NCBI GenBank assembly: GCA_903928075.1
Contig: CAIYPD010000070.1
Span: forward strand, 1,730-65,729
From: Candidatus Firestoneibacteriota bacterium
GTDB taxonomy: Bacteria; Oederibacteriota; D2-FULL-39-29
Length of the DNA stretch: 64,000 nucleotides
Direction: 5' to 3'
In this document: positions 1 through 64,000 of the stretch, piece after piece
How the letters are laid out: each line of letters starts with the position of its first letter
Position numbering within the stretch: position 1 is the first letter of the stretch
Program-made: the position numbers and the translations under genes
Notes under the pieces: generated by a model
Databases searched by the model: none
Told to the model about the DNA's origin: nothing
Seen by the model: the letters and a program-made list of their open reading frames with translations, nothing else

Positions 1-666
1 ATCTTTTACACCTATCTTCCAATCTGTGAAGATGCTCTTCAAGTCCTTGGTCGGCGGCCGTCCCGCTTTCTCGATTTTTTCGGAAAAGGCAATAAGCTTT
101 CCGGACCGGTCCGTTACTTCTATGTAGGCCCCGAGGAGCCCCGCTATTTCTTTTATATAATTTTTTAACGCTTCCGTAATCTCCGCCACATTGTAGTCTA
201 TAACAATGAACGACCCGATACTTTTTGCGTCAATTACGCTAAACGCCCTGCTAGCCGTACCATCGAGCTCGAAGTACCTGACTTTATTCTTGCCGTAATG
301 CTTCTGTTTATGAGTTTTTAAGGCGCGGTCAATATAGGAAGCCCCCGTGTCAAGGTCTATATTTTTTTGCACATAGACATTTTTGATAAACGGCAGGGAG
401 TTTCTGCTATTTTGGAGTTCTACCAGCGAGGCCGCTATATCTTTGCCGGAGAAAAATTTTTTATTTACTGCATTTTCTGTTTCAAATATAATGTTTTCCA
501 GGCGCTTATTGATAAGATTCATTACGCTAAGCTGATAAGAGCTCTGCCGCCGGTCCAGCGACTCCGTTTCCACCTTAAATATCTGATATCCAAAATAGAC
601 AAATATGATATTGGCCAAAACTATCACAAGTATCAGAGAAAATAATATTTTTGTTTTCTGCATAGT
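1..666 (-). CDS. Hypothetical membrane-anchored protein, partial (N-terminal 222 aa; the gene runs off the window start)
   Basis: An open reading frame runs on the minus strand from the ATG at 664-666 leftwards to the window edge. It is not in the ORF track because it is truncated. The N-terminus is a hydrophobic TM helix (ILFSLILVIVLANIIF), followed by a soluble domain. It is antisense to the listed 367..645 ORF. Confidence 0.4.
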
Positions 667-723
667 TAGATTTTAACACTAATTTTCATTTCTTGTAAAC
701 AAGAAACGATAATAGCTAGTAAT

Positions 724-772
724 GGTCCATAAGGTCGAAGGTCCGTAAGGTCTAAAATCGTTGAAAGATATT
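724..772 (-). repeat. Degenerate fragment of the dispersed intergenic repeat (terminal motifs CATAAGGTC / CGTAAGGTCTAAAATCGTTGAA only)
   Basis: The sequence matches the reverse complement of the repeat termini (GACCTTATGG / GACCTTACG) and the module-B leader (TTCAACGATTTTAGACC). The palindromic core is absent. Confidence 0.4.
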
Positions 773-894
773 AATATAATGCTGTCTTAATGCAGGACCT
801 TAGACTTAATAAACTTTGGATCCTGTTGTCGCTTATTATGCCGGAGGTTTTAATCTATCCGAGGCTGACCACTTCCGTAAGAGACTGTGGAGTT

Positions 895-1902
895 TTACTC
901 CTGCGTAAATTCAGCTTCTAAAGCTGACTTTTTAACGGCCTTCAGGTGATAGGGTGAGAGCTTCTTTTCCGGAGTGCCGGCATTGATTATCGCGGTAAGC
1001 ACGCTGTTTATCTTTAACTTATTTACCCCTGGTATTATTTCTTTTATCGTTACATCCTTAGGTTCCGTTTCCTGCATGCCAAGAAAGACGGCAATAAGCA
1101 TCTCTTTCTCAAAATCTATAACCGGTTCAGGCAGACCGTCGAAACATCTTCCCCATAACTTCTTAAAAGCCGCCTCATCCTTAATTACCAGATTTTCTTT
1201 TATACTATTTGCACAATAAAGGCTTTTTTGTTCAAAAGCCTTATCAATAATCAAATGTTCTGTCCGCAGGGGCGCAGGAGCTCCGCTAATATCTTCTTCT
1301 TTCAGGCCGGCTAAACTGCTTCTCATTTTCTGCTCTGCCTGCTGATTTCCCCTACCGTTATTTTTTTTAAAAGCAGAACTTGTTTCCTGTGAATTCTGCA
1401 GCTTCCCGCTCAGAGGATTTTTATCAGAGCCTTTATTTTTGCCGGCCGGTAAATTTTTTTGATCCGCTTCAGTCTTTTTAGAAAACTCTCCACCCTTAAA
1501 TAAAAGAGCTTCTTCTTTGGTTTTAAATATCCCGGCAACACCCGTACCATTGTAATACTGTAAACCCAGCACGCCGATAATTATTGCAAAAACAGCGCCC
1601 ACTGACCCTCTAAAAGCTTTGGTGTTAAGCTTTTGCCACCAATTCTTATTCTTTTGAATTCTATCATTAATTTTTACGATAATATTTATATGCGGCGTAT
1701 AACGCGGCAGATTTCTGACGGCCAGTACTGTTTTATTAAAAGCCTCGAGTTCAGCCGCGCAGGCCGGACACTTTTTAATATGCCTTTCCAGTTCGGCCAT
1801 TTCGCTTTCCGGCAGTAACTCATCCAGATAATCCGAAAATTTAGCCTTTATACCGGTACATTCTTTATTTTCCACTAAAGCACCTCTTTTAAGGCAGTGC
1901 AT
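895..1902 (-). CDS. Anti-sigma factor, putative zinc-finger (zf-HC2-like HxxxCxxC) N-domain, single TM, C-terminal domain of unknown function
   Basis: The N-terminus has ...ELERHIKKCPACAAELEAF..., followed by a hydrophobic segment (GAVFAIIIGVLGLQYY). It overlaps the upstream ECF sigma gene by 28 bp, the usual sigma/anti-sigma arrangement. Confidence 0.6.
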   Translation of the reverse strand: MHCLKRGALVENKECTGIKAKFSDYLDELLPESEMAELERHIKKCPACAAELEAFNKTVLAVRNLPRYTPHINIIVKINDRIQKNKNWWQKLNTKAFRGSVGAVFAIIIGVLGLQYYNGTGVAGIFKTKEEALLFKGGEFSKKTEADQKNLPAGKNKGSDKNPLSGKLQNSQETSSAFKKNNGRGNQQAEQKMRSSLAGLKEEDISGAPAPLRTEHLIIDKAFEQKSLYCANSIKENLVIKDEAAFKKLWGRCFDGLPEPVIDFEKEMLIAVFLGMQETEPKDVTIKEIIPGVNKLKINSVLTAIINAGTPEKKLSPYHLKAVKKSALEAEFTQE

Positions 1903-2519
1903 AATTCCAGCCGGGCCCGGTGCAGACGGCTTTTTACCGTACCCAGGTCGACACTTAATATTTTTGCAATTTCCTCATAGGAAAGCTGTTCTATATCCCG
2001 GAGAATTACAACATCTTTCATATCAGAGGAGAGCTTTTCTATTTCCGCCTGAATCTTTGTTTCAAATTCTTTTTTTTCAAGAAATTTCGCCGGGTTCCCC
2101 TTGTCATCTTTTATATCCAGAGCCCTTTCCATTATAGGAAGAGTCCGCTCTCTCATCCGGTTGCCGGCACTCTTTAATCTATTCTTACAAAGATTTACGG
2201 TAATAGTATAAATCCAGGTTGAGAGAGAACTCTCTTCCCTGAACTTCCGGATATTTTTGTGGACAGCCATAAAGCATTCCTGGGTAATATCATTGGCTTC
2301 CTGGTAATCGGCAAGAAACCTGTAGGAGGTATTATATATTTTGTCCTTGTATTTAAATACGAGCTGGTTAAAATAGTGTTGTTTGCCCGCTTTTAAACCC
2401 TTTATCAGAACAGCATCCTGCTCAAAAACCAACGACTCCTCCGGTCTGCAAGTTTGGACAATTTTGAAAGGGAAAAGTTCCCTAAATATAACTGTATAGA
2501 TGATAACAAAAATATCCAT
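1875..2519 (-). CDS. RNA polymerase ECF-type sigma-70 factor
   Basis: It has region 2 (DITQECFMAVHKNIRKF) and a region 4 HTH (LSYEEIAKILSVDLGTVKSRLHRARLEL). The product may be somewhat shorter than the ORF, so the true start is uncertain. Confidence 0.85.
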   Translation of the reverse strand: MDIFVIIYTVIFRELFPFKIVQTCRPEESLVFEQDAVLIKGLKAGKQHYFNQLVFKYKDKIYNTSYRFLADYQEANDITQECFMAVHKNIRKFREESSLSTWIYTITVNLCKNRLKSAGNRMRERTLPIMERALDIKDDKGNPAKFLEKKEFETKIQAEIEKLSSDMKDVVILRDIEQLSYEEIAKILSVDLGTVKSRLHRARLELCTALKEVL

Positions 2520-2541
2520 ATATCTTCAACATAAAATAAAG

Positions 2542-2574
2542 ATTCTTATCTGTGCCATCTCTTTGCCCATCTGT
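2542..2574 (+). promoter_or_regulatory. Direct-repeat motif ATCTGTGCCATC-N9-ATCTGTGTCATC upstream of the 2632 gene
   Basis: It has the same 12-mer pair and about 21-bp spacing as the sites inside the dispersed repeat (e.g. 8285-8320) and as the site immediately upstream of xerD (55083-55125). Confidence 0.45.
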
Positions 2575-2631
2575 GTCATCAGCCCACGGCATAATTATTG
2601 ATAATGCGCGGTATTTGTGAAATAATACGCT

Positions 2632-3933
2632 ATGGAAAAACTAATACGCCTTACAAAACAAAAAGCTTGCGCAACCTGTGATATTTGCTGTCGTTTCCCC
2701 GAGGAAAAACCCAACCTTAAACCAACCGGATTTAAGTTAATCAAGAATAAGGAGCTTTTTATTTGCGAAGCCTTTGATCTTAAGACCGGGAAATGCCTTA
2801 AATACTCAAAGCGCCCGCTGGACTGTAAAATCTACCCTTTCGCTGCGGCGAAGAGCCCGGATAAAGAAAACATCATGCTGGTGCTGGACCATCTCTGTCC
2901 TGCCGCTAAAAAAATAAATACAAAAAAAGAAATTCTAAAAACTAAAATAGAAGCAAAGAACCCTATTGAATGGGAAGAAACCTTTGTTCCGGTAAAGGCC
3001 TTAAAGAAAACCGGAATAAGCAATGATATTTTAAATGAACTGACAACTTCCGATATACTTTTTTTTAACTCCTATCTGCCCGCGGATTCAGGCCTGTCGG
3101 CTTTTTCTTTTGCCTACCACTTCGTCTGGGAGGATTTCTTTAAATTCTACTGGAAGCTTATTGACGGCGCTTTGTGTATCTTCGCAAAGGATATTGATAA
3201 TACCTTCATGCCCATTCCCCCTCTTCTGCCTTTGGAAAAAACGATCACAACCGCAGTTTATGAGCGGTGTTTTGAAATAATGGAGACCCAAAATAAAGGC
3301 AGGACAGAAGCCAGAATAGAAAATATCCCGGAAAACCGGGCCGGTGAGCTCGAAAAAGCGGGCTACCGTATAGTAAAAAAAGACGAGGAATACCTTTATG
3401 AAAGGAAGAAGCTCGAACATTTAAGCGGCGATAAATTCAAACATATCCGCTGGCTGATAAACGCCTTTAAAAAAGAGAAGAACTATGCTTTTAAAAAATA
3501 TTCCTTAAAGCATTTAAACGGCTGCGCCGACCTTTTATTCAAGTGGCTTTCTGAAAAGAAGAAAAAGGCCGCGAACGATAACGAGAGTTTTCTCCTGAAA
3601 AATATCGACAAAGCCCACAAAAGAGCTTTTATGAATTTTGAAGCACTGGGGCTGGAAGGCCGCGTGCTGACCGTAGGCGATAAGGTCGCCGCCTATACCT
3701 TCGGAACTCCTCTCGGAAAGAAGACTTTCTGTGTAATGTTCGAGGTGGCCGACCATGAAGTGAAGGGCGCCTCGCAGTACATCTTTATGAAAATGGCCGG
3801 TGAGTTCCCCCGCTACAAGTACTTCAACACCATGGGCGACGAAGGCATAAAATCCCTCCGGGAAAACAAAATACATTACCACCCGCTTAAGACAGTCCCG
3901 GAGTTCATAGCATATTCGAAAGGAAAACAGTAA
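2632..3933 (+). CDS. Hypothetical protein: N-terminal CxxCxxCC (YkgJ/UPF0153-like) metal-binding domain and a C-terminal about 280-aa domain, possibly DUF2156/GNAT-like
   Basis: The N-terminus reads KACATCDICCRF...CEAFDLKTGKCLKYSKRPLDCKIYPF, the typical spacing of the putative Zn/Fe-chelating domain. The C-terminal assignment is a recollection only. Confidence 0.5.
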   Translation: MEKLIRLTKQKACATCDICCRFPEEKPNLKPTGFKLIKNKELFICEAFDLKTGKCLKYSKRPLDCKIYPFAAAKSPDKENIMLVLDHLCPAAKKINTKKEILKTKIEAKNPIEWEETFVPVKALKKTGISNDILNELTTSDILFFNSYLPADSGLSAFSFAYHFVWEDFFKFYWKLIDGALCIFAKDIDNTFMPIPPLLPLEKTITTAVYERCFEIMETQNKGRTEARIENIPENRAGELEKAGYRIVKKDEEYLYERKKLEHLSGDKFKHIRWLINAFKKEKNYAFKKYSLKHLNGCADLLFKWLSEKKKKAANDNESFLLKNIDKAHKRAFMNFEALGLEGRVLTVGDKVAAYTFGTPLGKKTFCVMFEVADHEVKGASQYIFMKMAGEFPRYKYFNTMGDEGIKSLRENKIHYHPLKTVPEFIAYSKGKQ

Positions 3934-3938
3934 AAGCG

Positions 3939-4127
3939 TCCATAAAGGTCTATAAGCAAAGCTTTTCTCGATAGGAAGGATATATAGATGTCAACTACCG
4001 TTGACATAGCGAGATAAAGTCCGTAAGGTCTAAAATCTTTGAGGAATATTTAATTTTTAAGATTGTGTATCTGTGTCATCTGTTTTTTTATCTGTGACAT
4101 CAACTGCGCTTTTAGCAGCGTAAGGTC
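3939..4127 (-). repeat. Full-length copy of the dispersed composite intergenic repeat, minus orientation
   Basis: It is near-identical, as reverse complement, to 8265-8454 and 11930-12119. It contains the palindrome ATGTCAACTACCGTTGACAT and the paired ATCTGTG(A/T)CATC sites. It starts 6 bp after the stop of the 2632..3933 gene. Confidence 0.85.
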
Positions 4128-4198
4128 TAAAATCTTTGAGGGATATTTATGTAAGCTTGTTATCTTGTATTATTGTTCCATGTTTCCAAGCAGTTTGC

Positions 4199-5503
4199 CT
4201 ACCAGATCTTCACGCCCATGGCGCGTTTTAAGGAATACACACTCATCACATAAGCATACTGCGCCTGCGAATAAAAAAGTCTCGCTCTGGCCAGGGAGGT
4301 CTCAGCGTTAATAAGGTCAAGATTGGTTATTACACCATTGTCAAATCTTACCTTGGCCTGCGCCATGGCTTCTTCGGCCAGTTTTACATGAAGATCTGCA
4401 GCATTAAGCTTTTCAAAGCCGGTCTTAACATCCGAAACCGACTGTTTTATCTCCGTCGATACGGTTTCTTTAACATCCTTAACTTTGTATTCCGCCGAAG
4501 AAAGCGCGGCTTTTGCTTCCGCCTCCATATTGACCGTTCTAAAGCCGTCAAAAAGCGGTACTTTCAACCCTGCCGAAAATACCCAATTATTCTGAAGATC
4601 GGAAAGGACCGGCAGGTACCCATTCTTAAAACCCCAGGTCCCGCCAATACCAAGTGAAGGATTATCAGAATTTTCCGCAACCAATAGCTGGGCTTTTGCA
4701 ATATCCTCACTCTTCTTTGCCATAAGGTATTCTGCTCTTTGCTTTAGCGCTTTTTCTATAAAAGTGCTCTCCTCTATTTCTACCGCCTCCTGTGGAAACT
4801 TCCCTGCCAGTTTTACCTTGCCGTCAAAACCTATGTTCTTTTTCAACTGCAGGAGAGTCTTATTGTAAGAATTCTCAAAGTCAGCTTTGGCGTTCTTTGC
4901 TTCCTCCACCTTTACCTGTATGGTCAGGGCATCGTAGTCGGTGGCGCTCCCGAATTTTACTTTGTTTCTGGTTTGTTCCATATACTCGGTAAGCGAGTCT
5001 ATTTCCTTTTGAGAGACATCCACCTGCCGGGAAAGAAAGATAACGCTGTAAAATAACTGGACTGTCTGATAGGAAATCAGGGATTTTGAAAGTTCCAGAG
5101 CGTTCTCCGACTGCACCAGCATTTCTTTGGAAAGATCTATAAGAGAACCGGTCCGGCCCAGATCAAAAAGCGTGTACCTGAAGCCGACATGCATATCATA
5201 GTTGTTCTCAGGGTAAAGTTGAAAGGACCCCATCCCCGGAAAATAAAAAGGCGGATCAGGTTCCAGTCTGGCAAAAGACGCTTCCATATCGAGGGCAGGC
5301 CAGAAAGCCGCATACTTTTGGGAAAGCCTCGCCGACGCAGCGTCCCTGTCTGATGCCGCCTGTTTCACCGAAGGGTAATACTTGAGCGCCATTTCAATAG
5401 CACGCTCCACTGACAAGGTAAGCTCCGTCCCTTCCGGCCCGGCAGCCCTAGTTGGACCTAATAACCCCATAAATATTATTACTGCTAAAACAATTTTTTT
5501 CAT
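4199..5503 (-). CDS. tolC: TolC-family outer membrane efflux protein
   Basis: It has a signal peptide (MKKIVLAVIIFMGLLGPTRA) and coiled-coil/beta-barrel repeat architecture. It is the last gene of the emrA-emrB-OMP operon. Confidence 0.8.
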   Translation of the reverse strand: MKKIVLAVIIFMGLLGPTRAAGPEGTELTLSVERAIEMALKYYPSVKQAASDRDAASARLSQKYAAFWPALDMEASFARLEPDPPFYFPGMGSFQLYPENNYDMHVGFRYTLFDLGRTGSLIDLSKEMLVQSENALELSKSLISYQTVQLFYSVIFLSRQVDVSQKEIDSLTEYMEQTRNKVKFGSATDYDALTIQVKVEEAKNAKADFENSYNKTLLQLKKNIGFDGKVKLAGKFPQEAVEIEESTFIEKALKQRAEYLMAKKSEDIAKAQLLVAENSDNPSLGIGGTWGFKNGYLPVLSDLQNNWVFSAGLKVPLFDGFRTVNMEAEAKAALSSAEYKVKDVKETVSTEIKQSVSDVKTGFEKLNAADLHVKLAEEAMAQAKVRFDNGVITNLDLINAETSLARARLFYSQAQYAYVMSVYSLKRAMGVKIW

Positions 5504-5537
5504 CTTCCTCTCCCTCTTTTGTTTCTTGGCCCCATTT

Positions 5538-7163
5538 CTATTCTATCGCTATGTGGTCCGCTGCATCTGCCTGCGCTTTTTTCTTCGCCGTCCTTAAAAA
5601 CAATATTGGAATAATTATAATTATAGTTATGGCCGCGGCTATCAAAAAATCGTCATTTATAGCCTGCACAAAAGCCTGTTTTTGCAAGTTGCTTAATATC
5701 AACGCCCCGGCCTGCGAGTTGGCTACACTTCCTGCACTGTTAAAATTATGGGTCAAATGGCCGGCAACCGCGCCGTAAGTGTTCTTGAATATAGGACTGG
5801 CCTGATTTATAGCCTGCCCGAAAGTCGCGGCATGAAAAGCCGTGCGCCTCGAAAGAATGGAACCGAATATGGCTATCCCAAAACTCCCCCCAATCTGTCT
5901 TATCACATTTATAAGCCCAGAGGCCTGCGCCATTTTGTGCGATGGTATTTCAAGGAGCGAAACGGTCGTAAGCGGCGTAAATATAAGACCCATTGCCAGC
6001 CCTCTGATGCTAAGGAGCATATACATAAAAGGTTTTTCGGTCTCCAGGGTAAGATGCGAATTTAAAAGAAGGCTTATTGTGAGAAGTATCACTCCCGTTA
6101 CTGCCGGCAGTTTTGGGCTTATCTTATCAGAGATAACCCCTGAGATAGGAGAAGCAAAAGCCTGGATTATCCCAACAGGCAAAAACATACTACCGGCCAT
6201 TATTGCCGTGTAGCCGAGGGCGTTTTGCCAGTAAAGAGGCATCAGGAAAGTACTTCCAAACATGCCTATACCAAAGATGAATATAATAGCGTTACTCGCT
6301 GTAAAATTATAGTTCTTAAATAGTTTTATCTCGATAAATGGGTGTTCCTGATAACTTTCAACAATAAGAAATACTATAAGGCTTGTGATTCCGACAGTGA
6401 AACAACCGACGATAAAAGGCGAGGTCCATCCGCCGGTGTTCCAGACTGCGTTTCCTTCTGAAAGCCCGAGTAAAGTGGCGGTCAAAAACGCAGTGATAGA
6501 AAGGAATCCCAGAAAGTCAAAATCGCGCGTATTTTCTGTTTTGTATTCCCTTTGGATTATAAGGGTAACAAACAAGCCTATGAGCCCGATTGGGAGATTG
6601 ACAAAAAATATTGCCTGCCAGCTGAAATTATCCACAAGGTAGCCGCCGACAAGAGGACCAAAAGATATGGAGGCCGCGGCAGCAATACCCCAAAAACCCA
6701 TTGCCATACCCCTTTGTTCTTTCGGAAACTCCCTCATGACTATGGCCAGGCCGACGGGCATAAGCATTCCGGCTCCGAGCCCTTGAATTATCCTGAAAGA
6801 AATAAGCGAGCTTTCATTCCAGGAAAAACCGCAGAGGGCAGAACCGGCAGTAAAAATAGAAAGCGCCAGGAAGTAGGTTTTTTTGTACCCGAGATGGTCG
6901 GCAATCCAGCCGGAAGCCGGAAGCATTACACCGAGCGAAAGATTATAACCGGTCATTATCCATTCTATGGAATCCAAAGTCGCGCCAAGCGAGGCCATAA
7001 TCTTTGAAAAGCCGACATTAACTATCGTTGCGTCAAGCACCGCAATGAATGTGCCTATCATAACATTGCAAAGCACCCACCACTTGTAACTTTTGTGCTC
7101 GTGCTGGAGAGAGGGAATGCTTCTAATTATTCTTCTCTTTATGGCGTGATGCGGAGAGGCCAC
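5538..7163 (-). CDS. emrB: MFS drug efflux transporter, DHA2 (EmrB/QacA) family, 14 TMS
   Basis: The N-terminus (KWWVLCNVMIGTFIAVLDATIVNV) is typical. The protein is 541 aa and is hydrophobic throughout. Confidence 0.88.
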   Translation of the reverse strand: MASPHHAIKRRIIRSIPSLQHEHKSYKWWVLCNVMIGTFIAVLDATIVNVGFSKIMASLGATLDSIEWIMTGYNLSLGVMLPASGWIADHLGYKKTYFLALSIFTAGSALCGFSWNESSLISFRIIQGLGAGMLMPVGLAIVMREFPKEQRGMAMGFWGIAAAASISFGPLVGGYLVDNFSWQAIFFVNLPIGLIGLFVTLIIQREYKTENTRDFDFLGFLSITAFLTATLLGLSEGNAVWNTGGWTSPFIVGCFTVGITSLIVFLIVESYQEHPFIEIKLFKNYNFTASNAIIFIFGIGMFGSTFLMPLYWQNALGYTAIMAGSMFLPVGIIQAFASPISGVISDKISPKLPAVTGVILLTISLLLNSHLTLETEKPFMYMLLSIRGLAMGLIFTPLTTVSLLEIPSHKMAQASGLINVIRQIGGSFGIAIFGSILSRRTAFHAATFGQAINQASPIFKNTYGAVAGHLTHNFNSAGSVANSQAGALILSNLQKQAFVQAINDDFLIAAAITIIIIIPILFLRTAKKKAQADAADHIAIE

Positions 7164-7164
7164 A

Positions 7165-8112
7165 CTACCTCATCTTTATGAGTACTTCAACAGACATACC
7201 TGGAAGGAGTTTCCCCGAATATTTCTCCTGCTCTCTACTGTCCGGAGTAATCTTTATTGGTATACGCTGGGTTATCTTGGTAAAATTACCTGCAGCATTG
7301 CTTGCGGGAATAAGAGAGAACTGGGAAGCAGTATTGGAACCCAGCTGGGTAACCTTCCCCGACAACTTAATCCCGGAATAGGCATCCACCGTTATCTCCG
7401 AACTTTCACCGAGAGCTATCATTGAGTATTTTGTTTCTTCAAAATTTGCCGTTACCCAGATATTCTTCAAGTCATAGACTGTAAGTACCGCCTGGCCTGC
7501 TGAAACAACATCGCCCGGAAGTACCCATTTCTTTGCCACCACACCGTCCATAGAGGCTTTTACTTCCGCATTAGTTAACTGGGTCTCTACGACGCCCAAC
7601 TGGGCACTGGAGGTTTTTATCTGGGATTTTGCTATAGAGTCCGAGACCTTTGCCGCCTGGAGCGCCTTTTCGGCATGGTCATATTGTTCTTTGGCCACTA
7701 TCTTGTTGTTATATTGATTTTCAATCCTGGAGAAATCTTCTTCCGCCCGGGTAAGGTTAACCTTTGCCAGTTTGCTGTTTTCTTCCGCAAACGCAAGCGC
7801 CGCTTTGGCCTGTTCTTTTTGCGCAAGGAGGTCGGAGGCATCAAGTTTCATCAATATCTGGCCTACTTTCACATTCTCGCCTTCTTTTACAAGTATCGAA
7901 GCTATCCTTCCGGCGTATTTTGAACTCACGGTAACCTTATCTGCTTCAATCAATGCGTCATCGGTATATACCGTACTGCTGGACTTCATATACCAAACGG
8001 TAAATGCCACCGCCGCCAAAATTATTATTATCCATATCGCCATAAACATCTTCTTTTTTTGCCCGTTATTGCTCTCTATCTTCCGGGGCGCTGCCTGCTT
8101 GTGTGTTTCCAT
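7165..8112 (-). CDS. emrA: HlyD/EmrA-family membrane fusion protein
   Basis: It has a single N-terminal TM, a coiled-coil region and the beta-barrel/lipoyl domains of membrane fusion proteins. Its stop lies 2 bp before the emrB start. Confidence 0.85.
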   Translation of the reverse strand: METHKQAAPRKIESNNGQKKKMFMAIWIIIILAAVAFTVWYMKSSSTVYTDDALIEADKVTVSSKYAGRIASILVKEGENVKVGQILMKLDASDLLAQKEQAKAALAFAEENSKLAKVNLTRAEEDFSRIENQYNNKIVAKEQYDHAEKALQAAKVSDSIAKSQIKTSSAQLGVVETQLTNAEVKASMDGVVAKKWVLPGDVVSAGQAVLTVYDLKNIWVTANFEETKYSMIALGESSEITVDAYSGIKLSGKVTQLGSNTASQFSLIPASNAAGNFTKITQRIPIKITPDSREQEKYSGKLLPGMSVEVLIKMR

Positions 8113-8264
8113 TACTCCTCCGATCCTTTAAGTTAAAATATTGTTAGCAATGCTAACTATTATTTATACCATAATTCAAATATTTTTTCAATAAAACTCT
8201 TAATAAGAAACAAGGCACAAGTTTAAAGTATTTCACTCACATAAATATCCCACAACGGTTGTAG

Positions 8265-8454
8265 GCCTTACGCTGCTAAAAGCGCAGCTGATGTCACAGA
8301 TAAAAAAACAGATGACACAGATACACAATCTTAAAAATTAAATATTCTTCAACGATTTTAGACCTTATGGACTTTATCTCGCTATGTCAACGGTAGTTGA
8401 CATCTATATATCCTTCCTATCGAGAAAAGCTTTGCTTATAGACCTTTATGGACC
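8265..8454 (+). repeat. Full-length copy of the dispersed composite intergenic repeat, plus orientation
   Basis: The sequence runs GACCTTACGCTGCTAAAAGCGCAGCTGATGTCACAGAT...ATGTCAACGGTAGTTGACAT...GACCTTTATGGACC. It ends 25 bp from the stop of the ThuA-like gene. Confidence 0.85.
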
Positions 8455-8478
8455 TTTACAAACCCCTTCCCGACTATC

Positions 8479-9207
8479 TTATATCTTCTCAATCGGCTTA
8501 ACCGATTGGCCATTCGGTATCTTCGCCGAGTTTTGTACCGGCTTTGCCCATTTTACTGCGTTGAGTATCACGCGCTGGACATTTTTATTATGATAGGTGG
8601 GATGGGTTTCATGGCCGGGGCGGAAGTAGAATATTTTGCCTTTGCCCCTTATGTAACAGCAGCCGCTCCTGAAAACCTCGCCGCCTTTGAACCAGCTCAC
8701 AAAAACCAGGGACTGGGGATACGGGACATCAAAGAACTCACCGTACATTTCTTCATGCGGAAGTTCGAAGTATTCCGGCAGGCCTTCGGATATAGGATGG
8801 CCGGGATGGGTGACCCAGAGCCTTTCCTTCTCTCCTGCTTCCCTCCAGGTAAGTATGCAGGAGGTGCCCATGAGTTTTTTGAATATCTTTGAAAAGTGAC
8901 CGGAGTGCAGGACGATAAGTCCCATCCCCTGGAGAACATGTTTATGCACCCGCTCCACTATCTCATCTTTAACCTCACCGTGCGCCATATGCCCCCACCA
9001 GATAAGGACATCTGTGTTTTTCAACACCTCTTCGGTAAGTCCGTGCTCCGGCTCCACCAGGGTTGCAGTCTTAGCGGTTATCCCCTTATCCTTATTAAGC
9101 GCGGCAGCAATTACGGTATGCATCCCTTTAGGATAGATTTTCTTTATCTTTGGATTTATCAGCTCGTGCTTGAACTCATTCCAGACGGTAACTTTGATTT
9201 TCGACAT
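8479..9207 (-). CDS. ThuA-like protein (GATase1-like fold, trehalose-utilisation family)
   Basis: The motifs ([12 protein letters not shown]...GHP...RPGHETHP) resemble ThuA. The track ORF starts at a TTG, but the ATG at 9205-9207 has a good RBS (AAAGGAGAG). Confidence 0.65.
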
Positions 9208-9299
9208 ACACTCTCCTTTTATCAGATAACAAGAATACAAGAAGAAACTACCTTGATGTGTTTATCTTGCTTTCGATTGTACCTTGTACTTTATTCTCA

Positions 9300-11819
9300 T
9301 TACCACGAAAATAGTATTTCTCCTGTAACCGGGCCAACTTCCATGTATACTCCGTCAGCACCGGAAACTCTCTTGGGGGTCTTGAAAGCCCCGACTAAAT
9401 AAGGAAAAGCCGGGTCAGTCAAAATTTTGACCTGCTTTTCCGTTCCGGAGACAGGGTAAAATCTTAGCACGGCGTTTTTCAGGTTGGTGACCAGAAGACG
9501 CCGGCTAACCCCGAAATGGACGGCAGGCAGTTCGCGGCATTCAACTTTCGTACCCGAAGCCTGTTTAACAAAAATACGGCATTCATTATGCCACGCAGGC
9601 GGCAGGAGATAGTGAGCTCCGGTTTTATCCACTGTTGCGTGCGTCCCGGTAAATAAGGGCGCGCCCTCAGGGGAACTAAAGCTGATTTTGGCAACATCAT
9701 GGGGATTATACCCGCTGAAGTAAAAACCATTACGGGAACGCGAGACCGTGTGTAAAGGTGTCCGCTGAAGGGTGGTTGCTTTTGAGTGGCTTATTTTCAA
9801 ACCACCCATTTCAGCCGCCAGCAGTCGCACCAGTTGCTCTGCCGGGAAATACTTTGAAGCCGGCAAAGGTAATGGCAGTGGTCCACCCATCTTCTTTTCG
9901 TCGCAGGTCACGGTTCCACGAAGCCAACCGAGTTTTCCGCCTTTCCAGGCCGGTAGTTCAGCCAGCACGGCAAGAGCATAGGAGTTCTTCCCTCGCTTTG
10001 CAGTTGCAAGATAACGCAGATTCTTTTTGGGCTTGCCAGAAAGTTCCAGAGGCCCGCCGGAAATAATTGCCGGATGATGAAGCAGTTTACCGTAAGCAAT
10101 ACCATCGGCCCTGGTCCAGGATTTTTCCAGTGTCAGGGCAAGATCACCCTCGGCCTCAGGCGCAAGAGAAAGACCGAGTAAATCCAAAAGCTCTTTGTCT
10201 CCGACCGCCACAGGACCGTAGAAAATAACGCGGCCGCCATTTTTTATCTTTTCAAAAAGTTTTGCCCGTAATTTACTGCCCTTTTCCGGAACAGGGGTAA
10301 TAAGCAGAGAGCCTTTCAAGATTTCGGGCGCCGCAGAAAGATAGTTACCGGAACTAATTACGGTATTGATAGGGGCACCGTTATTGATGGCCCCGCGGAC
10401 ATACCAGTCCCCGAAATATACTTCGCGCAGAGCAGGATTTTTTCCGAAAACTTTCTCGTGATATTCCTTAAACGGATAAACCCAGACCAGCGGTCCAGCC
10501 TGGTCCGGCGCGTTTTCCCGGGCCCGTAAAATATGAGAAGTAACATCCGCCGGCACTTGCGCGGGCATCTCGCCTTTTGAATCGTCCACGGAGAGAAAGG
10601 CGAGAGTGTCAGGTGTTTCAGCAGTTCCCCGGCCGTTCAGACGGCTGACAGAAAGAGGCATATAGATATCATGCGGAAAACGCTGATAACGGTCGAGCCA
10701 GGGACTGTTCATCCACCACGGGTCGTGAGTATAAAAACGAAAAGGAAAACCTTTTCCGGGCAGTTCGGCAATATGGGACATCCAGCCGGCAAACTCGAGA
10801 CCAAAATCAGCGTCCAGCGCCGCCCAGGGTGAATTGACCGGTGGTTCAAGCGGGCCAAATTTATAAATATCTAAAAGAGGAACTCCGTCCGAAGCCATAT
10901 CTACGCCCGAGGTAAGATTGGTGCCGCGGGTGCGGACCAAAAGATCAGGACATTCCACACGAAAATCCTGCCAGAAACGGAGTATCCCTTCTTTTGAAGG
11001 CGCAACCGCTTCGGGCATAAATTTGTAACCGTCAAAAACCGAGCCGTTTAAACCCCAGGTTTCCATACCAAAGCCGAAGCCGTTGGAAAACCAGATGAAA
11101 TCCAATCCGAGGTTTTTATTAAAAATCTTGAGCTGACGGCCCAGGAAAGTGCCGAGAGAGGTTTTATCCGGTATGCCGTTGGGAAAGCCGGCATAAGCCA
11201 CCGTGTCTTCGTTTAAGACCGCGGCGCAGCCTAAAAAGGTCTTGCCGTACAAAGCGCCGCCGAGACAGATCTCGCGGTGCCTTTCATATTTAAAGGGTGA
11301 TTTTGCGAACTCCGGACCGGGATCAAAGGTATTCCCGACTTTTACCGGGCGCTCAAGGATGCGTTCACCTTCGGTTTTTAAATCTTTAACAAGGCCTTTT
11401 AGCCAGCCGTAGGTCAAGATTGCAGTATTTTCACGGTAGATATAAGGCCGGCGGTGGAGCCCCAGGCCTTTGGGATCCAAAGAATCCCCGTGCGCGCCTA
11501 TCCCCTGTGTGTCTTTTTCATCGGCCAGGCCGCCTTTTTTCTTAAGTTCTTGCGAATGCGCCCAGCGGTTAGCACCGCCGAGATAGCGGGCCCACTCAAT
11601 TTCCGCATTCAAGTCCCCGCGGTAGTCAAGAATTTCTGAGCCATCAGCGGTCCAGAGCATTATATGCACTTCCTCGGCATATTCACAAAGCGGGAGCCAT
11701 TGCCGGAACAACTTCCGGCAGACCGCGCGGCGGGTCTCCGCCGTATTGTCAAAGAAAGGTTTAAGGCTTATTTCCAGAGATACAACGCGAAATTTTTTCG
11801 GTTCCGGTACAAATGTCAT
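9300..11819 (-). CDS. Large hypothetical protein (839 aa), GC-richer than its neighbours, possibly carbohydrate-active
   Basis: This is a long uninterrupted ORF and no family was recognised with confidence. It lies directly upstream of the ThuA-like gene. Confidence 0.6.
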   Translation of the reverse strand: MTFVPEPKKFRVVSLEISLKPFFDNTAETRRAVCRKLFRQWLPLCEYAEEVHIMLWTADGSEILDYRGDLNAEIEWARYLGGANRWAHSQELKKKGGLADEKDTQGIGAHGDSLDPKGLGLHRRPYIYRENTAILTYGWLKGLVKDLKTEGERILERPVKVGNTFDPGPEFAKSPFKYERHREICLGGALYGKTFLGCAAVLNEDTVAYAGFPNGIPDKTSLGTFLGRQLKIFNKNLGLDFIWFSNGFGFGMETWGLNGSVFDGYKFMPEAVAPSKEGILRFWQDFRVECPDLLVRTRGTNLTSGVDMASDGVPLLDIYKFGPLEPPVNSPWAALDADFGLEFAGWMSHIAELPGKGFPFRFYTHDPWWMNSPWLDRYQRFPHDIYMPLSVSRLNGRGTAETPDTLAFLSVDDSKGEMPAQVPADVTSHILRARENAPDQAGPLVWVYPFKEYHEKVFGKNPALREVYFGDWYVRGAINNGAPINTVISSGNYLSAAPEILKGSLLITPVPEKGSKLRAKLFEKIKNGGRVIFYGPVAVGDKELLDLLGLSLAPEAEGDLALTLEKSWTRADGIAYGKLLHHPAIISGGPLELSGKPKKNLRYLATAKRGKNSYALAVLAELPAWKGGKLGWLRGTVTCDEKKMGGPLPLPLPASKYFPAEQLVRLLAAEMGGLKISHSKATTLQRTPLHTVSRSRNGFYFSGYNPHDVAKISFSSPEGAPLFTGTHATVDKTGAHYLLPPAWHNECRIFVKQASGTKVECRELPAVHFGVSRRLLVTNLKNAVLRFYPVSGTEKQVKILTDPAFPYLVGAFKTPKRVSGADGVYMEVGPVTGEILFSW

Positions 11820-11929
11820 ATCTTAGCTCCTTTAAATATAAAAAAATGCGCCGCATTTAACCCCGGCGCTTTTTTAAATTCTGTATAAACTGTTTTCTTA
11901 TTCAAATAAATATCCTTTAAAGATATTAA

Positions 11930-12119
11930 GACCTTACGCTGCTAAAAGCGCAGCTGATGTCACAGATAAAAAAACAGATGACACAGATACAGTGATGAAA
12001 ATAATAAAAATCCTACAACGATTTTAGACCTTATGGACTTTATCTCGCTATGTCAACGGTAGTTGACATCTATATATCCTTCCTATCGAGAAAAGCTTTG
12101 CTTATAGACTTTATGAACC
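11930..12119 (+). repeat. Full-length copy of the dispersed composite intergenic repeat, plus orientation
   Basis: It matches the 8265-8454 copy. It ends 5 bp from the stop of the 12124..13254 gene. Confidence 0.85.
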
Positions 12120-12123
12120 GTAT

Positions 12124-13254
12124 TTATATTTCTACCTGATACAACCGGTACTTCTTATATAAGAAGCCGCCGATATCGCTGTCAAACTTATTGATGAGGT
12201 CGTTGTCTTCAAGGTTCCAGCTCATCTCGCACCAATCATATCTGCCGTTCGCTCGGATAGCTGTCTCATAGAAAATTTCCGCAACCAGACCGGTCTGCCG
12301 GTACTCTTTTAAACAACCGCCGATAAGGGACCTGCAACCTTTTATTTTAGGTTTGTACCAGAGAAATTTAAGGAGCCCGATTATGCCCATACCCATCATC
12401 CCTTCACAGCCGCTTACATGTTTTAATACCTCATTAAGGTTGGGAAGAGTTATAGCAATACCTGCAGGCTTGCCATCTTTCGTCTCAGCGATAATTACAA
12501 CATTGGGATCCATAAACTGGAGCATACCTTCGGCCGCGCAATCCATCTCGGCGTCGGTCATCGGGACAAAGCCCCAATTTTTTTCCCAGGCCTGATTATA
12601 AACATCCTTGATTATCTGGATATCTCTTTCTTTGTTCTTCATATCAAAGCATCTTAATTTAAACTGGGAGGTTTTCTTTATCCTCAGCATCATTTTCTCT
12701 ATTCTCTCCGGCACGCCCGTGTATTTACTCTTAAGGAAAGCATAAAGATCTTTTGCCTTTTTCATCCCGTAGTCCTCTGAAAGTTTGAGATAGTATTTGG
12801 GATTGTAAGGCATCATAATTGCCGGTTCAAAATTAAAGCCTTCCAGCAAAAAGCCATACTCATCATTCGACGAGGGTGACGCCGGACCCCGCATATAGAC
12901 AGCGCCCTCTTGTTTGAGCCAGGCTTTCGCCGCATCAAAAAGAGCCCCGGAAACTTCCGTGTCATTTATAGATTCAAAGTAGCCAAAAAAACCGGCTTTT
13001 TCTTCGTGAATCTTGTTGTGCATCTCATCGGTTATTGCCGCGATACGGCCGGCAACTTTATTGTCTTTGTAGGCCAGAAAGAGTTTTCTCTTGGCATGCT
13101 GCCAGAAAGGATATTTAGTTACATCAAGCATTTTTCTATATTCGCTTTTCAGGTTGGGTATCCAGTAGGGGTTATTCTTATAAATCATCCAGGGCAGGTC
13201 TATGAATTCCTTTAGTTCGCCTTCTTTTTCAACTTCCCTTATGGAAATAGTCAT
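12124..13254 (-). CDS. GNAT-fold acyltransferase, FemAB/Acetyltransf_6-like (376 aa)
   Basis: Its size and the motif pattern (FIDLPWMIYKNNPYW...) are reminiscent of FemAB-like GNAT proteins. The assignment rests on recollection. Confidence 0.45.
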   Translation of the reverse strand: MTISIREVEKEGELKEFIDLPWMIYKNNPYWIPNLKSEYRKMLDVTKYPFWQHAKRKLFLAYKDNKVAGRIAAITDEMHNKIHEEKAGFFGYFESINDTEVSGALFDAAKAWLKQEGAVYMRGPASPSSNDEYGFLLEGFNFEPAIMMPYNPKYYLKLSEDYGMKKAKDLYAFLKSKYTGVPERIEKMMLRIKKTSQFKLRCFDMKNKERDIQIIKDVYNQAWEKNWGFVPMTDAEMDCAAEGMLQFMDPNVVIIAETKDGKPAGIAITLPNLNEVLKHVSGCEGMMGMGIIGLLKFLWYKPKIKGCRSLIGGCLKEYRQTGLVAEIFYETAIRANGRYDWCEMSWNLEDNDLINKFDSDIGGFLYKKYRLYQVEI

Positions 13255-13435
13255 TTTTCTCTCCTATGTTAAGACGATTGCGCTGACAAAATAACGATTC
13301 AATTATATAACTACTATTAGTTATTGTCAACAACCTAAACTTCGCGTCAGTAGCATAGGAAAATCTTAAAAAAAGAGTAGATAAATAAACTAAAAGTAAT
13401 ATAATATGGTACATTGAGTTTTCAAGGAGCTTAAT

Positions 13436-14254
13436 ATGGAGCAGAATTCTTTACCGAAAATAGCTTTTGCAGGGACCAAGGTTAGTCGTCTTATCTGCGG
13501 GTGCAATCCTATAACCGGGTTCTCGCATTTTTCCGAGGAGAAAGACTGGGAGTTTAAAAAATACTATAACTTTGCGAATACCCATAAACTTATTGAAGAA
13601 TGTTTTCAAAACGGGATTAACACGATGCAGTTACGCGGAGATAAGTTTTACTTAAGGCTCATGCTGGACCACCGCGAGCGGGGTGGTAAAATGAATTTTA
13701 TCCTCGTAACCGCAAATGAACTTAGAGACTTGAAAGCGAATATTAGGGAAATAAAACAATACGGGCCGCTTGCGGTATATTATCACGGAACTTATGTCGA
13801 TAATGCCTGGCACGAAGGCAAGATAGACGAGATAGGCGATTTCGTAAAATTCATGAAAGATAACAGTATCTTCGTCGGGATAGGCTCGCATATGCCCGAA
13901 GTAATTGAATACGCCGAAGAGAAAAACTGGGAGACGGATTTTTATATGTGTTGTCTCTATAATCTGGCAAGAAAAACCAAGACCATCCAGGGCCTTAACG
14001 CAACAGGCGTAGAAGAGAAGTTTATTGACAATGACAGAGACAGTATGACCGAAATGATCCGTAAGATAAAAAAAACATGTCTGGCCTTCAAAATCCTCGG
14101 GGCCGGCCGGAAATGTGAGAATAAAGAAACGGTAAAAGAGGCATTTGAGTATGCCTTCAAAAGGATAAAACCTATTGATGCTGTGGTAGTCGGAATGTTC
14201 CAAAAAGACAAAAACCAGGTCAGGGAAAATGCTGAAATAGTAAGGGGTATATGA
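13436..14254 (+). CDS. Hypothetical protein (272 aa)
   Basis: The ORF overlaps the start of the next gene by 4 bp (ATGA), so the two are operonic. No confident family assignment was made. Confidence 0.6.
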   Translation: MEQNSLPKIAFAGTKVSRLICGCNPITGFSHFSEEKDWEFKKYYNFANTHKLIEECFQNGINTMQLRGDKFYLRLMLDHRERGGKMNFILVTANELRDLKANIREIKQYGPLAVYYHGTYVDNAWHEGKIDEIGDFVKFMKDNSIFVGIGSHMPEVIEYAEEKNWETDFYMCCLYNLARKTKTIQGLNATGVEEKFIDNDRDSMTEMIRKIKKTCLAFKILGAGRKCENKETVKEAFEYAFKRIKPIDAVVVGMFQKDKNQVRENAEIVRGI

Positions 14255-15759
14255 GAAAATATATTTTCGCAGGGCTTTTAAGCGCACTGGCTGCACTTTC
14301 TTTTGCTGAGGTTTCAGTTTCCGGGATTTTTTCGGAAAATATGGTCCTCCAACAGGGCAAAGAACTAAACATTTGGGGTTTTGCCGAGAACGGCGAGAGC
14401 GTGACCGTTTCTTTTCTTGAAAATAAAGCAGCCACAACGGCAAAAGACGGTGTCTGGGCCGTCAAACTTCCTCCTGCCAAAGCCGGCGGGCCTTTTACAC
14501 TGAAAATTTCCGGTACCAATACTCTCGAGTTTAAAAATGTCCTGGTCGGCGAGGTTTGGTTCTGCAGCGGCCAGTCCAACATGGGCGTTCCTCTTTCCGG
14601 CTCCGCAGAAGTTGCGGAAATAAAAAATATAGAAAATCCCCTCATTCGATTTTATAAACCGCCTTCTTCCTTAAAAGCCGACGCGATAACCAAACCTTTG
14701 GAAAAAGCCGGCTCCGCCTGGTCGCTCTGCACCGAGTCCGGCGCGAAAAGTTTTTCCGCGGTGGCCTATTATTTCGGCGCGGAACTTCAGAAAGAATTAA
14801 AGGTCCCGGTGGGCCTGATTTTAAGTTTTTATAGCGGCTCCCCCATAGAATCCTGGATGAGCGCAGAAGCCTTGAGTCTTTCCGGCGAGGACAAGTTAAA
14901 TGAAATCTATGAAACTAACCCCAAAGAATATCTGGAAAAAGCCGCGACTTTTAAACAAAAAGTAATGGCCGCAAGAAAACTACTTGCCGGTAAACCCAAA
15001 AAGAAAGGCGAGGCCTCTTCCTGGACTCCGAGCATACTTTACAACAGCATGGTCAACCCCCTCCTCCCCTACACAATCCAGGGGGTCATCTGGTATCAGG
15101 GCGAATCTAACGGCTCGAAGGCCTATGCGTACCGTGAAAAATTTCCCGAACTTATAAGAAGCTGGCGCAGGGATTGGGGCCAGGGTGACTTTCCCTTCCT
15201 TTTCGTCCAACTTGCTCCCTGGCAGATAACCTCGGACCTGGCCTACGGCGGTATAGGCACCTGGGCGGAGTTAAGAGACGCTCAACTTTTCACTTTGAAA
15301 ACCGTAAAAAATACCGCGATGGCGGTTACCGTTGATGCCGGAGATAGAGCCAATATTCATCCTACAAGGAAAAAGCCGGTGGGAGAAAGACTGGCGGCGG
15401 CAGCAAAAGCCCTGGCCTATGGAAAACCCATAGAATATATGGGCCCGGTCTATGACAAGATAGAAATAAAAGGAAGTAACGCAATTATCAGTTTCACTCA
15501 TTCAGCCGGTGGCTTAATAGCAAAAGACGGCGCGTTAAAAGGTTTTACAATCGCCGGTACAGATAAGAAGTTCGTCCCCGCCCAGGCGGAGATAACCGGA
15601 AACACTGTCGTGGTAAGCAGCAGCGAGGTAGCAAGCCCTGTAGCCGTAAGGTACGGTTGGGAAGATTATCCGGAGGTCAATCTCTGGAACAAAGACGGTT
15701 TTCCCGCAAGCCCCTTTCGGACCGACAATTTTACTTTGATAACCCAAAAGGGGCACTAA
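14251..15759 (+). CDS. Sialate O-acetylesterase-like carbohydrate esterase (DUF303/SASA family), secreted
   Basis: It has a signal peptide and the diagnostic GEVWFCSGQSNM motif. Confidence 0.8.
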   Translation: MRKYIFAGLLSALAALSFAEVSVSGIFSENMVLQQGKELNIWGFAENGESVTVSFLENKAATTAKDGVWAVKLPPAKAGGPFTLKISGTNTLEFKNVLVGEVWFCSGQSNMGVPLSGSAEVAEIKNIENPLIRFYKPPSSLKADAITKPLEKAGSAWSLCTESGAKSFSAVAYYFGAELQKELKVPVGLILSFYSGSPIESWMSAEALSLSGEDKLNEIYETNPKEYLEKAATFKQKVMAARKLLAGKPKKKGEASSWTPSILYNSMVNPLLPYTIQGVIWYQGESNGSKAYAYREKFPELIRSWRRDWGQGDFPFLFVQLAPWQITSDLAYGGIGTWAELRDAQLFTLKTVKNTAMAVTVDAGDRANIHPTRKKPVGERLAAAAKALAYGKPIEYMGPVYDKIEIKGSNAIISFTHSAGGLIAKDGALKGFTIAGTDKKFVPAQAEITGNTVVVSSSEVASPVAVRYGWEDYPEVNLWNKDGFPASPFRTDNFTLITQKGH

Positions 15760-16934
15760 TGGAAAGCAAAGTTGACCTCATGAATTCGGGTGATTTTAAA
15801 GAACTCTGCAAATTGCTTGACCAGTCTTTTTCATATACAAAACCTTTTGACAAAACATATTGCCACATCTGTAATAACCTTCCGGAAAATTATGCTCAAC
15901 ATCTCGTTATAAGGGATAAAGGCAAGATTGTAAGCCATGTCGGAGTATTTCCGATGCCGATGAAGATTTATGGCGGTGGTATTTTAAGGATTGGAGGCAT
16001 AGGCGCAGTTGCTACTTTCAAAAAATACCGCGGCCGCGGTTTTATGAATCTGCTTATTGAAAAATCAATAAAAGAAATGAAAAATAAATATGATATTTCC
16101 TGGTTGAGCGGCGATAGGAGAAGATACAGGACTTTTGGCTGGGAAAACAGCGGAAGAAAGGCGGTCTTTACACTCAACGCAAGGTCGGTAAAGAAAATCA
16201 AAGTTCTTAAATTCAATATCAGAAAATGCAAGAAAGAACCGGAATATTTAAAAGCGATAGAAAAACTTCACGACGGAACAGGGCTGGGAATAAAGAGATC
16301 TCCTACGGAAAACAAACTGGTTTATAACCGCCTGAAAAAAGATATTTATCTGGCTTTTAAAGGAAACCGGCCGGTTTCTTATATAATTATAAATATCAAT
16401 CAAGACCGGTTAAACAAAAAACTCTTTACGGCGAATGTAAACGAATACGGCGGCAATATCGAAGGCATCAAAGCTCTGGCAAAGTATGTAATAGAGCAAC
16501 TTGGCTGCGAAAAACTCACGGTGGCAACACCCGTCTACAATAATAGATATAAAAGACTCTTCACCGGCATGACTTCGCTTGTGTCCATAGCCGCTTACGG
16601 AGAAATGCTGAAAATTTTAAATCTAAAGGGCGTCCTGAAGAGTTACGAGAAGCAGATGACCCTTAAGCTAAAAACCTCTAAAATGAAAGTAAAAACAGAT
16701 ATAACCCTCCGCCTTAAAGAGACCGGCGAAGCAGTCACCTTAAACATCGGTAAAGAAGTTAAAGTCACCGGTAAATTATCAAAAAAAATAATAACCCTAA
16801 ACAGCAAAGACATGGTAAGACTCCTCTTCGGCCTGACAAAACCCTCCGACGATTTTAAATTCCCCACGGCTTTCGCCCCCCTCGACCTAATCTTCCCCCT
16901 GGATTACTTCTTCTGGGAGAATGAGACAGTATAG
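15760..16934 (+). CDS. GNAT N-acetyltransferase, Eis-like (GNAT plus a C-terminal SCP2-like domain)
   Basis: GNAT motif A is present (YRGRGFMNLLIEKSIKEM). The about 390-aa length matches Eis-type enzymes. The start is the ATG at 15760, directly after the esterase stop. Confidence 0.55.
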
Positions 16935-17128
16935 GGGAGTTACCTTTCTTAATGTTATACGCAGGTGAGACAAATATACCTAAAAATTATTCCAAAAAAA
17001 AACATTTCACTTTTTTTTAAGTTTTTAGGCAGATAACAAGCAAAAGGTGTGTTTATTCAGTCCTAATCTCACATAAGAATAAAATATCGCTTCAATAAAT
17101 AGGTCTTACCACTTATTGGTATCTTAAT

Positions 17129-17548
17129 TTAGCCTTTTTTCCAGTGGATAACTTTTTCACAGTAATAGCATTTGCCGTTATGAACGCAGATGACATCACC
17201 ACATTTGTTACATTTCCACTCTTTTCTTTCTTTAGCCAGGAACTTCTTCATTCCGTGTTTCTTTATGTATTTAAGGTTATCAATCGGGCTTTCCTGCCTG
17301 GCATAGCTGTTTTTGTATCTTTTTTCCAGCCGTTTGAGCATATCGCAAGGGAAATATTCACACTGATAGCAAAATTCAATTTTATTAATGTTACCTGTCT
17401 TGCACCTTGTGCATTTTCCCCCAACTATATTACACCCCTCACAATGCCGTATCCGCCCTTTTGCCTGTCTTAACCCATTTAAATATGATAGATACATGCT
17501 ACAAATCCCGCAATTAATTCCACAAGCTGCAATAAGTTCAACCTTCAT
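17129..17548 (-). CDS. Cysteine-rich protein, DUF3795 family
   Basis: It has more than 20 Cys residues, an N-terminal CGINCGICSMY motif and a C-terminal CNKCGDV...CYYCEK motif. Confidence 0.55.
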   Translation of the reverse strand: MKVELIAACGINCGICSMYLSYLNGLRQAKGRIRHCEGCNIVGGKCTRCKTGNINKIEFCYQCEYFPCDMLKRLEKRYKNSYARQESPIDNLKYIKKHGMKKFLAKERKEWKCNKCGDVICVHNGKCYYCEKVIHWKKG

Positions 17549-17652
17549 GCTTGAAATTCTCCGATGATAAGAAATCGCACGTTAATAAAAGGACCTGCCC
17601 CGCTTTTTTTGCTTTTATCATCCATCATTCATTACCCATTGTCTTATTTTAT

Positions 17653-18978
17653 TTATCTATGCGAAAAGAAATGCCAGCCGCCCAGGTCTCTGGAGTTGCC
17701 TTTGTCGCCTTTGAGCAGTTCTTTGTAGTTTGCCGAGACTTTTTTGAAGGCGTTTGCGTGTTCTTCGATTATTTCCGGATAGAATTTTTTAAACCACGGC
17801 ACGCCGTAGGTACGGGCGTTAATACTTTCGCTTACGGGTAAACTTCCTTTTAGTTGTCTCAGGTCTCTTTTTGTATGGGCAAGACGCGTTGGCTTGCCGT
17901 GCCCGTAGACATCACAGGTGTTAAAGAGCGCGTGCAGGTGGAGAGGTTTGTTACAGCCCGGCCCGCAGGCCGTTGCTCCTTCCGCTCTAACCGCCTCAGC
18001 AAATCTTGTTACCGAGAGACCACCGAGTTCTTCCGGTTTATAAAGCCCGTGGGCAAAATACCAGCCGCCCATAGTACTGCCGGAGTTTTTATCGGGTCTG
18101 TGCGCTTTCAGTCCCGGGGTGCCTTCGAGTAAATCCCAGAAGTAGTTCATAGCTTTCTGAATCTCTTTCATTCTGATGTCATGATATTTAAGCTGGACCA
18201 GACCCACCGCCGCACTCAGCTGATGCATCCGGTATTTATAGCCGCCCAGAGGCAGGCCGGCGAAAGGTTTCAAATACGCAGTTTTTATTTTACCGTCAAA
18301 CCTCTCATAATGCCCGAAGGCAATCGCTCTTTCGTAAATTTCAAGGTCGTTGGTCACGAACATACCGGCTTCACCGGCAACAAAAGACTTGCCGCTCATC
18401 AAAGACATTGCGCCCACATGGCCTATCGTACCGACTTTTCTTCCTTTATAGAGCCCGCCTTGCGCATGCGAGATATCTTCGATAACTTTCAGTTTATATT
18501 TTTTTGCGAGTTTCATAATGGGATCCATATCGCAGGGGTGGCCGACATAATGTACCAGAACAATTGCCTTTGTTTTTTTCGTAATGTGCCTTTCTATATC
18601 TTTAGGATCAAGGCAAAGGGTATCCGGATCCACTTCCGCAAAGACCGGGGTCGCGCCCAGAGAAAAGGCCTGAACTACGGAAGCCCAGTAGGTAACACTG
18701 GGGCAGATTATTTCGTCGCCGACGCCGACTTTGCACCCGTACATAGCCGCCTGGACAGCCGCTGTCCCGTTATGAAAACCCAGAGCATATTTCATATCAA
18801 GCCAGCCGGCAGTAGCCGCTTCGAATTTTTTTGTTATATCCGTGCCTGACATCCCGCCCCGTCTCAGGACTTCAAGGACGGCCTCTTCATCTTCCTTTGT
18901 TATAATAGGCCATTTGAAAGCATCTTTCCGGTCTCTTGTGACTGCCGGGGTACCGCCTAAAAGCGCTAATTTACTCAT
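17653..18978 (-). CDS. DegT/DnrJ/EryC1/StrS-family PLP-dependent (sugar) aminotransferase
   Basis: It has the ...DISHAQG... and SLMSGKSF motifs, with the PLP-binding lysine. The start is probably the second ATG, which has a GGAGG RBS. Confidence 0.8.
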   Translation of the reverse strand: MSKLALLGGTPAVTRDRKDAFKWPIITKEDEEAVLEVLRRGGMSGTDITKKFEAATAGWLDMKYALGFHNGTAAVQAAMYGCKVGVGDEIICPSVTYWASVVQAFSLGATPVFAEVDPDTLCLDPKDIERHITKKTKAIVLVHYVGHPCDMDPIMKLAKKYKLKVIEDISHAQGGLYKGRKVGTIGHVGAMSLMSGKSFVAGEAGMFVTNDLEIYERAIAFGHYERFDGKIKTAYLKPFAGLPLGGYKYRMHQLSAAVGLVQLKYHDIRMKEIQKAMNYFWDLLEGTPGLKAHRPDKNSGSTMGGWYFAHGLYKPEELGGLSVTRFAEAVRAEGATACGPGCNKPLHLHALFNTCDVYGHGKPTRLAHTKRDLRQLKGSLPVSESINARTYGVPWFKKFYPEIIEEHANAFKKVSANYKELLKGDKGNSRDLGGWHFFSHR

Positions 18979-19002
18979 ACTAACCTCCATTTCATCAGCT
19001 TC

Positions 19003-19031
19003 TCCGCCAAAAAGCGTTGGCGGATTTCGCT
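19003..19031 (-). promoter_or_regulatory. Conserved leader hairpin motif TAGCGAAATCCGCCAACGCTTTTTGGCGGAG (minus-strand sense) 12-40 nt upstream of the aminotransferase start
   Basis: A near-identical about 30-nt sequence, including the CCGCCAA/TTGGCGG stem, recurs upstream of the nucleoside hydrolase (29691-29722). Confidence 0.45.
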
Positions 19032-19249
19032 ATGCTCAACTTCTCATAATTCACCTTGTTTTTCTTCCATCTATTAACTATTGTTCTATTGTTCCATTGC
19101 TCTACCCCGGGAGTAGGTATGGATGAGGGTAATGATTCACTTAAAGTCTGTAAAAGTCTATCAAGGTTCGTAAAAGTTTTTAAATGAAAGACCAGAAAAT
19201 ATCGTCTGATACTTTTTAGATTTGGAACTTCCACCTACCCTCTCCATTA

Positions 19250-19363
19250 AATATCCTTCAACGATTTTAGACCTTATGGACCTTATCTCGCTATGTCAAC
19301 GGATGTTGACATTTATATATCCTTCCTCTCGAGAAAAGCTTTGCTTATAGACCTTTATGGACC
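19250..19363 (+). repeat. Module-B (palindrome-containing half) copy of the dispersed repeat
   Basis: The sequence runs TTCAACGATTTTAGACCTTATGGACCTTATCTCGCTATGTCAACGGATGTTGACAT...GACCTTTATGGACC. It lies 48 bp after the stop of the UroD-like gene. Confidence 0.8.
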
Positions 19364-19410
19364 ATTAACAATATTCCTAAGTTTTTAAGACTTTAAAAAC
19401 TATTTTTACA

Positions 19411-20565
19411 CTAGCCGTTTCTCAGTTCTTTCCAGACGGCTATCATTTTATAAAAGTTTCTTCTGGTGGTGGCATCGGTGCTCAAGTAGATGGAATCTCC
19501 CGGGGCCAGAATGTAACCGCCTCCGCTCGCAAGTTTATGCACCGCATCTTTAACTGCGGCTTCTACTTCCGCTTCGGTGCCCTTTTCCAGCACGAGAAAG
19601 TTATTTACCCCGCCGCAAAGTGCCATTTCTTTGCCTACCGTCTCTTTTATTTTTACCAGGTCGGTGTTACCGAGGAGCGGGTCAAAATTTGAAAAGATGT
19701 CAAATTTTAATTCTTTAAACATCTCCAGGAGAGACATAGTCCCGGAGTTCATACAGTAATCATAAGTAACATTAGCCCGGTGACAGGTCTCTACTTCGTC
19801 TTTTAGAAAATCAAAAAACAACTCTCTGTAAAGTGCAGGGGACCAGAAGTCTGTGCTCTCATACCAGCCGCGCCTTATCATATGATCTACTCCGCCCTCA
19901 AGCATTATTTCCATTCTTCGTTTGTTCCACTTTCCTACAATGGCAGTATATCTTTTCAAAAACTCCGGGGCATCCTGGGAAGCCAACAAAACATTCTCCA
20001 CGCCGGAAAACCAGATAAGCGAATCGCCTACACCGGAGAGATAGCCGGTCATAATTAAACCTTTTTCGTCGCAAAACTTTTTTGTTTCTTTTGCGTCCTT
20101 CATAAAGTCATCCAGCTCTTTACCTTCCGGAGAGACAAGGATCTGTTCCAGCTTTTCAAGGTCTTCTTCTTTTTCTACCAGGAACTGTTTTGATCTTGAC
20201 ACATTATGGTCGCTAATCAATCTTATTGGCCCGGGATAATCTTCTGTTCTACGCACCACCTGGAACAATGAGCCTTTTTTTGTTATATATTCCTTGTGAA
20301 GAATCGGATAAATCTCGTTTTTTTGCGTTTCTATCCATTCCTTTACGGTATAATTTGCAGTGGAATTTATCGGGGGAGTTATCGAAACCGCTGTATCCAG
20401 ACCCAGTTCAAGAAAAAATGAGGCCCTTTCATATTTATCCGGATACATTTCGCTCACGAAGGTCACAACGCCGTGGCAGATACCGTCAAAACACATAGGC
20501 AGGTGGTCGGTTTTCTCATGCCTGATAGTCGCTTTTATTCTTTCTTTAGAACTCATCTTTTGCAT
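19411..20565 (-). CDS. Uroporphyrinogen-decarboxylase (URO-D/MtaA/CmuA) family protein
   Basis: The TIM-barrel family features and the C-terminal GGGYILAPG motif are typical of the UroD/MtaA family. An AAAGGAG RBS is present. Confidence 0.6.
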   Translation of the reverse strand: MQKMSSKERIKATIRHEKTDHLPMCFDGICHGVVTFVSEMYPDKYERASFFLELGLDTAVSITPPINSTANYTVKEWIETQKNEIYPILHKEYITKKGSLFQVVRRTEDYPGPIRLISDHNVSRSKQFLVEKEEDLEKLEQILVSPEGKELDDFMKDAKETKKFCDEKGLIMTGYLSGVGDSLIWFSGVENVLLASQDAPEFLKRYTAIVGKWNKRRMEIMLEGGVDHMIRRGWYESTDFWSPALYRELFFDFLKDEVETCHRANVTYDYCMNSGTMSLLEMFKELKFDIFSNFDPLLGNTDLVKIKETVGKEMALCGGVNNFLVLEKGTEAEVEAAVKDAVHKLASGGGYILAPGDSIYLSTDATTRRNFYKMIAVWKELRNG

Positions 20566-20671
20566 GTTTTTCTCCTTTAAGTTGAGCTTACGCTAAAAGG
20601 AGTATAACATACCGCATTTTATATACTTGGTATAATTCTTTGATATAGTTGTCTAATTCAACGAAAGCTAA

Positions 20672-21538
20672 TCATGCGTTCAAAACAAGTTTTCTGTATG
20701 AAGAAGGGCTTAACCCCGCAAATTTTTTAAAGGTATGGTTAAAATGACTAAGATCCTTAAAACTAAGACTGTAAGCAATAGAGATGATTTTTTCCGGAGG
20801 AGTCCTTTCCAGAATCTTCTTTGCTTCATTTATTTTTCTCGCATTGATATAATTCTTTAAATTCATACCCAATGCTCTCTTGAATTTAAAACTCAAATAG
20901 TTCGGCGAGAGGCCAACCTCCGAAGCAATATTCTCGACAAATAATTCTTTTAAAATATTTTTTTCAATATAGTCCAATACTTTCTGCATATCTTCTTTCT
21001 TTCTAAGCTTATTTTCTTTAGCAGGATTTTGCGACATGGCTCGATTGGCCAAAATAACAAGCCTGACAAGCTGGACTATCAAAGCTTCCTTCCAGGCCTG
21101 TTCTTTTTTTTCATAATCTCCAAACATTGACCGAACAAGATAGTCTATCTCGAATGCCTTGTTTTCTTTCATATTTAAAACGTGCACAAAATCAGGCCGG
21201 CATCTGAAGATATTTTTCAGCAAATACGGTTTAAAATCTTTAAAATTATCAAAAGTCTTTGCGGTAAAATAAATACTGTAGAATTTTAACGGGTAACTTT
21301 TTCCCACACTGACAATATTATGGAGCTCATTTCTGTGAATAATTAGCAACGAGCCGCCGGCCACATCATATAATTTATTATTTATCAGGTAAGTTCCTTT
21401 CCCCTCCGTAAAATAATGGATTTCTATCTCCCGGAATTGAGAATGCAGCTGTCCGGAGGGAGAGAAATATGCGTTTTTCCTTACAACAAGCTGAAAATCC
21501 TTATTCGGGAATTTTACGGGAATAAATTTTCTTTTCAT
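20672..21538 (-). CDS. AraC-family transcriptional regulator (cupin N-domain plus C-terminal AraC HTH)
   Basis: The C-terminus carries ...IASEVGLSPNYLSFKFKRALG... and ...YSLSFKDLSHFNHTFKKFAGLSPSSYRK. Confidence 0.85.
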   Translation of the reverse strand: MKRKFIPVKFPNKDFQLVVRKNAYFSPSGQLHSQFREIEIHYFTEGKGTYLINNKLYDVAGGSLLIIHRNELHNIVSVGKSYPLKFYSIYFTAKTFDNFKDFKPYLLKNIFRCRPDFVHVLNMKENKAFEIDYLVRSMFGDYEKKEQAWKEALIVQLVRLVILANRAMSQNPAKENKLRKKEDMQKVLDYIEKNILKELFVENIASEVGLSPNYLSFKFKRALGMNLKNYINARKINEAKKILERTPPEKIISIAYSLSFKDLSHFNHTFKKFAGLSPSSYRKLVLNA

Positions 21539-21685
21539 TTACGCCTCTTCGCTAGCGACAAATATGAAGAAATAGTCATCACTAATTTTCGGAACTTTTA
21601 AAAACAGATTACCGCTCCACTAAGCATATTTCGCCATTCAGTCAGCAATTCAGCTGATTTTAGTTGCTTTTTAAAATCCTGATTT

Positions 21686-23152
21686 TTAATGCTCTGCATC
21701 CTTTTTATCGGTTTTGTGTACATGCTTATGGTCTATCAGGTGTTCTATTAAATGCCGCGCGGTCTGCACCGGAATTATCATATAATTTATCAGTACTCCC
21801 ATACCATCTATGAAGCCGGTTCCGATTGTCGTCCTTATAACCCGGACGACTTCTTCTATCTTCTCTTCCTTGGGCTCCACAATGCTTTTTAAAAACAGCG
21901 TCGGTATATATCTTAGCACGCCGCCGATAAAAAACAGTATCTGAAAACCGCCCCAGCCTATAAAAAGAAGGTTAAATTTTGCGGCACCTATTTCATCTAT
22001 CATAAACCCGCCGATTATCGGGGCCACGGCACAGGCAATACTCGTGACCATAGTATTAAAACCGATGTACATCGCGCGGTCCTGCTTGGGTGAAAGTTTC
22101 AGTATGGCGTTAAACTGGGAAAGCTCGAGCCCGCACCAGAAAATACCCGCCACAACATTCATCGGAATAAGGATCCATTTGTTGTGAACGGCATAAATAA
22201 CAATCAGAGGGAAAATTATCATCGCCCGGGTGCAGACTATAAGTATGGGCTTACAGCCGTATTTGTCAATAAGTTTGCCCCAGAATTCTGCCAGGGAAAG
22301 ATAGGTTAAACTGTGAGCTATGACCATGATACTTAAAAAGGTATAACTTAATTTCATCTCTTTCAGCATAAAAACGGTTACATAGACCCCGATAAGAGAG
22401 GTTGCAAAGCCGATAGAAGCGTTATAGAAGACCAGGTTCAAGAAATTCTTATTCTTGGCTATCTCAAGGAATTTGTTTGGTATGGTCATAAAGGAAAAAT
22501 CACCGCCGCCGCTGTGCTGGTTAGGCACCTCAGGGAACCGTGACAGATAGACAAAAGAAATGAGCCCGCATATCGAAGCCACGCCCAGCATGCTTGAAAA
22601 GCCAAAATATTGATTATCCTTCCAGAAATCCAGGTACCGCCCACCGGCAAAGCCAACGAGGGCCAGAACCAGACCGCCTATCATCATCCGCCTGCCAAAA
22701 ACAAAACCCCGGTGTTTTTCCGGAATCAGGTCGGCCATCCAGGACATCCAGACAGTACCAGAGTAAACACCCAGAAAGGCAATCAAACCTATTATAATCG
22801 TCATTACAGTTAACGGAATAGGAAGGAGTTTGTAATAGACCAGAACGGGTAGAGTGGCTATAATTATCCAGAGTATCCTGATGGGAAATATGGTTTTTAA
22901 GCAGAGCCTGCGTCTTTCTTTTGATCTATCTATATAGAAGGAGAAGACCGGGGCGACTATCTGCGCAAAAAGCGGAATAGAAGTAATAAGACCGATCTGG
23001 GAATTATTGGCCCCGAATAAAAGAAGCAGGCCGGTCATAAAAACACCGCTAGAAAGAGCAATAAAAACATTCACATAACCAATATCAAAAAGCATGTTAG
23101 ATAAAAGTTTTTTTGGCAAATCTTCTTTTTGTTCTATTGTTTCTTCCGCCAT
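21686..23152 (-). CDS. MFS transporter (12 TMS plus a C-terminal hydrophilic tail)
   Basis: The hydrophobicity pattern and the 12-TMS organisation fit an MFS transporter. Confidence 0.7.
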   Translation of the reverse strand: MAEETIEQKEDLPKKLLSNMLFDIGYVNVFIALSSGVFMTGLLLLFGANNSQIGLITSIPLFAQIVAPVFSFYIDRSKERRRLCLKTIFPIRILWIIIATLPVLVYYKLLPIPLTVMTIIIGLIAFLGVYSGTVWMSWMADLIPEKHRGFVFGRRMMIGGLVLALVGFAGGRYLDFWKDNQYFGFSSMLGVASICGLISFVYLSRFPEVPNQHSGGGDFSFMTIPNKFLEIAKNKNFLNLVFYNASIGFATSLIGVYVTVFMLKEMKLSYTFLSIMVIAHSLTYLSLAEFWGKLIDKYGCKPILIVCTRAMIIFPLIVIYAVHNKWILIPMNVVAGIFWCGLELSQFNAILKLSPKQDRAMYIGFNTMVTSIACAVAPIIGGFMIDEIGAAKFNLLFIGWGGFQILFFIGGVLRYIPTLFLKSIVEPKEEKIEEVVRVIRTTIGTGFIDGMGVLINYMIIPVQTARHLIEHLIDHKHVHKTDKKDAEH

Positions 23153-23372
23153 AATCCCTGACCTGTTTTGACTTTATGCCTATCCCGGCGCTTACACGCC
23201 CGCAATATGAATTTACATACATATTTTACTGTATTTTTTTGTATTTTCCCAAACAATAATCATAACTCAATAGAACGGTACGAAAACCAACAACAATATA
23301 TAATCCTGTTGAAGTTCTTCTGCTTTGAATGTATAATCCTTTAGTTGTTAATATAATTTTCAAGGAGCTATT

Positions 23373-24272
23373 ATGCAGATAAAACAGGAATGGACCACAG
23401 ATGAATTCGGGCACACTTACAAAGGCAAAGCCCTCTGGAAAGGCAAAACTCCTTTTCAGTCGATGCAGTTATTTAAAAATAAAACCTTTGGGACCCTCTT
23501 ATTTTTAGACGGCAAGATTCAGATCTCGGAAAGGGACGAAAACCGCTACCACCAGTACCTGGTCTCAGCTCCGGTTTTAGCGCATAAACAGGCAAAATCC
23601 ATTTGTATAGTAGGCGGCGGTGACTGTTTCTCTCTTGAAGAAGCGATTAAGTTTAAAGGGCTAGAACGCATCCTTATGGTTGAAATAGATAAAGGCGTTG
23701 TGGATTTTTGTATTAAGTACTATCCGGTCATTCAGAAGGTTGTTAAAGATAAGAGAATAGAGATAGTCTATCAGGATGCCAGGCAGTATCTTGAAGACAC
23801 AAAAGAGAAGTTCGATGTAATGATAATAGACCTGACCGAACCACACGGACCGTCAAAAATGCTTTACACAAAAGAATTCTACGAAATCTGCGCCGGCAGA
23901 ATGAACAAGGATGGGATACTTTCCATACATACCGATAACTATGTTCTCTTCCCGGAGTCCTATGCTACCATATATAAGACGGTTAAAAGCGTGTTTCCCC
24001 ATATCTTTACCGCAAGAATTGATATGCCCTGTTTTGCTATGGGTTGGACCTACCGCCTGGCCTCAAAGGCACCGCTTTCTTATGTAAGAGTAGTAAAGAA
24101 CCTTGATGCGCTCAAAAAGAAAGGCCATATCCTTGAACAGTTTACCCCGACCAGTTATCTCCTTCAGCCAACGCCGGAGGAAGCAAAGATAGTTTCCACC
24201 TACGGCAGAGTTTCTACGGATAAAAAACCCTTTGATAAATTCGCAAAACTTAAAAAGTATGTCCTAAAGTAG
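23373..24272 (+). CDS. speE: Spermidine synthase-like aminopropyltransferase (SpeE family)
   Basis: It has ICIVGGGDC and DVMIIDLTEPHGPSKMLYTKEFY motifs, matching the SpeE GGGDG and D-S-T-D-P regions. Confidence 0.7.
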   Translation: MQIKQEWTTDEFGHTYKGKALWKGKTPFQSMQLFKNKTFGTLLFLDGKIQISERDENRYHQYLVSAPVLAHKQAKSICIVGGGDCFSLEEAIKFKGLERILMVEIDKGVVDFCIKYYPVIQKVVKDKRIEIVYQDARQYLEDTKEKFDVMIIDLTEPHGPSKMLYTKEFYEICAGRMNKDGILSIHTDNYVLFPESYATIYKTVKSVFPHIFTARIDMPCFAMGWTYRLASKAPLSYVRVVKNLDALKKKGHILEQFTPTSYLLQPTPEEAKIVSTYGRVSTDKKPFDKFAKLKKYVLK

Positions 24273-24280
24273 TTTCCATA

Positions 24281-25765
24281 ATGCTAAAGAGCGAAAAATT
24301 GCAACTCGCCATAATCTCACTTTTTGCGGCAGTAATTTTATTTGCCAAACTGGGGCAAGGAGGCCTGGCCTCTCTGGACGACTGCTATTACGCCCAGCAG
24401 GCAAAAGAGATTGTTAAAACCGGCGACTGGCTGACGATGCACTATGAAGGCCGGCCGATGCACGAAAACGACCCGGTCTGCCTATGGTCCATGGCCTTAA
24501 TGTATAAAACTTTCGGCATCTCGGAGTTTACAGCCCGTTTCCACTCCGCTTTCTTTGGTTTACTCACGATAATGCTTGTCTATTTTCTGGGCCGGCTTTT
24601 ATACGGGCAATGGACCGGCATTTTTTCTTCGGTAATTCTCCTGACCACCCAGATTTTTACAAAATACGCAAGACACGCGATGCTGGATGTCACGCTTACT
24701 TTCTTTGTGCTGCTTGCGCTTTTTTTCTTTGCTAAAGCGGTAAAAGAACCCGAAGACAAACCGGAGAAGCAGGTCTCCTATTTAATTTTCTTCGGCCTTG
24801 CAACCGGCACCGCCATCCTCACCAAAAATCTATTGGGACTCTTCCCGCTGCTGACCGCCTTTAGTTATGTTTTTTTTAATAAAAAATTCCACGCCGGCTT
24901 CTCCTTGCGGCTGACAATAGGAAGCTATATCGCTCTTTTGCTTCCTGCTCTCTGGTACTATTACAGTTATAAAGTTAGCGGCCCGGCTTTCTTCAAGACA
25001 CATTTCGGCTACATCATCTTCGACCGCGCTCTAAAAGAAGAAGCCGGCAAACAAAACCTGCGGAGTTACGCCACTTACTTTATAGAGCTCTTCCGCTTTT
25101 ATCAGCCCTGGGTATTTTTGGCCCTGGCCGGCTTTGGCTTGATGGTTAAAAAATGGGTTAAAGAGAAAGATAATGGCTCGATACTTCTTGTTTCACATGT
25201 GCTGATAACGCTTTGCCTCCTCTCTCTGGCCAATGCCAGAAAAATCTGGTATATTATGCCGGTTTTTCCTGCTTTTGCCATAATGGGATCCCTCTTTGCA
25301 AATGAGTACCTGCTGAAGAAGGAAAAGACCAAAAAACTTACACTCTATTCTTTTTTTGCCCTGGGATTCATCCTTTCGGTAATCATTCTCTTTACGCCCG
25401 TGCGGCTGGATTGGAACCGGAACGCCGATATAAAAGCCCTGGCACCTTTTGTAAAAGCAACGGTTCCGGAGGGGACCCGGGTATTAACCTATAAAACAGA
25501 AGAGTATTTCGCGCTGCAGCTGCCTTTTATCTTTTATACAGACCGGTCTTCCGCATATGCTATTACCAAAAAAGAGGAGATGATTAATATACTTGAGGGA
25601 AAAGAGCAGGTTTTTGTCCTTACTTATCTGGCGGAATACAAAGAACTCGGTAGCCGGCAGCTCATTGCGCGCTATGGAGAACTTGTATTTTTCTCAAACA
25701 AATCCGTAAAGGGCAAGACTCTGCCTTTGTTTGAAGCAACGGAGCCTTACGCAATCCGCAGGTAA
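24281..25765 (+). CDS. ArnT/PMT-like glycosyltransferase (GT39/GT83 family), polytopic membrane protein
   Basis: The N-terminal pattern (GLASLDDCYYAQQAKEIVKTGDWLTMHYEGRP) is typical of 4-amino-arabinose or mannosyl transferases. It lies 9 bp after the speE-like gene. Confidence 0.75.
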   Translation: MLKSEKLQLAIISLFAAVILFAKLGQGGLASLDDCYYAQQAKEIVKTGDWLTMHYEGRPMHENDPVCLWSMALMYKTFGISEFTARFHSAFFGLLTIMLVYFLGRLLYGQWTGIFSSVILLTTQIFTKYARHAMLDVTLTFFVLLALFFFAKAVKEPEDKPEKQVSYLIFFGLATGTAILTKNLLGLFPLLTAFSYVFFNKKFHAGFSLRLTIGSYIALLLPALWYYYSYKVSGPAFFKTHFGYIIFDRALKEEAGKQNLRSYATYFIELFRFYQPWVFLALAGFGLMVKKWVKEKDNGSILLVSHVLITLCLLSLANARKIWYIMPVFPAFAIMGSLFANEYLLKKEKTKKLTLYSFFALGFILSVIILFTPVRLDWNRNADIKALAPFVKATVPEGTRVLTYKTEEYFALQLPFIFYTDRSSAYAITKKEEMINILEGKEQVFVLTYLAEYKELGSRQLIARYGELVFFSNKSVKGKTLPLFEATEPYAIRR

Positions 25766-25773
25766 TTCCGGTT

Positions 25774-28518
25774 TCAGGGTTTACAGAGGGCAGCATAAGA
25801 ACAGCCCCAGCAGCTGCCTCCGCCCTTCTCGGCTTTTTTAGGAAAATCGCCGTTAAAAATTGAAGTAACTGCATTTCCTGCAGTGAGCAGAGCGTTCTCA
25901 TAGAGTTCCGAAACCTTATCTTCTTTAACTACCCGCGCCCGTCCTTCTTTCAGGTCATAGACACAAAACCCGCCAACCTTCAAGTCCGGCCTTTCGGCAG
26001 CAATCATCCTTGCATAAAGAGGGAGCTGTATGCTCTCTCCTTTTCTTGTCCTGTCAAAATAGCCGCGCGCACCGCTCCCGGACTTATAATCAAGCACCAT
26101 AAACCTCCGGTCATCGCAATCGACACGATCAATCCGCCCCTTAACAACGGCTTTCCCGTCCAGAATATTAAAACGCCCTTTTTTCTCCAGGCAGTAGACC
26201 GCGGGATAAACTTTAAAAAGTTCGAGTTCTTCTTTCAAAATACCGGTCAGCAATATTTCCATCCGGCGGGCGATGTGCTCTTTCCAGAAAATATGCAGCG
26301 TGGTTTTTGCGAGTTCTTTTTGTATGGAGGCTTCAAGCCTGGTCTTAAGCGCCGCGTTATTCTTTTTCCCCGGGCTGAAACCGCCTTCCATAACATTATG
26401 CAAAATGGTCCCGATATGTGCGCTCTCAATCTCAAATTTTGGTTCTTCTAAAATTTCCAGGCGTAATATTTTTTCGAGATAGAACATAAACGGGCAATCA
26501 AGGTAGCGGTCAATAGCCGTGACACTAATTTCAGACCGGCCCGAAAACAGGGCATTAATATAAGCCGCCGCCTTTTTTTTGTCCGCAAACTCTATGTTAT
26601 TAAAAGAAACCGCCGGAACTCCAAGAAGGCGGCCTGCGGCCTGCTGTTCCTCTTCTTTTGTCGGCGGGTGCGCCGCACTCCGGTTTTTTGCAGCGGTTGT
26701 CTCCGGCAGAAAATTTGACATAAGGACCAGCTTCTCATTTTTTTGGGCCGGATACGAAAGGTAGACTTCCTCTTCCGGTGCCTGCAGGAGCCTGTAAAAA
26801 TGAAGTTTTTGAAGTTCTATTTTCCTCTGAAAATGGACCAACCCGAGTTCCTTTCTGATTTTATCGGGAATAATCAATTCCTGTTTGGGTCTTACGGGGT
26901 AATCACCGTCGGCTAAACCGCCAAAAAATAAGTGCCGGAAATATAAACCGCGGGTATCCATTATGCCCAAAACCTGAACAGCCTCAGCGCTTTCTTCTTC
27001 CTCCCTGAAAGCAGCCCGGGAGAGTATATTAATAAAAAGACGGGCATTTTCTGCCGGCGAATTGGAATGGCCGTTAAAAACCTTAAGCAGGGTTTCCATG
27101 CCGGCCAGCAACCTCGAAAACGCCTGGCTTAAAGCTTCATTTTTTATTGTATAGTCGAGTGTTTTAAGCGTCTTTCTGATAAGCACGACAAACTCTATCA
27201 AAGGCATAGATTTATTCAGTTTTTCCATAGCGGCAAATAACAGGTGAAGATCTTTCTTTAGCTTTTGAATGCTTCCGGTATGCGTCTCACTATAAACTGG
27301 TTCTTCGTTTGACAGTCTCTCCTCAAGCTCCGACCATTGGAGAAGCCCCCCCACTATCCCGGCTTTTCTGGAAGCTGAAGAAATAAGCGCGCGCCCTTCC
27401 TTTGAGAAGGCCAGAAAATTCAAAGAAGAGGTAATATCTACAACAGTTCTGCGGGGGAAATCCTCAAGCAAACAGCGCAGAAGAAGCATTACGGGAATTA
27501 TCCCGGGCAGGCTAAAATAAGGCATCTCCACAGATGTTGAAAACGGAATTCCGTATTTCGGGAAGATTCTTTTTATGTAAGGCATATAGGTAAACATAGA
27601 AGGAAAAGTTACGGCTATCTCCGGATATTTGCACACCGGGTCCTTTTGTTTTATTTCCAGTATTTTGCAGGCAATTTCTTTAACTTCCTCGTCAACCGAA
27701 TCAGCTTTATGTATCAGACAGGCCCCGGGCAGCCTTAGCTTTTCTTCAGACCGCCTCATTTTTATAGCACATTTACCCAAACTTTGTACATGCTCAAGGA
27801 AATCGCTTTTTACATCTTTTAAATCCGCTATGTTTTCGGCACCGTAATGAATTACAAGAGTATGAGTGCATATCTTGATAATCCCGGTGAAGATACTCTT
27901 CTGGGCTTCAGGTACATCAAAAAAACCGTCGAGGACCAGATAATCATAATGCATTTTAGCCCCGGGTAACGCTTCCGCCGCCGTTTTCAGCCGGTCAATA
28001 TCATCGGCAAAATTAAGTTCTCTTATTTTCTCCTGATACTTCTCAAAAATCTCAACCGCAAAAATTGCCCGCTCGTAAACCCGGTCATAAGTCCCCAGCG
28101 TTTCCGCAAGCCGGCTCTTAAGTTTTGCGGTATCATTACCGTAGCCGTAATATTTGAAATCGGAGATAAGTTCGGTAAGTACGCCTATAGTACCTAAAGA
28201 CCGGTTAAATAAGCCGGCGTATTTTGCATTAGAAGAAAGTATCTCCTGCACAATTATAAATTTTAATTTATCGTCCAGATATCCTGCGGGCACAGGGCTT
28301 TTTTTGTCTTTAAGTACTTTCTCTATGAAACGGTCCAGAGAATAAAAATCCCGTTTTTCATTTTCAGCAAAGAAACTTTTTCCCGTCGCCTCAGCTTTCC
28401 GGCCGGAGGGGGAAATATAAAGAATACTTTTCCCGGGCTTTGCAATACCGGAAATTATATCCTCGGAAGGAGTTTTTCCGTTTTTATTGCCAAAAGGGCT
28501 GAAATATATAGTGAGCAT
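25774..28518 (-). CDS. AddB-like PD-(D/E)XK nuclease family protein with a C-terminal Fe-S Cys cluster (914 aa)
   Basis: The C-terminal nuclease motif reads RIDRVDCDDRRFMVLDYKSG. A Cys cluster (CPF...CWGCSYAALC) is present. The N-terminal P-loop (SPSGRKAEATGKS) is degenerate. Confidence 0.6.
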   Translation of the reverse strand: MLTIYFSPFGNKNGKTPSEDIISGIAKPGKSILYISPSGRKAEATGKSFFAENEKRDFYSLDRFIEKVLKDKKSPVPAGYLDDKLKFIIVQEILSSNAKYAGLFNRSLGTIGVLTELISDFKYYGYGNDTAKLKSRLAETLGTYDRVYERAIFAVEIFEKYQEKIRELNFADDIDRLKTAAEALPGAKMHYDYLVLDGFFDVPEAQKSIFTGIIKICTHTLVIHYGAENIADLKDVKSDFLEHVQSLGKCAIKMRRSEEKLRLPGACLIHKADSVDEEVKEIACKILEIKQKDPVCKYPEIAVTFPSMFTYMPYIKRIFPKYGIPFSTSVEMPYFSLPGIIPVMLLLRCLLEDFPRRTVVDITSSLNFLAFSKEGRALISSASRKAGIVGGLLQWSELEERLSNEEPVYSETHTGSIQKLKKDLHLLFAAMEKLNKSMPLIEFVVLIRKTLKTLDYTIKNEALSQAFSRLLAGMETLLKVFNGHSNSPAENARLFINILSRAAFREEEESAEAVQVLGIMDTRGLYFRHLFFGGLADGDYPVRPKQELIIPDKIRKELGLVHFQRKIELQKLHFYRLLQAPEEEVYLSYPAQKNEKLVLMSNFLPETTAAKNRSAAHPPTKEEEQQAAGRLLGVPAVSFNNIEFADKKKAAAYINALFSGRSEISVTAIDRYLDCPFMFYLEKILRLEILEEPKFEIESAHIGTILHNVMEGGFSPGKKNNAALKTRLEASIQKELAKTTLHIFWKEHIARRMEILLTGILKEELELFKVYPAVYCLEKKGRFNILDGKAVVKGRIDRVDCDDRRFMVLDYKSGSGARGYFDRTRKGESIQLPLYARMIAAERPDLKVGGFCVYDLKEGRARVVKEDKVSELYENALLTAGNAVTSIFNGDFPKKAEKGGGSCWGCSYAALCKP

Positions 28519-28692
28519 TCTTTCCTCTAACAGGCTACTGAAAACCTAAAATAATGGTCATTAAGTCCGCCTTATTAGGTCGAGATCTCACCGTTTGATT
28601 ATCGAACGGTGGACAGCCTGTTACCTCGCCATTTGATCTCAAAAGGCCGGTAAAATTATCAGAATTATATCTGAAAAAGTATTAAAAAGAGT

Positions 28693-29664
28693 TTAAGACA
28701 GTATCCTTTCGGTGAAGGTTTTTACGGCCAGCTCTGCATTTACTCTGACAGCTACGAGCGCATTTGGCTTTTCTTTGGGATTTAATACTATCTCGACTCC
28801 GTTTTTACCCCGTTTCCAGCAATTAGAAATCGGCAGAGTGACCCCTCTTGTATATTTCCCCCCAGTTTCAACGGCTATTTTACAGGGCCGATATTCCAGG
28901 AGGTCCGGCGTATTCAGGGCCATTGCCGCCAGCGGATCATGGAGAATAGGCGAGTGGGCTTTACTGTTTCCCGAAACTCCCGCAAGCTGTTTTTGCCAAA
29001 GGCGGATAAGTTTCCCGAGCAATACCGGAAGTTCCCGGCCTGATTTCTCAAACCTTCTGATTTGGGCCTCAGGAAGAAGGCATTTTAGGGTTACATCCAG
29101 GCCGATCATTCTTATGGGCGCGCCGGCATTGAAGACAATGGCGGCAGCTTCCGGATCGCAGAGAATATTCCATTCCGGAAAAGACGGCGTAATTACGCCA
29201 CCCATAATAACTATTTCTTTGAGTTTCTCTGCTATTTTTGGATATTTTCTAAATAAAAGGCCGATATTGGTGAGCGGTCCTATGGTCAAAAGCGTCACCT
29301 CGCCGCTGTGCGCTTCTATGTTATTTTTCAGGAATTCTACAACATCCATAGGATAAGGTTTTATCAGGGGCTTAATTTTTGAGAGTATTTCAAATTGCCG
29401 GGGTTTGTGCTCCTGCAATTTTTTCTTATACAGTGCATTTTCAATTTTTAGCGGCCGGCCGGCGCCTGCAACTATCGGAAGGTTAAATTTTCCGAGCACC
29501 TGTAACTCCGCTGCGCCCAGCTCAGCTCTTTCCCGGGTTTTTAAAAATACGGTAGAAACTCCAAGCAAAAATATGTCACTGCTTTTTCCCAGATAACCCA
29601 GAGCCAGTGCGTCGTCAATATCATCTCCGATATCCGTATCAAGCAAAACTTTTTTAATTTTCAT
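28693..29664 (-). CDS. Inosine-uridine preferring nucleoside hydrolase (IUNH family)
   Basis: It has the N-terminal DTDIGDDIDDALAL aspartate motif. Confidence 0.85.
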   Translation of the reverse strand: MKIKKVLLDTDIGDDIDDALALGYLGKSSDIFLLGVSTVFLKTRERAELGAAELQVLGKFNLPIVAGAGRPLKIENALYKKKLQEHKPRQFEILSKIKPLIKPYPMDVVEFLKNNIEAHSGEVTLLTIGPLTNIGLLFRKYPKIAEKLKEIVIMGGVITPSFPEWNILCDPEAAAIVFNAGAPIRMIGLDVTLKCLLPEAQIRRFEKSGRELPVLLGKLIRLWQKQLAGVSGNSKAHSPILHDPLAAMALNTPDLLEYRPCKIAVETGGKYTRGVTLPISNCWKRGKNGVEIVLNPKEKPNALVAVRVNAELAVKTFTERILS

Positions 29665-29690
29665 AATCTCTCCCGGTAACTAATTACTTC

Positions 29691-29722
29691 CGCCCCAAAG
29701 CGTTGGCGGATTTCGCTACTTC
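29691..29722 (-). promoter_or_regulatory. Conserved leader hairpin motif TAGCGAAATCCGCCAACGCTTTGGGGCGGAAG upstream of the nucleoside hydrolase start
   Basis: It is about 27/30 identical to the element upstream of the aminotransferase (19003-19031). Confidence 0.45.
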
Positions 29723-29850
29723 GCTCAAAATTTCCGATTGTCCGCCTTAAGGCGAGATCTCACCGTAGGTGGACTGATTAAACAAATTAAAGCAGAAAAT
29801 AATTCCTTACCAAAATTCTTCATTTTTTCATGTGCCGTTTGACACTACCC

Positions 29851-31008
29851 TTACTTTTTTGTCACATATCCCGCGATACCGCCTGCAACTGCGGCATATA
29901 CATTAAAATCTTTATCTATTACGGCTAGATCCGCGTCTTTACCGCATTTTAATTCACCTTTGTTCAGGGCTCCTATGGATTTGGCAGGAACGGTGCTCAG
30001 CATCCTGATAGTTTCTTCAAAGGAAGCCCCGGTGAAGGCCTGAAATCTTTTTGCGGCCTTATTTATGGGAAGCGCGGTGCCTATAAGCGTCCCATCCTTA
30101 TAATAACAGGTCCCGTTTATACTTTTATATTTGCGGTCCCCGTAAGTATATTCCCCGTCAGGCAGGCCGAGATTGGCCAGGCCATCGGTAATAATACAGA
30201 TGCGTTCTACCCCAAAAAGCCGGTAAGCCATTCTCAGCACGGCGGGATGAATATGGACACCGTCGCAGATAAGCTGGACGGTAACTTTATTTGCCTCTAG
30301 CGCCGCAAAAAAGGCCCCGGGCTTTTTGTGATCGAGCGGGGTCATAGCGTTAAAGAGATGGCAGACCTGGCTTATACCCGCATTTATTCCTGCTTTTGCC
30401 TCTTCATAGCCGGCCAGGGTGTGCCCCAGCGCAACGAGAACGCCTTTACGCTTAAGCTCCCGGATGATAGAGATACTCCCTTTAAGTTCCGGAGCAAGCG
30501 TCATCATTTTGAGAGTGGCACCCGTATCTTTTATTATTTCTCTGCAATATTTTAGCCCGGGCTTTGTTATTACCCCGGGATTTAGCATACCTTTTTTCTG
30601 ATAATTGATAAACGGTCCTTCCAGATGGATACCCAAAGGCTTTGCATACAAGAAATCACGGTCTTGTATATAATCCCGAAGCCGTTTAAGGTGTTCTTCT
30701 TTGCCGTCCTTTACAACTTCGGTAGTGGCAAGAAAAGAAGTGGTGCCTGAAGAGAGAGCCGAATAGGCCAGTTTTTCTATACCGGGCCTGTCTCCCGTCA
30801 GAAAATCAAAACCGCCTGCGCCCTGCAGATGAACATCAATAAAGCCGGGAACGACCCGCCTTCCCCGGCAATCAAGAAGAGGGATATTTTTTTCTTTTAT
30901 TTTTTGGCCTATCCGTGCTATTTTTCCTTTTTTTATAAGAATATCATTAAAGCCGGGCAGCGGTTTTGGTGAAAATATCCTGCAGTTCTTAAGTAGAAGT
31001 TCTCTCAT
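29851..31008 (-). CDS. nagA: N-acetylglucosamine-6-phosphate deacetylase
   Basis: It has the VPGFIDVHLQGAGGFDF motif and the amidohydrolase fold pattern. Confidence 0.85.
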   Translation of the reverse strand: MRELLLKNCRIFSPKPLPGFNDILIKKGKIARIGQKIKEKNIPLLDCRGRRVVPGFIDVHLQGAGGFDFLTGDRPGIEKLAYSALSSGTTSFLATTEVVKDGKEEHLKRLRDYIQDRDFLYAKPLGIHLEGPFINYQKKGMLNPGVITKPGLKYCREIIKDTGATLKMMTLAPELKGSISIIRELKRKGVLVALGHTLAGYEEAKAGINAGISQVCHLFNAMTPLDHKKPGAFFAALEANKVTVQLICDGVHIHPAVLRMAYRLFGVERICIITDGLANLGLPDGEYTYGDRKYKSINGTCYYKDGTLIGTALPINKAAKRFQAFTGASFEETIRMLSTVPAKSIGALNKGELKCGKDADLAVIDKDFNVYAAVAGGIAGYVTKK

Positions 31009-31115
31009 CTTCTTTCCTTTGTTTTCCGCGGGGGGCTAAGCAACAAGACCCGGTAAGATTAAACCGGGTCCCGGGATTTACAACTTTACTTATTTAGCGT
31101 GCCGTTTCTTCTTTT

Positions 31116-32067
31116 TTACTTTTGTAATTCAACCGGCTTTACCGGTAACTCAAATTGCTGTTCCGGATAGATTAAATCCGGATCTTTTATCTTATCTCTA
31201 TTATTTTTATAAAGGAGTGGCCAGAGGAAAGGGTCAGAAAATACCAGGGGACTTTTAGAGATATTCCAGAGGTTATCGCCTTTTATTACGGTATATTTAG
31301 TCGCCAGTGCAGCGGCCTTAACCGAGGCGGCAGCGAGACACGCCGATTTTGCGGCTTTGGCATCATCAGAGGCCTTACCCGCAGAGTCAATAGAACTGAC
31401 ATAATCTTTTTCAGAAAAAGCGGCAAGGGCCTTGTTCATATTTTCTTTCGCCGAAGCTAAAAGTTCCGGGGCGGCTTTTCCGGCGCCTGCTTTCTCTGCT
31501 TCAGCAATATCGGCTTTTGCCTGCTCAAGTAAATCTTTATTTTTTTTAACCAGTTCAGATAATCTCAGGGCTTCGGAGCCGCTCTCGTAAGCTATTTTTG
31601 CCGCCTCATAAGCACCTGTATAATCTTTTTCAATGTTTTTTTTTCTGCCCGGCGAGTAAATATTTTTCCGCCCGATTATAAAGTTCCGGAGCGGAATTTT
31701 CCGCGCCGGCTGCGGCCGCAGCTTTAATAGCGGCTCCTGCTTTTTCCAGCATGGCACCGGCCAACGCTTTGTTTTTGGCTGTCATGGCTTCTTCTTTGGC
31801 TTTTTTTGCAAAATTCAGAGCTACTTCATTTTCATCTTTCTTCAGAGCTTCTTCGGCAACTATGAGTTTGGACTCCGCTGATTCGAGAAACTCTTTAGCG
31901 TACTTCTCTGCTCCAGCTGACCGGGCCTCAACAATCGCCGTCCTGGCCGCGCCTATCAATGCCTGGATTTCATTATTGACCTTGGTGTCTCTTATAGCAG
32001 ACTTTTCTGAGGCACAGCCCACCAAGAAAAGTACCGCAAACAAAAACACTAGAAGTGCTTTTTTCAT
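31116..32067 (-). pseudogene. Lipoprotein gene (signal peptide/LVGC lipobox, DUF4398-like repeats, C-terminal LysM) interrupted by a frameshift in an A9 tract at 31636-31644
   Basis: ORF 31630..32067 (DUF4398-like lipoprotein) ends in ...QKKKH*. The overlapping ORF 31116..31757 continues in the -1 frame with further DUF4398-like repeats and LysM (YTVIKGDNLWNISK...). Removing one A joins them into ...AGQKKNIEKDYTGAYEAAK... Confidence 0.6.
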
Positions 32068-32090
32068 GTTTTCTCCCGAAAACCGCTTGT

Positions 32091-33479
32091 TTACTTAGCT
32101 TCTGCGGCTTTCTCAATTTCCTTCAGGGAATCTACAACAGCCTTACTTATAACAAAGACCGAATCTGAAATGTTTATATTAGCAAAAATCCCGGTTTTTG
32201 TCTCTTCGCCGAGGAAAAGTTTGAATTTAAGCACCCTTTCATTGTTCTCCCTGTTGTAAAGAGCAACACTCTGCACGGAGTTTTTTAGACCATATTTTTC
32301 CAGTTTTTTTCCGGAATCATCTGTAAACTCTTCGGCTTTTAGTTCCAGCAGCTGATTAATAAGCTTCTTTAATACTTCTTCACCTTTTTTTTCTTTGCTG
32401 ACTTTGCTTTTATCGCCGGCCGGCCGGGCAGGGAGAACAAGTGCGTAGGCTCCGGTTTTATCTTTCAACGCGGTAAATTTCTTTTTACCGTTTACAATTT
32501 CTATTTCACTAATCTCCGCTTCCTTAAGCCAGACAAGTTTTTTGTCCCTGTAATCATTATAAGTTTTATCGGCTTCTTTGATGAAATCACCGTTTATCGA
32601 GTATATCACCATGGAATTTTCGAGCCGGGCGTAAGTTTCTTCTTTTTCGGCCAGTTTTTTTCCTACAAGCGCCGTTATCTTCTTCCCGTTATCCAAAAAC
32701 ACCGTGACCAAAAGCCGGGGCCGGTCGAGCCCGTATTTTTTAAGATCTTTCGCTTCATCCTCTATTATGTCAGTTGCTTTTATTTTTTTCAAGGAAGTTA
32801 GTAGTTTTTCTACTTCGTCCTTGCTGCCCTTAAAAGTATAGGGCGAAATGAGCCAGTTCTTGTCCTCTCCCTTAAGGAGTGAATACTCTTTGGTCTCAAA
32901 TTTCACATCTACACGGTTAACCATACCGGTGTCTATGTCGAAAAAGGATTTTTTTCTAAGATCTTTAACGCCCTTCAGCAGAGGTTCCAACGAAAAACTA
33001 TAGCCGAGAAAAATATCATTTATGTCTTTATCTTTCAGGTAATAGAAGGTGCCTGTGGGGTTCTTATCCCCGATAAAGAGAGTGTGTTTTTTCCCGTTTT
33101 TCAGGACAAAAACCGCGGCATACGCAGGTTTTTCCAGGCCGTAATCTTTAAGTGCTCCCGGCTTCTCTATTTTGCGATCCAAAGACAGGGAGGCAAGATT
33201 TGTAACTACCGCTTCCACCTCGCTTTTTTCTATCTCATAGGCTCTGGGTTTAAGCATCCCCCAATCAGAAGCGCCTGAACGCTCACAGGAAACTGTTTCC
33301 GTTTTAAGATTATTAATCAGCTCAAAAGATTTAATATCGTCTTTTTCAATTTTGTAGATCTTTATTTTATCCCGGCTTATTTTATCGCCACTGTCTAAAT
33401 AAAGCGCTACCGCGGCAAGCAGAATAAATATACCGGCAACAATCCAGGTAGTTTTAAAACTCTTTTTTTTGGGACTCAC
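32091..33479 (-). CDS. DUF4340 domain protein (Gldg-associated), N-terminal TM
   Basis: The architecture and operon context sit with GldG and ABC-2 genes. It uses a GTG start. Confidence 0.6.
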   Translation of the reverse strand: MSPKKKSFKTTWIVAGIFILLAAVALYLDSGDKISRDKIKIYKIEKDDIKSFELINNLKTETVSCERSGASDWGMLKPRAYEIEKSEVEAVVTNLASLSLDRKIEKPGALKDYGLEKPAYAAVFVLKNGKKHTLFIGDKNPTGTFYYLKDKDINDIFLGYSFSLEPLLKGVKDLRKKSFFDIDTGMVNRVDVKFETKEYSLLKGEDKNWLISPYTFKGSKDEVEKLLTSLKKIKATDIIEDEAKDLKKYGLDRPRLLVTVFLDNGKKITALVGKKLAEKEETYARLENSMVIYSINGDFIKEADKTYNDYRDKKLVWLKEAEISEIEIVNGKKKFTALKDKTGAYALVLPARPAGDKSKVSKEKKGEEVLKKLINQLLELKAEEFTDDSGKKLEKYGLKNSVQSVALYNRENNERVLKFKLFLGEETKTGIFANINISDSVFVISKAVVDSLKEIEKAAEAK

Positions 33480-33620
33480 GATGCAAATACCCCCTTTTCC
33501 AGTTAGACTAAGACTTTCCAGAAAATGATAAATGTCTCTAAAAGTTCATCAAAGTCTATAATGGTCTTTAAATGTAAACTCTTGCTTTCACCTTGTACCT
33601 TGTAAATTGCACTTTATACT

Positions 33621-35165
33621 TTATCTTCCTCTTCTCTTCCACCATACAAACAACCCGGCGCCTACTACTAAAAGAGGCGTGACAAAAATTGTCATAACCC
33701 AGACAATCGTATCCTGTACCGGGGTAAGCAGGAGAGGCCGAATATCAACAGTCTTGGGTCTTATAGCAATTTTTAAGCCTTCATCCATAAGCCAGTTAAT
33801 TGAATTAGCGAAAAGTTCCGTACCACCTTGATAGCCACCCACGCCTCCGGGCGCATTGGAGATAAAATCAGAGTCCCCGATGATAACTATCTTTGTTTCA
33901 TAGTCTGTTTCTTTTTTATTATCCTTCTTTACCTCTTTTCCGGCTTTGACAATTTCTTTAACAGTATAACCAAGACAGAGCGGTGCAGGAAGATCAGCAG
34001 CATCTTTTCTGACCTTGCCGGACTTCAGGCTCGCCAGGTCAGTTTCACCCCAGCTCGTAGGAGAGGACATAAATAGTTTTTCTTTTACAATGGTTCGGTT
34101 CTTCTTTTTCTCAAGCTCGGATATAGACCTGACCGAAGGAAAGAAGACAGGAACATTGTTTTTGATTAAAGGCTCCGTAATCGCATGTGTTTCATATTCA
34201 GGGATGGGCGAGGCCGGGTCGGAATACATAACAAGGTTAAGGCAGCTCTTGGTATCCACTACAAAATCATTATCCATTTTTAGTTCCCAGTTAGCCAGGA
34301 CGGAATCGAAGCCGGCATTTACCAGCGGCTCCAGTAAAAGCATCGCCTTGCCTCCGTTTTCCAGATATTTTTTTACAGCCTCCGCTTCGGCGGCGGAGAA
34401 GGCCTGCTGGGGCCCGGCTACCACAAGCACTGTGCAATCCGCGGGAATTTTACCTTCTTTTATAATATTAAGCTTTTTTACTTCATAGTTATCGCCGATC
34501 AGGGTCTGTTTGATTACGGCCGCGCCCGCAGGCGTCTTCATATCATCCGAGTCTTTCTCTTTATGCCCGTCGGTAAAATAAACTATCTTTTTTCCGGTCT
34601 CCTGCACTTCCAAAATCGCGTTGATTATTGCCTGTTCGCCTTTGAACTCCACGCCTCCCTGCTGCTGGCGGCGGGGATCCTGCCCTATAATATCCCTTTC
34701 ATAAATATCCTTTCTTTTATCTCCGAGTTCAATAACCATGGTGTTGTATTCCATAATATTGTAGCCCTTGGCGGCGGTGGTGTCCACATCAAGATCATAA
34801 ATCTTGGTCTTAACTTTAGAACTCACCTTAGCAAGATCCTTAAGCAGGGAGATCATATATTTCTCATAAAGCACACTTCTCTTGACAAAAACGGTTACCC
34901 GCAAATCCTGTTTAAGATCTTTAACTATTTTTCTTGACTGGTCGGAGATGCTGTATTGTTTATTGGCCGTGGTATCGTACTGCAAAGGGTAACTGTTGAT
35001 TATGCGCTGAACAAACCAGATGATACCCAGGACCATAAGAATCAAAAGTACTGCGTTGGTCCCGTGCTTGAGATTCCGGCCCTTAAAAAGTTTTTTAAAT
35101 ACTTCTTTAATGTTTTCTATAATTTTTTTCATTTTTTTAATCATCCCCCTTACCATCTCTTCCAT
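33621..35165 (-). CDS. GldG-like ABC-transport auxiliary component (ABC_transp_aux), N- and C-terminal TM
   Basis: The size, the TM ends and a 16-bp overlap with the upstream ABC-2 permease gene all fit a GldG-like component. Confidence 0.7.
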   Translation of the reverse strand: MEEMVRGMIKKMKKIIENIKEVFKKLFKGRNLKHGTNAVLLILMVLGIIWFVQRIINSYPLQYDTTANKQYSISDQSRKIVKDLKQDLRVTVFVKRSVLYEKYMISLLKDLAKVSSKVKTKIYDLDVDTTAAKGYNIMEYNTMVIELGDKRKDIYERDIIGQDPRRQQQGGVEFKGEQAIINAILEVQETGKKIVYFTDGHKEKDSDDMKTPAGAAVIKQTLIGDNYEVKKLNIIKEGKIPADCTVLVVAGPQQAFSAAEAEAVKKYLENGGKAMLLLEPLVNAGFDSVLANWELKMDNDFVVDTKSCLNLVMYSDPASPIPEYETHAITEPLIKNNVPVFFPSVRSISELEKKKNRTIVKEKLFMSSPTSWGETDLASLKSGKVRKDAADLPAPLCLGYTVKEIVKAGKEVKKDNKKETDYETKIVIIGDSDFISNAPGGVGGYQGGTELFANSINWLMDEGLKIAIRPKTVDIRPLLLTPVQDTIVWVMTIFVTPLLVVGAGLFVWWKRRGR

Positions 35166-35857
35166 TCAAGACGCTTTACCGTAATGAAAAGGAAGAAGAA
35201 AATCATCGCTATATAATAGAAGATATTTCCGGCATCAAGAACGCCCTTGCCCAGGTTTTCAAGATTGTTCATCATCGAAAGGCTGCTGATAAAATTCCCC
35301 GCGCCGCCGCCGATAAGATCCCCCGCCCAACCGATGACCCAAAGAAATATCAGAACCACCATGCCGACAATAGCGGAAATAAGCTGATTCTCGCTCAGGG
35401 AAGAGGCAAAGAGCCCCACCGCAAGATAGGTGCCCCCGAGCAGAAAAAAGCCCAGCAGGGAAGTGAAAATAGGACCGAGATCCGGTTTACCAAAAAGAAT
35501 AAGATAGAGGGGATACTGAAAAGTAATAACGACCATCGCTAAAAAGAGGATTAAAGCCGCCAGGTATTTACCTGCGACTATTTCCGAGACCTTAATAGGT
35601 GAAGTAAAGAGAAATTCTATGGTCCCCAGCTTTTTTTCCTCGGAAAGCAGGCGCATAGTGATAAGGGGGCTCATAAGCATAAAGGTAAAACTCATATTCA
35701 TGATTATACCCCGGGCTTCCGCCATCCGGGAAGAGGCCAGGATAACATAGAAAAAGTAACCGGAAATAAGGAGAAACAGCCCGATAACGACATACGCCAC
35801 GGGCGAAACAAAATAGGACTTTAATTCTCTTTTTGCAATAACCCAGACCTTGTTCAT
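35150..35857 (-). CDS. ABC-2 family transporter permease (GldF-like)
   Basis: The N-terminus (MNKVWVIAKRELKSYFVSPVAYVV) and six TM segments are typical of ABC-2 permeases. Confidence 0.8.
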   Translation of the reverse strand: MNKVWVIAKRELKSYFVSPVAYVVIGLFLLISGYFFYVILASSRMAEARGIIMNMSFTFMLMSPLITMRLLSEEKKLGTIEFLFTSPIKVSEIVAGKYLAALILFLAMVVITFQYPLYLILFGKPDLGPIFTSLLGFFLLGGTYLAVGLFASSLSENQLISAIVGMVVLIFLWVIGWAGDLIGGGAGNFISSLSMMNNLENLGKGVLDAGNIFYYIAMIFFFLFITVKRLEWKRW

Positions 35858-35858
35858 T

Positions 35859-36797
35859 TTATTCCTCCCTCGTTGTAAGTTTCAAGAAGACCTGTTCCAG
35901 GCTCAAAGCCGCGCTCTTCATTTCCAGGATGACCCAGTCATTCTTTACGGCGGTTCTGAATATGTCTTCGCGGATATCTATGCTGCCGGCGCGAACCACT
36001 TCTATGACGGTGGAGCTGCCCTCGTTCTTTACGGAAACAATTCCGGCATTATTAATTTTGGTAAACTCTTTTTTAATATCTTCCCCCGTCAAATTCCCTT
36101 TGAGTTTAACAGAGACCCGGTCGCCGCCTTCGGATTTCTGCAGGAGCCCTTCCTGGGTATCTTCGGCCACGATATGACCGGCATCAATAATAACAACTTT
36201 ATTACAGGTCATGGAAACCTCGGGCAGAATGTGACTGGAAAGAATAACCGTTCTCTCGCCGGCCATATTTTTTATAAGTTCCCGGATCTCAATAATCTGC
36301 TTGGGGTCCAGGCCGATAGTGGGTTCGTCTAATATCAAAACCTCGGGCTCGTTAAGGAGCGCCTGAGCTAAGCCAACCCTCTGTTTATAGCCGCGGGAGA
36401 GCCGGCCGATTATCCTGTTGGAAACATCGTTTGTTCTTGTAAGTTCCATGGCTTTGCGGATCTGTTTTTTCCGGTCGTTTTTTGGCACGCCTTTAAGTTC
36501 GGCAACAAATTCCAGATAGGAAGAGACAACCATTTCATGATAGAGAGGCAGGACTTCCTGCAGATACCCGATGCGTTTTTTTACTTCCATAGTTTCTTCG
36601 ACTACATCAAAACCCGCAACTGTTGCCGAGCCGGAGGTCGGTTGAAAATACCCCGTGAGAATTCTCATAATCGTAGTCTTGCCGGCGCCGTTCGGACCCA
36701 GCAAACCTAAAATCTGCCCTTTTTCAACGGTGAAGGAAACATCTTCCACCGCTCTATTTGGACCATAGAACTTGGTGAGTTTTTTTACTTCTATCAA
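35859..36797 (-). CDS. ABC transporter ATP-binding protein (GldA-like)
   Basis: It has Walker A (GLLGPNGAGKTT), the signature LSRGYKQR and Walker B (ILILDEPT). It uses a TTG start. Confidence 0.88.
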   Translation of the reverse strand: MIEVKKLTKFYGPNRAVEDVSFTVEKGQILGLLGPNGAGKTTIMRILTGYFQPTSGSATVAGFDVVEETMEVKKRIGYLQEVLPLYHEMVVSSYLEFVAELKGVPKNDRKKQIRKAMELTRTNDVSNRIIGRLSRGYKQRVGLAQALLNEPEVLILDEPTIGLDPKQIIEIRELIKNMAGERTVILSSHILPEVSMTCNKVVIIDAGHIVAEDTQEGLLQKSEGGDRVSVKLKGNLTGEDIKKEFTKINNAGIVSVKNEGSSTVIEVVRAGSIDIREDIFRTAVKNDWVILEMKSAALSLEQVFLKLTTREE

Positions 36798-37115
36798 GTG
36801 AAGTACCCCCTTACAAAAAAATTAAGTACAAAGTACTAAGTACGATGTACAAAGCATTTTAAGAATGTAATATGTAATCATTGGTTCTTCTATATAGACA
36901 CAGTTCAGCAGTTAAAAGTTCCATAAAACCGGATTTTTCCTAATAATTAGTTAATATTATATCAGAAAACAACGCGGATTTTAAGAATTTTATCTATTTA
37001 TTACAAATTTTCCTCGAATTCCTTTCCCAACAAAGGCCTTTATGAAAAAACCAGAAACACTTTTTCCGGCAATTTTCCAGGATTTACCTCCATATTCTAA
37101 GGCTTTACTTTGCTA

Positions 37116-38453
37116 TTATTTTAATGTTTTCAATTTTTTCAAATTTTCGGCACCGATTTCATCGGCTTTTTCGCGATAGGTCTCCCACATCGCCTTTACA
37201 AAATCAGAAGGAAATGGATTATAACCCGCCGGCTGCATTGTTTTTTTATCGACCATACCGGTTTTGGCTTCAAGAACCCAGCGATCCACATAATCAAAAT
37301 AGGGATTGTGGTTCCAGTTATCCTTAACTCCCAGCATTCTGGCGGTAAGCGCCTGCGCTACCCAGGTCGGCCCGTTCAAAGCACGGTAACCCTCGGACTT
37401 CCAGCCGTCATTATCGCGCACAAACGGCGGTCCGGCCCACTTTTCCGGCCGCAGGTGCTCGTGCTTGCGGGCTTCGCTGGGATCTATCTTCCAGAGAACT
37501 TTCTGCCCGCGGTAGCCTTCGCCATAATAGGTTTGATCGTCCTCGGCAAAAATGGCTTTGACATTTTTCATTCCGTCGTGATTCAAAAGTACCCCGGCGA
37601 AAATTATAGGAATTTTCCGGCCGGAGTCATGACCGCCGTTGGCAAACCAGAGTTTATTATTCGATTGAGTCACGCCGTAGTAGTCTATCCCCAGCTGGAC
37701 AAATTTCAAAAGCAGTTTCTCATACTTGCCTTCCGGATCCTCCACCACAAGCATAAGGCTGACCGTGGAAACAACATTTGTTATTTCGCGGCCGTAGTCC
37801 GGCATATTTTCCATAGGGTGCATCTCCCGCGAACTCCAATCCGGCCAGTGATCAAGCCAGATTCTTTGCAAGTACCTTTCGTAACCGGCCGCCTCAGGCA
37901 CCTTCCCTGCGGCTTTAACCTTGGGCAGCATTTCGCGGCGCAGCTGGCCGGCGGTAAAATTAAGTTTTTCCGCGCCCACATAGGCAGGACGAAAGGCATC
38001 AGCCGGCGGAGCGGAAATAACGCAGGTCAAGACCGCAGCCGTCTGAACCGGCCCGCGGCAGTACTGTCCGTTAACTGTATCCGGTGTCCTCTCCCCGACT
38101 TTATTAACGCTTAGAGTACTCACCAGCGACTGGCCGGGTTTTAGTTCCAGCGGGAGCGTAACCTGTAAGGCCGGAGTAAAACCGTTCAGGCGGTCATCAT
38201 AACCCTGCTTGTTACCCGCAGGCGGATTGACCACCGAGCCGTGCCGTCCGGCGGCAGAAGCCGGTTTGATATTCTTCAGAGTTACCGGACCGGCAACCCA
38301 GAAGTCACCGGTAATATATCTCCCGGAACTTACGGGCTTTTCAAATTCCCAGGTAATGCCGTATTGCGACAGAGAAGTTACTTCTTCTCCCGCAAATAAC
38401 CCGGAGATAAAAAGCACCGCTAAGAAAACATTTCTTCCAAAGCTTCTCAACAT
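37116..38453 (-). CDS. Secreted hypothetical protein (445 aa), GC-rich
   Basis: It has a signal peptide, no recognised family, and lies adjacent to the GH10 xylanase cluster. Confidence 0.6.
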   Translation of the reverse strand: MLRSFGRNVFLAVLFISGLFAGEEVTSLSQYGITWEFEKPVSSGRYITGDFWVAGPVTLKNIKPASAAGRHGSVVNPPAGNKQGYDDRLNGFTPALQVTLPLELKPGQSLVSTLSVNKVGERTPDTVNGQYCRGPVQTAAVLTCVISAPPADAFRPAYVGAEKLNFTAGQLRREMLPKVKAAGKVPEAAGYERYLQRIWLDHWPDWSSREMHPMENMPDYGREITNVVSTVSLMLVVEDPEGKYEKLLLKFVQLGIDYYGVTQSNNKLWFANGGHDSGRKIPIIFAGVLLNHDGMKNVKAIFAEDDQTYYGEGYRGQKVLWKIDPSEARKHEHLRPEKWAGPPFVRDNDGWKSEGYRALNGPTWVAQALTARMLGVKDNWNHNPYFDYVDRWVLEAKTGMVDKKTMQPAGYNPFPSDFVKAMWETYREKADEIGAENLKKLKTLK

Positions 38454-38532
38454 TATATATTCTCCCTTTAATAAATATTTTTTTTAAATATTTTATTGCT
38501 TCTTTTAAAAAGTTATTTAAACCGGCAGATCG

Positions 38533-41265
38533 TTATCGCGCCTTCTTATTTTCTTTACCCATCTTCGCTTCCACCTCGCCGGCAAGGGTGTAAAGTTTTT
38601 CTGTCCGTTCACGATAAGAGGTGTTTAATAGCCAGGCATGACCGGCAACCCCCGCCGTAAACCGCCAGGCGGCAACCCCCCAACCCCCGAAATTCATATT
38701 ATCAAGGCCTTTCCACATATATACCAGCCGCTCATCGAGAGCCTCCTGACAGCGCTTTGCGAGTTCAGGTGCAACTGACTTCAAGCTCCTGTTGACAAGA
38801 GCATTTTCTATATATATGCGGGCCTCGCAATCCTGGATACCCTCTTCCAAAGCCAGCAAACGGGTCATAGCCGCCGGGCCGTCCTCTCTTGGTTCAAGAA
38901 CATAACTGTGAAGTTGATGCAGATAACCCAAGACCTCGGAAAAGCGTTCATTTACCCAGCCCACCCGCCGACCGTCCTTCTTAACCGCCGGCCAATAATC
39001 CGCGCCAACCCGGCCTATGCCTCTATAGAAATCTCCGGTAATAGAAAACTCGCATAAATAATACCAGTAACTTATAGGACCGGTCTCATTAGCCATCCGG
39101 GGATAGTAAGCGTCTAATTGCGGACGGTTCCAACCGAATAAACTCGTCATAGCTCGCGGTTTTACATCTGCCTTTGAACCGGCAGTTCCCGCCGTACCCT
39201 GTCTGATGTTTTCAAGATCATCGGCAAAACGCTGGCTCCACCAGGTGGCAGTGTAGCCGACTTTAGCAATTCCGTTTAGATCTTTAAAGGCATTATGCCC
39301 CTGCTGGACCCAGGGCAGATCCGGCGCGAGCTCAAGGAAAAATTTTGTATCTTCTTTATTAGGAGTGGAATCCGTGAACATACCCAGCTGGAGTGTTTTT
39401 TCAAGTCCGCGTTCTTTAAGCCGGGCCCGGACTTTTGCCAGTAACTCCCGCCAGATAGCCTTACTCACAGGATTACTCAATTTCGGGATACTGCCGTCCT
39501 TTGTACTTTTATCGGCATTTACAAAAGTTACCAGAGGTGCGCCGCCCGTGGTTTTCTGGTTTTCTTCAAGCACCAGGCCAAAGCGCCGGCCAGTGGCGTC
39601 TTTCGTGTTCATATATACTTCCCAAACCTGCAGTACCACAAGTTTTGGCTTACCCAGATATTTTTCGGCCGTATCCAGATATTTATCCATAACAGAAAAA
39701 TCCCAATCATACTTTCCGTCGGCTTTTTTAATCCAGCGGATCATAGATTCCTCATTGCCAAGATTCGTATGCGCTATCGCCGGAATATAAAGACTGCGCG
39801 CACCTGTTGCGCTTATTAATTTAAACGAACGCTCGATTAGTTTAAAGTGCTTCTCGGACCAGAGCGGAACATTGTACTCCACCGCCAGAGAATCCGGCGA
39901 CTGGATAAGTTCTACCCAGGTTTTAAAATCCTGGACATCCGGCAGGGTCCAGGCAAAGACTTTGAGTTCCACAGGCACTTGAACAGACGCTTCCCCGGAA
40001 ACAGAAACGGTAACTGTGCCTTTATAAGTCCCGGGTTCAGAATTCTTTGGCACCTTGACGCGCACCCAAAGAGGAACAACAGCGCCGTTAACCCGGCTGC
40101 CGTCCTTTGACCTTACCGCTACAGGAAATTCCTTGAGCGGCTCCGGCAGCAGCATACCCAGGCAGCCCGCACCGTCTTTATAGGGCAGAAAATCGGGAGG
40201 AGCAAACTCGTCATTTGCATATAAATCCTCCTGCCCGCCGGGAATACCGTATAAAAACTGCACCTGCGATGCCGGAATAAGAACCTCGCCGGATTTAAGG
40301 TCGCCGGCCGTAACTTTTAGACCTTTAATGGGTTTATCACTCCCAAGGATAACTTTCCCGTAGAAAGCCCCGTTGCGCGGGCTGTTAATAATCAGCGGTT
40401 TTAGAGTTTCAGTCAGGTCGCCATAATCTACATCCACATCTCCCGCAAGGTTCTCAGCATTCCAGACTTGAATACCTTTGGGCCTTCCGGCGTTTGGCAC
40501 CAGACCGGTCAAATTCTTAGCGGACAATCTGACTTTACGGATTTCACAGGTATTCCAAATCAATGCGAACTCTTTGGCCAGGGTTGTTGTCTTTTTTTTC
40601 TCCAGAAGTTCGGGATAGGGTGCGCGAATAAGCTCGAGGGCCAGTACATTAACGCCTTTTTTTAAAAGCGTCCGCGGGACCAAAAGCTCAAACATCCGGG
40701 TGCGCAGCGCCGGCGCCACCGTACGGGGCACTTCCCCTTTGGCATCCACAAATGCTTCGAGAGAATAAGCTTCCGCCAGCAGTTGTTTTGAATCTTTGGT
40801 GGCCGGGATATTTTTTCTGCCAATTTCTTTACCGTTCAAATAAACAATAACGCCCCCGTAGTATTCAAGCATAAGAGAGAGGTCATTGACCGAAAAAAGA
40901 TTAGTCACTTCAAATTTGCCGCGCATGCAGAGCCGCGCCAGATATGGCGTTCTGGCAGACCGGCGCGCAGGGCCTCGCAGCCAGCCGCGGTCATCCATCT
41001 CCGGTTCTTTCCAGTTATCCGCCGGGGGCGGCGTCGTCCAATCCAGCCATTTAACATTCAATAGAAGCGGTCTGATTTTACCGCCGTTCTGCTCCAGCGC
41101 CGGGGCTTCAAGAGTATGATACATACGCCAGACTCCGGCTGTATCCAGCACAATACCGGTTTCCGGAACCGGCGCCGAAAAAAGAAGCTGCCCGCTGCCG
41201 GTCAGAATAAGGCAAAAATATATTACCAGAGCGTAAAACTTTTTTTTTGCTTTCATATTGCGCAC
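38533..41265 (-). CDS. Large secreted hypothetical protein (910 aa), probable carbohydrate-active enzyme with an N-terminal galactose-binding-like domain
   Basis: It has a signal peptide, a long GC-rich ORF and sits next to the GH10 xylanase. The family is not assigned. Confidence 0.55.
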   Translation of the reverse strand: MRNMKAKKKFYALVIYFCLILTGSGQLLFSAPVPETGIVLDTAGVWRMYHTLEAPALEQNGGKIRPLLLNVKWLDWTTPPPADNWKEPEMDDRGWLRGPARRSARTPYLARLCMRGKFEVTNLFSVNDLSLMLEYYGGVIVYLNGKEIGRKNIPATKDSKQLLAEAYSLEAFVDAKGEVPRTVAPALRTRMFELLVPRTLLKKGVNVLALELIRAPYPELLEKKKTTTLAKEFALIWNTCEIRKVRLSAKNLTGLVPNAGRPKGIQVWNAENLAGDVDVDYGDLTETLKPLIINSPRNGAFYGKVILGSDKPIKGLKVTAGDLKSGEVLIPASQVQFLYGIPGGQEDLYANDEFAPPDFLPYKDGAGCLGMLLPEPLKEFPVAVRSKDGSRVNGAVVPLWVRVKVPKNSEPGTYKGTVTVSVSGEASVQVPVELKVFAWTLPDVQDFKTWVELIQSPDSLAVEYNVPLWSEKHFKLIERSFKLISATGARSLYIPAIAHTNLGNEESMIRWIKKADGKYDWDFSVMDKYLDTAEKYLGKPKLVVLQVWEVYMNTKDATGRRFGLVLEENQKTTGGAPLVTFVNADKSTKDGSIPKLSNPVSKAIWRELLAKVRARLKERGLEKTLQLGMFTDSTPNKEDTKFFLELAPDLPWVQQGHNAFKDLNGIAKVGYTATWWSQRFADDLENIRQGTAGTAGSKADVKPRAMTSLFGWNRPQLDAYYPRMANETGPISYWYYLCEFSITGDFYRGIGRVGADYWPAVKKDGRRVGWVNERFSEVLGYLHQLHSYVLEPREDGPAAMTRLLALEEGIQDCEARIYIENALVNRSLKSVAPELAKRCQEALDERLVYMWKGLDNMNFGGWGVAAWRFTAGVAGHAWLLNTSYRERTEKLYTLAGEVEAKMGKENKKAR

Positions 41266-41330
41266 TCCTATTACTCAACTATAGTTATTTATTATAAGTT
41301 CCAGTTAAAATACCGGCTCCGGGTATTTTA

Positions 41331-43001
41331 TCAAAAGTCCGTGCTTATTGTGATATTTTTATTTTTTTCCGCAGAGGCCAGAGATACTTTTTTGGTAAAT
41401 ATTTTTCCGTTAGAGGTGGTGACCGTGACCAAATGCTCGCCAAAATAAGGACGGCAGGAGTACTTTCCTTTGTCATCCGTCTGCCCTTTGGCTTTTGTCC
41501 ACCACTCCTCATAGACCAGTTTCCTGTACATATTTGCGGCCGAAGTCGGGGTAAAGTCTTTTTTAAAGAGTGCGGATTTGGGCCGCCAGTGCGCGCCCTC
41601 CCAGAAACCCCACATAAGGATACCATTCACCCTGGGATAGGCAAAGCATATCCGGTAAAGAGTTTCCAGTCCTTCGGCTTTAACCCGTTCATTTCCGGAG
41701 TTGATGTCAAACTCGGTTATTTTTATGGGGAGATTAAATTTCGACAGAACCTCGAGGGATTTTGCCACCAGAAACGGATTTAGGGCACCATTAAAATGAC
41801 CCTGTATACCTATCCCGCCGACAGGCGCGCCCAGATCAATTAAATGCCGGATATGCGCCGCATATTGTTCTTCCAGAGTTTCGTTTTTCATTATGTCATA
41901 ATCGTTCACATAAAGGACCGTCTCAGGATCACTTTTTTGTACCGTTTGGAACATCTCCTTCCAGATTCCTTCGCCAAGCCGGTTTTTATAAAAACTACCG
42001 TGCATCATTTCATTATTCACATCATACTCGCTTATCCGGCCTTTATATCTTTCAGGGAGTTCTTTGGCGCGTTTTAATACCGCCTCTCTTAACTCCTCCT
42101 TATTAAGTTTCTTAATCCAGGGCTGGAGTACCTCTTCCACCTCCCAGAAGATACAATGCCCTCGCATACTTATGTTATTCTCCTCGCACCAGGCAAGTAT
42201 CTTATCGGCATCCCCGTAGGTAAATTGGCCTTTCTCTTTCTCTGTGCCGTACCATTTAAGAGCATTTTCATGAACGGCGCTGTTAAAATTCTCCTTCAGT
42301 ATTTTAAGAAATTTTTCGCGGGTGCTTTCGTCAAAAGTATTCACGCCCGAGGTAATGGCGGTCCCGAACCAGAATTCATGTCTTAACTGGTCAACGGCTA
42401 TACCGGCATTTTTAATTATTCCGCCGTCTTTGCCGAGCACCGTTATTTCCAGCCCGCCCTTTCTTATTTTTTCAGTTTGTTCTTTGAGCTTTTTCATCAA
42501 GAGCTCCTTCTTTACTTTAAGGTCCGGCTCCGCTTCTTCTTTAGGAACAATACGGGGAAGCAGCCCTGAGCCATTGTCTTCAATTTTCAGCCGTTCGATA
42601 TATAAATTCCGGTCTTCCTTTTTTTTCTCATCAAAGCCGTCATTGGTAAACTGAATTTTTATTTTACAAATCCCTTTCTCTATTTTAGCGGTAAACTGAA
42701 ATTCCTGCAGCCGGGAAGAAGCCACCGGCGAGGAAAACAGCACCGTCTCATTGCAGAGAACTTTCATTTCAGGCCAGATATCAAACGCCTTAGTGCCCCG
42801 CGCTATAACCGTAAATTTATATACGCCGTTTTCAGGAAAATCGAATACTTCGCCTATAAAGCCGTTCGTCCAGAGGTTCCACACCTCTTTAAAAGGATCG
42901 CCGGCGCTGTTATCCGACATATCAGCGGCTTTAACAACAACTTCAGCCGGGAATACGGAGCCGGACAGAGAAATAAGCAAAACTAATGGAATAACCAGCA
43001 T
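41331..43001 (-). CDS. Glycoside hydrolase family 10 endo-1,4-beta-xylanase with an N-terminal carbohydrate-binding module
   Basis: The GH10 motifs are present: ...VNDYDIM..., NEMMHGSF, IGIQGHF, and the catalytic nucleophile region IKITEFDI. Confidence 0.8.
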   Translation of the reverse strand: MLVIPLVLLISLSGSVFPAEVVVKAADMSDNSAGDPFKEVWNLWTNGFIGEVFDFPENGVYKFTVIARGTKAFDIWPEMKVLCNETVLFSSPVASSRLQEFQFTAKIEKGICKIKIQFTNDGFDEKKKEDRNLYIERLKIEDNGSGLLPRIVPKEEAEPDLKVKKELLMKKLKEQTEKIRKGGLEITVLGKDGGIIKNAGIAVDQLRHEFWFGTAITSGVNTFDESTREKFLKILKENFNSAVHENALKWYGTEKEKGQFTYGDADKILAWCEENNISMRGHCIFWEVEEVLQPWIKKLNKEELREAVLKRAKELPERYKGRISEYDVNNEMMHGSFYKNRLGEGIWKEMFQTVQKSDPETVLYVNDYDIMKNETLEEQYAAHIRHLIDLGAPVGGIGIQGHFNGALNPFLVAKSLEVLSKFNLPIKITEFDINSGNERVKAEGLETLYRICFAYPRVNGILMWGFWEGAHWRPKSALFKKDFTPTSAANMYRKLVYEEWWTKAKGQTDDKGKYSCRPYFGEHLVTVTTSNGKIFTKKVSLASAEKNKNITISTDF

Positions 43002-43023
43002 GTTTGCGCATTTAAGCCATTTT

Positions 43024-43359
43024 CTATTTATCAGACTTTACTCCTTTTTTTGGTTTTGGTTCAGGAAGTTCTTTATAGGTTATCCTTATCAAATTACTGA
43101 GCCATTCCCGGTCTTCTATTTTATCTTCAATAAGGAAGCTCAATTTCGCGCCAGGATAAGCCGGCGCCAGGACCGCATCTCCTATAAAAGCCTTTCCCCT
43201 TGAGGTGACTTTTACAAAAAGCCGGTTATCGCAGACCAGCGCAACCACTTTGCCTTGGCAATAAAGCGCGTACTCCCCGAACATCTTCCGGTAGGAAATA
43301 GTCCCTGTATTTTCAAGCTGGTCAACTATAAAATCCAGAAAACTTTTATCCGAGGCCAT
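43024..43359 (-). CDS. TfoX/Sxy N-terminal domain family protein
   Basis: Over 111 aa the pattern FLDFIVDQL...RKMFGEYALY..GKVVALVCDNRLFVK matches TfoX_N. Confidence 0.6.
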   Translation of the reverse strand: MASDKSFLDFIVDQLENTGTISYRKMFGEYALYCQGKVVALVCDNRLFVKVTSRGKAFIGDAVLAPAYPGAKLSFLIEDKIEDREWLSNLIRITYKELPEPKPKKGVKSDK

Positions 43360-43929
43360 TACTTTCTCCTTTTTTACGGCAGAAGCAGGAACAAACGGAA
43401 CTTCCGGTAGTGGTCTTGTTTGTTAACCGGACACTATGCTAACAAATGGAAGAAAGTATCTCAAGTTAAAAGGATAAAAGTTTCCACGATTCCTTCCTGA
43501 CGGCCCTTATGTGACTGCTATAGTTTCAATATCATAACGAATAAGTAATGATTATGCCGGTTTTTTTTTGCAGGCTTATTTATGTTTATTTTTTTGGCAC
43601 TGAAGGGAGACTCAAATCATTCTCGGCTTTTTGAAAAACAAGGCCTTTACCCTTCAGCTTCTTATAGCCTTTGGACAACTGCTAAAGCAAATTAAGATTA
43701 TTTGTATCTATGCCCGATGGGGACCTGTCCCCCTAAAGTGGTGGGGGAATAATGTGTGTTAATGGGAGACAAGATGGAGGGAATAACTTCTTGAAAAATA
43801 GCTGCATTAGTGATACATTTAACATAGAAGGATTTCTTGGGAAATTTCAAAAATGTCGGATCGTACATCCGTAGGGGGTTTTTTGTTTCTAAGGGAATTC
43901 TTTCAGTCAGGCTTTGAAAGGAAGAAGCT

Positions 43930-45774
43930 TTGGAAAGTTTCATAGTTGATTGGAGGCTATCTTTTGATGCGCTTTCGATCTTCTTCGGTTTCGTAATACT
44001 GCTGGTGGCAATTCCGTCATGGGTTTATTCAATAGGATACATGCAAGGCCTATACTCCCGCGGCAGGATTCGTTTTGCCAAAATTCTGTTTTTCTTTTTC
44101 ATTCTCTCGATGCTTCTGGTCGTTTTTTCCTCAAATGTACTTTTTTTCCTCATAGCCTGGGAACTGATGTCGTTGCTTTCCTACTTTTTGGTAACCCTCG
44201 ATTCGCACGAAGAAAAAGCATCCAGAGCAGGGCTTATCTATATCCTGATGACTCATGTTGGTACCACCTTCATGACAGCGGCCTTTCTTATTATATATTC
44301 TTACTCCGGGTCTTTCGACTTTATTGCCTTTAAAGAAACCTGCCTACTTCTTCCTTCAACCATAAAGACAGTTGTCTTTTTGTGTTTTGTTGTAGGGTTT
44401 GGGACTAAAGCCGGCCTTATTCCCTTTCATATCTGGCTTCCCTATGCGCATCCCGAAGCTCCGAGTCATATTTCTTCCGTTATGTCCGGTGCAATGATAA
44501 AGATAGGCGTCTACGGTTTTATCAGGTTTGTACTTTTTATTCTCGGGGTCTCTGAACTCTGGTGGGGAAATCTTATATTGGTTCTTGCTATCATCTCAAG
44601 TGTAGGCGGAATTCTTTATGCGCTTATGGAGAAAGATCTAAAAAAAATGCTTGCCTACAGCAGTATCGAAAATATCGGATTAATTATGCTCGGAATCGGC
44701 GGTTATATGGTGTTTATTAAAATGAACCAGCCTCTTCTGGCTGTTTTTTCCCTGGCAGCAGCGCTCTACCACACAGTCAATCATGCAATCTTTAAAACTC
44801 TTCTCTTTATGTGTTCGGGTGCTATTCTAAAAACCTGCGGGACAAAGAATATGGAAAAGCTGGGGGGCTTGATAAAATTAATGCCCGTAACCGCGTTTTG
44901 TTTTCTTATCGGTGCTCTTTCTATTTCTGCGATGCCGCCGCTAAACGGATTTATGAGCGAGTGGTTGATTCTTCAAACATTATTTTCCGGAGCACTTGCC
45001 GGCGCCACATTTCCAAAAATGAAAATATTTCTGGCTCTTCTGACTGGGCTTCTTGCCTTGACCGGGGGACTAGCGGCGGCCTGTTTTGTAAAAGCTTTCG
45101 GTATTTCTTTTCTCGCGGGGACAAGGTCAAAGAAAACAGAGACAGCAAATGACTCCGGTTGGACGATGAAAGCGCCTATGATTTTTTTAACCGGTCTTAT
45201 TTTTATCTTTGGTATATTTGCAGCCCCGGTTTTTAAAGTTCTTATTGACACGGTTTCGTCTGTTTCCGGTCTAAACAGCGGAGGCGCTGCGTTTACCTTC
45301 AATGTTATGTCCCTGGCGCCCCGGAATAATTCAACTATGAGCCTGAACAGCCTGCTTCTATTTGGTATTTTGGTTATAACAGAAGTAACAATATTTGCAG
45401 TGGTTAAAATAATCACAAAAAAAAGAACTGTTACCTGTGCCCATACCTGGGCTTGCGGATATTACAGGACAACGGAAAGAAATCAATATACCTCAACAGG
45501 TTTTTCCAAACCATTCCGGGTGGCCTTTAGTTTTATTCTTATGCCTTCCAGAAAGCTGGAAAAAATAAGAGATTCCCACTATCACGTAAAAGCTTTTAAA
45601 TACGAGGTGCATACAAAACAATTTTTAAACGAATATTTTTATAAACCGGTTATCAAGCGGCTTTTCCGGTTCGCAGAATGGTCGAGAAAACTTCAGCAGG
45701 GAAGTGTTCATATCTATATCGGGTATATCTTCCTTGCCATAGTATTTTTAATAGTCTTTCTTAAGAGGTTTTAA
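43930..45774 (+). CDS. NuoL/HyfB-like proton-pumping antiporter subunit of a group-4 hydrogenase-like complex
   Basis: It is a multi-TM Mrp/NuoL-family protein (WLPYAHPEAPSHISS...). It has a TTG start with an AGGAAG RBS. It is the first gene of the six-gene operon. Confidence 0.8.
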   Translation: MESFIVDWRLSFDALSIFFGFVILLVAIPSWVYSIGYMQGLYSRGRIRFAKILFFFFILSMLLVVFSSNVLFFLIAWELMSLLSYFLVTLDSHEEKASRAGLIYILMTHVGTTFMTAAFLIIYSYSGSFDFIAFKETCLLLPSTIKTVVFLCFVVGFGTKAGLIPFHIWLPYAHPEAPSHISSVMSGAMIKIGVYGFIRFVLFILGVSELWWGNLILVLAIISSVGGILYALMEKDLKKMLAYSSIENIGLIMLGIGGYMVFIKMNQPLLAVFSLAAALYHTVNHAIFKTLLFMCSGAILKTCGTKNMEKLGGLIKLMPVTAFCFLIGALSISAMPPLNGFMSEWLILQTLFSGALAGATFPKMKIFLALLTGLLALTGGLAAACFVKAFGISFLAGTRSKKTETANDSGWTMKAPMIFLTGLIFIFGIFAAPVFKVLIDTVSSVSGLNSGGAAFTFNVMSLAPRNNSTMSLNSLLLFGILVITEVTIFAVVKIITKKRTVTCAHTWACGYYRTTERNQYTSTGFSKPFRVAFSFILMPSRKLEKIRDSHYHVKAFKYEVHTKQFLNEYFYKPVIKRLFRFAEWSRKLQQGSVHIYIGYIFLAIVFLIVFLKRF

Positions 45775-46661
45775 TGAAAATAACAGTTATCATACTTCAA
45801 GCGGTTCTTTTGATAGCTGCCTCACCTTTCATAAGCGGTTTTATAAAGAAGTTGAAGAATCACATAAGAATGAGAAAGGGCGCGCCCTTGCTTCAGCCTT
45901 ACCATAATATAGTTAAATTATTTGGCAAGGATGAAACTATTTCGAAGGATTCTTCATATATTTTCAGGATAGCACCTTATGTTCTGATAACAACGGCCGT
46001 TGCCGCAGCCTTACTTTCTCCGTCATTTTTCCCGTCGTTCCAAATATCCGGAACCGGAGATATATTTATAATTATTTTTATTTTTGCGCTCGGACGTTTC
46101 TTTACGGCTCTGGCAGGGCTTGACACAGGCAGCACCTTCGGAGGGATGGGTTCTTCCAGAGAAATGTTCATCTCTGCGCTCGCCGAACCTGCATTTCTTG
46201 TTTCTGTGTTTGCCGCTTCGCTTGCTGCCGGGAATACCGGAATAAGCTCTCTTCTTCCGGGCGGAGTCTTTAAGATTTCCCTGGTTTGCAGCGGTCTGGC
46301 TTTCTACCTGGTGTTGCTTGCGGAGACCGCGAGAGTTCCGGTGGACAATCAAGAAACGCATCTTGAACTCACAATGATCCATGAAGCTATGATTCTGGAG
46401 TACTCCGGGAAATCGCTCGCACTTATTGAACTTGCCGGTCATATTAAACAATTAGTGCTGCTTTCTCTTCTGGTCTATATTTTTATTCCTGTTGGCAGCG
46501 GAACCGGCTTTTATATTATTAAAATTGTTGCAGTTGCGGCGGTAACCGCAATCATAGAGGTTGCTCTCGCCAAGATGAGATTATTCCGGGTGGTGGACTA
46601 TCTAATTTTTTCTTTTGTTCTTTCTCTGGCGGCAGTTACCGCTTTTATAATGGGAGTCTAA
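45774..46661 (+). CDS. NuoH/HycD/HyfC-like membrane subunit
   Basis: It is a 295-aa polytopic protein with the NuoH-like pattern. Confidence 0.75.
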   Translation: MKITVIILQAVLLIAASPFISGFIKKLKNHIRMRKGAPLLQPYHNIVKLFGKDETISKDSSYIFRIAPYVLITTAVAAALLSPSFFPSFQISGTGDIFIIIFIFALGRFFTALAGLDTGSTFGGMGSSREMFISALAEPAFLVSVFAASLAAGNTGISSLLPGGVFKISLVCSGLAFYLVLLAETARVPVDNQETHLELTMIHEAMILEYSGKSLALIELAGHIKQLVLLSLLVYIFIPVGSGTGFYIIKIVAVAAVTAIIEVALAKMRLFRVVDYLIFSFVLSLAAVTAFIMGV

Positions 46662-47300
46662 ATGCATATAGAGCTGATGCAATATGGCGTACTTCTAATG
46701 GCTTTTGCTATGGTGGCCGCAAAAAGATTTTCGGCACTTGTTACTTCGTTTACCATACAGTCCTTTTTACTTTTTATTTTGACTTTAAGTGAGGCGATAA
46801 AAACCGGAAGCACACAGCTCTATATATTAGCCGTGTTAATCTTTGCGATAAAAGTAATCGGGATACCGGTATTTTTGGGAAGAATAACAAAAAAAATAAA
46901 GGTGCCGGACGAGATGGGGCTTTATGTTAATACAACACTTTCTATTATTATTGCCGCGCTCCTGTCCGGTATTTCCTACTATTTCATCAGAAACTTCCTT
47001 CCCTCAATGGAAAAAGAAGCAGGCATAGCTCTTATAATAGCTCTTTCCGTTACTTTGATAGGATTGTTCATAATGATTTTTCGAATCAAAGCCCTGGCTC
47101 AGGTTGTCGGGCTTCTAATAATGGAAAACGGAATATTTCTGGCAGGTGCTTCTATAACCGGCGGAATTCCGTTTTTTGTGGAGATTGCGGTATCCTTTGA
47201 CGTTTTTATTGCCGTAATGATACTCGGTGTTTTTGTTTACAGGATTAACAGTTTATTTACCCACATTGATGTGGACAAGTTAAACGAGCTGAAAGGTTGA
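46662..47300 (+). CDS. HyfE-like small membrane subunit (NuoK-related)
   Basis: At 212 aa its size and hydrophobic pattern match hydrogenase-4 component E. Confidence 0.6.
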   Translation: MHIELMQYGVLLMAFAMVAAKRFSALVTSFTIQSFLLFILTLSEAIKTGSTQLYILAVLIFAIKVIGIPVFLGRITKKIKVPDEMGLYVNTTLSIIIAALLSGISYYFIRNFLPSMEKEAGIALIIALSVTLIGLFIMIFRIKALAQVVGLLIMENGIFLAGASITGGIPFFVEIAVSFDVFIAVMILGVFVYRINSLFTHIDVDKLNELKG

Positions 47301-47301
47301 T

Positions 47302-48738
47302 ATGGAAATAGTTATTGTTTTCATAGCTCTGCTTCTTTCGGGTGGAGTTTCCTTCTTTATAAAAAATGGAAAAAAAGGCGGGATGATAACTCTGGGCGGA
47401 CAGATAGTTGCCGGGATATTTTCCTTATTGCTTTGCGCGCGTACATCCGGCGGTACTGCTCTTGCGGTTTTAAATTTCTTTTATGTGGACGGACTGACTG
47501 CATTTTTCCTGTTTTTGATCTCCATATCCTCGATGGCAACGGCGTTTTATTCTCTCTGGTATTTTAAAGATGATGAAAATACCGGATTTTATAACTTTCT
47601 CTTCAATATCTTTGTTTTTTCTATGTATTTTGTGGTAACAGTAAACAACCTCGGAATGATGTGGATGGCGGTGGAGATAACGACTCTTTCTTCGGCTTTT
47701 CTTGTCGGGTACAGGAACAACAAAACAGCTGTGGAAGCAGCCTGGAAGTATGTAATCATCTGTTCCGTCGGCATAACGCTCGCTCTTTTCGGGATAATTT
47801 TATTTTACTACACCGGTTTGACCCAAGCTGGTATAAAAAGTTTAAACTGGACCCAGCTTAATGCGGCCGGAAATTTCCTCGATCCTATGGTTGTAAAAGC
47901 CGCTCTAATATTTATTATAGTCGGTTTTGGTACAAAGGCCGGTCTTGCTCCGATGCATAACTGGCTGCCGGACGCCCACAGCCAGGCGCCGACACCGATA
48001 AGCGCGCTTTTATCGGGAGCTCTTCTTAAAGTCTCTCTCTATGCTATCATAAGATTTATGATAATTTCCTCCAAGAGTGTCGGTTTTTCCTTCTGCGGAA
48101 ATATTCTCGGGCTTTTCGGGATCATCTCTCTGGCTGTTGCCGCCTTCTTTATGCTGGTGCAAAAAGATATCAAGCGCCTGCTTGCCTACTCGAGCGTCGA
48201 ACATATGGGGATAATATCTATGGGCTTTTACTTTGGCGGCAAGACGGGTGTATTCGGTGCCTTGTTCCATACCCTAAATCATGCGGCGGCCAAATCCTTG
48301 ATGTTCTTCTCCTCCGGGGTTATTATAAAAAAATACGGGACTAACAATATGCATCAGATTAAAGGCGCTCTCGAGGTCCTTCCTTTTGCCGCCTCAGCCG
48401 CTTTTCTTGGAATGTTTGCCGTTGCAGGGCTTCCGCCGTTCTCAATATTTATGAGTGAATTCACCGTGCTTTATGCCGGATTTAAAGGCGGATTCTATTT
48501 CAGTTCCTCTGCGGTCCTGGTGTTTCTGGCAATAATCTTTGGAGCTCTGATATACCATTTTAGCGGGATGATTTACGGAAAGAAACCGTCAGAAATGTTT
48601 CGCATTAAGGAGTCTTTGGGGATAACGGTACTTTTTGGCGTTATGCTTATTGTGCTTTTAGCCCTGGGCCTGCACATCCCGGAATTTGTAAATACCCTTA
48701 TAGATTCTGCGTCAAATGTAATATTTGGAGTGGAATAA
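47302..48738 (+). CDS. NuoN/M-like / HyfF-like antiporter subunit
   Basis: It has the WLPDAHSQAPTPISALL motif of NuoM/N-family subunits. Confidence 0.8.
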   Translation: MEIVIVFIALLLSGGVSFFIKNGKKGGMITLGGQIVAGIFSLLLCARTSGGTALAVLNFFYVDGLTAFFLFLISISSMATAFYSLWYFKDDENTGFYNFLFNIFVFSMYFVVTVNNLGMMWMAVEITTLSSAFLVGYRNNKTAVEAAWKYVIICSVGITLALFGIILFYYTGLTQAGIKSLNWTQLNAAGNFLDPMVVKAALIFIIVGFGTKAGLAPMHNWLPDAHSQAPTPISALLSGALLKVSLYAIIRFMIISSKSVGFSFCGNILGLFGIISLAVAAFFMLVQKDIKRLLAYSSVEHMGIISMGFYFGGKTGVFGALFHTLNHAAAKSLMFFSSGVIIKKYGTNNMHQIKGALEVLPFAASAAFLGMFAVAGLPPFSIFMSEFTVLYAGFKGGFYFSSSAVLVFLAIIFGALIYHFSGMIYGKKPSEMFRIKESLGITVLFGVMLIVLLALGLHIPEFVNTLIDSASNVIFGVE

Positions 48739-48739
48739 T

Positions 48740-50320
48740 ATGAAATACCTGGAATTCAAAATAGCAGTTCTGGAAAGAACAGGCCTGGATGAAAGAGCGT
48801 TTCGTGAATCGGGAAGCGAAATATACATTGCCGCCAATCTTGAAAATTTTCACGGTATCTGTCTTCTTCTTCACAGTATACTTTCCTCCCCGGTAATGCT
48901 TTATTTTGCCGAAGATAATGTAAAAACCAGCGGTGTTTACACTCTCCGTTGCGGTTTTCTCGGGAAAAAAATACAAAGATGGGTTTTTGTGGTAGTTGAT
49001 ATCCCAAAGGATAATTTAAATTTTCCGGCAATATCCAAGGACATTGTTTCCGCGCAGTTATTCGAGCGGGAAATAAAAGAGATGTTCGGATTAATCCCGG
49101 CAGGAAGCCCCGATGTCCGGAGGCTTCGTCTTCATGATGAAGTCTGGCCGGATGGATATTTTCCGTTGAGAAAAGAATTCGTCAAACCCGAAAAGACAAA
49201 TAATACCGGAAAATATTATGTTTTTGACAGAATAGAAGGGGAAGGGGTTTTTGAGGTCCCCGTCGGACCGGTTCATGCCGGAATAATTGGACCCGGACAT
49301 TTCAGATTTTCGGTTGCCGGTGAGCCAATTATTAATCTTGAGCTCAGGCTCGGATTTGCGCACCGGGGTGCAGAAAAACTCTTTGAAGGTAAATCTGCCA
49401 AAGAAGCTCAAATATTTTCCGAATGTATTTCCGGGGATGCGGCTTTTGCTCATAGCCTTGCTTTTTCTCTTGCGGTCGAGCAGGCTGCGGGGATTGATGT
49501 AAAAGAAAATGTAAAAATAAATAGGGCTATAGGTTTGGAGCTTGAAAGAATCTATAATCATATTAACGATATTGGCGGAATGGCTATAGATGTGGCTTTC
49601 TCTTATTCTTCCACTCTGGCTTCAATTGTAAAAGAAAATATTTTAAGGCTTAACGAAAAACTTTCAAAACACAGATATTTAAAAGGAAGCAACGGTGTCG
49701 GACAGTGCGCACTGATCAAAGATAAAGAGAGCCGGGTTTGTCTGCTTGAAGTATTGTCCGGAGCAAAAACAGACATAGATCTATTGAAAAATATTCTATT
49801 TTCCAGCGTTTCCTTTATGGATAAGGTAGATACAACAGGCACATTGCATAGAAAAACGGCGGAAGATTTTGGGGTTACCGGTCTTGCCGGCCGCGCCTCT
49901 GGGCTAGAACTCGACCTTCGTAGAGTTTTTCCCGGTATATATGAAAAAACTTCTTTTGAAATTATAAGAGGAGATAAAGGCGATGTTCTTTCCCGCTTAA
50001 ATGTACGATTTAACGAGCTCGCCGTGGCTCTTCGGGTCATAACTGAGCTTTCCGGACAGATAAATTTTAGCGGAAAAGAAGATTCTCCCGAGGCAATAAT
50101 AATATCCGGTACCGGACTCGGAGCAGTGGAAGGCTGGCGCGGCCCGATAATTTACTGGGTTAAGATCGGCAAAGAAGGGAAAATAGAAAGATGCAAAATT
50201 GTAGATGCTTCTTTTAATAACTGGCAGGCTCTTTCCTGCTGTGTACACGGAAATATCATTCCTGATTTTCCGGTTTGCAACAAGAGTTTTGACTTTTCTT
50301 ACTCCGGAGGGGACCTGTGA
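48740..50320 (+). CDS. Fused NuoC–NuoD-like 'large subunit' homologous to HycE/HyfG, apparently lacking the NiFe-ligating cysteines
   Basis: A NuoC-like N-domain is followed by a NuoD/[NiFe]-large-subunit-like domain. The region corresponding to the N-terminal CxxC reads SECISGDAAFAHS. The C-terminal DPCxxC position reads FDFSYSGGDL. The start is the ATG at 48740, with a GGAG RBS. Confidence 0.75.
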   Translation: MKYLEFKIAVLERTGLDERAFRESGSEIYIAANLENFHGICLLLHSILSSPVMLYFAEDNVKTSGVYTLRCGFLGKKIQRWVFVVVDIPKDNLNFPAISKDIVSAQLFEREIKEMFGLIPAGSPDVRRLRLHDEVWPDGYFPLRKEFVKPEKTNNTGKYYVFDRIEGEGVFEVPVGPVHAGIIGPGHFRFSVAGEPIINLELRLGFAHRGAEKLFEGKSAKEAQIFSECISGDAAFAHSLAFSLAVEQAAGIDVKENVKINRAIGLELERIYNHINDIGGMAIDVAFSYSSTLASIVKENILRLNEKLSKHRYLKGSNGVGQCALIKDKESRVCLLEVLSGAKTDIDLLKNILFSSVSFMDKVDTTGTLHRKTAEDFGVTGLAGRASGLELDLRRVFPGIYEKTSFEIIRGDKGDVLSRLNVRFNELAVALRVITELSGQINFSGKEDSPEAIIISGTGLGAVEGWRGPIIYWVKIGKEGKIERCKIVDASFNNWQALSCCVHGNIIPDFPVCNKSFDFSYSGGDL

Positions 50321-50823
50321 ACAATATTATAAATATTGCGAACGCGAGGATACAAAAAGGTATAGTTACCGAAAACCTCGACCTTATTGGGTCTAAACTT
50401 AAAACAGAGATTCAAAAGAAATTTGCAAGATCACTTTTTCTCAGAGAAGTTGATACCGGTTCTTGCGGCGCCTGTGAGTCAGAGATAATCTCCGCCATCA
50501 ATCCAGTTTACGATCTGCAAAGATTCGGCGTAGATTTTGTCGCTTCACCCAGGCACGCTGATGCGCTTTTAGTGACCGGCCCGGTCTCGCTCAATATGAG
50601 CCTTGCGCTTAAAAGGACCTACGAAGCAATGCCTTCTCCAAAATTTGTTATTACCGCCGGAGACTGCGCTCTTGATGGAGGTCCGTTCAAAGGCTCTTAC
50701 TATATAGAAGGCGGTGTCAGCAAGATAATCCCTGTAGTTTTTCATATTCCCGGCTGTCCCCCTAAACCCATAGACCTGGTCTTAGCCCTTCTTCTTGCCG
50801 TAAAAAATCTAAAAAGAAGCTAA
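50317..50823 (+). CDS. NuoB/HycG-like small subunit with intact [4Fe-4S] ligands
   Basis: Cys ligands are conserved: SCGACESE, GDCALDGG and PGCPP. The GTG start overlaps the upstream stop. Confidence 0.8.
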   Translation: MNNIINIANARIQKGIVTENLDLIGSKLKTEIQKKFARSLFLREVDTGSCGACESEIISAINPVYDLQRFGVDFVASPRHADALLVTGPVSLNMSLALKRTYEAMPSPKFVITAGDCALDGGPFKGSYYIEGGVSKIIPVVFHIPGCPPKPIDLVLALLLAVKNLKRS

Positions 50824-50987
50824 CATAATATTAGCAGATTAATGAAGAACTCTTTTTAAGACTTTTTCAGCTACAATTCTGATAATTTTAGATTATCCCT
50901 GAGTGTCAGTCTCTGCGTTATTATATGCTGCATTATACTGCATACTGCGTACTGTAAAAATGCCGGGCTATATGTTATAATTTTATT

Positions 50988-51866
50988 GTGGATGCCCTCA
51001 ATATTGTTAAGTACATATTCTTAAGCTTGCGGCCGAAGCAGTGGCCGAAGAACCTTTTGATTTTCGCGGCGCTGGTTTTTTCAAAAAACCTGAGAAACGG
51101 ATTTTACGATACCGAGACGATTCTTGGCTTCATCATCTTTTGTATAATTTCCGGAAGTATTTATATCATTAACGACCTTGTAGATAAGAACAAGGATAAA
51201 CTTAATCCAAAGAAAGCCAAAAGGCCTATAGCTTCAGGCAAACTTCCGGTGCGCTATGCCATCCCGGCCTTCCTATTTTTTTCAATTTCCGGAATTGTAG
51301 CAGCCTTTAAACTTGGAAGTAATTTCGGCCTGGTAGTCATTATTTATTTTGCTATTCAGATTCTCTATACTTTTGTATTAAAAAATATCGTAATCCTGGA
51401 TATCTTTGTTATCGCTATAGGATTTGTCCTCAGAGTTGTTGCAGGTGCGGCGATAATAGCCGTATCGATATCCAACTGGCTTCTGGTCTGCACCCTCTTT
51501 CTTTCTCTCTTCCTGGCGCTGGGTAAACGCAGGTTTGAACTCATCAAGCTGGATAAGGCGACCGGACACAGAACGGCGCTCAAAGAATATAATGTCCAAC
51601 TTCTTGACCAAATGATAACGGTAGTCACCTCGGCCTCGATTGTGGCTTATTCCATCTACACCCTCTCCCCCGAGACCATAGATAAATTTAAAACAAAGAA
51701 CCTTATGTACACCATCCCCTTTGTGCTCTACGGGATTTTCAGATACCTTTACCTTATTTATCAAAAGGAAATCGGCGGCGCACCGGAAGAAATATTGATT
51801 TCAGATATTCCGCTTATAATTAATATTCTGCTTTACGGCTTTACGGTATGGTTAATCATCTATTGA
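50988..51866 (+). CDS. UbiA-family prenyltransferase, decaprenyl-phosphate phosphoribosyltransferase-like
   Basis: It has the YIINDLVDKNKD (NDxxD) motif and multiple TMs. Confidence 0.65.
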   Translation: MDALNIVKYIFLSLRPKQWPKNLLIFAALVFSKNLRNGFYDTETILGFIIFCIISGSIYIINDLVDKNKDKLNPKKAKRPIASGKLPVRYAIPAFLFFSISGIVAAFKLGSNFGLVVIIYFAIQILYTFVLKNIVILDIFVIAIGFVLRVVAGAAIIAVSISNWLLVCTLFLSLFLALGKRRFELIKLDKATGHRTALKEYNVQLLDQMITVVTSASIVAYSIYTLSPETIDKFKTKNLMYTIPFVLYGIFRYLYLIYQKEIGGAPEEILISDIPLIINILLYGFTVWLIIY

Positions 51867-51874
51867 TATTACTA

Positions 51875-51970
51875 GTTCGTAAGGTCTAGAAGCAAAGCTT
51901 TTCTCGTTAGGAATTATATATAGATGCCAACTATCGTTGACATAGTGAGATAAAGTCTAAAATCTCGAAG
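51875..51970 (-). repeat. Module-B copy of the dispersed repeat, minus orientation
   Basis: The sequence runs ...AGCAAAGCTTTTCTCGTTAGGAATTATATATAGATGCCAACTATCGTTGACATAGTGAGATAAAG. It lies 9 bp after the UbiA stop. Confidence 0.75.
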
Positions 51971-52031
51971 TATATCTAAATTAAAAATACACTGGGTCCC
52001 TCCGCTGGCGGCGGACTAGGATGACAAAATA

Positions 52032-54128
52032 ATGAAAGATTTTAAATTAGTATCGGAGTATACTCCCAAGGGGGACCAGCCGGAAGCAATAAAGGAGTTG
52101 GTACTCGGGCTGAAAAATAATAAAAGGCACCAGACACTGCTCGGGGTAACGGGCTCGGGTAAAACCTTCACGGTAGCAAATGTTATTGAAAAAGTTAACA
52201 AGCCTGCAATTATTATGTCCCACAATAAAACCCTCGCGGCCCAACTTTACGGTGAATTCAAATCCTTCTTTCCGGAAAACGCCGTCGAGTATTTTGTCAG
52301 TTATTATGATTATTACCAGCCCGAGGCCTACATTGCCCAGACTGACACTTACATAGAAAAAGACTCCTCCATAAATGACGAAATAGATAAACTCAGGCAC
52401 TCCGCCACTTCTGCTTTACTCACGAGAAGAGATGTTATTGTGGTGGCAAGCGTCTCCTGTATCTACGGAATCGGTTCACCTGAAACCTACAATAAAATGC
52501 AAGCGGTACTTAACAAAGGCCGCGAGTTTGGCATGAACACCCTGCTAAAAAAACTGGTAGAGATACAATACCTGAGAAATGACACGGATTTTTACCGCGG
52601 AAGATTCCGCTTGCGCGGGGATATATTGGACATCTTCCCCTCCGCCTCTGATACCGCAATAAGAGTCGAATTCGACGGTGACACTATAGAGAAACTTACG
52701 GAAATAGAAGCCTTTTCGGGAAAAGCGCTCAGACAGATGGAAACGGCCGTTATTTTTCCCGCGGCACACTGGGTAACCCCGCCCGAAGATTTAAAGAAAG
52801 CAGCAGTCGCTATAGAAGAGGAACTGGAAGAGCGGCTTAAAGTTTATAAGGACTCCGGAAAAATACTGGAAATGCAAAGACTGGAACAAAGAACGCGGCA
52901 TGATATTGAGATGCTCCTGGAAATAGGCACCTGCAAGGGGATTGAGAACTATTCCAGGCACTTAGACGGCAGAAAACCCGGGGAACCGCCTTTCACCCTT
53001 ATTGATTATCTTCCAAAAGACGGACTTATCGTCGTGGATGAAAGTCACATTACAATTCCACAGGTGCGGGGAATGTTTGAGGGCGATAAAGTAAGAAAAA
53101 CCAATCTGGTGGATTATGGGTTCCGGCTCCCTTCCGCTTTAGACAACCGGCCTCTTTACTTTAAAGAATTTGAGGCAAGAACACCGCAAATGATTTATGT
53201 CTCCGCAACGCCGACTGATTTTGAGATAAAAGAGTCCGGTGGAATAGTTATCGAGCAGGTGATCCGCCCTACGGGCCTTATGGATCCCGAGGTAACCGTT
53301 AAACCCGCGACCGGTCAGGTGGATGACCTTATCGGAGAAATCAGGAAAGTTATCGAAAAGAAAGACAGAGTCCTGGTAACAACCCTGACTAAAAAGTCCT
53401 CCGAAGATCTTTCCGAATATTTGAAAGACATAAATATTCGGGCTAAATATTTGCATTCTGATATTGAAACTATAGAGCGGGTAAAGATCTTGCAGGGGCT
53501 CCGTGCCGGTGATTTTGATGTACTTATAGGAATTAACCTGCTCCGCGAAGGACTCGATCTACCCGAGGTGGCTCTGGTCGCCATACTGGATGCAGATAAA
53601 GAAGGTTTTCTGCGTTCCAAAACTTCGCTGGTGCAAACCATAGGACGGGCAGCCCGCAATGTGGACGGCAGGGTAATAATGTATGCGGACAAGATGACCA
53701 AATCTCTGAAATTTGCGATAGATGAAACCAACAGAAGAAGAGCCATCCAGGGCGCCTACAATAAGAAACACGGAATTACGCCCGCCTCCATCAAGAAAGA
53801 AATCAGAAATATTCTGGAAAGTATTTACGAAGCCGATTATTACACCATCCCCGTCGCCGCCGAAGAAGGCGGCAAATATATAAGCGGCGACGAGATGCCC
53901 AGACTTATCTCCAATATGGAAAAAGAGATGCATGCCTTCGCCTCAAAAATGCAATTTGAAAAAGCCGCCGCAATGCGTGATAAGATAAAAATGCTGAAAA
54001 GCCAGATAAACAGGATGAAGGAAGGCGGGTTTATCGCATTAGATATGGACGACGGGCTGACACCGGTGCAGAGAAAGGCGAAGCAAAGGAGAATAGGAGC
54101 ACAAAAATCAAAAAGGTTCAAAAGATAG
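52032..54128 (+). CDS. uvrB: Excinuclease ABC subunit B
   Basis: The N-terminus ([11 protein letters not shown]...[10 protein letters not shown]), the helicase motifs and the C-terminal UVR domain are present. Confidence 0.95.
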
Positions 54129-54183
54129 CAACTTCGCCTTCATTTGCCAAACCTCTAACATCCAAACATCTAGCCTTCTATTC

Positions 54184-55074
54184 TTACGGCCTTGGATGAA
54201 ACTTCTTATGCACTTCTCTAAGGCGTGACCGGTCAATATGTGTATATATTTGTGTAGTTGAAATACTCGCATGGCCCAGCATCTCCTGCACGCTACGCAA
54301 ATCCGCGCCATGGGTAAGCAGATGTGTAGCAAAAGTATGCCTTAGTGTATGCGGCGTTATCTCTTTTCTTAAACCCGCTTCTGCCACTCTCTTGACAATT
54401 ATCTTCCAGAGCCAGACTCTGCTAAATTTTTTCCCTTTTTTGTTAAGAAACAATTCTCCGGAAGAAGTCGCGGTTTTATCAAGGATGCCTCTTCTTACTT
54501 TATCTATATATTCATCCACCCAGTCGGCGGCAATCTTCCCCACGGGAACTATTCTCTCTTTACTTCCTTTCCCCATACAGCGAATATACTGCGCCACCGT
54601 ATCATAATCATGTATCTTTAAATTTGCAACCTCAGAAATTCGCATTCCGGTGGCATACATTAGCTCAAGTATAGCACGGTCCCGCAAGCCCCCCGGAGTC
54701 AGCGTATTTACTCCGTCCAGCAGAGCGGATATCTCCGCTTCAGAAAGAACATCCGGCAGTTTTTTGTTAAGCCGGGGTGCTTCCAGTTCCGAAGCCGGAT
54801 TATGTTTTATATTTTTTTCCAGCGAGAGGAATTTAAAGAAAGTTTTTATGGCCGAAAGTTTTCTTGCGGAGGAGCTGGGGTCATATTTTGTTCTCATCTC
54901 ATAGAGATAATCTATAACATCGCGCTTTCCTATCTGGGCCGCGTCCGCTATGCCTTTTTTTTCAATAAAATCCATAAACTGATTTATATCATTCCGGTAT
55001 GAATTAACGGTACTGCCCGGATAGCGTCGTTCAGTCGAGAGGTACATTAAAAATTCAGGTACTAACTCCCGCAT
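54184..55074 (-). CDS. xerD: Tyrosine site-specific recombinase XerD/XerC
   Basis: The conserved R...H..R...Y box is present: HTLRHTFATHLL...LGHASISTTQIYTHI. Confidence 0.88.
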   Translation of the reverse strand: MRELVPEFLMYLSTERRYPGSTVNSYRNDINQFMDFIEKKGIADAAQIGKRDVIDYLYEMRTKYDPSSSARKLSAIKTFFKFLSLEKNIKHNPASELEAPRLNKKLPDVLSEAEISALLDGVNTLTPGGLRDRAILELMYATGMRISEVANLKIHDYDTVAQYIRCMGKGSKERIVPVGKIAADWVDEYIDKVRRGILDKTATSSGELFLNKKGKKFSRVWLWKIIVKRVAEAGLRKEITPHTLRHTFATHLLTHGADLRSVQEMLGHASISTTQIYTHIDRSRLREVHKKFHPRP

Positions 55075-55082
55075 GGGGTACC

Positions 55083-55125
55083 CCCTGATGACACAGATAC
55101 AAGGAACGAGATGGCACAGATCCGA
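55083..55125 (-). promoter_or_regulatory. Direct-repeat motif ATCTGTGCCATC-N11-ATCTGTGTCATC immediately upstream (about 12 nt) of the xerD start
   Basis: Read on the minus strand it gives GGATCTGTGCCATCTCGTTCCTTGTATCTGTGTCATCAGGGGGTACCCCATG. It is the same as the motif at 2542-2574 and as the motif embedded in module A of the repeat. Confidence 0.45.
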
Positions 55126-55366
55126 TAAAATAAAATTTGTTTCGTCATTTTTGTCATCCTTGCGAAAGCGGCGTCTCAGCGTCTTTTTTTATCATATATC
55201 ATCCATTTATTCATTTATTCCAAGGCAAGAAGGCAAGGGGACACAAAGGGGACAGCGACCTTTAATTTGTCTCTCTAATATACTATATCCCCCCTTCTTT
55301 CTTTTGTCCTCCTCGCGAACGCGGGGATCCAGCGTCTTTGTTCTTATCATCCATCATTTATTTTTT

Positions 55367-55639
55367 TTATTTCTTTATGGAGAATTCTTTGAATTCTCCT
55401 GTAGCCTTTTCCCATCGAATCTCTCTGCTTGAAATATATCTTTCAAAATATTCATCTATCTTCCTGAAAAAGCCCATCAGTTCTTTCTGCCCACCTTCAG
55501 CAACAAGCTCTACTTTGCCGTCCGGCAGGTTCTTCACCCATCCCGTAACACCCAAAAACTGCTCGGAAATATCCCGGCAGGTAAAGCGAAAGCCGACACC
55601 CTGAACAGTCCCGCTGAAAAGTACATGTAAACGCTTCAT
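55367..55639 (-). CDS. acyP: Acylphosphatase
   Basis: It has VQGVGFRF and GWVKNLPDGKVE motifs. The true start is the internal ATG (MKRLHV). Confidence 0.85.
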   Translation of the reverse strand: MKRLHVLFSGTVQGVGFRFTCRDISEQFLGVTGWVKNLPDGKVELVAEGGQKELMGFFRKIDEYFERYISSREIRWEKATGEFKEFSIKK

Positions 55640-55741
55640 ATTCTTTGCTCCGCAAAAAATAGTCTCAAGGTCCATAAAGTCTGTAAGGTATAAAAATCTT
55701 TGAGATTATTTTTAATAATTGACTTAAAATACTACATTAGT

Positions 55742-55848
55742 GTAAGACCTTACGGACTTTACAGACTTTATCTCGCTATGTCAAAGTATTTTGACATCCA
55801 TATATACTTCCTCTCGAGAAAAGCTTTGCTTATAAACCTTACGAACCT
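55742..55848 (+). repeat. Module-B copy of the dispersed repeat (variant palindrome ATGTCAAAGTATTTTGACAT)
   Basis: The sequence runs GTAAGACCTTACGGACTTTACAGACTTTATCTCGCTATGTCAAAG...CTTATAAACCTTACGAACC. It ends 8 bp before the MBL hydrolase stop. Confidence 0.75.
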
Positions 55849-55855
55849 TAAAAAC

Positions 55856-56491
55856 CTATCTTTCAATAAATGGATTCTTTCTTCGTTCGAAACCTATCGT
55901 CGTCATCTCGCCGTGCCCCGGATAAACCCTTACATCATCATCTAATTTCATCAGTTTCTCAAGAGATTTCAGCATCTCCTCATGATTGGCATGCGGAAAG
56001 TCGGTCCTGCCGATTGAGCCGTAAAAGAGCGTGTCGCCAGAAAAAAGATGTTTACCTGTAAGCAAACAGATTCCTCCCGGCGTGTGCCCCGGCGTATGGA
56101 TAACTTTTAATTCCATTTTTCCGGCCCTTATAATATCATCCCCGGCAATATATTTATCCGCGCTTACTTTATCCGTTCCGTCCCCAAAAAGCGAGGAGCC
56201 GTTTAGTTCAGGATGCTCCATAAAAATATTATCCTCTTTGTGGGCCAAAAGTTTCGCGCCGGTCTTTATTTTAATTTCCTCGACCGCCCCGATATGGTCA
56301 TAGTGCCCGTGCGTCAGGATTATATATTTAACTTTTATTTTATTCTCATCAATAACACGTAAAATCTTTCCCGCTTCCTCTCCAGGATCAATCACCACAC
56401 CTTCCAGCGTCTCAGAATCCGCGGCAACAAAACAGTTAGTCTCTATAGCCCCAACGACAACACACTTTACAATAATATTCATAAATACCAC
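55856..56491 (-). CDS. MBL-fold metallo-hydrolase (GloB-like)
   Basis: It has the HxHxDH motif (ILTHGHYDHIGA) and HTPGHTPGG. Confidence 0.85.
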   Translation of the reverse strand: MVFMNIIVKCVVVGAIETNCFVAADSETLEGVVIDPGEEAGKILRVIDENKIKVKYIILTHGHYDHIGAVEEIKIKTGAKLLAHKEDNIFMEHPELNGSSLFGDGTDKVSADKYIAGDDIIRAGKMELKVIHTPGHTPGGICLLTGKHLFSGDTLFYGSIGRTDFPHANHEEMLKSLEKLMKLDDDVRVYPGHGEMTTIGFERRKNPFIER

Positions 56492-56789
56492 CGCCCAAAA
56501 TATTTATCTATGAACCTCTTCGAGCTTACGCACGGAGTTTCGACGATTGGAATATTATCGATTATTCATGCCAAATTCATCCCACGAGCTAACGCTCGGG
56601 GTTTTCTTTAGCATAACGTCATAAAGGTCTATCAAAGTCTGTAAAAGTTTTTTGTCATCACGGAATCCGGTTTCTTGGATATCCGGGACCTCTTTTTACC
56701 CGCCAGTCTTTTTGGAAGGCAGCGTCCACAGCGATTTTTACCAAATTCAATGTCTAAGTCCTTATAAACTTTACAGACTTTACGAACCT

Positions 56790-58679
56790 TTATTTATTGT
56801 TTTCCAGCCTTTCTTTTTTCTTTAAAAGGTATCCCGCACGGTTATACATCCCGGCCTTTGACAGCGCCTCAGCTTTGCACATAAGCAGCAGCTCCAGTTT
56901 TAGCTTAGAAGCGGCAAAATCCCGGCCGGCCAGCTCCCCGTTTAAAAAAAGCACACGGTCATAATATTTTTTTGCCAATGGCAGCCTCTTTGCTTTCTCG
57001 GCGACTTTTCCCGTACCGATAAGAGCCTCCATGTATTCCGGATAAATACGCAGCGTCCTTTCGAACATCTTAAGCGCATCCGCGTTAAAACCGTTCGCGG
57101 CGAAAAATTCCCCCTGCGCAGTAAGCGCGAAAGCATAATGATCCAGCGCCATCTTCTGTCTTTCGTAACCGGGCGCATTTTTTAAGAGTACCGCCTTTTC
57201 CACGCCTTCATAGGTTTCCCAGAGCAGATCCGCTTCGCCTTTGTCGTATTGTACCGCCGTTTTTTTCTTAACCGGCAGGTACATCATCCCTCGCGGAATA
57301 ATATCGTAATTTTCCCAGGCAGCGGTTTCGTACGGATAGTAGTTAAGGTAGACCGGCCTTTTGCCGTAGTTCCGGTCAATAACATCTTTTAATTTCTCGC
57401 GATTTCCCGGTATAATTTCTATTTTTTTCCCAGCGCCCTCCGCGTACCTGCAGTACCAGAGAGAAAATATCGGCAGGTCCCCGTTGGTTATCACGAGCGC
57501 GCCGTCCTCTACCGACCTTATAATATTCCTTCCAAAATCACGGTCCGCGGTATAGAGGCTCATATCAGCAGTTCTGTAATTTAATGGAAAAAACGAAAAA
57601 GCGAAAATACCAAAGCCGGTCAGCAAAAAGGCCCTGTATTTATTCCCAGCCCACTCCAAAATTTGCTGTATCCCGGTACCAGCGCAGACCGCAAAAACCA
57701 CAAAGGAGGAAAAATAATAGGTTGCAATATTTTGCGGATCAATAATATTATAATTTATAAAAATAATCGCGTTACAGGCAAGAACCCCCGCCAGAAAAAG
57801 AAATACAGAAAGTTTTACCCGGTAAAGATAAAATAATCCTATTAAAGCCAGGAGATAGCCTGCCGGGGAAAACTCACCTGCAAAATTTGTCCAAAGCTGC
57901 GTCACCAAACGGCCGGCCGGGTTTATTTTTTCCGCGCTAAACATTGCGTAGCGGTACTCCCTGGCCGAAATGTGGTTCAATATTTTCTCAAGAGTGTCCG
58001 GATTTGACCATTTTAGCGGTGCAGACGAACCGGCGCTTAACGGCAGATAGGCGTAGAGCAGAAGCGGGAGCAGAAAAGCCCCGATAGGCTTCCACCAGTC
58101 CTCAAAAGCATATTTTTCCGTCCGAACAAGGTAAAGAAATGGAAGAATGAAGACTATCAGTGAAAGGTGATGTGTTAACCCGAGGCCCAGCAAAAATGCA
58201 AAGACTGGTATTTTCTTTTTAGAGAATTTAAGAGCCGTATAAGTCAAAACTGCGGCAAAAAAAGCATAAAGTGTATACTTTTCCGCGAAAACAGCGTAAC
58301 TCCAGAATGTAACAGAAAAAGCCAAAAGGAAAGCCGCCGCCGCTCCTGCCACCTGGTTTCCCGTAATTTTCCGCACCGAGAGAAACACAAAAAAGGCCGC
58401 CAGTGCTGCAAAAACTGCCGACATAAAATTATACCTTACTGCGATATTCCCGAGTGGAAGAAAAGAAAAGAATTTCCCGAGGAGCATATACAGCGGAAAA
58501 CCCGAAGGGTGTGAAACTCCAAGTACATAGGAAGCCGTAACCATATCCCCTGAATCCCTAAACCCGATAGTCGGCGCAAGCGTCAACAGGTAAATGGTGA
58601 GAATAAAAACAAATAAACCTGAAGACATCAGCCGGTGATAACTCCATTTTACTTGTTTAATCAGACTTATTTTTTTCAA
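56790..58679 (-). CDS. DUF2723 (TMEM260-like putative glycosyltransferase) polytopic membrane protein with C-terminal TPR repeats
   Basis: It has about 12 TM segments with an early DSGD motif, and a TPR-like C-terminus (YYDRVLFLN...). Confidence 0.5.
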   Translation of the reverse strand: MKKISLIKQVKWSYHRLMSSGLFVFILTIYLLTLAPTIGFRDSGDMVTASYVLGVSHPSGFPLYMLLGKFFSFLPLGNIAVRYNFMSAVFAALAAFFVFLSVRKITGNQVAGAAAAFLLAFSVTFWSYAVFAEKYTLYAFFAAVLTYTALKFSKKKIPVFAFLLGLGLTHHLSLIVFILPFLYLVRTEKYAFEDWWKPIGAFLLPLLLYAYLPLSAGSSAPLKWSNPDTLEKILNHISAREYRYAMFSAEKINPAGRLVTQLWTNFAGEFSPAGYLLALIGLFYLYRVKLSVFLFLAGVLACNAIIFINYNIIDPQNIATYYFSSFVVFAVCAGTGIQQILEWAGNKYRAFLLTGFGIFAFSFFPLNYRTADMSLYTADRDFGRNIIRSVEDGALVITNGDLPIFSLWYCRYAEGAGKKIEIIPGNREKLKDVIDRNYGKRPVYLNYYPYETAAWENYDIIPRGMMYLPVKKKTAVQYDKGEADLLWETYEGVEKAVLLKNAPGYERQKMALDHYAFALTAQGEFFAANGFNADALKMFERTLRIYPEYMEALIGTGKVAEKAKRLPLAKKYYDRVLFLNGELAGRDFAASKLKLELLLMCKAEALSKAGMYNRAGYLLKKKERLENNK

Positions 58680-58767
58680 GACTTTCCGCCTTTTAAATTC
58701 TAAGATAAAACCACTAAATTCTAAACAAGGAGTTTATTATTGTATTGTTTTACCAAATAAATTATTT

Positions 58768-58895
58768 TTATCTTGCTATGTCAACAACAGTTGACATCAA
58801 TATATCCTTCCTCTCAAGAAAAGCTTTTACTTATCTTGCTATGTCAACGACTGTTGACATTTCTATATATCTTTCCACTCAAGAAAAACTATTGT
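58768..58895 (+). repeat. Two tandem partial module-B cores of the dispersed repeat
   Basis: Two cores are present: TTATCTTGCTATGTCAACAACAGTTGACATCAATATATCCTTCCTCTCAAGAAAAGC and TTATCTTGCTATGTCAACGACTGTTGACATTTCTATATATC... They lie 34 bp from the heptosyltransferase stop. Confidence 0.75.
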
Positions 58896-58928
58896 TTATA
58901 ATTTAGAATTTTGATCTTAGTGCTTGGC

Positions 58929-59942
58929 CTAAATTATCTCTTCTATAGCCCTAATCACCTCCCTTGCCTTTATGCTCCCCGCGCATCTGAAATGACCGAG
59001 CCAACAGCTCTTCCCGCCGTGTAGTGAACACGGTTTACAGGGCAGCTCCACATTGACTATCCTGTTGTTTTTTGCGCTTAACGCAAAACCAAATTTAGGC
59101 GTTGTGGCGCAAAATATTACTAAAGCAGGGGTTTTTACGGCTGTAGCAATATGAAAGGGCGCGGAGTCATTGGTGACCAGCACCGCGCAATCCCTGATTT
59201 CCGCCGCTAATTCTTTAAAGGTCGTCTTGCCTGCAAGGTCTGTCATATTTTGTTTATTTACTGCCAGTGCCATAATCTTTGAATTTATCTCTTTGTCTTT
59301 TTCTTCGCCTAACAATATAACCCGCAGTCCCTTACCTGCGTAATAGTTCGCCACCTCCGCAAACTTTTCCGCAGGCCATCTCTTGGTATTTTGTTTCCCG
59401 CCGGCGTGAATTCCTACAATCTTTGCCGTTACTTTTCGTTTTTTTTCCGGAAGAAATATCTCCGGTAAATTTCCATCGTAAACTATTCCAAGGGTTTGCA
59501 GAGTTTTGAAATAATTCGCAATAACATTCTCTTCTTTTTTATATATCTCGGGAAGGAATGTAAAAATTCCCCGGGTAAAAGCATGCCCTACCATCCTTCT
59601 TCTTCTGAAAGCCGCCTTCCGGTAAACCTTCGTCTCTATTCCCGAATAAGCGCGTAGGAGAAAACTTCTAAGATTCGCATGCAAGTCAATTATCAGGTCA
59701 TATTTTCCATTAAAACTCTCAGCAATTTTTACAAAATTCCCTATCTTCAAATCTTCTTTCTCGAGCCCCACTACTTCTTTTAAATTCGGATTCCCGGAAA
59801 ACACTTCAACATATTCCCTCTTCGTAAGAAAAGTAATATCCGCTTCAGGCAGTATTTTCTTAATGGCTGGAAGTATCGAAGTTGCAAGAATAATGTCACC
59901 GAGAGAACTAAATCTTACGATAAGAATATGTTTTGGTTCCAA
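58929..59942 (-). CDS. LPS heptosyltransferase (GT9 family, WaaC/WaaF-like)
   Basis: The N-terminus (KHILIVRFSSLGDIILATSILPAIKK) is typical of heptosyltransferases. Confidence 0.8.
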   Translation of the reverse strand: MEPKHILIVRFSSLGDIILATSILPAIKKILPEADITFLTKREYVEVFSGNPNLKEVVGLEKEDLKIGNFVKIAESFNGKYDLIIDLHANLRSFLLRAYSGIETKVYRKAAFRRRRMVGHAFTRGIFTFLPEIYKKEENVIANYFKTLQTLGIVYDGNLPEIFLPEKKRKVTAKIVGIHAGGKQNTKRWPAEKFAEVANYYAGKGLRVILLGEEKDKEINSKIMALAVNKQNMTDLAGKTTFKELAAEIRDCAVLVTNDSAPFHIATAVKTPALVIFCATTPKFGFALSAKNNRIVNVELPCKPCSLHGGKSCWLGHFRCAGSIKAREVIRAIEEII

Positions 59943-60019
59943 TTTAGCTCCTCTAATAAAACGAAGTTATTAATGACTACTAACTATTTTTCGTATTGTT
60001 TATCGGTGCCATCTCACTT

Positions 60020-60949
60020 TTATCCCTGCCCGCCGGTCTTTATGGAGGGTGTGTCATCAGTCCGGTTTTCATCCGGACTTGTTTTCCAGCGCCTATGCAC
60101 CCAAAACCAGTGATCCGGATACTCCCGCACATATTTTTCCAGAACCACTGACCAATTCTCCGTATTCTTTTTTACATCCGCCTCAAAATCCCCCGTGTCC
60201 ACCAGAGGCAGTTCCGGCTCGAAATGCACCGTATGAGTGTTATCCTTTTCCCTTACGATAAATGACATTATAATAGGTGCTTTGGTCTTCAAAGCGAAGA
60301 CCGCAGGTCCGCGGCTAGTCGAGGCCGGCCGGCCGAAGAAGTCAACAAATACCCCTTCCCTGTGCGCGTCCTGGTCAGCAAGAAAGCCCACCATACCTTT
60401 ATTTTTTATTGCGCGAAATATCTCCTTAACGGCGTTACCCGTAAAGATTATCTTCATACCCGCATTAGTCCTGTATTTCGTTATTACCTTATCTGTTAAC
60501 CGGTTGCTCTGCGGGAAAGCAATTACGGTACTGCTTCCAAATTCGACATATCGAGCGCCCATAAATTCCCAGTTGCCAAAATGCGCAACTATAATCACCG
60601 CCCCCTTTTCCTTTTTAAGGGCGGACAGCAGGTATTCCTCGCCCTTTACCCTGACCACCTTTTTTAGTTTCTCCAAAGGAAGCTTCGGCAGGTATAAAAA
60701 TTCCGTAAAACTCCGGCCCATATTTTCATAAAGCCGTTTAATAATGTCTTCCAACTCTTCATCGGTTTTTTCGGGAAATGAGGCTCTTAGATTGTCATAG
60801 GCGGTCTTTCTATGGCTTTTGTCAAAGGTATAAAGCACCAGGCCTAAAAACGCTCCGGTAGCCGTGGCCCGGCGGAGGGAAAGCCTCCGCAGCAAAAACC
60901 CCGAGCTAACGAGAAAAAAATATTCAATAAGATGCAGTATTTTTTTCAT
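60020..60949 (-). CDS. lpxL: Lipid A biosynthesis lauroyl/myristoyl acyltransferase (LpxL/HtrB family)
   Basis: It has an N-terminal TM and the HFGNWE motif. It overlaps lpxK by 4 bp. Confidence 0.75.
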   Translation of the reverse strand: MKKILHLIEYFFLVSSGFLLRRLSLRRATATGAFLGLVLYTFDKSHRKTAYDNLRASFPEKTDEELEDIIKRLYENMGRSFTEFLYLPKLPLEKLKKVVRVKGEEYLLSALKKEKGAVIIVAHFGNWEFMGARYVEFGSSTVIAFPQSNRLTDKVITKYRTNAGMKIIFTGNAVKEIFRAIKNKGMVGFLADQDAHREGVFVDFFGRPASTSRGPAVFALKTKAPIIMSFIVREKDNTHTVHFEPELPLVDTGDFEADVKKNTENWSVVLEKYVREYPDHWFWVHRRWKTSPDENRTDDTPSIKTGGQG

Positions 60950-61950
60950 CTGATATTAATTCCATCCTGCAATTCTTTTTCTCCCTTAATAAAACCTAAA
61001 TTTATTTTTAAAGCCAGAAGTTTCTTTTCGAACTTTGTTTTATCCAGGAATTGCAGTTTGATCGCGTCTTTCTCCGTGGTGATTATCAAATCAGCAGAGG
61101 CCGCTTTTTCGTTTATTTCTTTAATATCTTTTTCTGCAAAGGAATAATGGTCCCTGTAAGACAGCCGGCCTATACCGGCAGGGTTTAATTTTCCGACAAC
61201 CTTGCTGAAGTATTCCGGATTCCCCACCGCGGAAAGCGTGACTACTTTTTTTCCTGCAATTTCAGCTAAAGAAATACGCTCCGCCGGGTCAAACACATTA
61301 TACAAACGGTCTGGCTCATAAACGGTCTCTATCACTTCCGCGAAATCATTCCATCTGTGTATAGTTGCCATAAGTCCGGACATATCCTTTGCGGCGTCAA
61401 CTTTTGAAAGAATTATCATATCTGCCGCCATAATACTTTTGACCGGCTCTCGCAATATTCCCGCGGGAATCAGCTTTCCGTTCCCGAAAGGATTAGACGC
61501 ATCTATTATGAGTATTTCCAAATTTCGGTATAAGGACCATCTCCGCTGAAAACCGTCGTCAAGAATGCAAAATGCCGTCCCGAATTTTTCCAGAGCATAC
61601 TTTCCGCCGCTATACCTGTTAACCGCAGCGATTACGGGAAGGCCTGTTTCTCTTGCCAGATATACCGCTTCGTCCCCGCATTCCCTGGGACTGCTGCCGG
61701 GCAGCACCTCAAGTATAGCTGCTTTATTTTCCCGTTTGTACCCTCTGGTAAGTATGGCTGTCTTTCTGGTAGGGGATAGATACCTGGCAATATACTCCAC
61801 AACAGGCGTCTTGCCTGTCCCGCCCAAGGTTAAATTTCCCACACTGATAACCTTGCAAGTCAGGGTTTGAATTTTCAAAACACCCAAAGAATAGAGCGTC
61901 TCTTTTATCTTGAGCACTATAAGATATATAAAAGCCAGAATCAATCTCAA
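60946..61950 (-). CDS. lpxK: Tetraacyldisaccharide 4'-kinase
   Basis: It has VISVGNLTLGGTGKTPVV (P-loop) and an N-terminal TM. Confidence 0.88.
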   Translation of the reverse strand: MRLILAFIYLIVLKIKETLYSLGVLKIQTLTCKVISVGNLTLGGTGKTPVVEYIARYLSPTRKTAILTRGYKRENKAAILEVLPGSSPRECGDEAVYLARETGLPVIAAVNRYSGGKYALEKFGTAFCILDDGFQRRWSLYRNLEILIIDASNPFGNGKLIPAGILREPVKSIMAADMIILSKVDAAKDMSGLMATIHRWNDFAEVIETVYEPDRLYNVFDPAERISLAEIAGKKVVTLSAVGNPEYFSKVVGKLNPAGIGRLSYRDHYSFAEKDIKEINEKAASADLIITTEKDAIKLQFLDKTKFEKKLLALKINLGFIKGEKELQDGINIR

Positions 61951-62045
61951 AAATCCCCCTTCCTTCTTACACTTCCCGCTGTTTTTACCTTTTGACTTCT
62001 ATTTTCTAATGCTCTATTGTTCAATTGTTCTACACCGGGTACTCT

Positions 62046-63104
62046 CTATATCTTATACCGCTGCGCTTCATCAAAAAGAGCCAGTACATTTTCAATAGGC
62101 GTCCCGCTCTGGATACTATGGCACGGCCCTATTATCAGGCCTGTCCTGTCCTTAAATAGTATATCAATATTCTTTCTGGTTTCCTTTCTTACTTCCAAAG
62201 CAGTTCCAAAAGGGAGGATGTCCTGATTTTCGACTGTCCCGTGAAAACATATTTTGCTGCCAAATCTTTTTTTAAGCAGTTCCAGAGACATTCCCTCGCA
62301 TTTCCACTGAATAGGATTAAGAATATTAACACCCAGCTCAATAAGATCCGGTATTATTTCCGCCATCCCGCCGTCATCATGGTGAAATATCTTTAAATTA
62401 TATTCTTTCGCAAGCCCTATAGCTTTTTTATAGTGCGGCCAGAAAAATTCCCTTATCATATCTATGCTCATCACCAGCCCGCTCTGCTGTCCGAAGTCAT
62501 CAGTTACCTGGCAGATATCCATGCACCCTTTATATTCTTCAAACAGTTTTTTGTGTTGCTTCAAGCGGTAGTCCATAACCTTTTCCAGTACGGCGCACAT
62601 AAAATCGGGATAGAGCGCCAGATTCAAAAGCGCTGTTTCAACCCCAAAAAGTATCCAGAGATCGTAGAAGGGCGCCATATACCCGCACATAACAGCATGT
62701 TCTTTATAAATTTTCTTCAATTCTTCTGCGCTTTTTGAATAATCAAAAGCAAGCGGGTCTTCCCAATTAAAATCTTTAAGCGCCGCAATATCATTAACAT
62801 TCTTTAAAGGGTAAACTTCCTGTTCGAGGTAAACTCCGCCGGCAGGAAGGATTATTTCCCGATAGTAACTCCCCCAAATACCGGCTTTAAGATCACCTTT
62901 GTCCTTTCTGTCGTTACCGGTATAATCGACGCCGATGCTTTCGATGCCGTCAATTCCCATTCTGTCTTTAATGAGCCGGCGACTTTGGGTCCCAAAATGT
63001 TCTTCAAGGCCTTTCCATATCTCCTCCGTAGCCCAAATATCGGTTGGAACTTTGTCTACAGGTTTATGTTCTATTACTGCAAGTATTCTTTCTCTGCTAT
63101 TCAC
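62046..63104 (-). CDS. Uroporphyrinogen-decarboxylase (URO-D/MtaA) family protein, second paralogue
   Basis: The N-terminus (RERILAVIEHKPVDKVP) is typical of the UroD/MtaA family. Confidence 0.6.
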   Translation of the reverse strand: MNSRERILAVIEHKPVDKVPTDIWATEEIWKGLEEHFGTQSRRLIKDRMGIDGIESIGVDYTGNDRKDKGDLKAGIWGSYYREIILPAGGVYLEQEVYPLKNVNDIAALKDFNWEDPLAFDYSKSAEELKKIYKEHAVMCGYMAPFYDLWILFGVETALLNLALYPDFMCAVLEKVMDYRLKQHKKLFEEYKGCMDICQVTDDFGQQSGLVMSIDMIREFFWPHYKKAIGLAKEYNLKIFHHDDGGMAEIIPDLIELGVNILNPIQWKCEGMSLELLKKRFGSKICFHGTVENQDILPFGTALEVRKETRKNIDILFKDRTGLIIGPCHSIQSGTPIENVLALFDEAQRYKI

Positions 63105-63300
63105 TTACGCTCCCTTCCTTATACTTTTAGGAAAAAGCATTGCCTGGGCGCTTTTCAGTTAACATAATATACCCTTAAAAACCCGGCATAATCAAGTATT
63201 TTTGCCGCTGTTTTTGGGTTTATTGTGATAACAGTAATGCTGTAGATGATTCAAGATTTATTATGATAGGCATTACAGGGGCAGGAAACTTTTTCATCGC

Positions 63301-64000
63301 TTATTCCGTTTTGTCTCTTATTTTTTTAACTTTTTCATAGACCGCAAAAACCAGGTCCTTGAGGCCTTCGCCTTTCATCGCAGAAATCGCATAAAGTTTA
63401 CCCTTTTTCTTACCGGTAAGATATTTCTTAAGTTTGTCAAAGTTCTTCTTCGCGTTAGGCATATCCATTTTATTGGCTACCACCACCTGCGGTTTTTTCA
63501 TCAGCTCTTTGCTGTAAGCCGCAAGTTCTTTATTGATACTCTCGTAATCTTTTACCGGGCTCCGGCCGTAAGCAGAAACATCCACCATATGAATAAGCAC
63601 CTTGGTGCGCTCGATATGCCGGAGAAACTCGTCTCCGAGCCCGAGTCCTTCGGAAGCGCCTTCTATAAGTCCGGGGATATCTGCCCAGACAAAACTGGTA
63701 AACTCATCTATCTTGACAACCCCCAGATTCGGGGAGAGCGTGGTAAAAGGATAATTGGCTATCTTCGGATTGGCGTTGCTTGTTTTGGAAAGCAGCGTGG
63801 ATTTTCCCGCGTTAGGGTAACCGATAATCCCGACATCGGCAATGGTCTTTAATTCAAGGAGTAAGTCACGGTATTCGCCCCGTTCCCCCTGCTCGGCAAT
63901 GCGCGGCGCCTGAAAGGTAGAGGTCATATAAGAAGCATTCCCCCGTCCGCCTTTTCCACCCTTGGCTGCCATATATTTCTGCCCTTCTTTCAAAATATCG
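63301..64000 (-). CDS. obg: GTPase Obg/CgtA, C-terminal part (the gene continues beyond the window end)
   Basis: It has G1 (GYPNAGKSTLLS), DIPGLIEGA and NKMD. The Obg-fold glycine-rich segment (GGKGGRGN) sits at the window edge. Confidence 0.88.
   Translation of the reverse strand, partial: DILKEGQKYMAAKGGKGGRGNASYMTSTFQAPRIAEQGERGEYRDLLLELKTIADVGIIGYPNAGKSTLLSKTSNANPKIANYPFTTLSPNLGVVKIDEFTSFVWADIPGLIEGASEGLGLGDEFLRHIERTKVLIHMVDVSAYGRSPVKDYESINKELAAYSKELMKKPQVVVANKMDMPNAKKNFDKLKKYLTGKKKGKLYAISAMKGEGLKDLVFAVYEKVKKIRDKTE

Follow-up and report, generated by a model that had tools for sequence, protein, structure and literature searches.

Paired 12-mers followed by a hairpin in intergenic regions of Firestonebacteria and other bacteria

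The window and its five 12-mer pairs

The window, by which we mean the whole 64,000-nt stretch of DNA analysed (Candidatus Firestoneibacteriota bacterium, contig CAIYPD010000070.1), contains 10 exact matches to ATCTGTGNCATC that form five pairs, where shuffled sequence gives an expectation of 0.01 matches and none of 100 shuffles reaches 10. The repeated 12-mer pair with 21–23-nt spacing described in the original prediction is thus real; the coordinates given for it pointed to the same objects but were off by 4–6 nt. All five pairs are intergenic and head-to-tail, and the start-to-start distance of the 12-mers is 21 nt in four of them and 23 nt in the xerD pair. Two arrays stand alone and three lie in copies of a longer carrier repeat:

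2548-2559 / 2569-2580, plus strand: solo array 1, two 21-nt units, ATCTGTGCCATC-tctttgccc-ATCTGTGTCATC
2598..2626, plus strand: sigma-70-like promoter TTGATA-N17-AATAAT, 5 nt before ATG 2632
3938..4155, plus strand: carrier repeat copy 1, 218 nt
4069-4080 / 4090-4101, plus strand: array in the left 218-nt repeat copy, ATCTGTGTCATC-tgttttttt-ATCTGTGACATC
8236..8453, minus strand: carrier repeat copy 2, in inverted orientation, 95% complementary to copy 1
8322-8311 / 8301-8290, minus strand: array in the right (inverted) 218-nt repeat copy, exact 12-mer matches
11926..12124, minus strand: carrier repeat copy 3
11988-11977 / 11967-11956, minus strand: array in the third repeat copy, exact 12-mer matches
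55121-55110 / 55098-55087, minus strand: solo array 2 (xerD), 23-nt spacing, ATCTGTGCCATC-tcgttccttgt-ATCTGTGTCATC
55075..55086, minus strand: segment from array to xerD ATG, AGGGGGTACCCC, with a G-run and a small palindrome
60000..60020, plus strand: decayed single unit ATCGGTGCCATCtcactttta, intergenic, oriented against the flanking genes

Solo array 1 sits between the divergent genes for an ECF sigma factor and a CxxCxxCC/LPG_synthase_C protein (ATG 2632; gene 2632), and solo array 2, identical across five strain-level contigs, precedes xerD. The gaps to the two start codons are as had been predicted, namely 51 nt from 2580 to ATG 2632 and 12 nt from 55087 to the xerD ATG at 55074. The G-run in the latter gap is probably a Shine-Dalgarno sequence, and a Nitrospirae locus (L007) has an analogous layout, AGGGGGGAGACCAC-ATG. 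As for the repeat-borne arrays, 4069..4101 lies in a convergent gap with no gene downstream, 8290..8322 is 178 nt upstream of the start of an HlyD-MFS-TolC operon (8112), and 11956..11988 is 137 nt upstream of a gene for an 839-aa protein (ATG 11819). An nhmmer search of the window with a profile of 19 arrays gave no further strong copies, the decayed unit at 60000-20 being the only additional match (E = 0.077).

Each of the three full-length repeat copies contains one 12-mer pair, as predicted, and the pairs are absent from four partial copies of the repeat family (19246-19367, 51881-51969, 55731-55852 and 58767-58890). Copy 1 is a mosaic of a module B palindrome, AAGGTC-type short repeats, the array and a hairpin; copy 3 has a canonical terminator further downstream, and the RNA structure of the whole repeat is insignificant (z = -1.36). 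Copies 1 and 2 form array-bearing inverted repeats that bracket the efflux operon, and a sister species without the operon has a toxin-antitoxin pair in the slot. The claim that the same pair occurs at the solo sites held for the 12-mers but not for the free base and the spacer, the solo arrays having TCTTTGCCC or TCGTTCCTTGT and the repeats TGTTTTTTT. Because the sequence common to solo sites and repeat copies is limited in the alignment to the 12-mers, the preceding T and the following AG, with no homology between the flanks of the solo arrays and the 218-nt repeat, the solo arrays are independent copies and not fragments of the repeat. One module has been captured by the mosaic repeat, which accounts for three of the five pairs in the window.

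Unit anatomy and the adjoining hairpin

The core of the module is a head-to-tail array of 21-nt units (range 19–23 nt), each with the invariant 12-mer ATCTGTG-N-CATC. In an alignment of 19 Firestonebacteria arrays 11 of the 12 positions never vary, the spacer is loosely conserved as TCnCTnCCC or the form found in the repeats, and AG follows in 17. The free base of the first 12-mer differs from that of the second in all 19 arrays, which argues against recent duplication. Two perfect units are kept, and additional units decay.

The last 12-mer is followed within 0–1 nt by A(G/A) and a G+C-rich hairpin, which is conserved in position and pairing and free in sequence: the stems mostly start 0–1 nt past the 12-mer, and their sequences differ but all pair. 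The mean folding energy is -8.2 kcal/mol for the 32 nt after the array, compared with -2.2 for the 32 nt before it and -3.8 for random windows, and -6 kcal/mol or lower is reached at 15 of the 19 arrays as against 21% of background windows (binomial P = 1.4e-7). Four of the hairpins in the window are:

2581..2591, plus strand: AG and a short residual hairpin, GCC-cac-GGC, after solo array 1
4102..4120, plus strand: AA and hairpin CTGC-gctttta-GCAG, after array 4069..4101
8271..8289, minus strand: AG and hairpin GCTGC-gctttta-GCAGC, after array 8290..8322
11937..11955, minus strand: AG and hairpin GCTGC-gctttta-GCAGC, after array 11956..11988

The orthologue of the residual hairpin in a sister species (L086) is a full one, AGCCGCGG-cggt-CCGCGGCT, and related repeat copies show a compensatory change, GCTGC/GCAGC at 11937..11955 and GCCGC/GCGGC at L091. 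We looked for G-U asymmetry as a means of separating RNA from DNA hairpins and saw no signal; as sense and antisense strands fold equally well, any role of the hairpin at the RNA level is putative.

A number of known signals were considered and rejected. No T-run follows the array hairpins and a terminator scan lists none of them, so that intrinsic termination does not apply. Coding of a small peptide is discounted since no reading frame puts the free base at a wobble position, and in one frame N = A creates a stop. Rfam 15 has no match at gathering score in the whole window, and nothing relevant at E <= 5 in 2300-12300. On inspection against consensus sequences, the two 12-mer copies cannot both be accommodated by any sigma-70, sigma-54, sigma-32 or ECF signal (including the ECF41 TGTCACA), by a DnaA box, CRP, Pho-box or IHF site, or by dif/Xer or Tn7/Mu/IS10-end sequences. 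A consensus scan found no sigma-70 hexamers 16–18 nt apart inside the arrays, the matches lying only beside them (2598-2626 and 2529-2500). Upstream of the adjacent ECF sigma gene lies a canonical promoter of its own, GGAACTT-N16-TCCAAA at 2481-2453 on the minus strand, the sole such match in the window, which is conserved in L086 as GGAACTT-N16-TCTAAA; this promoter is unrelated to the 12-mer, and we therefore reject the 12-mer as an autoregulatory motif of the sigma factor, the sole regulator encoded nearby, where the original prediction had looked for candidates.

Conservation at orthologous loci and distribution

The 12-mer is absent upstream of xerD at all five orthologous loci in other Firestonebacteria (89, 87, 81, 80 and 78% protein identity), where the spacer between the acylphosphatase gene and xerD is 12–202 nt long compared with 292 nt in the window. 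The gap between the ECF sigma gene and gene 2632 holds two units here, four in sister species L086/L096, one in L097 and none in L098-L101; in L086/L096 the two distal units are degenerate, and the two hairpin-proximal units of L086 are perfect. The module has thus been gained, lost, expanded and contracted between close species. A conserved regulon that includes xerD, as originally proposed, is unsupported by these loci, whereas the other suggestion made at that time, that repeats seed new copies of the site, comes close to the comparative data. At gene 2632 relatives keep the promoter at 2598..2626, apparently a leaderless one, whether or not they have the array; the array is therefore an add-on upstream of it and not the main promoter.

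A related Firestonebacteria metagenome-assembled genome (MAG) has about 15 exact-pair modules adjoining unrelated genes, compared with the five of the window. In each of the 8 co-directional gaps the array faces the direction of transcription (P = 0.008), and of the 19 arrays three to four occupy convergent gaps, where they have no gene to act on (window 4069, L019, L055 and L089). The solo sites could have been truncated repeat fragments lacking positional bias; the lack of flank homology and this orientation bias toward downstream genes speak against it. Between array and start codon there are 11 to about 250 nt, with an intervening hairpin of 10–48 nt, and at seven genes only the hairpin and/or a Shine-Dalgarno sequence lies between: xerD (12 nt), L081 (11), L068 (16), L043 (18), L016 (22), L091 (30) and L053 (34). 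The downstream genes are unrelated and encode, among others, XerD, an efflux pump, YchF, a UVR-motif protein, RNase Y, S5, PyrD and adenosine kinase; in the S5 case (L021) the module sits within a ribosomal-protein operon, in the gap that separates the L18 gene from the S5 gene.

The pair-plus-hairpin layout is also found in Nitrospirae, Thermodesulfobacteriota, Omnitrophica and other MAGs. In divergent gaps of MAGs from these three named groups it often takes a mirror-image form, <-<- ->->, in which each arm faces its own gene and abuts its own hairpin. Altogether the scan of the collection gave 85 loci, multi-copy and patchily spread over a few species in many phyla. These cross-phylum matches were picked by the 12-mer pattern itself, and enrichment was calibrated in a viral collection only, where the true motif has 8 matches and control 12-mer pairs 0, 3 and 2; as control pairs also match, part of the 85 is background from tandem repeats and Asp-rich coding repeats, and 22 of the 73 non-Firestonebacteria arrays lie within an open reading frame. 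All-against-all BLAST of the open reading frames around all arrays, at E <= 1e-8 for those up to 3 kb away and at E <= 1e-4 for those up to 1.5 kb away, revealed no protein family shared across phyla, nor did a DNA-binding family recur beside the arrays, and no candidate for a cognate binding protein emerged. RNase Y (twice) and ECF sigma factors (in three genomes) do recur as neighbours, apparently by coincidence. In Streptomyces the loci have 3–5 copies next to CTGGGTCC octamer arrays, and Pfam annotation there was uninformative. A literature search with six variants of the 12-mer as strings returned primers only, and a search on Firestonebacteria found no work on cis-elements.

Interpretation and comparison with known systems

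We are confident that we are dealing with a small, modular and labile intergenic cis-element. Its 12-mers are probably protein docking sites, and the two of them, on one face of the DNA helix, would receive two copies of one sequence-specific protein, the module acting in cis and unidirectionally on the transcription unit to which it points. As the best explanation overall we tentatively favor a modular, labile cis-element with docking sites that is perhaps a portable promoter/5′-leader cassette, a mechanism that we read from the anatomy of the sites and to which, taken as a whole, we give slightly less than an even chance. In such a cassette the 33-nt array would occupy about -33 to -1, transcription would start at the purine after CATC (pyrimidine at -1, purine at +1), and the mRNA would begin with the hairpin as its 5′-terminal stem-loop, ahead of the Shine-Dalgarno sequence and start codon. 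This transcription-start model, again suggested by anatomy, is possible but doubtful. Several points speak against the overall reading: gene 2632 retains its own sigma-70-like promoter downstream of the array, the arrays in convergent gaps have no gene to serve, and the decayed unit at 60002 points against the neighbouring genes. The 12-mer fits no sigma-70, sigma-54 or ECF consensus, and we know of no promoter with the same 12-mer in its -35 and -10 regions. Putative mobile promoters, as outlined in one report, are near-identical short sequences upstream of unrelated genes, sometimes in different taxa, and would rapidly rewire upstream regions (PMC3575422). The module here resembles them in its placement, but as a putative promoter it is unlike any known sigma-factor consensus, and the common part is only 2 x 12 nt.

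In its widest form, the proposal would be that the ATCTGTGNCATC boxes and the foot-anchored hairpin of free sequence are a previously undescribed, horizontally spread cis-module read by one conserved factor. It would work as a compact portable promoter/5′-leader or another start-proximal control device and could be placed before any gene singly or back-to-back. Firestonebacteria, Nitrospirae, Thermodesulfobacteriota/Deltaproteobacteria and Omnitrophica would be the minimum range of its use, and Gemmatimonadota and Planctomycetes would have a related 'TGTG' form. We regard this extension as unlikely. If one reader protein does underlie the cross-phylum layout, the module would be a new, widely transferable control element, and a pull-down with a 33-nt probe would offer a handle on the factor where transcription signals are uncharted. 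If it is only a lineage-specific mosaic repeat, it still warns annotators against inferring a xerD regulon and points to the places where intergenic DNA turns over and cassettes are exchanged most readily in an uncultured phylum.

Four other explanations compete with this reading. A selfish non-autonomous mobile element (MITE- or REP-like), whose 12-mers bind a transposase or recombinase supplied in trans and whose effects on genes are incidental, would account for the presence/absence polymorphism between close species, the patchy multi-copy spread over a few species of many phyla, the insertion in the L18–S5 intercistronic gap, the mirror-image form of about 100–170 nt with terminal CTGATG...CATCAG, and the absence from the sister species of the efflux operon held between inverted repeats. 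Copy-and-paste, however, does not yield sites that have only the 12-mers in common, with flanks and hairpins unique to each; no target-site duplications came to light, neither transposases nor any other protein family are recurrent neighbours of the arrays, no array pair brackets a transposase in the 85 loci, no autonomous partner was found, the solo arrays lack full-length similarity, and the copy number is low and the orientation strongly biased with transcription. We consider this reading unlikely, if with an appreciable chance. Classical operators of a tandem-binding transcription factor (response regulator, LytTR or AraC type), with a stable regulon including xerD and gene 2632, appear distinctly improbable. 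Direct repeats two helical turns apart, few copies per genome with diverse targets, a gene-2632 site kept in sister species and arrays just upstream of a sigma-70-like -35 box in several cases (window 2598-2626, TTGACA-N18-TATTAT at L063 and both L032 arrays) are what such operators would show, but the xerD site is missing at five of five orthologous loci and the gene-2632 site has anything between 0 and 4 units. Moreover, the variable distance to the -35 box or start, together with the hairpin, is incompatible with a fixed activator geometry, one element lies inside a ribosomal-protein operon, the target genes lack a functional theme, and the neighbouring ECF sigma factor reads its own sequence. 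The 11 invariant bases, unlike the degenerate sites of real regulons, and the hairpin abutting the site are both atypical of response-regulator operators, and the analogy originally drawn with these is weak.

The array and hairpin could alternatively be transcribed in a 5′/3′ UTR or intercistronic RNA, the 12-mers binding an RNA-binding protein or small RNA and the hairpin setting a processing site or protecting the transcript. The orientation with transcription in all co-directional gaps, the conserved pairing of hairpins with free sequence, a TTGACA-N17-TAAGGT reading in module B of the full repeat copies that would place the array in a 5′ leader, and two intercistronic cases with no room for a promoter (the L18–S5 gap and L053, where 8 nt separate a stop codon from the array, and hairpin, Shine-Dalgarno sequence and GTG come next) point this way. 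It is nonetheless quite unlikely in our view, given the equal folding of both strands, a whole repeat without significant structure (z = -1.4), the lack of an Rfam family match, a narrow spacing of about 21 nt that is more natural for DNA, and mirror-image elements whose inner gap of 10–31 nt leaves no promoter space upstream of both arms. That the arrays have no function, being slippage-prone tandem repeats or chance similarity in low-complexity intergenic sequence, is extremely improbable: unit number does vary, arbitrary control 12-mer pairs also occur as tandem repeats in large collections, and other short tandem arrays (AAGGTC, GGTnCTAG and TGACTA types) share these intergenic regions, but against this stand the excess of exact copies over expectation, an invariant core amid diverging spacers and flanks, the anchored hairpin (P = 1e-7), the perfect proximal and decayed distal units of L086, and the free base that differs within every one of the 19 arrays.

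Among known systems, the module resembles the BOX elements of Streptococcus pneumoniae, built as boxA-(boxB)n-boxC, and the enterobacterial BIME/REP mosaics: all are short modular intergenic non-coding elements with one variably iterated module that adjoin genes, contain hairpins and are gained and lost among close relatives, and the array is here likewise one module of a 218-nt mosaic with a palindrome and AAGGTC-type repeats. BOX, BIME and REP elements are often co-transcribed with the adjoining genes. BOX and REP copies, however, share their whole sequence including the stems, whereas here the copies have only the 12-mers in common and each has its own hairpin, they are far fewer, and the same core recurs across phyla. 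REP/REPIN elements, which occur as numerous nearly identical imperfect palindromes with a conserved 5′ tetranucleotide and an accompanying RAYT gene, were rejected, as the hairpins differ at every site and no RAYT/Y1 transposase or other mobilising gene was seen among the scanned ORFs of the window or near the arrays.

Operators of LytTR (AgrA, ComE) and AraC/XylS regulators have two repeats, spaced by about 21 bp, immediately upstream of the -35 box. The arrays share with them the head-to-tail sites two helical turns apart, facing the regulated gene and sometimes abutting a sigma-70-like -35 box, but differ in an unfixed distance to promoter or start, an intervening hairpin, perfect sites and a lack of conservation at orthologues. 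The STRR sequences of heterocystous cyanobacteria are short, tandemly repeated intergenic heptamers; these too are intergenic direct repeats of variable unit number and unassigned function, and Firestonebacteria loci also carry 7–10-nt arrays, but the unit here is 21 nt long, with a 12-nt invariant core, and an array as a rule has just two perfect units and is tied to a hairpin.

Plasmid and phage iterons are 17–22-bp direct repeats with a period of about 22 bp that are bound by Rep monomers, an inverted half-site serving as operator. A period of about 21–22 bp, the head-to-tail arrangement and sometimes one inverted copy upstream are features in common; in contrast to iterons, the arrays have two units in scattered chromosomal gaps, with neither a rep gene nor an AT-rich unwinding region or DnaA boxes alongside. 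With two units where iteron sets have three or more, no rep gene and no meaningful match in a BLAST search of a mirror-image element against 72,556 plasmids, iterons were rejected. One of the collected matches, L070/L103, resembles a true phage iteron set built on ATCTGTGTCA.

The paired 12-mer and its adjoining hairpin

We find ten exact copies of the 12-mer ATCTGTGNCATC (the box, pattern ATCTGTG-N-CATC) in the 64-kb window, where 0.01 would be expected and no shuffle attains ten. They are arranged as five head-to-tail pairs, all of them intergenic, with the boxes 21 nt apart in four pairs and 23 nt apart in the fifth (55121/55098). The 12-mer pairs of the original prediction are thus borne out, with coordinates a few bases off, and a search of the window allowing two mismatches added a single near-copy, at 60002.

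Pairs of the 12-mer in the window, from exact 12-mer search
2548/2569, plus strand, pair 1
4069/4090, plus strand, pair 2
8322/8301, minus strand, pair 3
11988/11967, minus strand, pair 4
55121/55098, minus strand, pair 5

Pair 1 is flanked by an ECF sigma/anti-sigma operon on the minus strand and by a CxxCxxCC and LPG_synthase_C gene (Pfam) with its ATG at 2632, hereafter gene 2632. Pairs 2–4 each lie inside one of three copies of a mosaic repeat of about 218 nt, two inverted copies of which flank a TolC-MFS-HlyD efflux operon (Pfam). The end of pair 5 lies 12 nt upstream of the ATG of xerD, which encodes a recombinase (PF00589 and PF02899) whose homologues come from records of Candidatus Firestonebacteria; the window is also syntenic with the Firestonebacteria MAG CAITEH01. 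When the five sites are aligned with 60-nt flanks, only the 12-mers, the T before and the A after are identical, the spacers between boxes are not alike across solo sites and repeat copies, and the pair is missing from four partial copies of the 218-nt repeat family. The solo sites (pairs 1 and 5) are thus no fragments of the repeat; as they share so little with it and partial repeats can lack the pair, the pair is a module in its own right, of which the 218-nt repeat merely holds one copy.

Scanned with the pair pattern, a genome collection yielded 85 loci, 12 of them (14 pairs) from the Firestonebacteria MAG (loci of other genomes carry the prefix L), and the Firestonebacteria alignment comprises 19 arrays. 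The 11 specified bases of the box are invariant in all 19 and spacer conservation is loose; directly 3′ of the last 12-mer, 17 arrays read AG and then a hairpin, the stem of which usually starts 0–1 nt past the 12-mer. Mean folding energy is −8.2 kcal/mol for the 32 nt 3′ of the array, against −2.2 for the 32 nt on the 5′ side and −3.8 for random windows, and in 15 of the 19 the 3′ side folds at −6 kcal/mol or below, compared with 21% of background windows (P = 1.4e-7). The stems are perfect Watson-Crick helices, every one different in sequence, and a compensatory change of one pair separates two related copies of the repeat (GCTGC/GCAGC vs GCCGC/GCGGC). The hairpins of the Firestonebacteria arrays are not followed by a T-run.

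Additional decayed units in two arrays (L055 and L086) show the unit to be a tandem repeat of 21 nt, kept perfect in the two copies nearest the hairpin. The free base N is unlike between both boxes in 19/19 Firestonebacteria arrays and is never G, and exactly one of the two is T in 18 of the 19; the probability of all pairs differing is about 1e-4 under pooled base frequencies, and the rule fails in Nitrospirae arrays.

Position, orientation and turnover

All eight Firestonebacteria arrays in co-directional gaps (among the 19) are aligned with transcription (P = 0.008), in 13 of the 19 a gene start of the same orientation lies no more than 250 nt away, and three or four arrays lie in convergent gaps. 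At several genes the gap between array and start codon holds only the hairpin and/or a Shine-Dalgarno sequence (xerD, 12 nt; L081, 11; L068, 16; L091, 30; L053, 34). At L063 (TTGACA-N18-TATTAT) and at both L032 arrays, a sigma-70-like −35 box begins right at the hairpin's 3′ foot. No common theme was found among the genes downstream of the arrays.

The original prediction had read the pair as a tandem transcription-factor operator, either of a regulon including xerD or seeded by the repeat. The idea of a repeat-borne site holds; the xerD regulon does not, since the motif is present in none of the xerD orthologous loci of five other Firestonebacteria (XerD identity 89, 87, 81, 80 and 78%). The acylphosphatase-xerD spacer is 292 nt in the window vs 12–202 nt in these five loci, two of which have other short tandem arrays filling the slot. 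The array is unchanged in five strain-level contigs whose XerD is identical, and the xerD array is therefore a species-specific acquisition.

At gene 2632 the sister species (L086/L096, 85% protein identity) has an array in the same place, but one of four units, its hairpin complete. Upstream of the orthologue a single box is present in L097, a relative at 76% in which the ECF neighbour is retained, and no box in the relatives at 72–76% (L098–L101). A sigma-70-like promoter before the gene is kept in all (TTGATA-N17-AATAAT or TTGAAT-N17-TAAATA), ending 5–6 nt from the ATG, and the array is an addition upstream of a promoter that is self-sufficient and apparently leaderless. A Shine-Dalgarno sequence is absent at gene 2632 (2598–2634) and in L086 and L098–L101, a state conserved across relatives of 72–85% identity, and the gene itself appears leaderless.

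Upstream of the ECF sigma gene, at 2453–2481 on the minus strand, stands a canonical ECF-type promoter, GGAACTT-N16-TCCAAA; the window has no other match of this kind, and L086 conserves the promoter as GGAACTT-N16-TCTAAA. In the window, GGAGGAG and then a TTG codon follow 3′ of it, and the probable start of the sigma-factor ORF is about 2432 rather than ATG 2519. Sigma factors of the ECF class usually transcribe from a promoter of their own, and as the promoter here is of another sequence, the neighbouring ECF sigma factor probably does not read the 12-mer. The array is neither a conserved xerD operator nor a conserved ECF one.

The inverted 218-nt repeats around the efflux operon (4199–8112) lie at 3938–4155 and 8236–8453 and are 95% complementary. 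The operon is missing in the sister species (L086 3440–4680), where the slot between the orthologues of thuA and gene 2632 holds a two-gene cassette, HigB/HigA-like by eye reading, bordered by AAGGTC-type short repeats. Such alternative occupants of one slot look like cassette exchange at repeat-rich gaps.

Other phyla and a proposed transcript 5′ end

Many of the 85 loci are not comparable with the Firestonebacteria module; of the 73 arrays outside Firestonebacteria, 22 fall within an open frame (Asp-rich repeats) or amount to simple tandem repetition. The chance background for 12-mer pairs is real, and a viral collection gave 8 matches for the true motif vs 0, 3 and 2 for control 12-mer pairs. 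A variant with TGTG after box 2, a 9-nt sub-period, is found in Gemmatimonadota, Planctomycetes and others, often bordered by octamer arrays; octamer arrays beside 12-mer pairs include GTTCCGTA in Gemmatimonadota and CTGGGTCC in Streptomyces.

After box 2 come A(A/G) and then a hairpin unique to each site in Nitrospirae (L007, L022, L060, L073), Thermodesulfobacteriota (L021) and a deltaproteobacterial MAG (L043, L064 and, more weakly, L056). With the weaker L016 (Omnitrophica) and L027 (Elusimicrobiota) included, seven of ten cross-phylum arrays have a hairpin of −6 kcal/mol or lower (P = 0.001). Many elements are mirror images of the form hairpin-CT-GATnACnCnGAT-9-GATGACACAGAT-gap 10–31 nt-ATCTGTGNCATC-7..10-ATCTGTGNCATC-AG-hairpin, each arm pointing at its own gene; one lies between the genes for L18 and S5, and the Omnitrophica element has this form with a weak downstream hairpin (−4.5 kcal/mol). 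Both the A(A/G) with hairpin and the mirror-image layout are features outside the scan query. No recurring protein family was found next to the arrays.

What the data show is a discrete module, two invariant boxes with an anchored hairpin, that is evolutionarily labile, orientation-dependent and independent of gene function. Both copies, and inverted copies as well, keep 11 bases unchanged about a single free one, which points to a sequence-specific reader, the same for either box; at a spacing of 19–23 nt the two boxes would lie on the same side of the helix. If a boundary were set right after the array, a hairpin of free sequence would have to begin at the next base. The most economical such boundary would be a transcript 5′ end, with the array at about −33 to −1, the step C|A providing a pyrimidine at −1 and a purine at +1, and the hairpin forming a 5′-terminal stabilising stem-loop. 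Stem-loops in this position are known to protect bacterial mRNAs.

A selfish MITE-like element, an element acting at the RNA level and a classical operator are the rival readings, each with some probability. The boundary model, which we prefer, is the only one found that explains the adjacent hairpin on both arms of mirror-image elements. Its specific form, with the array as promoter and the hairpin as leader, we put forward tentatively, since we know of no promoter whose −35 and −10 regions are the same, the array fits none of the known sigma consensus sequences, gene 2632 has another promoter and some arrays point at no gene. In geometry the array resembles LytTR/AraC-type direct-repeat sites and iterons, and in working the module is likest to BOX and BIME/REP mosaics, which are likewise modular, iterated and labile, but it fails the defining tests of each. 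The module is absent from Rfam, and nothing was found on it in the searchable literature, where reused "mobile promoters" are the closest published concept (PMC3575422). The element belongs among modular intergenic repeat elements; that it constitutes a cross-phylum control module of a new type we consider unlikely.

Three adjacencies probably reflect coincidence. A second xerD adjacency is in an Acidobacteria MAG (L082 5520–6470), where the gene of a XerD homologue (43% identity) has a reverse-oriented pair 20 nt past its stop, immediately ahead of the following gene. An array lies 22 nt upstream of the RNase Y start in Omnitrophica (L016 5717–5772), and another 12 nt past the RNase Y stop, on the opposite strand, in Firestonebacteria (L055 7816–7860).

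Other repeats in the region

Two repeats are unrelated to the 12-mer: a 30-nt hairpin-containing direct repeat, TCCGCC..GGCGGATTTCGCTA (19003–19032 and 29689–29718, 93% identity), and a 43-nt inverted repeat (28651–28693 and 50848–50890, 93%). Firestonebacteria gaps are rich in tandem arrays of 7–10-nt units (AAGGTCyAT, GGTnCTAG, TGACTAnT, ACCTTATGA), which can take the position of the 12-mer array in different species. A 61-nt element, module B, contains the palindrome ATGTCAAC-N4-GTTGACAT and occurs in eight copies, some accompanied by the 12-mer pair and others not. Toward the downstream gene it reads TTGACA-N17-TAAGGT/TAAAGT, with a promoter scan entry at 55784–55756 (minus strand), and the copy at 55767 has a symmetric change, TGTCAAA..TTTGACA.

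Further repeats
738–779, 4022–4057, 4119–4154, 19151–19181, 33529–33569, 55740–55770, 56622–56652, 56752–56782: short tandem arrays in the window
L068 5040–5100; L094 and L116, upstream of xerD: short tandem arrays elsewhere
3958–4018, 8373–8433, 12039–12099, 19282–19342, 51881–51957, 55767–55827, 58767–58827, 58830–58890: module B copies
55152 (plus strand), 52026 (minus strand): second REP-like module in the window
L019, L063, L089, L091, L092, L097, L099, L100, L116: second REP-like module elsewhere

The second REP-like module has the form TTTTGTCATCC-(variable-sequence stem)-GGATCCAGCGTCTTTG, and one copy stops 4 nt short of the uvrB ATG (52032). It has "GTCATC + hairpin" in common with the 12-mer module, and on this account the two may be a related family.

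Follow-up and report, generated by a model that had tools for sequence, protein, structure and literature searches.

A gene-sense-oriented mosaic intergenic repeat family near gene 3' ends in relatives of candidate phylum Firestonebacteria

REPs are imperfect palindromes rich in G and C that carry a 5' GTAG; their copies alternate, in inverted orientation, and they have a link to RAYT transposases. The REP/BIME elements of Enterobacteria and Pseudomonas are high-copy, extragenic and hairpin-forming, lie in transcribed spacers and form mosaics with other motifs (PMC2817692, PMC3479197). In Streptococcus pneumoniae the modular BOX elements (boxA-boxB(n)-boxC) have a predicted stem-loop fold in transcripts shared with neighbouring genes, together with terminal inverted repeats (boxA/boxC), target duplications and a weak strand bias (~61% leading strand) (PMC3049150). 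SPRITE, a dispersed repeat proposed to be tolerated or co-opted near the 3' ends of coding sequences, where it is enriched, consists of an 18-bp duplex and, after it, a long U-rich tract, and is found preferentially between convergent genes (PMC3049150). MIRUs are short units, often tandem and variable in copy number, that lie between co-oriented genes and carry a small ORF (PMC12548453); they insert at start codons, their ORF is coupled with a -4 overlap, and they are not known to be hairpins. Cyanobacterial STRR heptamers and the TAACTGA arrays of Beggiatoaceae are intergenic, strand-specific with respect to genes and of unknown function, the latter having a period of 7 and lying a few nucleotides upstream of start codons (PMC4679880).

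The window (the whole stretch of DNA analysed, 64 kb) contains a mosaic intergenic repeat family that is dispersed, real and non-chance, that is also present beyond the window, and that is previously undescribed.

Unit architecture and distribution

A 62-66 bp core is the conserved unit, and it comprises three helices: P3 of 4 bp, P1 of 5 bp, and P2, an 8-bp palindrome with a free 4-nt loop. On the gene-sense strand its 5' part reads TRTAAGCAAAGCTTTTCTCGAKAGGWAnnATATATAG, followed by ATGTCAAC-N4-GTTGACAT-AG-CGAGATAA. Same-direction arrays of 2-6 copies of the 9-mer TAAGGTYYR surround the core; variants in particular lineages include TTAGTGC and GTACGAAG. A tail box (GGTCTAAAATCGTTGAAGGATATT) downstream of the core and a second hairpin module after it, module A, are both optional, and between 1 and 3 units may be in tandem, the 9-mer count also being variable. 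The original prediction had described a repeat of about 190 bp with a GGACC end as its terminus. Its copies are real, but the core and not the 190-bp composite is what is conserved, and where a terminus had been placed there is a variable 9-mer array with no fixed end.

Seven loci in the window are occupied, giving eight cores (Table 1), and all of the copy positions proposed at the outset were recovered. The three full composites share 89-95% identity over ~220 bp. GTTGACAT occurs 13 times in the window (0.76 expected), in all 13 cases inside a core, the tail box six times (0.01 expected) and module A three times (0 expected). A collapsed fragment had been proposed at 724-772, and a fragment is located there; it is a coreless combination of 9-mers and tail box that runs against both of its - strand neighbours.

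Table 1. Copies and coreless relatives of the repeat in the window
Feature	Position	Strand	Parts	Context
Composite copy 1	3938..4155	+ (gene-sense strand)	9-mers, core 3951-4017, tail box 4027-4050, module A 4066-4131, second tail box 4124-4147	core 17 nt past stop of 2632..3933 (LPG_synthase_C-like); spacer convergent with gene 4199..5503
Composite copy 2	8236..8464	-	core 8374-8440, tail box 8341-8364, module A 8263-8325	core 38 nt past stop of ThuA-like gene 8479..9240, 261 nt before start of 7165..8112
Composite copy 3	11902..12119	-	core 12040-12106, tail box 12007-12030, module A 11929-11991	core 17 nt past stop of 12124..13254, 220 nt before start of 9300..11819
Copy 4	19246..19367	-	9-mers, core 19283-19349, tail box 19250-19273	core 61 nt past stop of 19411..20565; inverted 9-mer array next at ~19140-19185
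Copy 5	51875..51982	+	core 51887-51953	flipped along with its + strand genes; core 20 nt past UbiA stop (51866), 78 nt before UvrB start (52032)
Copy 6	55740..55852	-	core 55768-55834	core 21 nt past stop of MBL-fold gene 55856..56491
Copy 7	58768..58893	-	two tandem cores 58768-58827 and 58831-58893, period 63; TTAGTGC-type short repeats replace the usual 9-mers in the flanks	35 nt past stop of GT9 gene 58929..59942
Coreless fragment	712-775 (730..772)	+	solo 9-mers and tail box 749-772	
Coreless relative	56620..56792	-	forward 9-mer array 56767-56792; inverted 9-mer array ~110 nt further on (about 56620-56655)	forward array starts at TAA stop of 56790..58679

Comparison with Rfam matched no family, in agreement with the earlier view that this is not a described one. 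The Bacillus-plasmid RNA RF01691 has a stem and loop-start sequence in common with the element (UGUCAAC-GGUA...GUUGACA); the match scores 22.2 bits (gathering score 31), the 30-nt loop insert of the model is absent, the E-value is estimated at >1 for a window-sized search, and the resemblance is treated as coincidence. An exact-pattern scan of 185,579 species genomes yielded two matches, both in Candidatus Firestonebacteria MAGs, and among metagenomes 40 contigs matched, 39 of them, of lake or sediment origin, with true copies. Judged by these pattern scans, the family has so far been found only in relatives of that candidate phylum. One of these loci, L002, shows synteny with the window, the nucleotide identity being 71-78%.

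Position, orientation and transcription context

Each core in the window has a stop codon of the same strand sense 17-61 nt from its TAAGC end, so that the orientation rule originally proposed (7/7) holds. The two copies beside + strand genes (cores at 3951 and 51887) are flipped, indicating that orientation follows the strand of the gene rather than one direction of replication. The proposed link to gene 3' ends, in position as well as orientation, is also borne out by an independent sample of 34 loci: in 32 the core is co-oriented with the gene ending on its TAAGC side and in 2 it is anti-oriented (p = 6.9 × 10−8). At the independent loci the median distance is 26.5 nt from stop to core and 158 nt from core to the next start codon downstream, and the core is nearer to the stop than to the next start in 26 of 29 (p = 1.5 × 10−5). 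The genes upstream of cores are mutually unrelated. The orientation lock is strong, not absolute: one divergent spacer, between tRNA-Met and GT9, has the core in opposite orientation in two species, facing one gene in L002 and the other in L016/L040. In the window, co-directional genes flank six of the seven copies, which are therefore equally "upstream of the next gene"; convergent spacers hold the window copy at 3951 and L023/L039.

The element is probably transcribed within the 3'UTR or intercistronic spacer of the upstream gene, given its post-stop, co-oriented location, before a canonical terminator in at least one locus and between close co-directional genes elsewhere. In L023 a canonical bidirectional terminator lies ~75 nt beyond the core, and the next start codon follows only ~50-80 nt after the core in L042, L019, L008 and at window position 51887. 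L039, judged by eye, has the same terminator arrangement as L023. Terminator and start-codon context thus makes it very probable that upstream transcripts carry the hairpin, as had been proposed. The suggested role as a terminator is not sustained, since inspection of the sense strand after the hairpin revealed no U-tract and some copies are apparently operon-internal.

Fold and competing explanations

RNAalifold independently predicts the same three helices as the hand-drawn model. Five base pairs have changes on both sides (9 cells), which none of 500 shuffles reaches, and the paired cells amount to 98.5% compared with 26-52% when partners are slid; the proposed hairpin is thus backed by compensatory changes across copies. 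Examples in the window are the closing pair of P2 in copy 6 (C-G to A-U) and, in copy 7, P1 in both cores (C-G to U-A) and P3 in one (G-C to A-U). On the sense strand of copy 5, P1 contains a G-U and P2 a C-A. Predicted fold stability is modest, and the energies and z-scores are not striking (sense -16.5 kcal/mol, z = -2.2; antisense -14.2 kcal/mol, z = -1.6). G-U or U-G pairs suiting the sense strand are found in 3 cells, and pairs possible on the other strand only (C-A on sense) in 3 cells from 2 loci; such counts favour neither strand as the folded one, and single-stranded DNA could just as well adopt these helices. Of the eight P2 pairs, five are invariant in all copies, those of the divergent L045 subfamily included, an invariance that is partly built in because most copies were retrieved with a pattern fixing P2; variant P2 sequences exist, as in L045. 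The P2 loop is 4 nt long in almost all copies, and in alignments of 42 sequences conservation within the core is lowest in the hairpin-loop columns, most others being ≥90% conserved.

The explanation favoured here, tentatively and at somewhat less than even confidence, is that the element is an RNA module of the REP/BOX kind, transcribed in 3'UTRs or between cistrons and sequence-specifically recognised. The sense transcript would fold into P3 (AAGC/GCUU), P1 (UCUCG/CGAGA) and the 8-bp P2 hairpin, leaving a purine-rich asymmetric internal loop (AGGWA..AUAUAUAG) exposed. A protein or the ribosome would recognise this fold sequence-specifically, and the module would act in cis at the 3' end or between cistrons, perhaps blocking 3'-to-5' decay, serving as a processing site or insulating, as REP/BOX elements may. 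The core could be gained or lost as an optional insert inside 9-mer arrays, and the orientation lock would be maintained because only the sense orientation yields a functional, or harmless, RNA. Against the RNA module, sequence conservation exceeds the need of a pure exonuclease barrier, a dimeric DNA-binding protein on the palindrome fitting just as well, and the high turnover of positions is the pattern expected of a selfish element.

That the family is such an element, a non-autonomous mosaic mobile one with no host function whose core inserts into or is lost from pre-existing 9-mer arrays, is possible though on balance doubtful. Conservation would then reflect what a mobilising enzyme must recognise, on a master-copy model, and the bias would arise since only sense-oriented insertions just past a stop are harmless; inserted the other way round, the element would give the mRNA a stretch richer in C and in pyrimidines (UCCUUCC). 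Sense-strand spacers in the genome are generally C-poor, and the element fits only in its usual orientation. Orthologous spacers do differ in presence or absence of the core. An unbiased comparison with the syntenic L045 found one of three window positions occupied; the position of copy 2 is occupied there, the counterpart of copy 3 is empty, and exactly at one window core site L045 has a bare 9-mer array and tail box. The UbiA-UvrB spacer of copy 5 is empty in L016 and L002, and L005 has a core after its orthologue of the MBL-fold gene beside copy 6. The core is shifted within its array between L011 and L019 (92% identical), units and 9-mers vary in number, contigs often break at copies, and MIRUs are a precedent for an operon-tolerated repeat (PMC12548453). 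Mobility is opposed by the lack, in the copies, of terminal inverted repeats and of any consistent target-site duplication of ≥5 nt, and by protein clustering over ~360 kb of loci, in which no family recurred next to copies. At least four cross-species pairs among 38 loci share the same position, compared with ~0.2 expected under random independent placement on a rough estimate rather than a computed test. Cores at shared positions are 85-91% identical, against 65-80% for the flanking proteins checked, and differ mainly at variable columns (flanks, hairpin loop and closing pair, a few internal-loop columns); neutral relics would need gene conversion or re-insertion. In favour of the RNA module, the stop codon of a ThuA homologue (79% identity), an unbiased test since it was fetched via the protein and not the repeat pattern, is followed, as in the window, by cores in gene orientation, here two in tandem. 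The labels first suggested do not apply in the strict sense, neither MITE, for want of the terminal repeats and duplications just mentioned, nor REP, as the stem is AT-rich, GTAG is missing and copies are single or direct tandem rather than inverted pairs.

Three further explanations are less probable. In an improbable one the element is a portable promoter cassette driving the downstream co-directional gene, the P2 3' arm supplying a perfect -35 (TTGACA), with the palindrome as an operator overlapping it, and a flanking 9-mer supplying a weak -10 (TAAGGT/TAAAGT) 17 bp away. Of 18 loci with a 9-mer array downstream, 15 contain TTGACA-N17-TAAGGT/TAAAGT, L001 has TTGACA-N18-TATTAT followed by SD and ATG, the downstream gene is co-directional for most loci elsewhere as in the window, and in the tRNA-Met/GT9 spacer the core points at different genes. 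Yet any TAnnnT hexamer at spacer 16-18 occurs in only 19/41 loci, and in 4/23 of those lacking a 9-mer-array flank, so the -10 box is not a property of the conserved core; a consensus promoter scan does not call the element, tRNA-Met already has its own TTGATT-N17-TAAAAT promoter, and P1/P3 conservation with its compensatory changes, nearness to the upstream stop and the convergent-spacer copies are left unexplained. More improbable still is a BIME-like DNA-level site, bound by a dimeric protein on the 8-4-8 palindrome and by other factors on the 9-mer arrays, where a nucleoid-associated protein, a topoisomerase or a polar transcription/replication barrier would control supercoiling or stop polymerases at the ends of genes. 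The nearly invariant arms, the spacer fixed at 4 bp but free in sequence, the BIME-like mosaic with other short motifs and the neutral wobble counts suit it; compensatory changes in the non-palindromic P1 and P3 and at P2 positions 1 and 8 point instead to intrastrand pairing, the 94% orientation lock would have no explanation if the operator is symmetric, and no candidate protein is known. Very improbable, finally, is a translated mini-cistron, in which sense AAGGA-N7-AUG and a 9-codon ORF (MSTTVDIAR) ending at the conserved UAA would hold ribosomes on an otherwise long untranslated spacer and so prevent polarity or help re-initiation, a role that has been proposed for MIRUs. Most copies have the SD-like motif, AUG and in-frame UAA, each unit of a tandem array has its own, and these organisms use GGAGG-type SD sequences; but conservation does not extend to the second GGA of the motif, 10-11 nt separate the conserved AGGWA from the AUG, loop-length variants (L042b, L043b) shift the frame, three copies lose the stop, and the mini-ORF overlaps neither stop nor start codons of flanking genes. 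Where AUG becomes UUG (L043b, L045) the change is compensated in the helix, indicating that pairing is what is kept. The hairpin loop is free of stop codons, which is not informative for a mini-cistron.

Comparison with described repeat systems

Like REP/BIME elements, the element is a high-copy extragenic hairpin at gene 3' ends or between cistrons that is combined into mosaics, and the upstream-mRNA stabilisation proposed for them is the model adopted for it here (PMC2817692, PMC3479197). It differs from REPs in an AT-rich stem (3/8 pairs G-C) with no GTAG and in single or direct tandem copies whose orientation is gene-locked; no RAYT was seen in the incomplete genome sequences examined. With BOX it shares a modular build, a central unit that may be absent or tandemly repeated, and predicted co-transcribed stem-loops, but it has no terminal inverted repeats or consistent target duplications, its orientation lock is 94% and its sequence is unrelated. 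Enrichment close to coding-sequence 3' ends is common to SPRITE and the element, which differs in having no sense U-tract and in lying mostly between co-directional genes, with some operon-like spacing; in L023 the canonical terminator sits beyond its core. MIRUs resemble it in tandem short units, gene-parallel orientation, spacers of co-oriented genes and a small ORF, whereas the element is post-stop, is a three-helix hairpin and has a mini-ORF free of overlap with flanking genes. Its 9-mer direct-repeat arrays are intergenic and strand-specific like STRR and TAACTGA arrays; unlike TAACTGA arrays, they start at or just after stop codons, have a period of 9 and form the bed for a hairpin core.

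Modular anatomy of the repeat family

The family had been described as a repeat of about 190 bp, and a repeat search together with blastn (query, the copy at 8236-8460; target, the window) recovers every copy named at that time, including the three full-length copies with the sequence originally given (see the table). Those copies are real, but 190 bp is the length of one combination of modules. Alignment of 42 distinct copies from the window and related contigs defines the conserved unit as a core of only 62-66 bp, which in gene sense reads TRTAAGCAAAGCTTTTCTCGAKAGGWAnnATATATAG-ATGTCAAC-N4-GTTGACAT-AG-CGAGATAA. Cores can also stand in tandem with a period of 62-63 (two at window position 58768, three in L028, and two each in L041, L042 and L045; L numbers denote related contigs). 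Same-direction arrays of the 9-mer TAAGGTYYR border the core on both sides: the 30-nt flanks preceding the cores hold 39 forward and 0 reverse motif matches, and flanks of equal length following them hold 30 forward and 2 reverse matches. Other short periodic flanks (TTAGTGC, GTACGAAG) replace the 9-mers in some lineages or loci, and inverted 9-mer arrays are often found 60-180 nt further downstream. The tail box, GGTCTAAAATCGTTGAAGGATATT, commonly comes next after the core. Some copies carry a second module, module A, consisting of a pair of ATCTGTGWCATC direct repeats plus the hairpin GCTGC-N7-GCAGC; in L024, L029 and L036, this hairpin has covaried to GCCGC/GCGGC. As the optional modules occur in varying combination, the family is a mosaic of modules.

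The copies are not chance occurrences. The window holds 13 instances of GTTGACAT versus 0.76 expected, each one within a core, 6 tail boxes versus 0.01 expected, and 3 instances of module A versus 0 expected. Their neighbours are unrelated chromosomal genes, encoding LPG-synthase-like, outer-membrane efflux, HlyD, ThuA, DegT, URO-D-like, UbiA, UvrB, MBL-fold and GT9 heptosyltransferase proteins. In the second composite copy, the distal tail box has mutated to a 7-bp hairpin, CCTACAACCGTTGTGGG, followed by ATATTTAT, which the terminator scan flags as terminator-like on the sense strand.

Coordinates of element copies, neighbouring features, cross-species pairs and compensated base pairs (window positions unless a related contig is named)
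Feature	Location	Strand	Detail
Full composite	3938-4155	-	blastn with 8236-8460 query, 89-95% identity over ~220 bp
Full composite	8236-8460	+	as above (query copy)
Full composite	11902-12119	+	as above
Core-only copy	19246-19367	+	same blastn strand sense
Core-only copy	51875-51982	-	same blastn strand sense
Core-only copy	55755-55849	+	same blastn strand sense
Tandem units	58767-58827 and 58831-58900		two units
Fragment	712-775
Mutated distal tail box	8249-8265	-	composite copy 2
Leader hairpin	18995-19035		directly before start codon
Leader hairpin	28570-28625		directly before start codon
Leader hairpin	29689-29718		directly before start codon
Leader hairpin	~51990-52020		directly before start codon
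AACTCTTTTTAAKACTTTTTCAGMTAYAATTCTGATAATTTTA repeat	28651-28693	-	0 nt after stop of 28693..29664
AACTCTTTTTAAKACTTTTTCAGMTAYAATTCTGATAATTTTA repeat	50848-50890	+	25 nt after stop of 50317..50823
TGTCATCCCG-loop-CGGGATCCAGYGTCT repeat	L012 ~1330-1370		adjoins core
TGTCATCCCG-loop-CGGGATCCAGYGTCT repeat	L016 ~60-100 and matching end of L040		adjoins core
TGTCATCCCG-loop-CGGGATCCAGYGTCT repeat	L043 ~9880-9920		adjoins core
Bidirectional terminator	L023 764-795		convergent spacer
One locus, two assemblies	L010 ~7440-7575; L018 ~2000-2115
Orthologous spacers, shifted core	L011 7732-7798; L019 350-417		92% identical
Normal core	L021 1128-1195		downstream of inside-out palindrome
XerC/D-type recombinase gene	54184-55074	-	between copies 5 and 6
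Cross-species pair	window 55768/L005		same position
Cross-species pair	L023/L039		same position
Cross-species pair	L007/L017		same position
Cross-species pair	L002/L016		same position
Double change, P2 position 8	window 55768, L042b		C-G to A-U
Double change, P2 position 1	L043b, L045		A-U to U-A
Double change, P1	both window 587xx units		C-G to U-A
Double change, P3	L008		A-U to G-C
Double change, P3	window 58827		G-C to A-U

Orientation, constraint and turnover at gene 3' ends

The orientation of the element had been seen to follow the 3' ends of upstream genes, and this holds well beyond the window. With genes called by a crude codon-usage caller, hand-checked where needed, and with identical and orthologous loci merged, 32 of 34 independent loci have a gene that ends on the TAAGC side of the core in the same sense (binomial p = 6.9 × 10−8). 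Two loci (L012, L033) are anti-oriented, and one further core lies in a divergent spacer. The medians are 26.5 nt between stop codon and core and 158 nt between core and next start codon, and the core is nearer the stop in 26/29 tandem loci (p = 1.5 × 10−5). In L008, L015 and L023 the upstream ORF even terminates on a TAA or TAG supplied by the element. The two window copies next to + strand genes run opposite to those at the other five occupied loci, and as replication direction would not be expected to switch that often inside one 64-kb stretch, these flips indicate a tie to gene strand; replication was rejected as the determinant of orientation on the same ground. In the divergent tRNA-Met/GT9 spacer, the core points at the tRNA in L002 and L030 and at GT9 in L016 and L040, indicating that a gene 3' end is the usual but not an obligatory partner.

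Cores at shared positions across species are 85-91% identical, whereas the flanking proteins checked there are 65% and 80% identical and a shared downstream gene 57%. Within such pairs the differences affect the flanks, the loop and closing pair of the hairpin, and a few internal-loop columns. Across the 42-sequence alignments, conservation within the core is lowest in the hairpin-loop columns, and it is at least 90% in most columns free of the search pattern (P3, the 5' strand of P1 and AGG). This pattern is not that of neutral decay. By a rough estimate, random independent placement would yield ~0.2 cross-species pairs at the same position among 38 loci, versus at least four observed.

Turnover is apparent at the same time. 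Between UbiA and UvrB, the window has a core (51887), L016 an empty spacer of 56 bp, and L002 a spacer without a core. An unbiased test came from L045, a contig syntenic with the window that was fetched through a ThuA homologue of 79% identity. It carries two tandem co-oriented cores after ThuA, the equivalent of window core 8374; nothing of the element behind the 377-aa gene, the site of window core 12040; and, after the LPG-synthase-like gene, where the window has core 3951, a 9-mer array with tail-box-like sequence and no core. The core is therefore optional, inserted into a 9-mer array that can persist by itself at the end of a gene. In the orthologous spacers of L011 and L019, the core is shifted by one 9-mer, with two 9-mers before and none after the core in one and one on either side in the other; from these sequences, movement or recombination within the array is suggested.

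Other repeats also occur in the window and the related contigs. A leader hairpin, UCCGCC-loop-GGCGGA or the longer GUCCACC..GGUGAGAUCUCG..GGCGGA, occurs four times in the window and likewise just upstream of starts in L007, L009, L012, L014 and L015. No Rfam model matches this hairpin, which could represent a 5'UTR element specific to the lineage. A 43-nt repeat, AACTCTTTTTAAKACTTTTTCAGMTAYAATTCTGATAATTTTA, whose two window copies are 93% identical, has the same sense as the gene that it follows in both cases and is thus another 3'-end-associated, orientation-matched repeat. A different hairpin repeat adjoins cores in three unrelated loci. In L021, an inside-out palindrome, TTTTGACAT-AAAAA-ATGTCAAAA, directly follows the stop codon, upstream of a normal core. 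One locus is represented by two assemblies, L010 and L018, and only in L010 does an IS30-like element, recognised by its transposase C-terminus (...RKKLGYETPLKIF) and a terminal repeat, abut the element's tail. The IS30-like gene is a secondary insertion beside the element, and the repeats may be insertion hot spots.

Fold, transcription and possible roles

The predicted hairpin is supported by covariation, as part of a larger fold. RNAalifold, applied to the 42-sequence alignment, gives the three helices that had been drawn beforehand by eye: P3 (AAGC/GCUU), P1 (UCUCG/CGAGA) and P2 (8 bp). With the divergent L045 copies added, five pairs are changed on both sides, in 9 cells, and 98.5% of cells are paired, versus 26-52% with the partners slid; 0/500 shuffles match the observed double-changed pairs, covariation score or percentage paired. 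The invariance of P2 in the metagenome set is partly built in, because the metagenome search pattern fixed most of P2; the L045 subfamily, a protein-led find, has P2 TTGCCAAC/GTTGACAA. The predicted fold is modestly stable, at −16.5 kcal/mol (z = −2.2) for the sense strand and −14.2 kcal/mol (z = −1.6) for the antisense strand. As a guide to the folded strand, G-U wobbles were discarded, with 3 cells fitting the sense strand only and 3 cells, in two loci, the other strand only.

From the locus context, we infer that the element is transcribed with its upstream gene. L023 has a canonical bidirectional terminator in its convergent spacer, ~75 nt past the core, and this places the core inside the 3'UTR; the orthologous L039 has the same layout by eye, with a loop too long for the rule of the terminator tool. 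The next start codon follows ~50-80 nt after the core in L042 (tmk), L019, L008 and at window core 51887, leaving little room for a separate promoter. The suggestion that the element itself might act as a terminator did not hold up: the sense strand after the hairpin reads AGCGAGAUAAGG, without a U-tract, the scan makes no call at cores on the sense strand, and the L023 terminator is situated beyond the core. In L023 itself, only the antisense P2 passes a lenient terminator rule.

By analogy with what has been proposed for REP and BOX, the core could be a cis-acting RNA module in the sense transcript that acts on the fate of 3'-end or intercistronic RNA, a tentative reading that we favour and to which we give somewhat less than an even chance. 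The sense transcript would adopt the three-helix fold with an exposed purine-rich internal loop, the fold would be recognised sequence-specifically, and the module would then alter RNA fate in a REP- or BOX-like manner. The folded species would be RNA rather than single-stranded DNA, and the effect would be exerted on the mRNA. Such a role would reveal an unrecognised layer of post-transcriptional control in the phylum, together with an unknown binding factor. The main competing explanation, which we regard as rather unlikely, is that of a selfish mosaic element, the orientation bias of which reflects a filter of tolerance. The high turnover fits this idea, as does base composition: sense-strand spacers of the genome are generally C-poor (15.6% C), and the element (13.6% C) matches them only in its usual orientation. 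This depletion is general to the spacers and was accordingly dismissed as an element-specific property. A selfish origin would make the family a clean example of transcript-compatibility selection shaping where and how repeats survive.

The remaining explanations concern DNA signals or coding. That the element is a promoter cassette appears improbable, as a TAnnnT hexamer is found at the right spacing in only 19/41 loci and in 4/23 of those that are without 9-mer flanks. The pair TTGACA-N17-TAAGGT depends on the flank and is missing in 22/41 loci, and a core-borne sigma-70 promoter was rejected by eye, with no internal −35/−10 pair on either strand. Invariant arms and a fixed 4-bp spacer would suit a double-stranded DNA binding site, but the compensatory changes in P1 and P3 and the orientation lock would then go unexplained, making this a distinctly poor candidate; none of the consensus sites compared by eye (IHF, sigma-54, boxA/nut, dif/Xer, CRP/FNR-type) fits. 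Translation of a mini-ORF is very improbable and was rejected, since both start codon and frame lack conservation. The RNA module could also be combined with mobility, such that a dedicated factor specific to the lineage recognises the core on hundreds of transcripts and the core spreads in an orientation-specific manner into 9-mer arrays, a joint reading that we consider a long shot. It would entail a phylum-wide punctuation of mRNAs, at their 3' ends and between cistrons, that serves processing, stability or handling by ribosomes, and a transcription-coupled or RNA-mediated insertion into 9-mer arrays starting at stop codons, a mode of mobility and targeting not known to have been described for bacterial small repeats.

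Distribution and relation to known elements

When 185,579 species-representative genomes were scanned once with a pattern anchored outside the hairpin, there were two matches, both in Candidatus Firestonebacteria MAGs. L002, from a Firestonebacteria MAG, shares synteny with the window across UbiA-UvrB, at 71-78% nucleotide identity, so that the window very probably derives from a relative. A single JGI metagenome scan with a hairpin-anchored pattern returned 40 contigs, of which 39 carry true copies and one (L031) a chance match. IMG/VR viral contigs and PLSDB plasmids yielded no matches, and a phage or plasmid origin was rejected on this basis. In the DNA examined (window and loci), a covariance model found no copies beyond those of nhmmer; the divergent L045 subfamily came only through the protein-led search. 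Of the 4227 Rfam models, none reaches its gathering threshold in the window or the 10 loci searched, except for one tRNA, and the E-value mode reports nothing above threshold on the element, so a known RNA family was rejected. The best sub-threshold match, RF01691 (a Bacillus-plasmid RNA), at window 8383-8413, scores 22.2 bits versus a gathering score of 31, and what it has in common with the window hairpin, UGUCAAC-GGUA..GUUGACA, is probably a coincidence. Among the listed titles of papers that mention Firestonebacteria, none has repeats as its subject. The original impression of an undescribed family stands in that a real, non-chance, orientation-locked mosaic family is present for which no description and no Rfam match were found.

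Small interspersed repeats such as REP/BIME, BOX, MIRU and Correia elements are known from well-studied bacteria, and their functions are still debated. To our knowledge, a near-complete lock to gene strand is rare among them. It is notable, in an uncultured candidate phylum, to find a 94% orientation lock a few tens of nt after stop codons, a core whose differences are concentrated in the flanks, the hairpin loop and a handful of internal-loop columns beside checked proteins only 65-80% identical, and the optional insertion of this core into a simpler 9-mer array. In practical terms, the element breaks metagenome assemblies of these organisms and could be a lineage marker.

The element had been likened to MITEs and REPs, and in the strict sense neither is supported. 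Its ends are complementary only over the 5-bp P1 helix, terminal inverted repeats (TIR) are absent, and composites end in direct, not inverted, tail-box copies. A scan over all boundary choices in 39 loci found no consistent target duplication (TSD) of at least 5 nt; the best, a 4-nt match in 16 loci, is due to the element's own TAAG...ATAAG ends. A classical transposon was rejected on both counts, and a recurrent neighbouring transposase by clustering of the proteins of all loci (~360 kb), in which no protein family recurs beside copies. What is MITE-like is the presence/absence polymorphism at orthologous sites (51887 filled versus L016 and L002 empty; 12040 and 3951 filled versus L045 coreless). 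REPs are GC-rich imperfect palindromes that follow GTAG and stand as inverted pairs or, in BIMEs, alternating copies, whereas the stem here, ATGTCAAC/GTTGACAT, has 3/8 G-C pairs and is preceded by ATATAG, and cores are single or in direct tandem; no RAYT (Y1 transposase) gene is evident in the loci examined.

The absence of TIR and TSD and the TAAG conserved at the sense-strand 5' boundary are compatible with an IS200/IS605-type element, for which neither TnpA nor a second end was identified; insertion orientation follows replication in that group and gene strand here. Integron attC sites, in which structure is conserved rather than sequence, follow cassette ORFs in an array beside intI, whereas the present element is highly conserved in sequence, neighbours unrelated housekeeping genes (UvrB, UbiA, lipid A genes) and has no IntI. 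The only integrase-family gene, of XerC/D type and with synteny kept in L005, probably encodes a housekeeping tyrosine recombinase unrelated to the repeats. MIRUs are similar in sharing the orientation of flanking genes and in having 1-3 tandem units (PMC12548453), but their ORF overlaps the flanking stop and start codons; the mini-ORF here is contained in the core, tens of nt away from both genes and uncoupled, also where the upstream ORF ends in the element's stop. SPRITEs share the location near 3' ends (PMC3049150) and differ in the U-tract that is lacking here, and the 9-mer beds recall STRR and TAACTGA arrays (PMC4679880). The family belongs among the small interspersed intergenic repeats. 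It differs from BOX in having neither TIR nor TSD, and it would work most like REP/BIME and BOX.

What the first reader, a model, noticed from the sequence alone, without database searches (positions are those of the whole stretch)
43930..50823. Group-4 hydrogenase-like (Hyf/Hyc-type) operon whose 'large subunit' has lost all four NiFe cysteines: candidate Ehr-type complex
The six co-directional, tightly coupled genes encode NuoL/HyfB-like, NuoH/HyfC-like, HyfE-like and NuoN/HyfF-like subunits, a fused NuoC–D large subunit and a NuoB-like small subunit. This matches the hyfB-C-E-F-G-I gene order. In real [NiFe] large subunits the N-terminal RxCGxCxxxH motif and the C-terminal DPCxxCxxH/R motif ligate the metal centre. 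Here the corresponding segments read SECISGDAAFAHS and SFDFSYSGGDL, with C replaced by S/A and S/G. The small subunit keeps its [4Fe-4S] Cys (CGAC…GDC…PGCPP). No NuoI/HyfH-like 2x[4Fe-4S] ferredoxin subunit is present. There is also no HycB/FdhF, and no hyp maturation genes are visible in the window. This combination is the signature of 'energy-converting hydrogenase-related' (Ehr) complexes, whose substrate and physiological role are unknown. If confirmed, this is a respiratory-type ion-pumping module of unassigned function rather than a hydrogenase.
Basis: partly seen in the sequence, partly recalled or inferred. Interest (0 to 1): 0.78.

Follow-up and report, generated by a model that had tools for sequence, protein, structure and literature searches.

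The report
Hydrogenase-like membrane complex without nickel site
This is a six-gene membrane complex descended from a nickel-iron hydrogenase that has lost both its metal active site and its electron-input module; it belongs to the already known 'Ehr' class, which is widespread but has no known job.

Summary
Six translationally coupled genes (43930-50823, + strand) encode HyfB/NuoL-like, NuoH-like, HyfE-like and HyfF/NuoN-like subunits, a fused NuoC-NuoD large subunit and a NuoB-like small subunit. Aligned to E. coli HycE (7Z0S), all four [NiFe] cysteines are replaced (S, A, S, G). There is no CxxC anywhere in the protein and no C-terminal extension. The small subunit keeps its four [4Fe-4S] cysteines.

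The interpretation as an Ehr complex is supported, and Ehr is a known class (Geobacter, Nitrospira, Sulfobacillus, M. tuberculosis, ammonia-oxidising archaea). The same cassette in the same order occurs in at least 592 species genomes. No redox-partner gene recurs among its neighbours.

New detail:
- The nearest cysteine-retaining relatives carry a 2x[4Fe-4S] ferredoxin domain on or beside the small subunit. Here that domain has been cleanly excised, leaving only its flanks.
- The window's subclade also lost the hydrogenase proton-relay Glu and the L1 Arg.

Only one orphan Fe-S cluster therefore remains. My best guess is a single-cluster, redox-coupled ion pump fed by a directly docking carrier. 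A redox-gated, Mrp-like antiporter is the main rival. This is a new member of a known kind, of moderate-to-low interest.

The parts
43930..45774 (+). EhrA-type antiporter-like subunit (HyfB/NuoL/HycC-like, 614 aa, TTG start). It lacks about 65 N-terminal residues relative to HyfB, NuoL and the Nitrospira-type homologues.
   Evidence: PF00361 7e-58; NF005086 1e-181, matching from model position 72. HycC 7z0s_C 5e-64; conserved E78, K160, H167, K191, H282/H286, K289 and E344; 595-635 aa in this subclade against about 675 aa in the other.
45774..46661 (+). EhrB-type NuoH/HyfC/HycD-like membrane subunit (295 aa).
   Evidence: PF00146 2e-36. FGGMGSSRE and AETxRxPxDNxxTHLELTMxHEAMxLEYSG are at least 90% conserved in 62 homologues.
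46662..47300 (+). EhrC-type HyfE-like small membrane subunit (212 aa; NuoK/J-related).
   Evidence: NF008556 4e-27, below that model's cutoff; no PDB sequence match; a homologue in L087 hits PF00420 weakly. ENG, VE and D are conserved.
47302..48738 (+). EhrD-type antiporter-like subunit (HyfF/NuoN-like, 478 aa).
   Evidence: PF00361 4e-55; NF005044 2e-134; conserved E125, K212, H219, H322/H327, K331 and E386.
48740..50320 (+). EhrL: fused NuoC-NuoD 'large subunit' (526 aa) without NiFe ligands.
   Evidence: HycE 3e-59, MbhL 4e-29, Nqo4 6e-24. AF2 model pTM 0.84; best fold match 7z0s_E, TM 0.81.
49418..49456 (+). Former L1 motif, SECISGDAAFAHS. Cys1 is replaced by S231 and Cys2 by A234, and the L1 Arg by C229. 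G232 sits where complex I has Tyr87.
50285..50317 (+). Former L2 motif, SFDFSYSGGDL. Cys3 is replaced by S520 and Cys4 by G523. The protein ends 3 residues later, so there is no protease-cleaved extension.
   Evidence: S in 76 of 76 and G in 74 of 76 homologues.
49268..49312 (+). Beta1-beta2 loop, PVHAGIIGPGHFRFS. It is nearly invariant in the family. The hydrogenase proton-relay Glu is replaced by G184, and the complex I His38 position holds Ile.
50317..50823 (+). EhrS: NuoB-like small subunit (168 aa, GTG start overlapping the EhrL stop). It carries the four [4Fe-4S] Cys (C50, C53, C117, C147) and an N-terminal stub of a deleted NuoI-like ferredoxin domain (junction T18|E19, nt 50368-50373).
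   Evidence: the four Cys are at least 90% conserved in 64 homologues; alignment to Fer4-fused small subunits of Cys-retaining relatives.
43791..43819 (+). Tentative promoter (TTGAAA-17-TACATT, TG-extended) in the 570-nt upstream gap. The block TTCTTGAAAAAT is shared with the Firestonebacteria locus L002.
   Evidence: This is a consensus match plus a two-sequence alignment, so the evidence is weak.

Best explanation
Identity (about 0.95). This is a canonical six-subunit Ehr complex (EhrA-B-C-D-L-S). It is a cytoplasm-facing NuoB + NuoC-D cap sitting on a NuoH-like, HyfE-like and two antiporter-like membrane subunits. It descends from a Hyf-like group-4 [NiFe] hydrogenase and is no longer a hydrogenase.

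Mechanism (inferred, about 0.45). The only redox cofactor left is the proximal [4Fe-4S] cluster of the small subunit. The ancestral 2x[4Fe-4S] ferredoxin-like input domain has been excised. I therefore propose that a soluble one-electron carrier (ferredoxin- or flavodoxin-type) docks directly on the surface that domain used to cover. Reduction and re-oxidation of the lone cluster would change protonation or conformation in the remodelled, strictly conserved NuoD pocket. That pocket comprises the beta1-beta2 loop PVGPVHAGIIGPGHFRF, the segment E-[C/R]-V-S-G-D, and the C-terminus NKSFxLSYxGNDL. The change would be passed through the conserved NuoH-like loops and the HyfE-like subunit to the two antiporter-like subunits, which move H+ or Na+. 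In reverse, an ion gradient would drive an uphill electron transfer. The second substrate is unknown. It is not H+/H2. It is probably not a quinone bound the complex-I way, because Gly and Ile replace Tyr87 and His38.
For: Shown here:
- Subunit set and gene order.
- All four NiFe Cys replaced, with the replacements themselves invariant: S in 76 of 76 and G in 74 of 76 homologues.
- Small-subunit Cys at least 90% conserved across 64 bacterial and archaeal homologues.
- The Lys/Glu/His proton-path residues of both antiporter-like subunits, and the NuoH loop motifs, are conserved.
- The cassette order A-H-E-A-L-S is found in 38 complete loci, and in the right order wherever a contig is cut. At least 592 species genomes carry a relative.
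- The nearest 4-Cys relatives (anammox, Effusibacillus, Phosphitispora) have the same order plus a Fer4 domain or gene at the small subunit. The window's small subunit aligns to both flanks of that domain: QKGIVT | ENLDL.
- Two Cys-less relatives (L043, L073) keep a Fer4 region with ligands for only one cluster, which looks like an intermediate state.

Inferred:
- The input-wire cysteines decayed or were deleted, while the proximal-cluster cysteines and about 700 aa of peripheral arm stayed under strong constraint. This argues that the cluster is still used and that the arm is still the energy-input part.
- In Geobacter, Ehr subunits were more abundant on formate than in the H2-containing conditions (PMC7894505). 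This fits a link to electron-donor metabolism.
Against: - No donor or acceptor gene is conserved within +-10 kb in 85 loci. After the five cassette families (61-83 loci), the next most frequent are a histidine kinase (15 loci) and a sigma54 response regulator (12 loci), nearly all of them in Nitrospira-type loci.
- An isolated cluster with both ends of the old electron path removed can equally be read as a structural or sensory relic.
- The family occurs in organisms with very different redox metabolism: fermenters, nitrite oxidisers, ANME archaea.
- The AF2 monomer model is unreliable exactly at the pocket (pLDDT below 50 for residues 162-208 and 502-526). Neither exposure of the cluster nor the pocket geometry could be checked.
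- In N. moscoviensis the genes are not induced by H2 (PMC12342949).
- No experiment on any Ehr complex was found in the searchable literature.
Confidence: 0.45

Rival explanations
1. Redox-independent, or merely redox-gated, secondary cation/proton antiporter. After losing both the catalytic site and the ferredoxin wire, the complex works like an Mrp antiporter. The NuoB/NuoCD cap serves only as an assembly or gating lid. The remaining cluster is structural, or acts as a redox/O2/NO sensor.
For: - The NiFe ligands and the 2x[4Fe-4S] domain were both lost, while the nearest 4-Cys relatives keep both.
- No conserved redox partner lies nearby.
- The family is found in metabolically unrelated lineages.
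- All antiporter-type charged residues are intact.
- The first membrane subunit matches MrpA/MrpD chains at 1e-33 to 2e-42.
- Omnitrophota relatives put the operon behind an attenuator-type leader, as is common for ion transporters. This point is weak and neutral.
Against: - Mrp antiporters work without any peripheral arm. Keeping about 700 aa of NuoB/C/D, with an invariant pocket and four invariant Cys across bacteria and archaea, is hard to explain for a passive lid.
- The Fer4 cysteines decayed where the domain survives, whereas the NuoB cysteines never did.
Confidence: 0.27
2. FDH-Ehr. The complex is the membrane module of a formate-oxidising respiratory assembly. A formate dehydrogenase (FdhA with NuoE/F-like subunits), encoded elsewhere, docks on it. 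This was proposed for Margulisbacteria and Saganbacteria.
For: The hypothesis is set out in PMC6349859. Saganbacteria and Margulisbacteria homologues are 50-56% identical to the window's large subunit. Geobacter Ehr subunits rise on formate (PMC7894505).
Against: - No fdh, NuoE or NuoF gene is in the 64-kb window.
- None recurs among neighbours in 85 loci.
- Nothing resembling the HycB/HycF-type electron wire that links FdhF to the E. coli FHL core is present; the one ferredoxin domain was deleted.
- Whole-genome co-occurrence could not be tested.
Confidence: 0.1
3. Decaying remnant of a hydrogenase operon under relaxed selection, as suggested for Geobacter KN400 in PMC13194489.
For: The catalytic ligands and the ferredoxin domain are lost. 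There is no known phenotype.
Against: - All six reading frames are intact and translationally coupled.
- Order and content are kept across several bacterial phyla and two archaeal groups at 40-73% identity.
- The replaced positions are themselves invariant, as are the coupling residues.
Confidence: 0.03
4. Still a hydrogenase, with a metal site built from other residues (for example C229, C485, C513, H238).
For: This subclade has gained Cys at the L1-Arg position (C229, 101 of 120 homologues) and keeps C513 and C485.
Against: - There is no CxxC, no proton-relay Glu (G184), no C-terminal processing extension, and no hyp genes in the window.
- C229 is absent from the Nitrospira-type half of the family, which has R and I at those two positions.
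- Whether these Cys lie close together in space could not be tested, because the model is unreliable there.
Confidence: 0.02

Closest known systems
Ehr (energy-converting / Ech hydrogenase-related) complexes: G. sulfurreducens GSU0739-45 (EhrA, B, C, D, L, S), Nitrospira, Sulfobacillus, D. ruminis Desru_3260-65, M. tuberculosis Rv0082-87, some ammonia-oxidising archaea
   Same: Same subunit types (NuoL-like, NuoH-like, HyfE-like, second antiporter-like, large, small). Six-gene size. Large subunit without RxCGxCxxxH / DPCxxCxxH. Function unknown (PMC7894505, PMC3569383, PMC4378227, PMC12342949). Nitrospira homologues were recovered directly, at 40-43% identity.
   Different: The window belongs to a separate subclade (Firestonebacteria, Omnitrophota, Elusimicrobia, Saganbacteria, Margulisbacteria). 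That subclade also lost the proton-relay Glu (now Gly) and mostly the L1 Arg (now Cys in most members), carries Cys at position 513 where the Nitrospira-type half has Ile, and has a HyfB-like subunit about 65 residues shorter at the N-terminus. I could not read Coppi 2005 or Marreiros 2013, so I cannot say whether these details are already described.
Cys-retaining relatives with the same gene order (anammox Kuenenia/Jettenia-type, Effusibacillus, Phosphitispora, Desulfitobacteriaceae; named HycE or hydrogenase large subunit by their sources)
   Same: A-H-E-A-L-(Fer4)-S order. Fused NuoC-D large subunit of about 530 aa, 36% identical in the one compared directly (P0143). HyfE-like subunit.
   Different: They keep E, R, CxxC and CxxC ('ERCCHICC'), and a 2x[4Fe-4S] domain fused to or adjacent to the small subunit. 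The window has neither.
E. coli hydrogenase-4 (HyfABCDEFGHI) and formate hydrogenlyase Hyc (PDB 7Z0S)
   Same: These are the best solved-structure matches: HycE 3e-59 with TM 0.81, and HycC 5e-64. The hyfB-C-E-F-G-I order is shared.
   Different: No HyfA/HycB, HyfD or HyfH/HycF. No NiFe ligands and no C-terminal extension. Unlike HycC, the TM7 Lys is present in the HyfB-like subunit.
Pyrococcus MBS/Mbx (PDB 6U8Y), a group-4 descendant that is not a hydrogenase
   Same: A complex-I-like respiratory machine. From my own knowledge of the published work: its NuoD-like subunit no longer binds NiFe, and chemistry is proposed at or near the proximal cluster.
   Different: Much weaker similarity (MbsL 8e-14). 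From my own knowledge: MBS has 13 subunits, including a NuoI-like subunit and an Mrp-type module.
Respiratory complex I core (NuoB, NuoCD, NuoH, NuoL/M/N)
   Same: Fold and modular layout. The NuoCD fusion resembles E. coli and Aquifex (TM about 0.77). The C-terminus ends at the same place as NuoD.
   Different: No NuoI, NuoE/F/G or NuoA. The cluster motif is CxxC, not the tandem CC. Gly and Ile replace the quinone ligands Tyr87 and His38.
Mrp Na+/H+ antiporter (PDB 7QRU, 6Z16, 7D3U)
   Same: Antiporter-like subunits with the same charged-residue pattern.
   Different: Mrp has no NuoB/C/D/H homologues and no Fe-S cluster.

Membership tests
Ehr (hydrogenase-related) complex | Subunits homologous to group-4 [NiFe] hydrogenase / complex I core: NuoB-, NuoD-, NuoH-like, plus at least one NuoL/Mrp-type antiporter-like subunit. 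| tested here: met
Ehr (hydrogenase-related) complex | Large subunit lacks the L1 (RxCGxCxxxH) and L2 (DPCxxCxxH/R) cysteine ligands. | tested here: met
   the replacements are S, A, S, G, and the protein has no CxxC.
Ehr (hydrogenase-related) complex | Small subunit keeps the proximal [4Fe-4S] ligands. | tested here: met
Ehr (hydrogenase-related) complex | Groups with sequences already called Ehr rather than with hydrogenases or NuoD. | tested here: met
   Nitrospira Ehr homologues recovered with family-specific peptide patterns; in a rough NJ tree of 128 representatives, the window sits inside the Cys-less group. There is no bootstrap support and no curated HydDB reference set.
Group 4a [NiFe] hydrogenase (Hyf/Hyc) | Four Cys ligands of the NiFe centre. 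| tested here: not met
Group 4a [NiFe] hydrogenase (Hyf/Hyc) | Proton-relay Glu in the N-terminal GPxHxxxxEP loop. | tested here: not met
   Gly at that position.
Group 4a [NiFe] hydrogenase (Hyf/Hyc) | 2x[4Fe-4S] subunit (HyfH/HycF) and further ferredoxin-like subunits (HyfA/HycB). | tested here: not met
Group 4a [NiFe] hydrogenase (Hyf/Hyc) | Hyp maturation genes and an endopeptidase in the genome; C-terminal extension on the large subunit. | tested here: inconclusive
   No hyp genes in the window and no extension. The rest of the genome is not available.
Respiratory complex I (Nuo) | Quinone-ligating Tyr87 and His38 (T. thermophilus Nqo4 numbering) in NuoD. | tested here: not met
   alignment: Gly and Ile at those positions.
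Respiratory complex I (Nuo) | NuoI, NuoA/J/K and an NADH module (NuoEFG) or equivalent. | tested here: not met
   Only a HyfE-like NuoK/J relative is present.
Mrp-type antiporter | MrpA-G subunit set without a redox module. | tested here: not met
   NuoB/CD/H homologues and an Fe-S site are present. Only the antiporter-like subunits are shared.
FDH-Ehr / formate hydrogenlyase-like assembly | Formate dehydrogenase catalytic subunit genetically or physically linked to the complex. | tested here: inconclusive
   Absent from the window and from +-10 kb in 85 loci. Genome-wide co-occurrence and physical association were not testable.

The most novel reading that the evidence does not exclude
The Firestonebacteria/Omnitrophota-type Ehr may be the most reduced complex-I-type machine known. 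It has six subunits and one Fe-S cluster, with both the catalytic metal and the electron wire removed. It might run without through-going electron transfer, either as a redox-gated ion translocator or using a substrate bound at a newly built pocket (C229/C513/D233/K515). In Omnitrophota it would be controlled by a previously undescribed attenuator/riboswitch-like leader whose ligand would reveal the physiological role.
Probability: 0.25. Interest if true: 0.7.

Novelty: new member of a known kind. Interest (0 to 1): 0.35.

Why it matters
Ehr complexes are among the most widespread complex-I relatives and still have no assigned function. They occur in about half of Nitrospirales genomes, and in Geobacter, M. 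tuberculosis, ammonia-oxidising archaea, and here in at least 592 species genomes.

This window adds one more uncultured host, so it does not make the question testable by itself. Three comparative points do narrow the hypotheses:
- The loss of the ferredoxin domain accompanies the loss of the NiFe site: the three Cys-retaining loci examined keep it, and nearly all Cys-less small subunits examined lack it.
- The proximal cluster and the pocket stay under strict constraint.
- No partner gene is linked.

The operon-specific leader in Omnitrophota offers an experimental handle, through ligand screening, that does not need a cultured organism.

Tried and rejected
- Riboswitch upstream of the operon in the window. 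Rfam found nothing in the whole window at gathering thresholds, and nothing in 43300-44000 at E<=1.
- Split N-terminus of the HyfB-like gene. No upstream small ORF with membrane helices exists. The short N-terminus is a subclade trait.
- Conserved partner genes. Clustering all ORFs from 85 loci (+-10 kb) gave only the cassette families. A PAS histidine kinase and an NtrC-type regulator recur almost only in Nitrospira-type loci and say nothing about the substrate.
- The adjacent UbiA-family gene (50988-51866) as a quinone link. It scores as decaprenyl-phosphate phosphoribosyltransferase-type. Outside near-identical contigs, it does not follow the cassette in the Firestonebacteria, Omnitrophota or Saganbacteria loci, nor in the closer relatives with 70-73% identical large subunits. 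I treat the adjacency as coincidental.
- Structure of the pocket. The AF2 monomer is confident overall (pTM 0.84) but has pLDDT below 50 at residues 162-208 and 502-526, so no inference on geometry was drawn. The fold search only repeated the sequence result.
- Reading the founding papers. Coppi 2005 and Marreiros 2013 are not held in the library.
- Leader comparison with the closest relatives. P0003 has no DNA on file and the P0002 contig is cut. Only a two-sequence comparison with L002 was possible.
- Taxonomic assignment of the window. I ran no further search on it.

Full report
**1. What is in the sequence.**

Between 43930 and 50823 on the + strand lie six ORFs separated by -4 to +1 nt. 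Each is preceded by a purine-rich ribosome-binding-like stretch. Profile searches give the following.

| Gene | Coordinates | Best matches |
|---|---|---|
| 1 | 43930-45774 | Proton_antipo_M; hydrogenase-4 subunit B, 1e-181 |
| 2 | 45774-46661 | NADHdh / NuoH family, 2e-36 |
| 3 | 46662-47300 | HyfE-like, 4e-27, below the curated cutoff |
| 4 | 47302-48738 | hydrogenase-4 subunit F, 2e-134 |
| 5 | 48740-50320 | Complex1_30kDa + Complex1_49kDa + N-terminal part of NiFeSe_Hases (a NuoC-NuoD fusion) |
| 6 | 50317-50823 | Oxidored_q6 (NuoB) |

**2. The ligand positions.**

The best solved relative of gene 5 is E. coli HycE (7z0s_E, 3e-59). Next come Pyrococcus MbhL (4e-29) and Thermus Nqo4 (6e-24). 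The alignment shows these correspondences:

- HycE R-v-C-G-i-C-g-f-a-H lies over C-i-S-G-d-A-a-f-a-H.
- HycE D-p-C-y-s-C lies over D-f-S-y-s-G.
- The HycE loop GPLHVTSDEPGHF lies over GPVHAGIIGPGHF.

All four metal-binding cysteines are therefore gone, and so is the Glu that relays protons in hydrogenases. The protein stops three residues after the last ligand position, so there is nothing for a maturation protease to cut. It contains no CxxC at all, which excludes a shifted motif.

Against Nqo4, the positions of the quinone ligands Tyr87 and His38 hold Gly and Ile. The site is therefore not a complex-I quinone site either.

The small subunit has C50, C53, C117 and C147, in the hydrogenase-type CxxC...C...CP arrangement.

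No CxxCxxCxxxC motif exists in any frame of the 64-kb window. A Pfam scan of 45 ORFs found no hyp, fdh, NuoI or NuoEF gene. The neighbours are glycoside hydrolases, a TfoX-like gene, a UbiA-family transferase, uvrB, xerD-like and LPS genes.

**3. How widespread and how constrained.**

The large subunit has an identical copy in public assemblies. It has relatives at 65-73% identity, of which the named ones are Ca. Firestonebacteria, and hundreds at about 55% in Omnitrophota and Saganbacteria.

At about 50-56% identity these are Omnitrophota, Elusimicrobia, Saganbacteria and Margulisbacteria. At about 40% they are many Nitrospira (including N. defluvii), Ca. Methanoperedens, Methanomassiliicoccales, Rokubacteria, Acetothermia and Acidobacteria.

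An exhaustive search of 1.84 billion cluster representatives gave 619 clusters at E<=1e-30. Of the 128 nearest full-length ones, about 100 lack the cysteines and about 21 keep at least three of the four.

In 85 loci the order antiporter-NuoH-HyfE-antiporter-large-small is the rule. It is complete in 38 loci, and truncated only by contig ends in most of the others.

Conservation is strong:

- Third and fourth ligand positions: Ser in 76 of 76 and Gly in 74 of 76.
- The C-terminus NKSFxLSYxGNDL, the segment E-x-V-S-G-D and the loop PVGPxHAGII..GHFRF are essentially invariant.
- The four small-subunit cysteines are at least 90% conserved.
- So are the NuoH loop motifs and the Glu/Lys/His residues of both antiporter-like subunits.

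This rules out a decaying relic.

**4. What the comparison adds.**

(a) The ferredoxin domain was excised. The nearest relatives that keep the four cysteines are anammox bacteria, Effusibacillus and Phosphitispora. They have the same gene order, but their small subunit carries an N-terminal 2x[4Fe-4S] ferredoxin domain, either fused (237-267 aa) or as a separate 120-aa gene. The window's 168-aa small subunit aligns to both flanks of that domain, QKGIVT and ENLDL, with the domain itself cleanly missing. 'No NuoI' is thus an internal deletion of a NuoI-like domain. Two Cys-less relatives (Fraserbacteria L043, Acetothermia L073) keep the region but have ligands for only one cluster, which looks like an intermediate state.

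(b) The family splits in two.

| Feature | Nitrospira-type half | Window's half |
|---|---|---|
| Proton-relay position | Glu kept | Gly |
| L1 Arg position | Arg kept | mostly Cys |
| Position 513 | Ile | Cys |
| HyfB-like subunit | about 675 aa | about 65 residues shorter at the N-terminus |

(c) No other gene family recurs near the cassette. After the five cassette families (61-83 loci), the next most frequent are a PAS histidine kinase (15 loci) and an NtrC-type regulator (12 loci), nearly all of them in Nitrospira-type loci.

**5. How it most likely works.**

Shown:
- The complex cannot be a [NiFe] hydrogenase.
- It keeps one Fe-S cluster.
- It keeps the whole membrane coupling and ion-path apparatus.

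Inferred: the input-wire cysteines decayed or were deleted, while the proximal cluster and about 700 residues of peripheral arm remained under strict constraint. I therefore think the cluster is still used. A soluble one-electron carrier would dock where the ferredoxin domain used to sit. Redox changes of the lone cluster would be coupled, through the conserved NuoD pocket and NuoH loops, to H+ or Na+ movement, or the reverse. I put this at about 0.45. The second substrate is unknown.

The main rival, at about 0.27, is that electron transfer was abandoned altogether. The machine would then be an Mrp-like secondary antiporter whose cap is a lid or a redox sensor. The simultaneous loss of both ends of the electron path, the lack of any linked partner and the very mixed host physiology speak for it. 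The cost of keeping an invariant 700-residue arm speaks against it.

The published FDH-Ehr idea (PMC6349859) is not supported by gene linkage here, but it cannot be excluded without whole genomes.

**6. Comparison with what is known.**

The composition equals the Ehr clusters described for:
- Geobacter sulfurreducens (EhrA, B, C, D, L, S; PMC7894505);
- Desulfotomaculum ruminis, whose EhrL keeps the Cys (PMC3569383);
- Sulfobacillus (PMC4378227);
- Nitrospira, where about half of the genomes carry it, its function is unknown, and it is not induced by H2 (PMC12342949, PMC10284858);
- M. tuberculosis Rv0081-87 (PMC6728331);
- some ammonia-oxidising archaea (PMC10432482).

No functional or structural study of an Ehr complex turned up in the searchable library up to 2026. 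The finding is a new member of a known kind.

**7. Side finding in relatives, not in the window.**

In Omnitrophota-type loci the cassette is preceded by a conserved leader:
- a sigma70-like promoter;
- an invariant box of about 25 nt, GUUCCGAGUUUNAAGGUGGGUCUGGA;
- an intrinsic terminator whose base, GAGAAACCUUU, is invariant while its upper stem covaries (7 pairs with compensatory changes);
- then the ribosome-binding site.

An exact-pattern scan of metagenome contigs found 76 more copies. Of the 75 with a detectable downstream ORF, 68 sit directly before the HyfB-like gene. One sits before a DMT_6 (DUF486) membrane protein that also occurs near the cassette in four genome loci. Two are chance hits in a phage-like contig. 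No Rfam family matches. The window lacks the box. With the Firestonebacteria locus it shares only a promoter-like block and a U-rich stretch.

**8. Limits.**

- Only the window was searched, not the genome.
- The tree is a rough neighbour-joining tree without support values or a curated reference set.
- The monomer structure model is unreliable at the pocket.
- The two founding Ehr papers could not be read.

Noticed in passing
window 3938-4155, 8236-8458, 11999-12124, 19246-19367, 51875-51969, 55731-55852, 58768-58890: A dispersed intergenic repeat of 60-218 nt, mostly 81-95% identical over the longer shared stretches, in both orientations. Its core is TTATCTCGCTATGTCAACGGTAGTTGACATCTATATATCCTTCCTATCGAGAAAAGCTTT, which contains the palindrome ATGTCAAC-N4-GTTGACAT and a TTGACA hexamer. 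All but one copy sit just upstream of a gene start, in a consistent orientation (for example before uvrB). This suggests a promoter- or operator-carrying repeat, or a MITE-like element. None lies upstream of the ehr operon.
   Followed up: partly
window 28651-28693 and 50848-50890: A 43-nt inverted pair, 93% complementary. The second arm lies 25 nt after the stop codon of the small-subunit gene, in the gap before the UbiA-like gene.
   Followed up: no
L003 5078-5203; L009, L016, L017, L019, L022, L038, L039; L088-L163: An operon-specific leader upstream of the Ehr cassette in Omnitrophota-type relatives: promoter, invariant ~25-nt box GUUCCGAGUUUNAAGGUGGGUCUGGA, covarying intrinsic terminator with invariant base GAGAAACCUUU, then RBS. 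There are 8 genome copies and 76 metagenome pattern matches; of the 75 with a detectable downstream ORF, 68 have the HyfB-like gene directly downstream. It has no Rfam match and is absent from the window.
   Followed up: partly
L126 (metagenome contig Ga0335071_10036012) and genome loci such as L008: One copy of the same leader precedes a 117-aa DMT_6 (DUF486) membrane protein. Homologues of this protein lie near the Ehr cassette in four genome loci, so it may be a second member of the same regulon.
   Followed up: partly
L043 and L073 (Fraserbacteria, Acetothermia), small-subunit genes: Cys-less Ehr clusters whose 274-aa small subunit still has the ferredoxin-like region but with ligands for only one [4Fe-4S]: one CP plus one CxxCxxC. 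This is an apparent intermediate between the two-cluster hydrogenase relatives and the domain-deleted form in the window.
   Followed up: partly
window 43930-45774 versus relatives: The HyfB-like subunit of the window's subclade starts about 65 residues later than HyfB, NuoL or MrpA and than the Nitrospira-type homologues (595-635 aa against about 675 aa). Its first residues match position 60-80 of those chains rather than their N-terminus, so the first N-terminal membrane segment is missing. No separate small ORF supplies it.
   Followed up: yes
L003 18643-21578 (Omnitrophota, GCA_030650425.1): About 7 kb downstream of the Ehr cassette, the same genome has an Ech-type cluster: Fer4, NADHdh, Oxidored_q6, Complex1_30kDa, and a large subunit with an unmarked NiFeSe_Hases hit. 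Ehr can therefore coexist with what looks like a true group-4 hydrogenase. I did not check the ligand cysteines of that large subunit, which is cut by the end of the locus.
   Followed up: no
L085 1-3478 (anammox-type contig): A DabA gene with a Proton_antipo_M partner (a DAB-type CO2-uptake pair) lies directly upstream of the Cys-retaining hydrogenase cluster.
   Followed up: no
window 50988-51866: A UbiA-family gene scores above the NCBIfam cutoff for decaprenyl-phosphate phosphoribosyltransferase (263.7 bits against 234). It follows the ehr operon in near-identical contigs but not in more distant relatives.
   Followed up: partly
window 38533-43359 (- strand): Directly upstream and divergent from the operon lie a GH123-like protein (910 aa), a GH10 xylanase with a CBM60 module, and a TfoX_N protein. 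This points to a polysaccharide-degrading, diderm host, since lpxK, a lipid A acyltransferase and a heptosyltransferase lie at 58929-61950.
   Followed up: no
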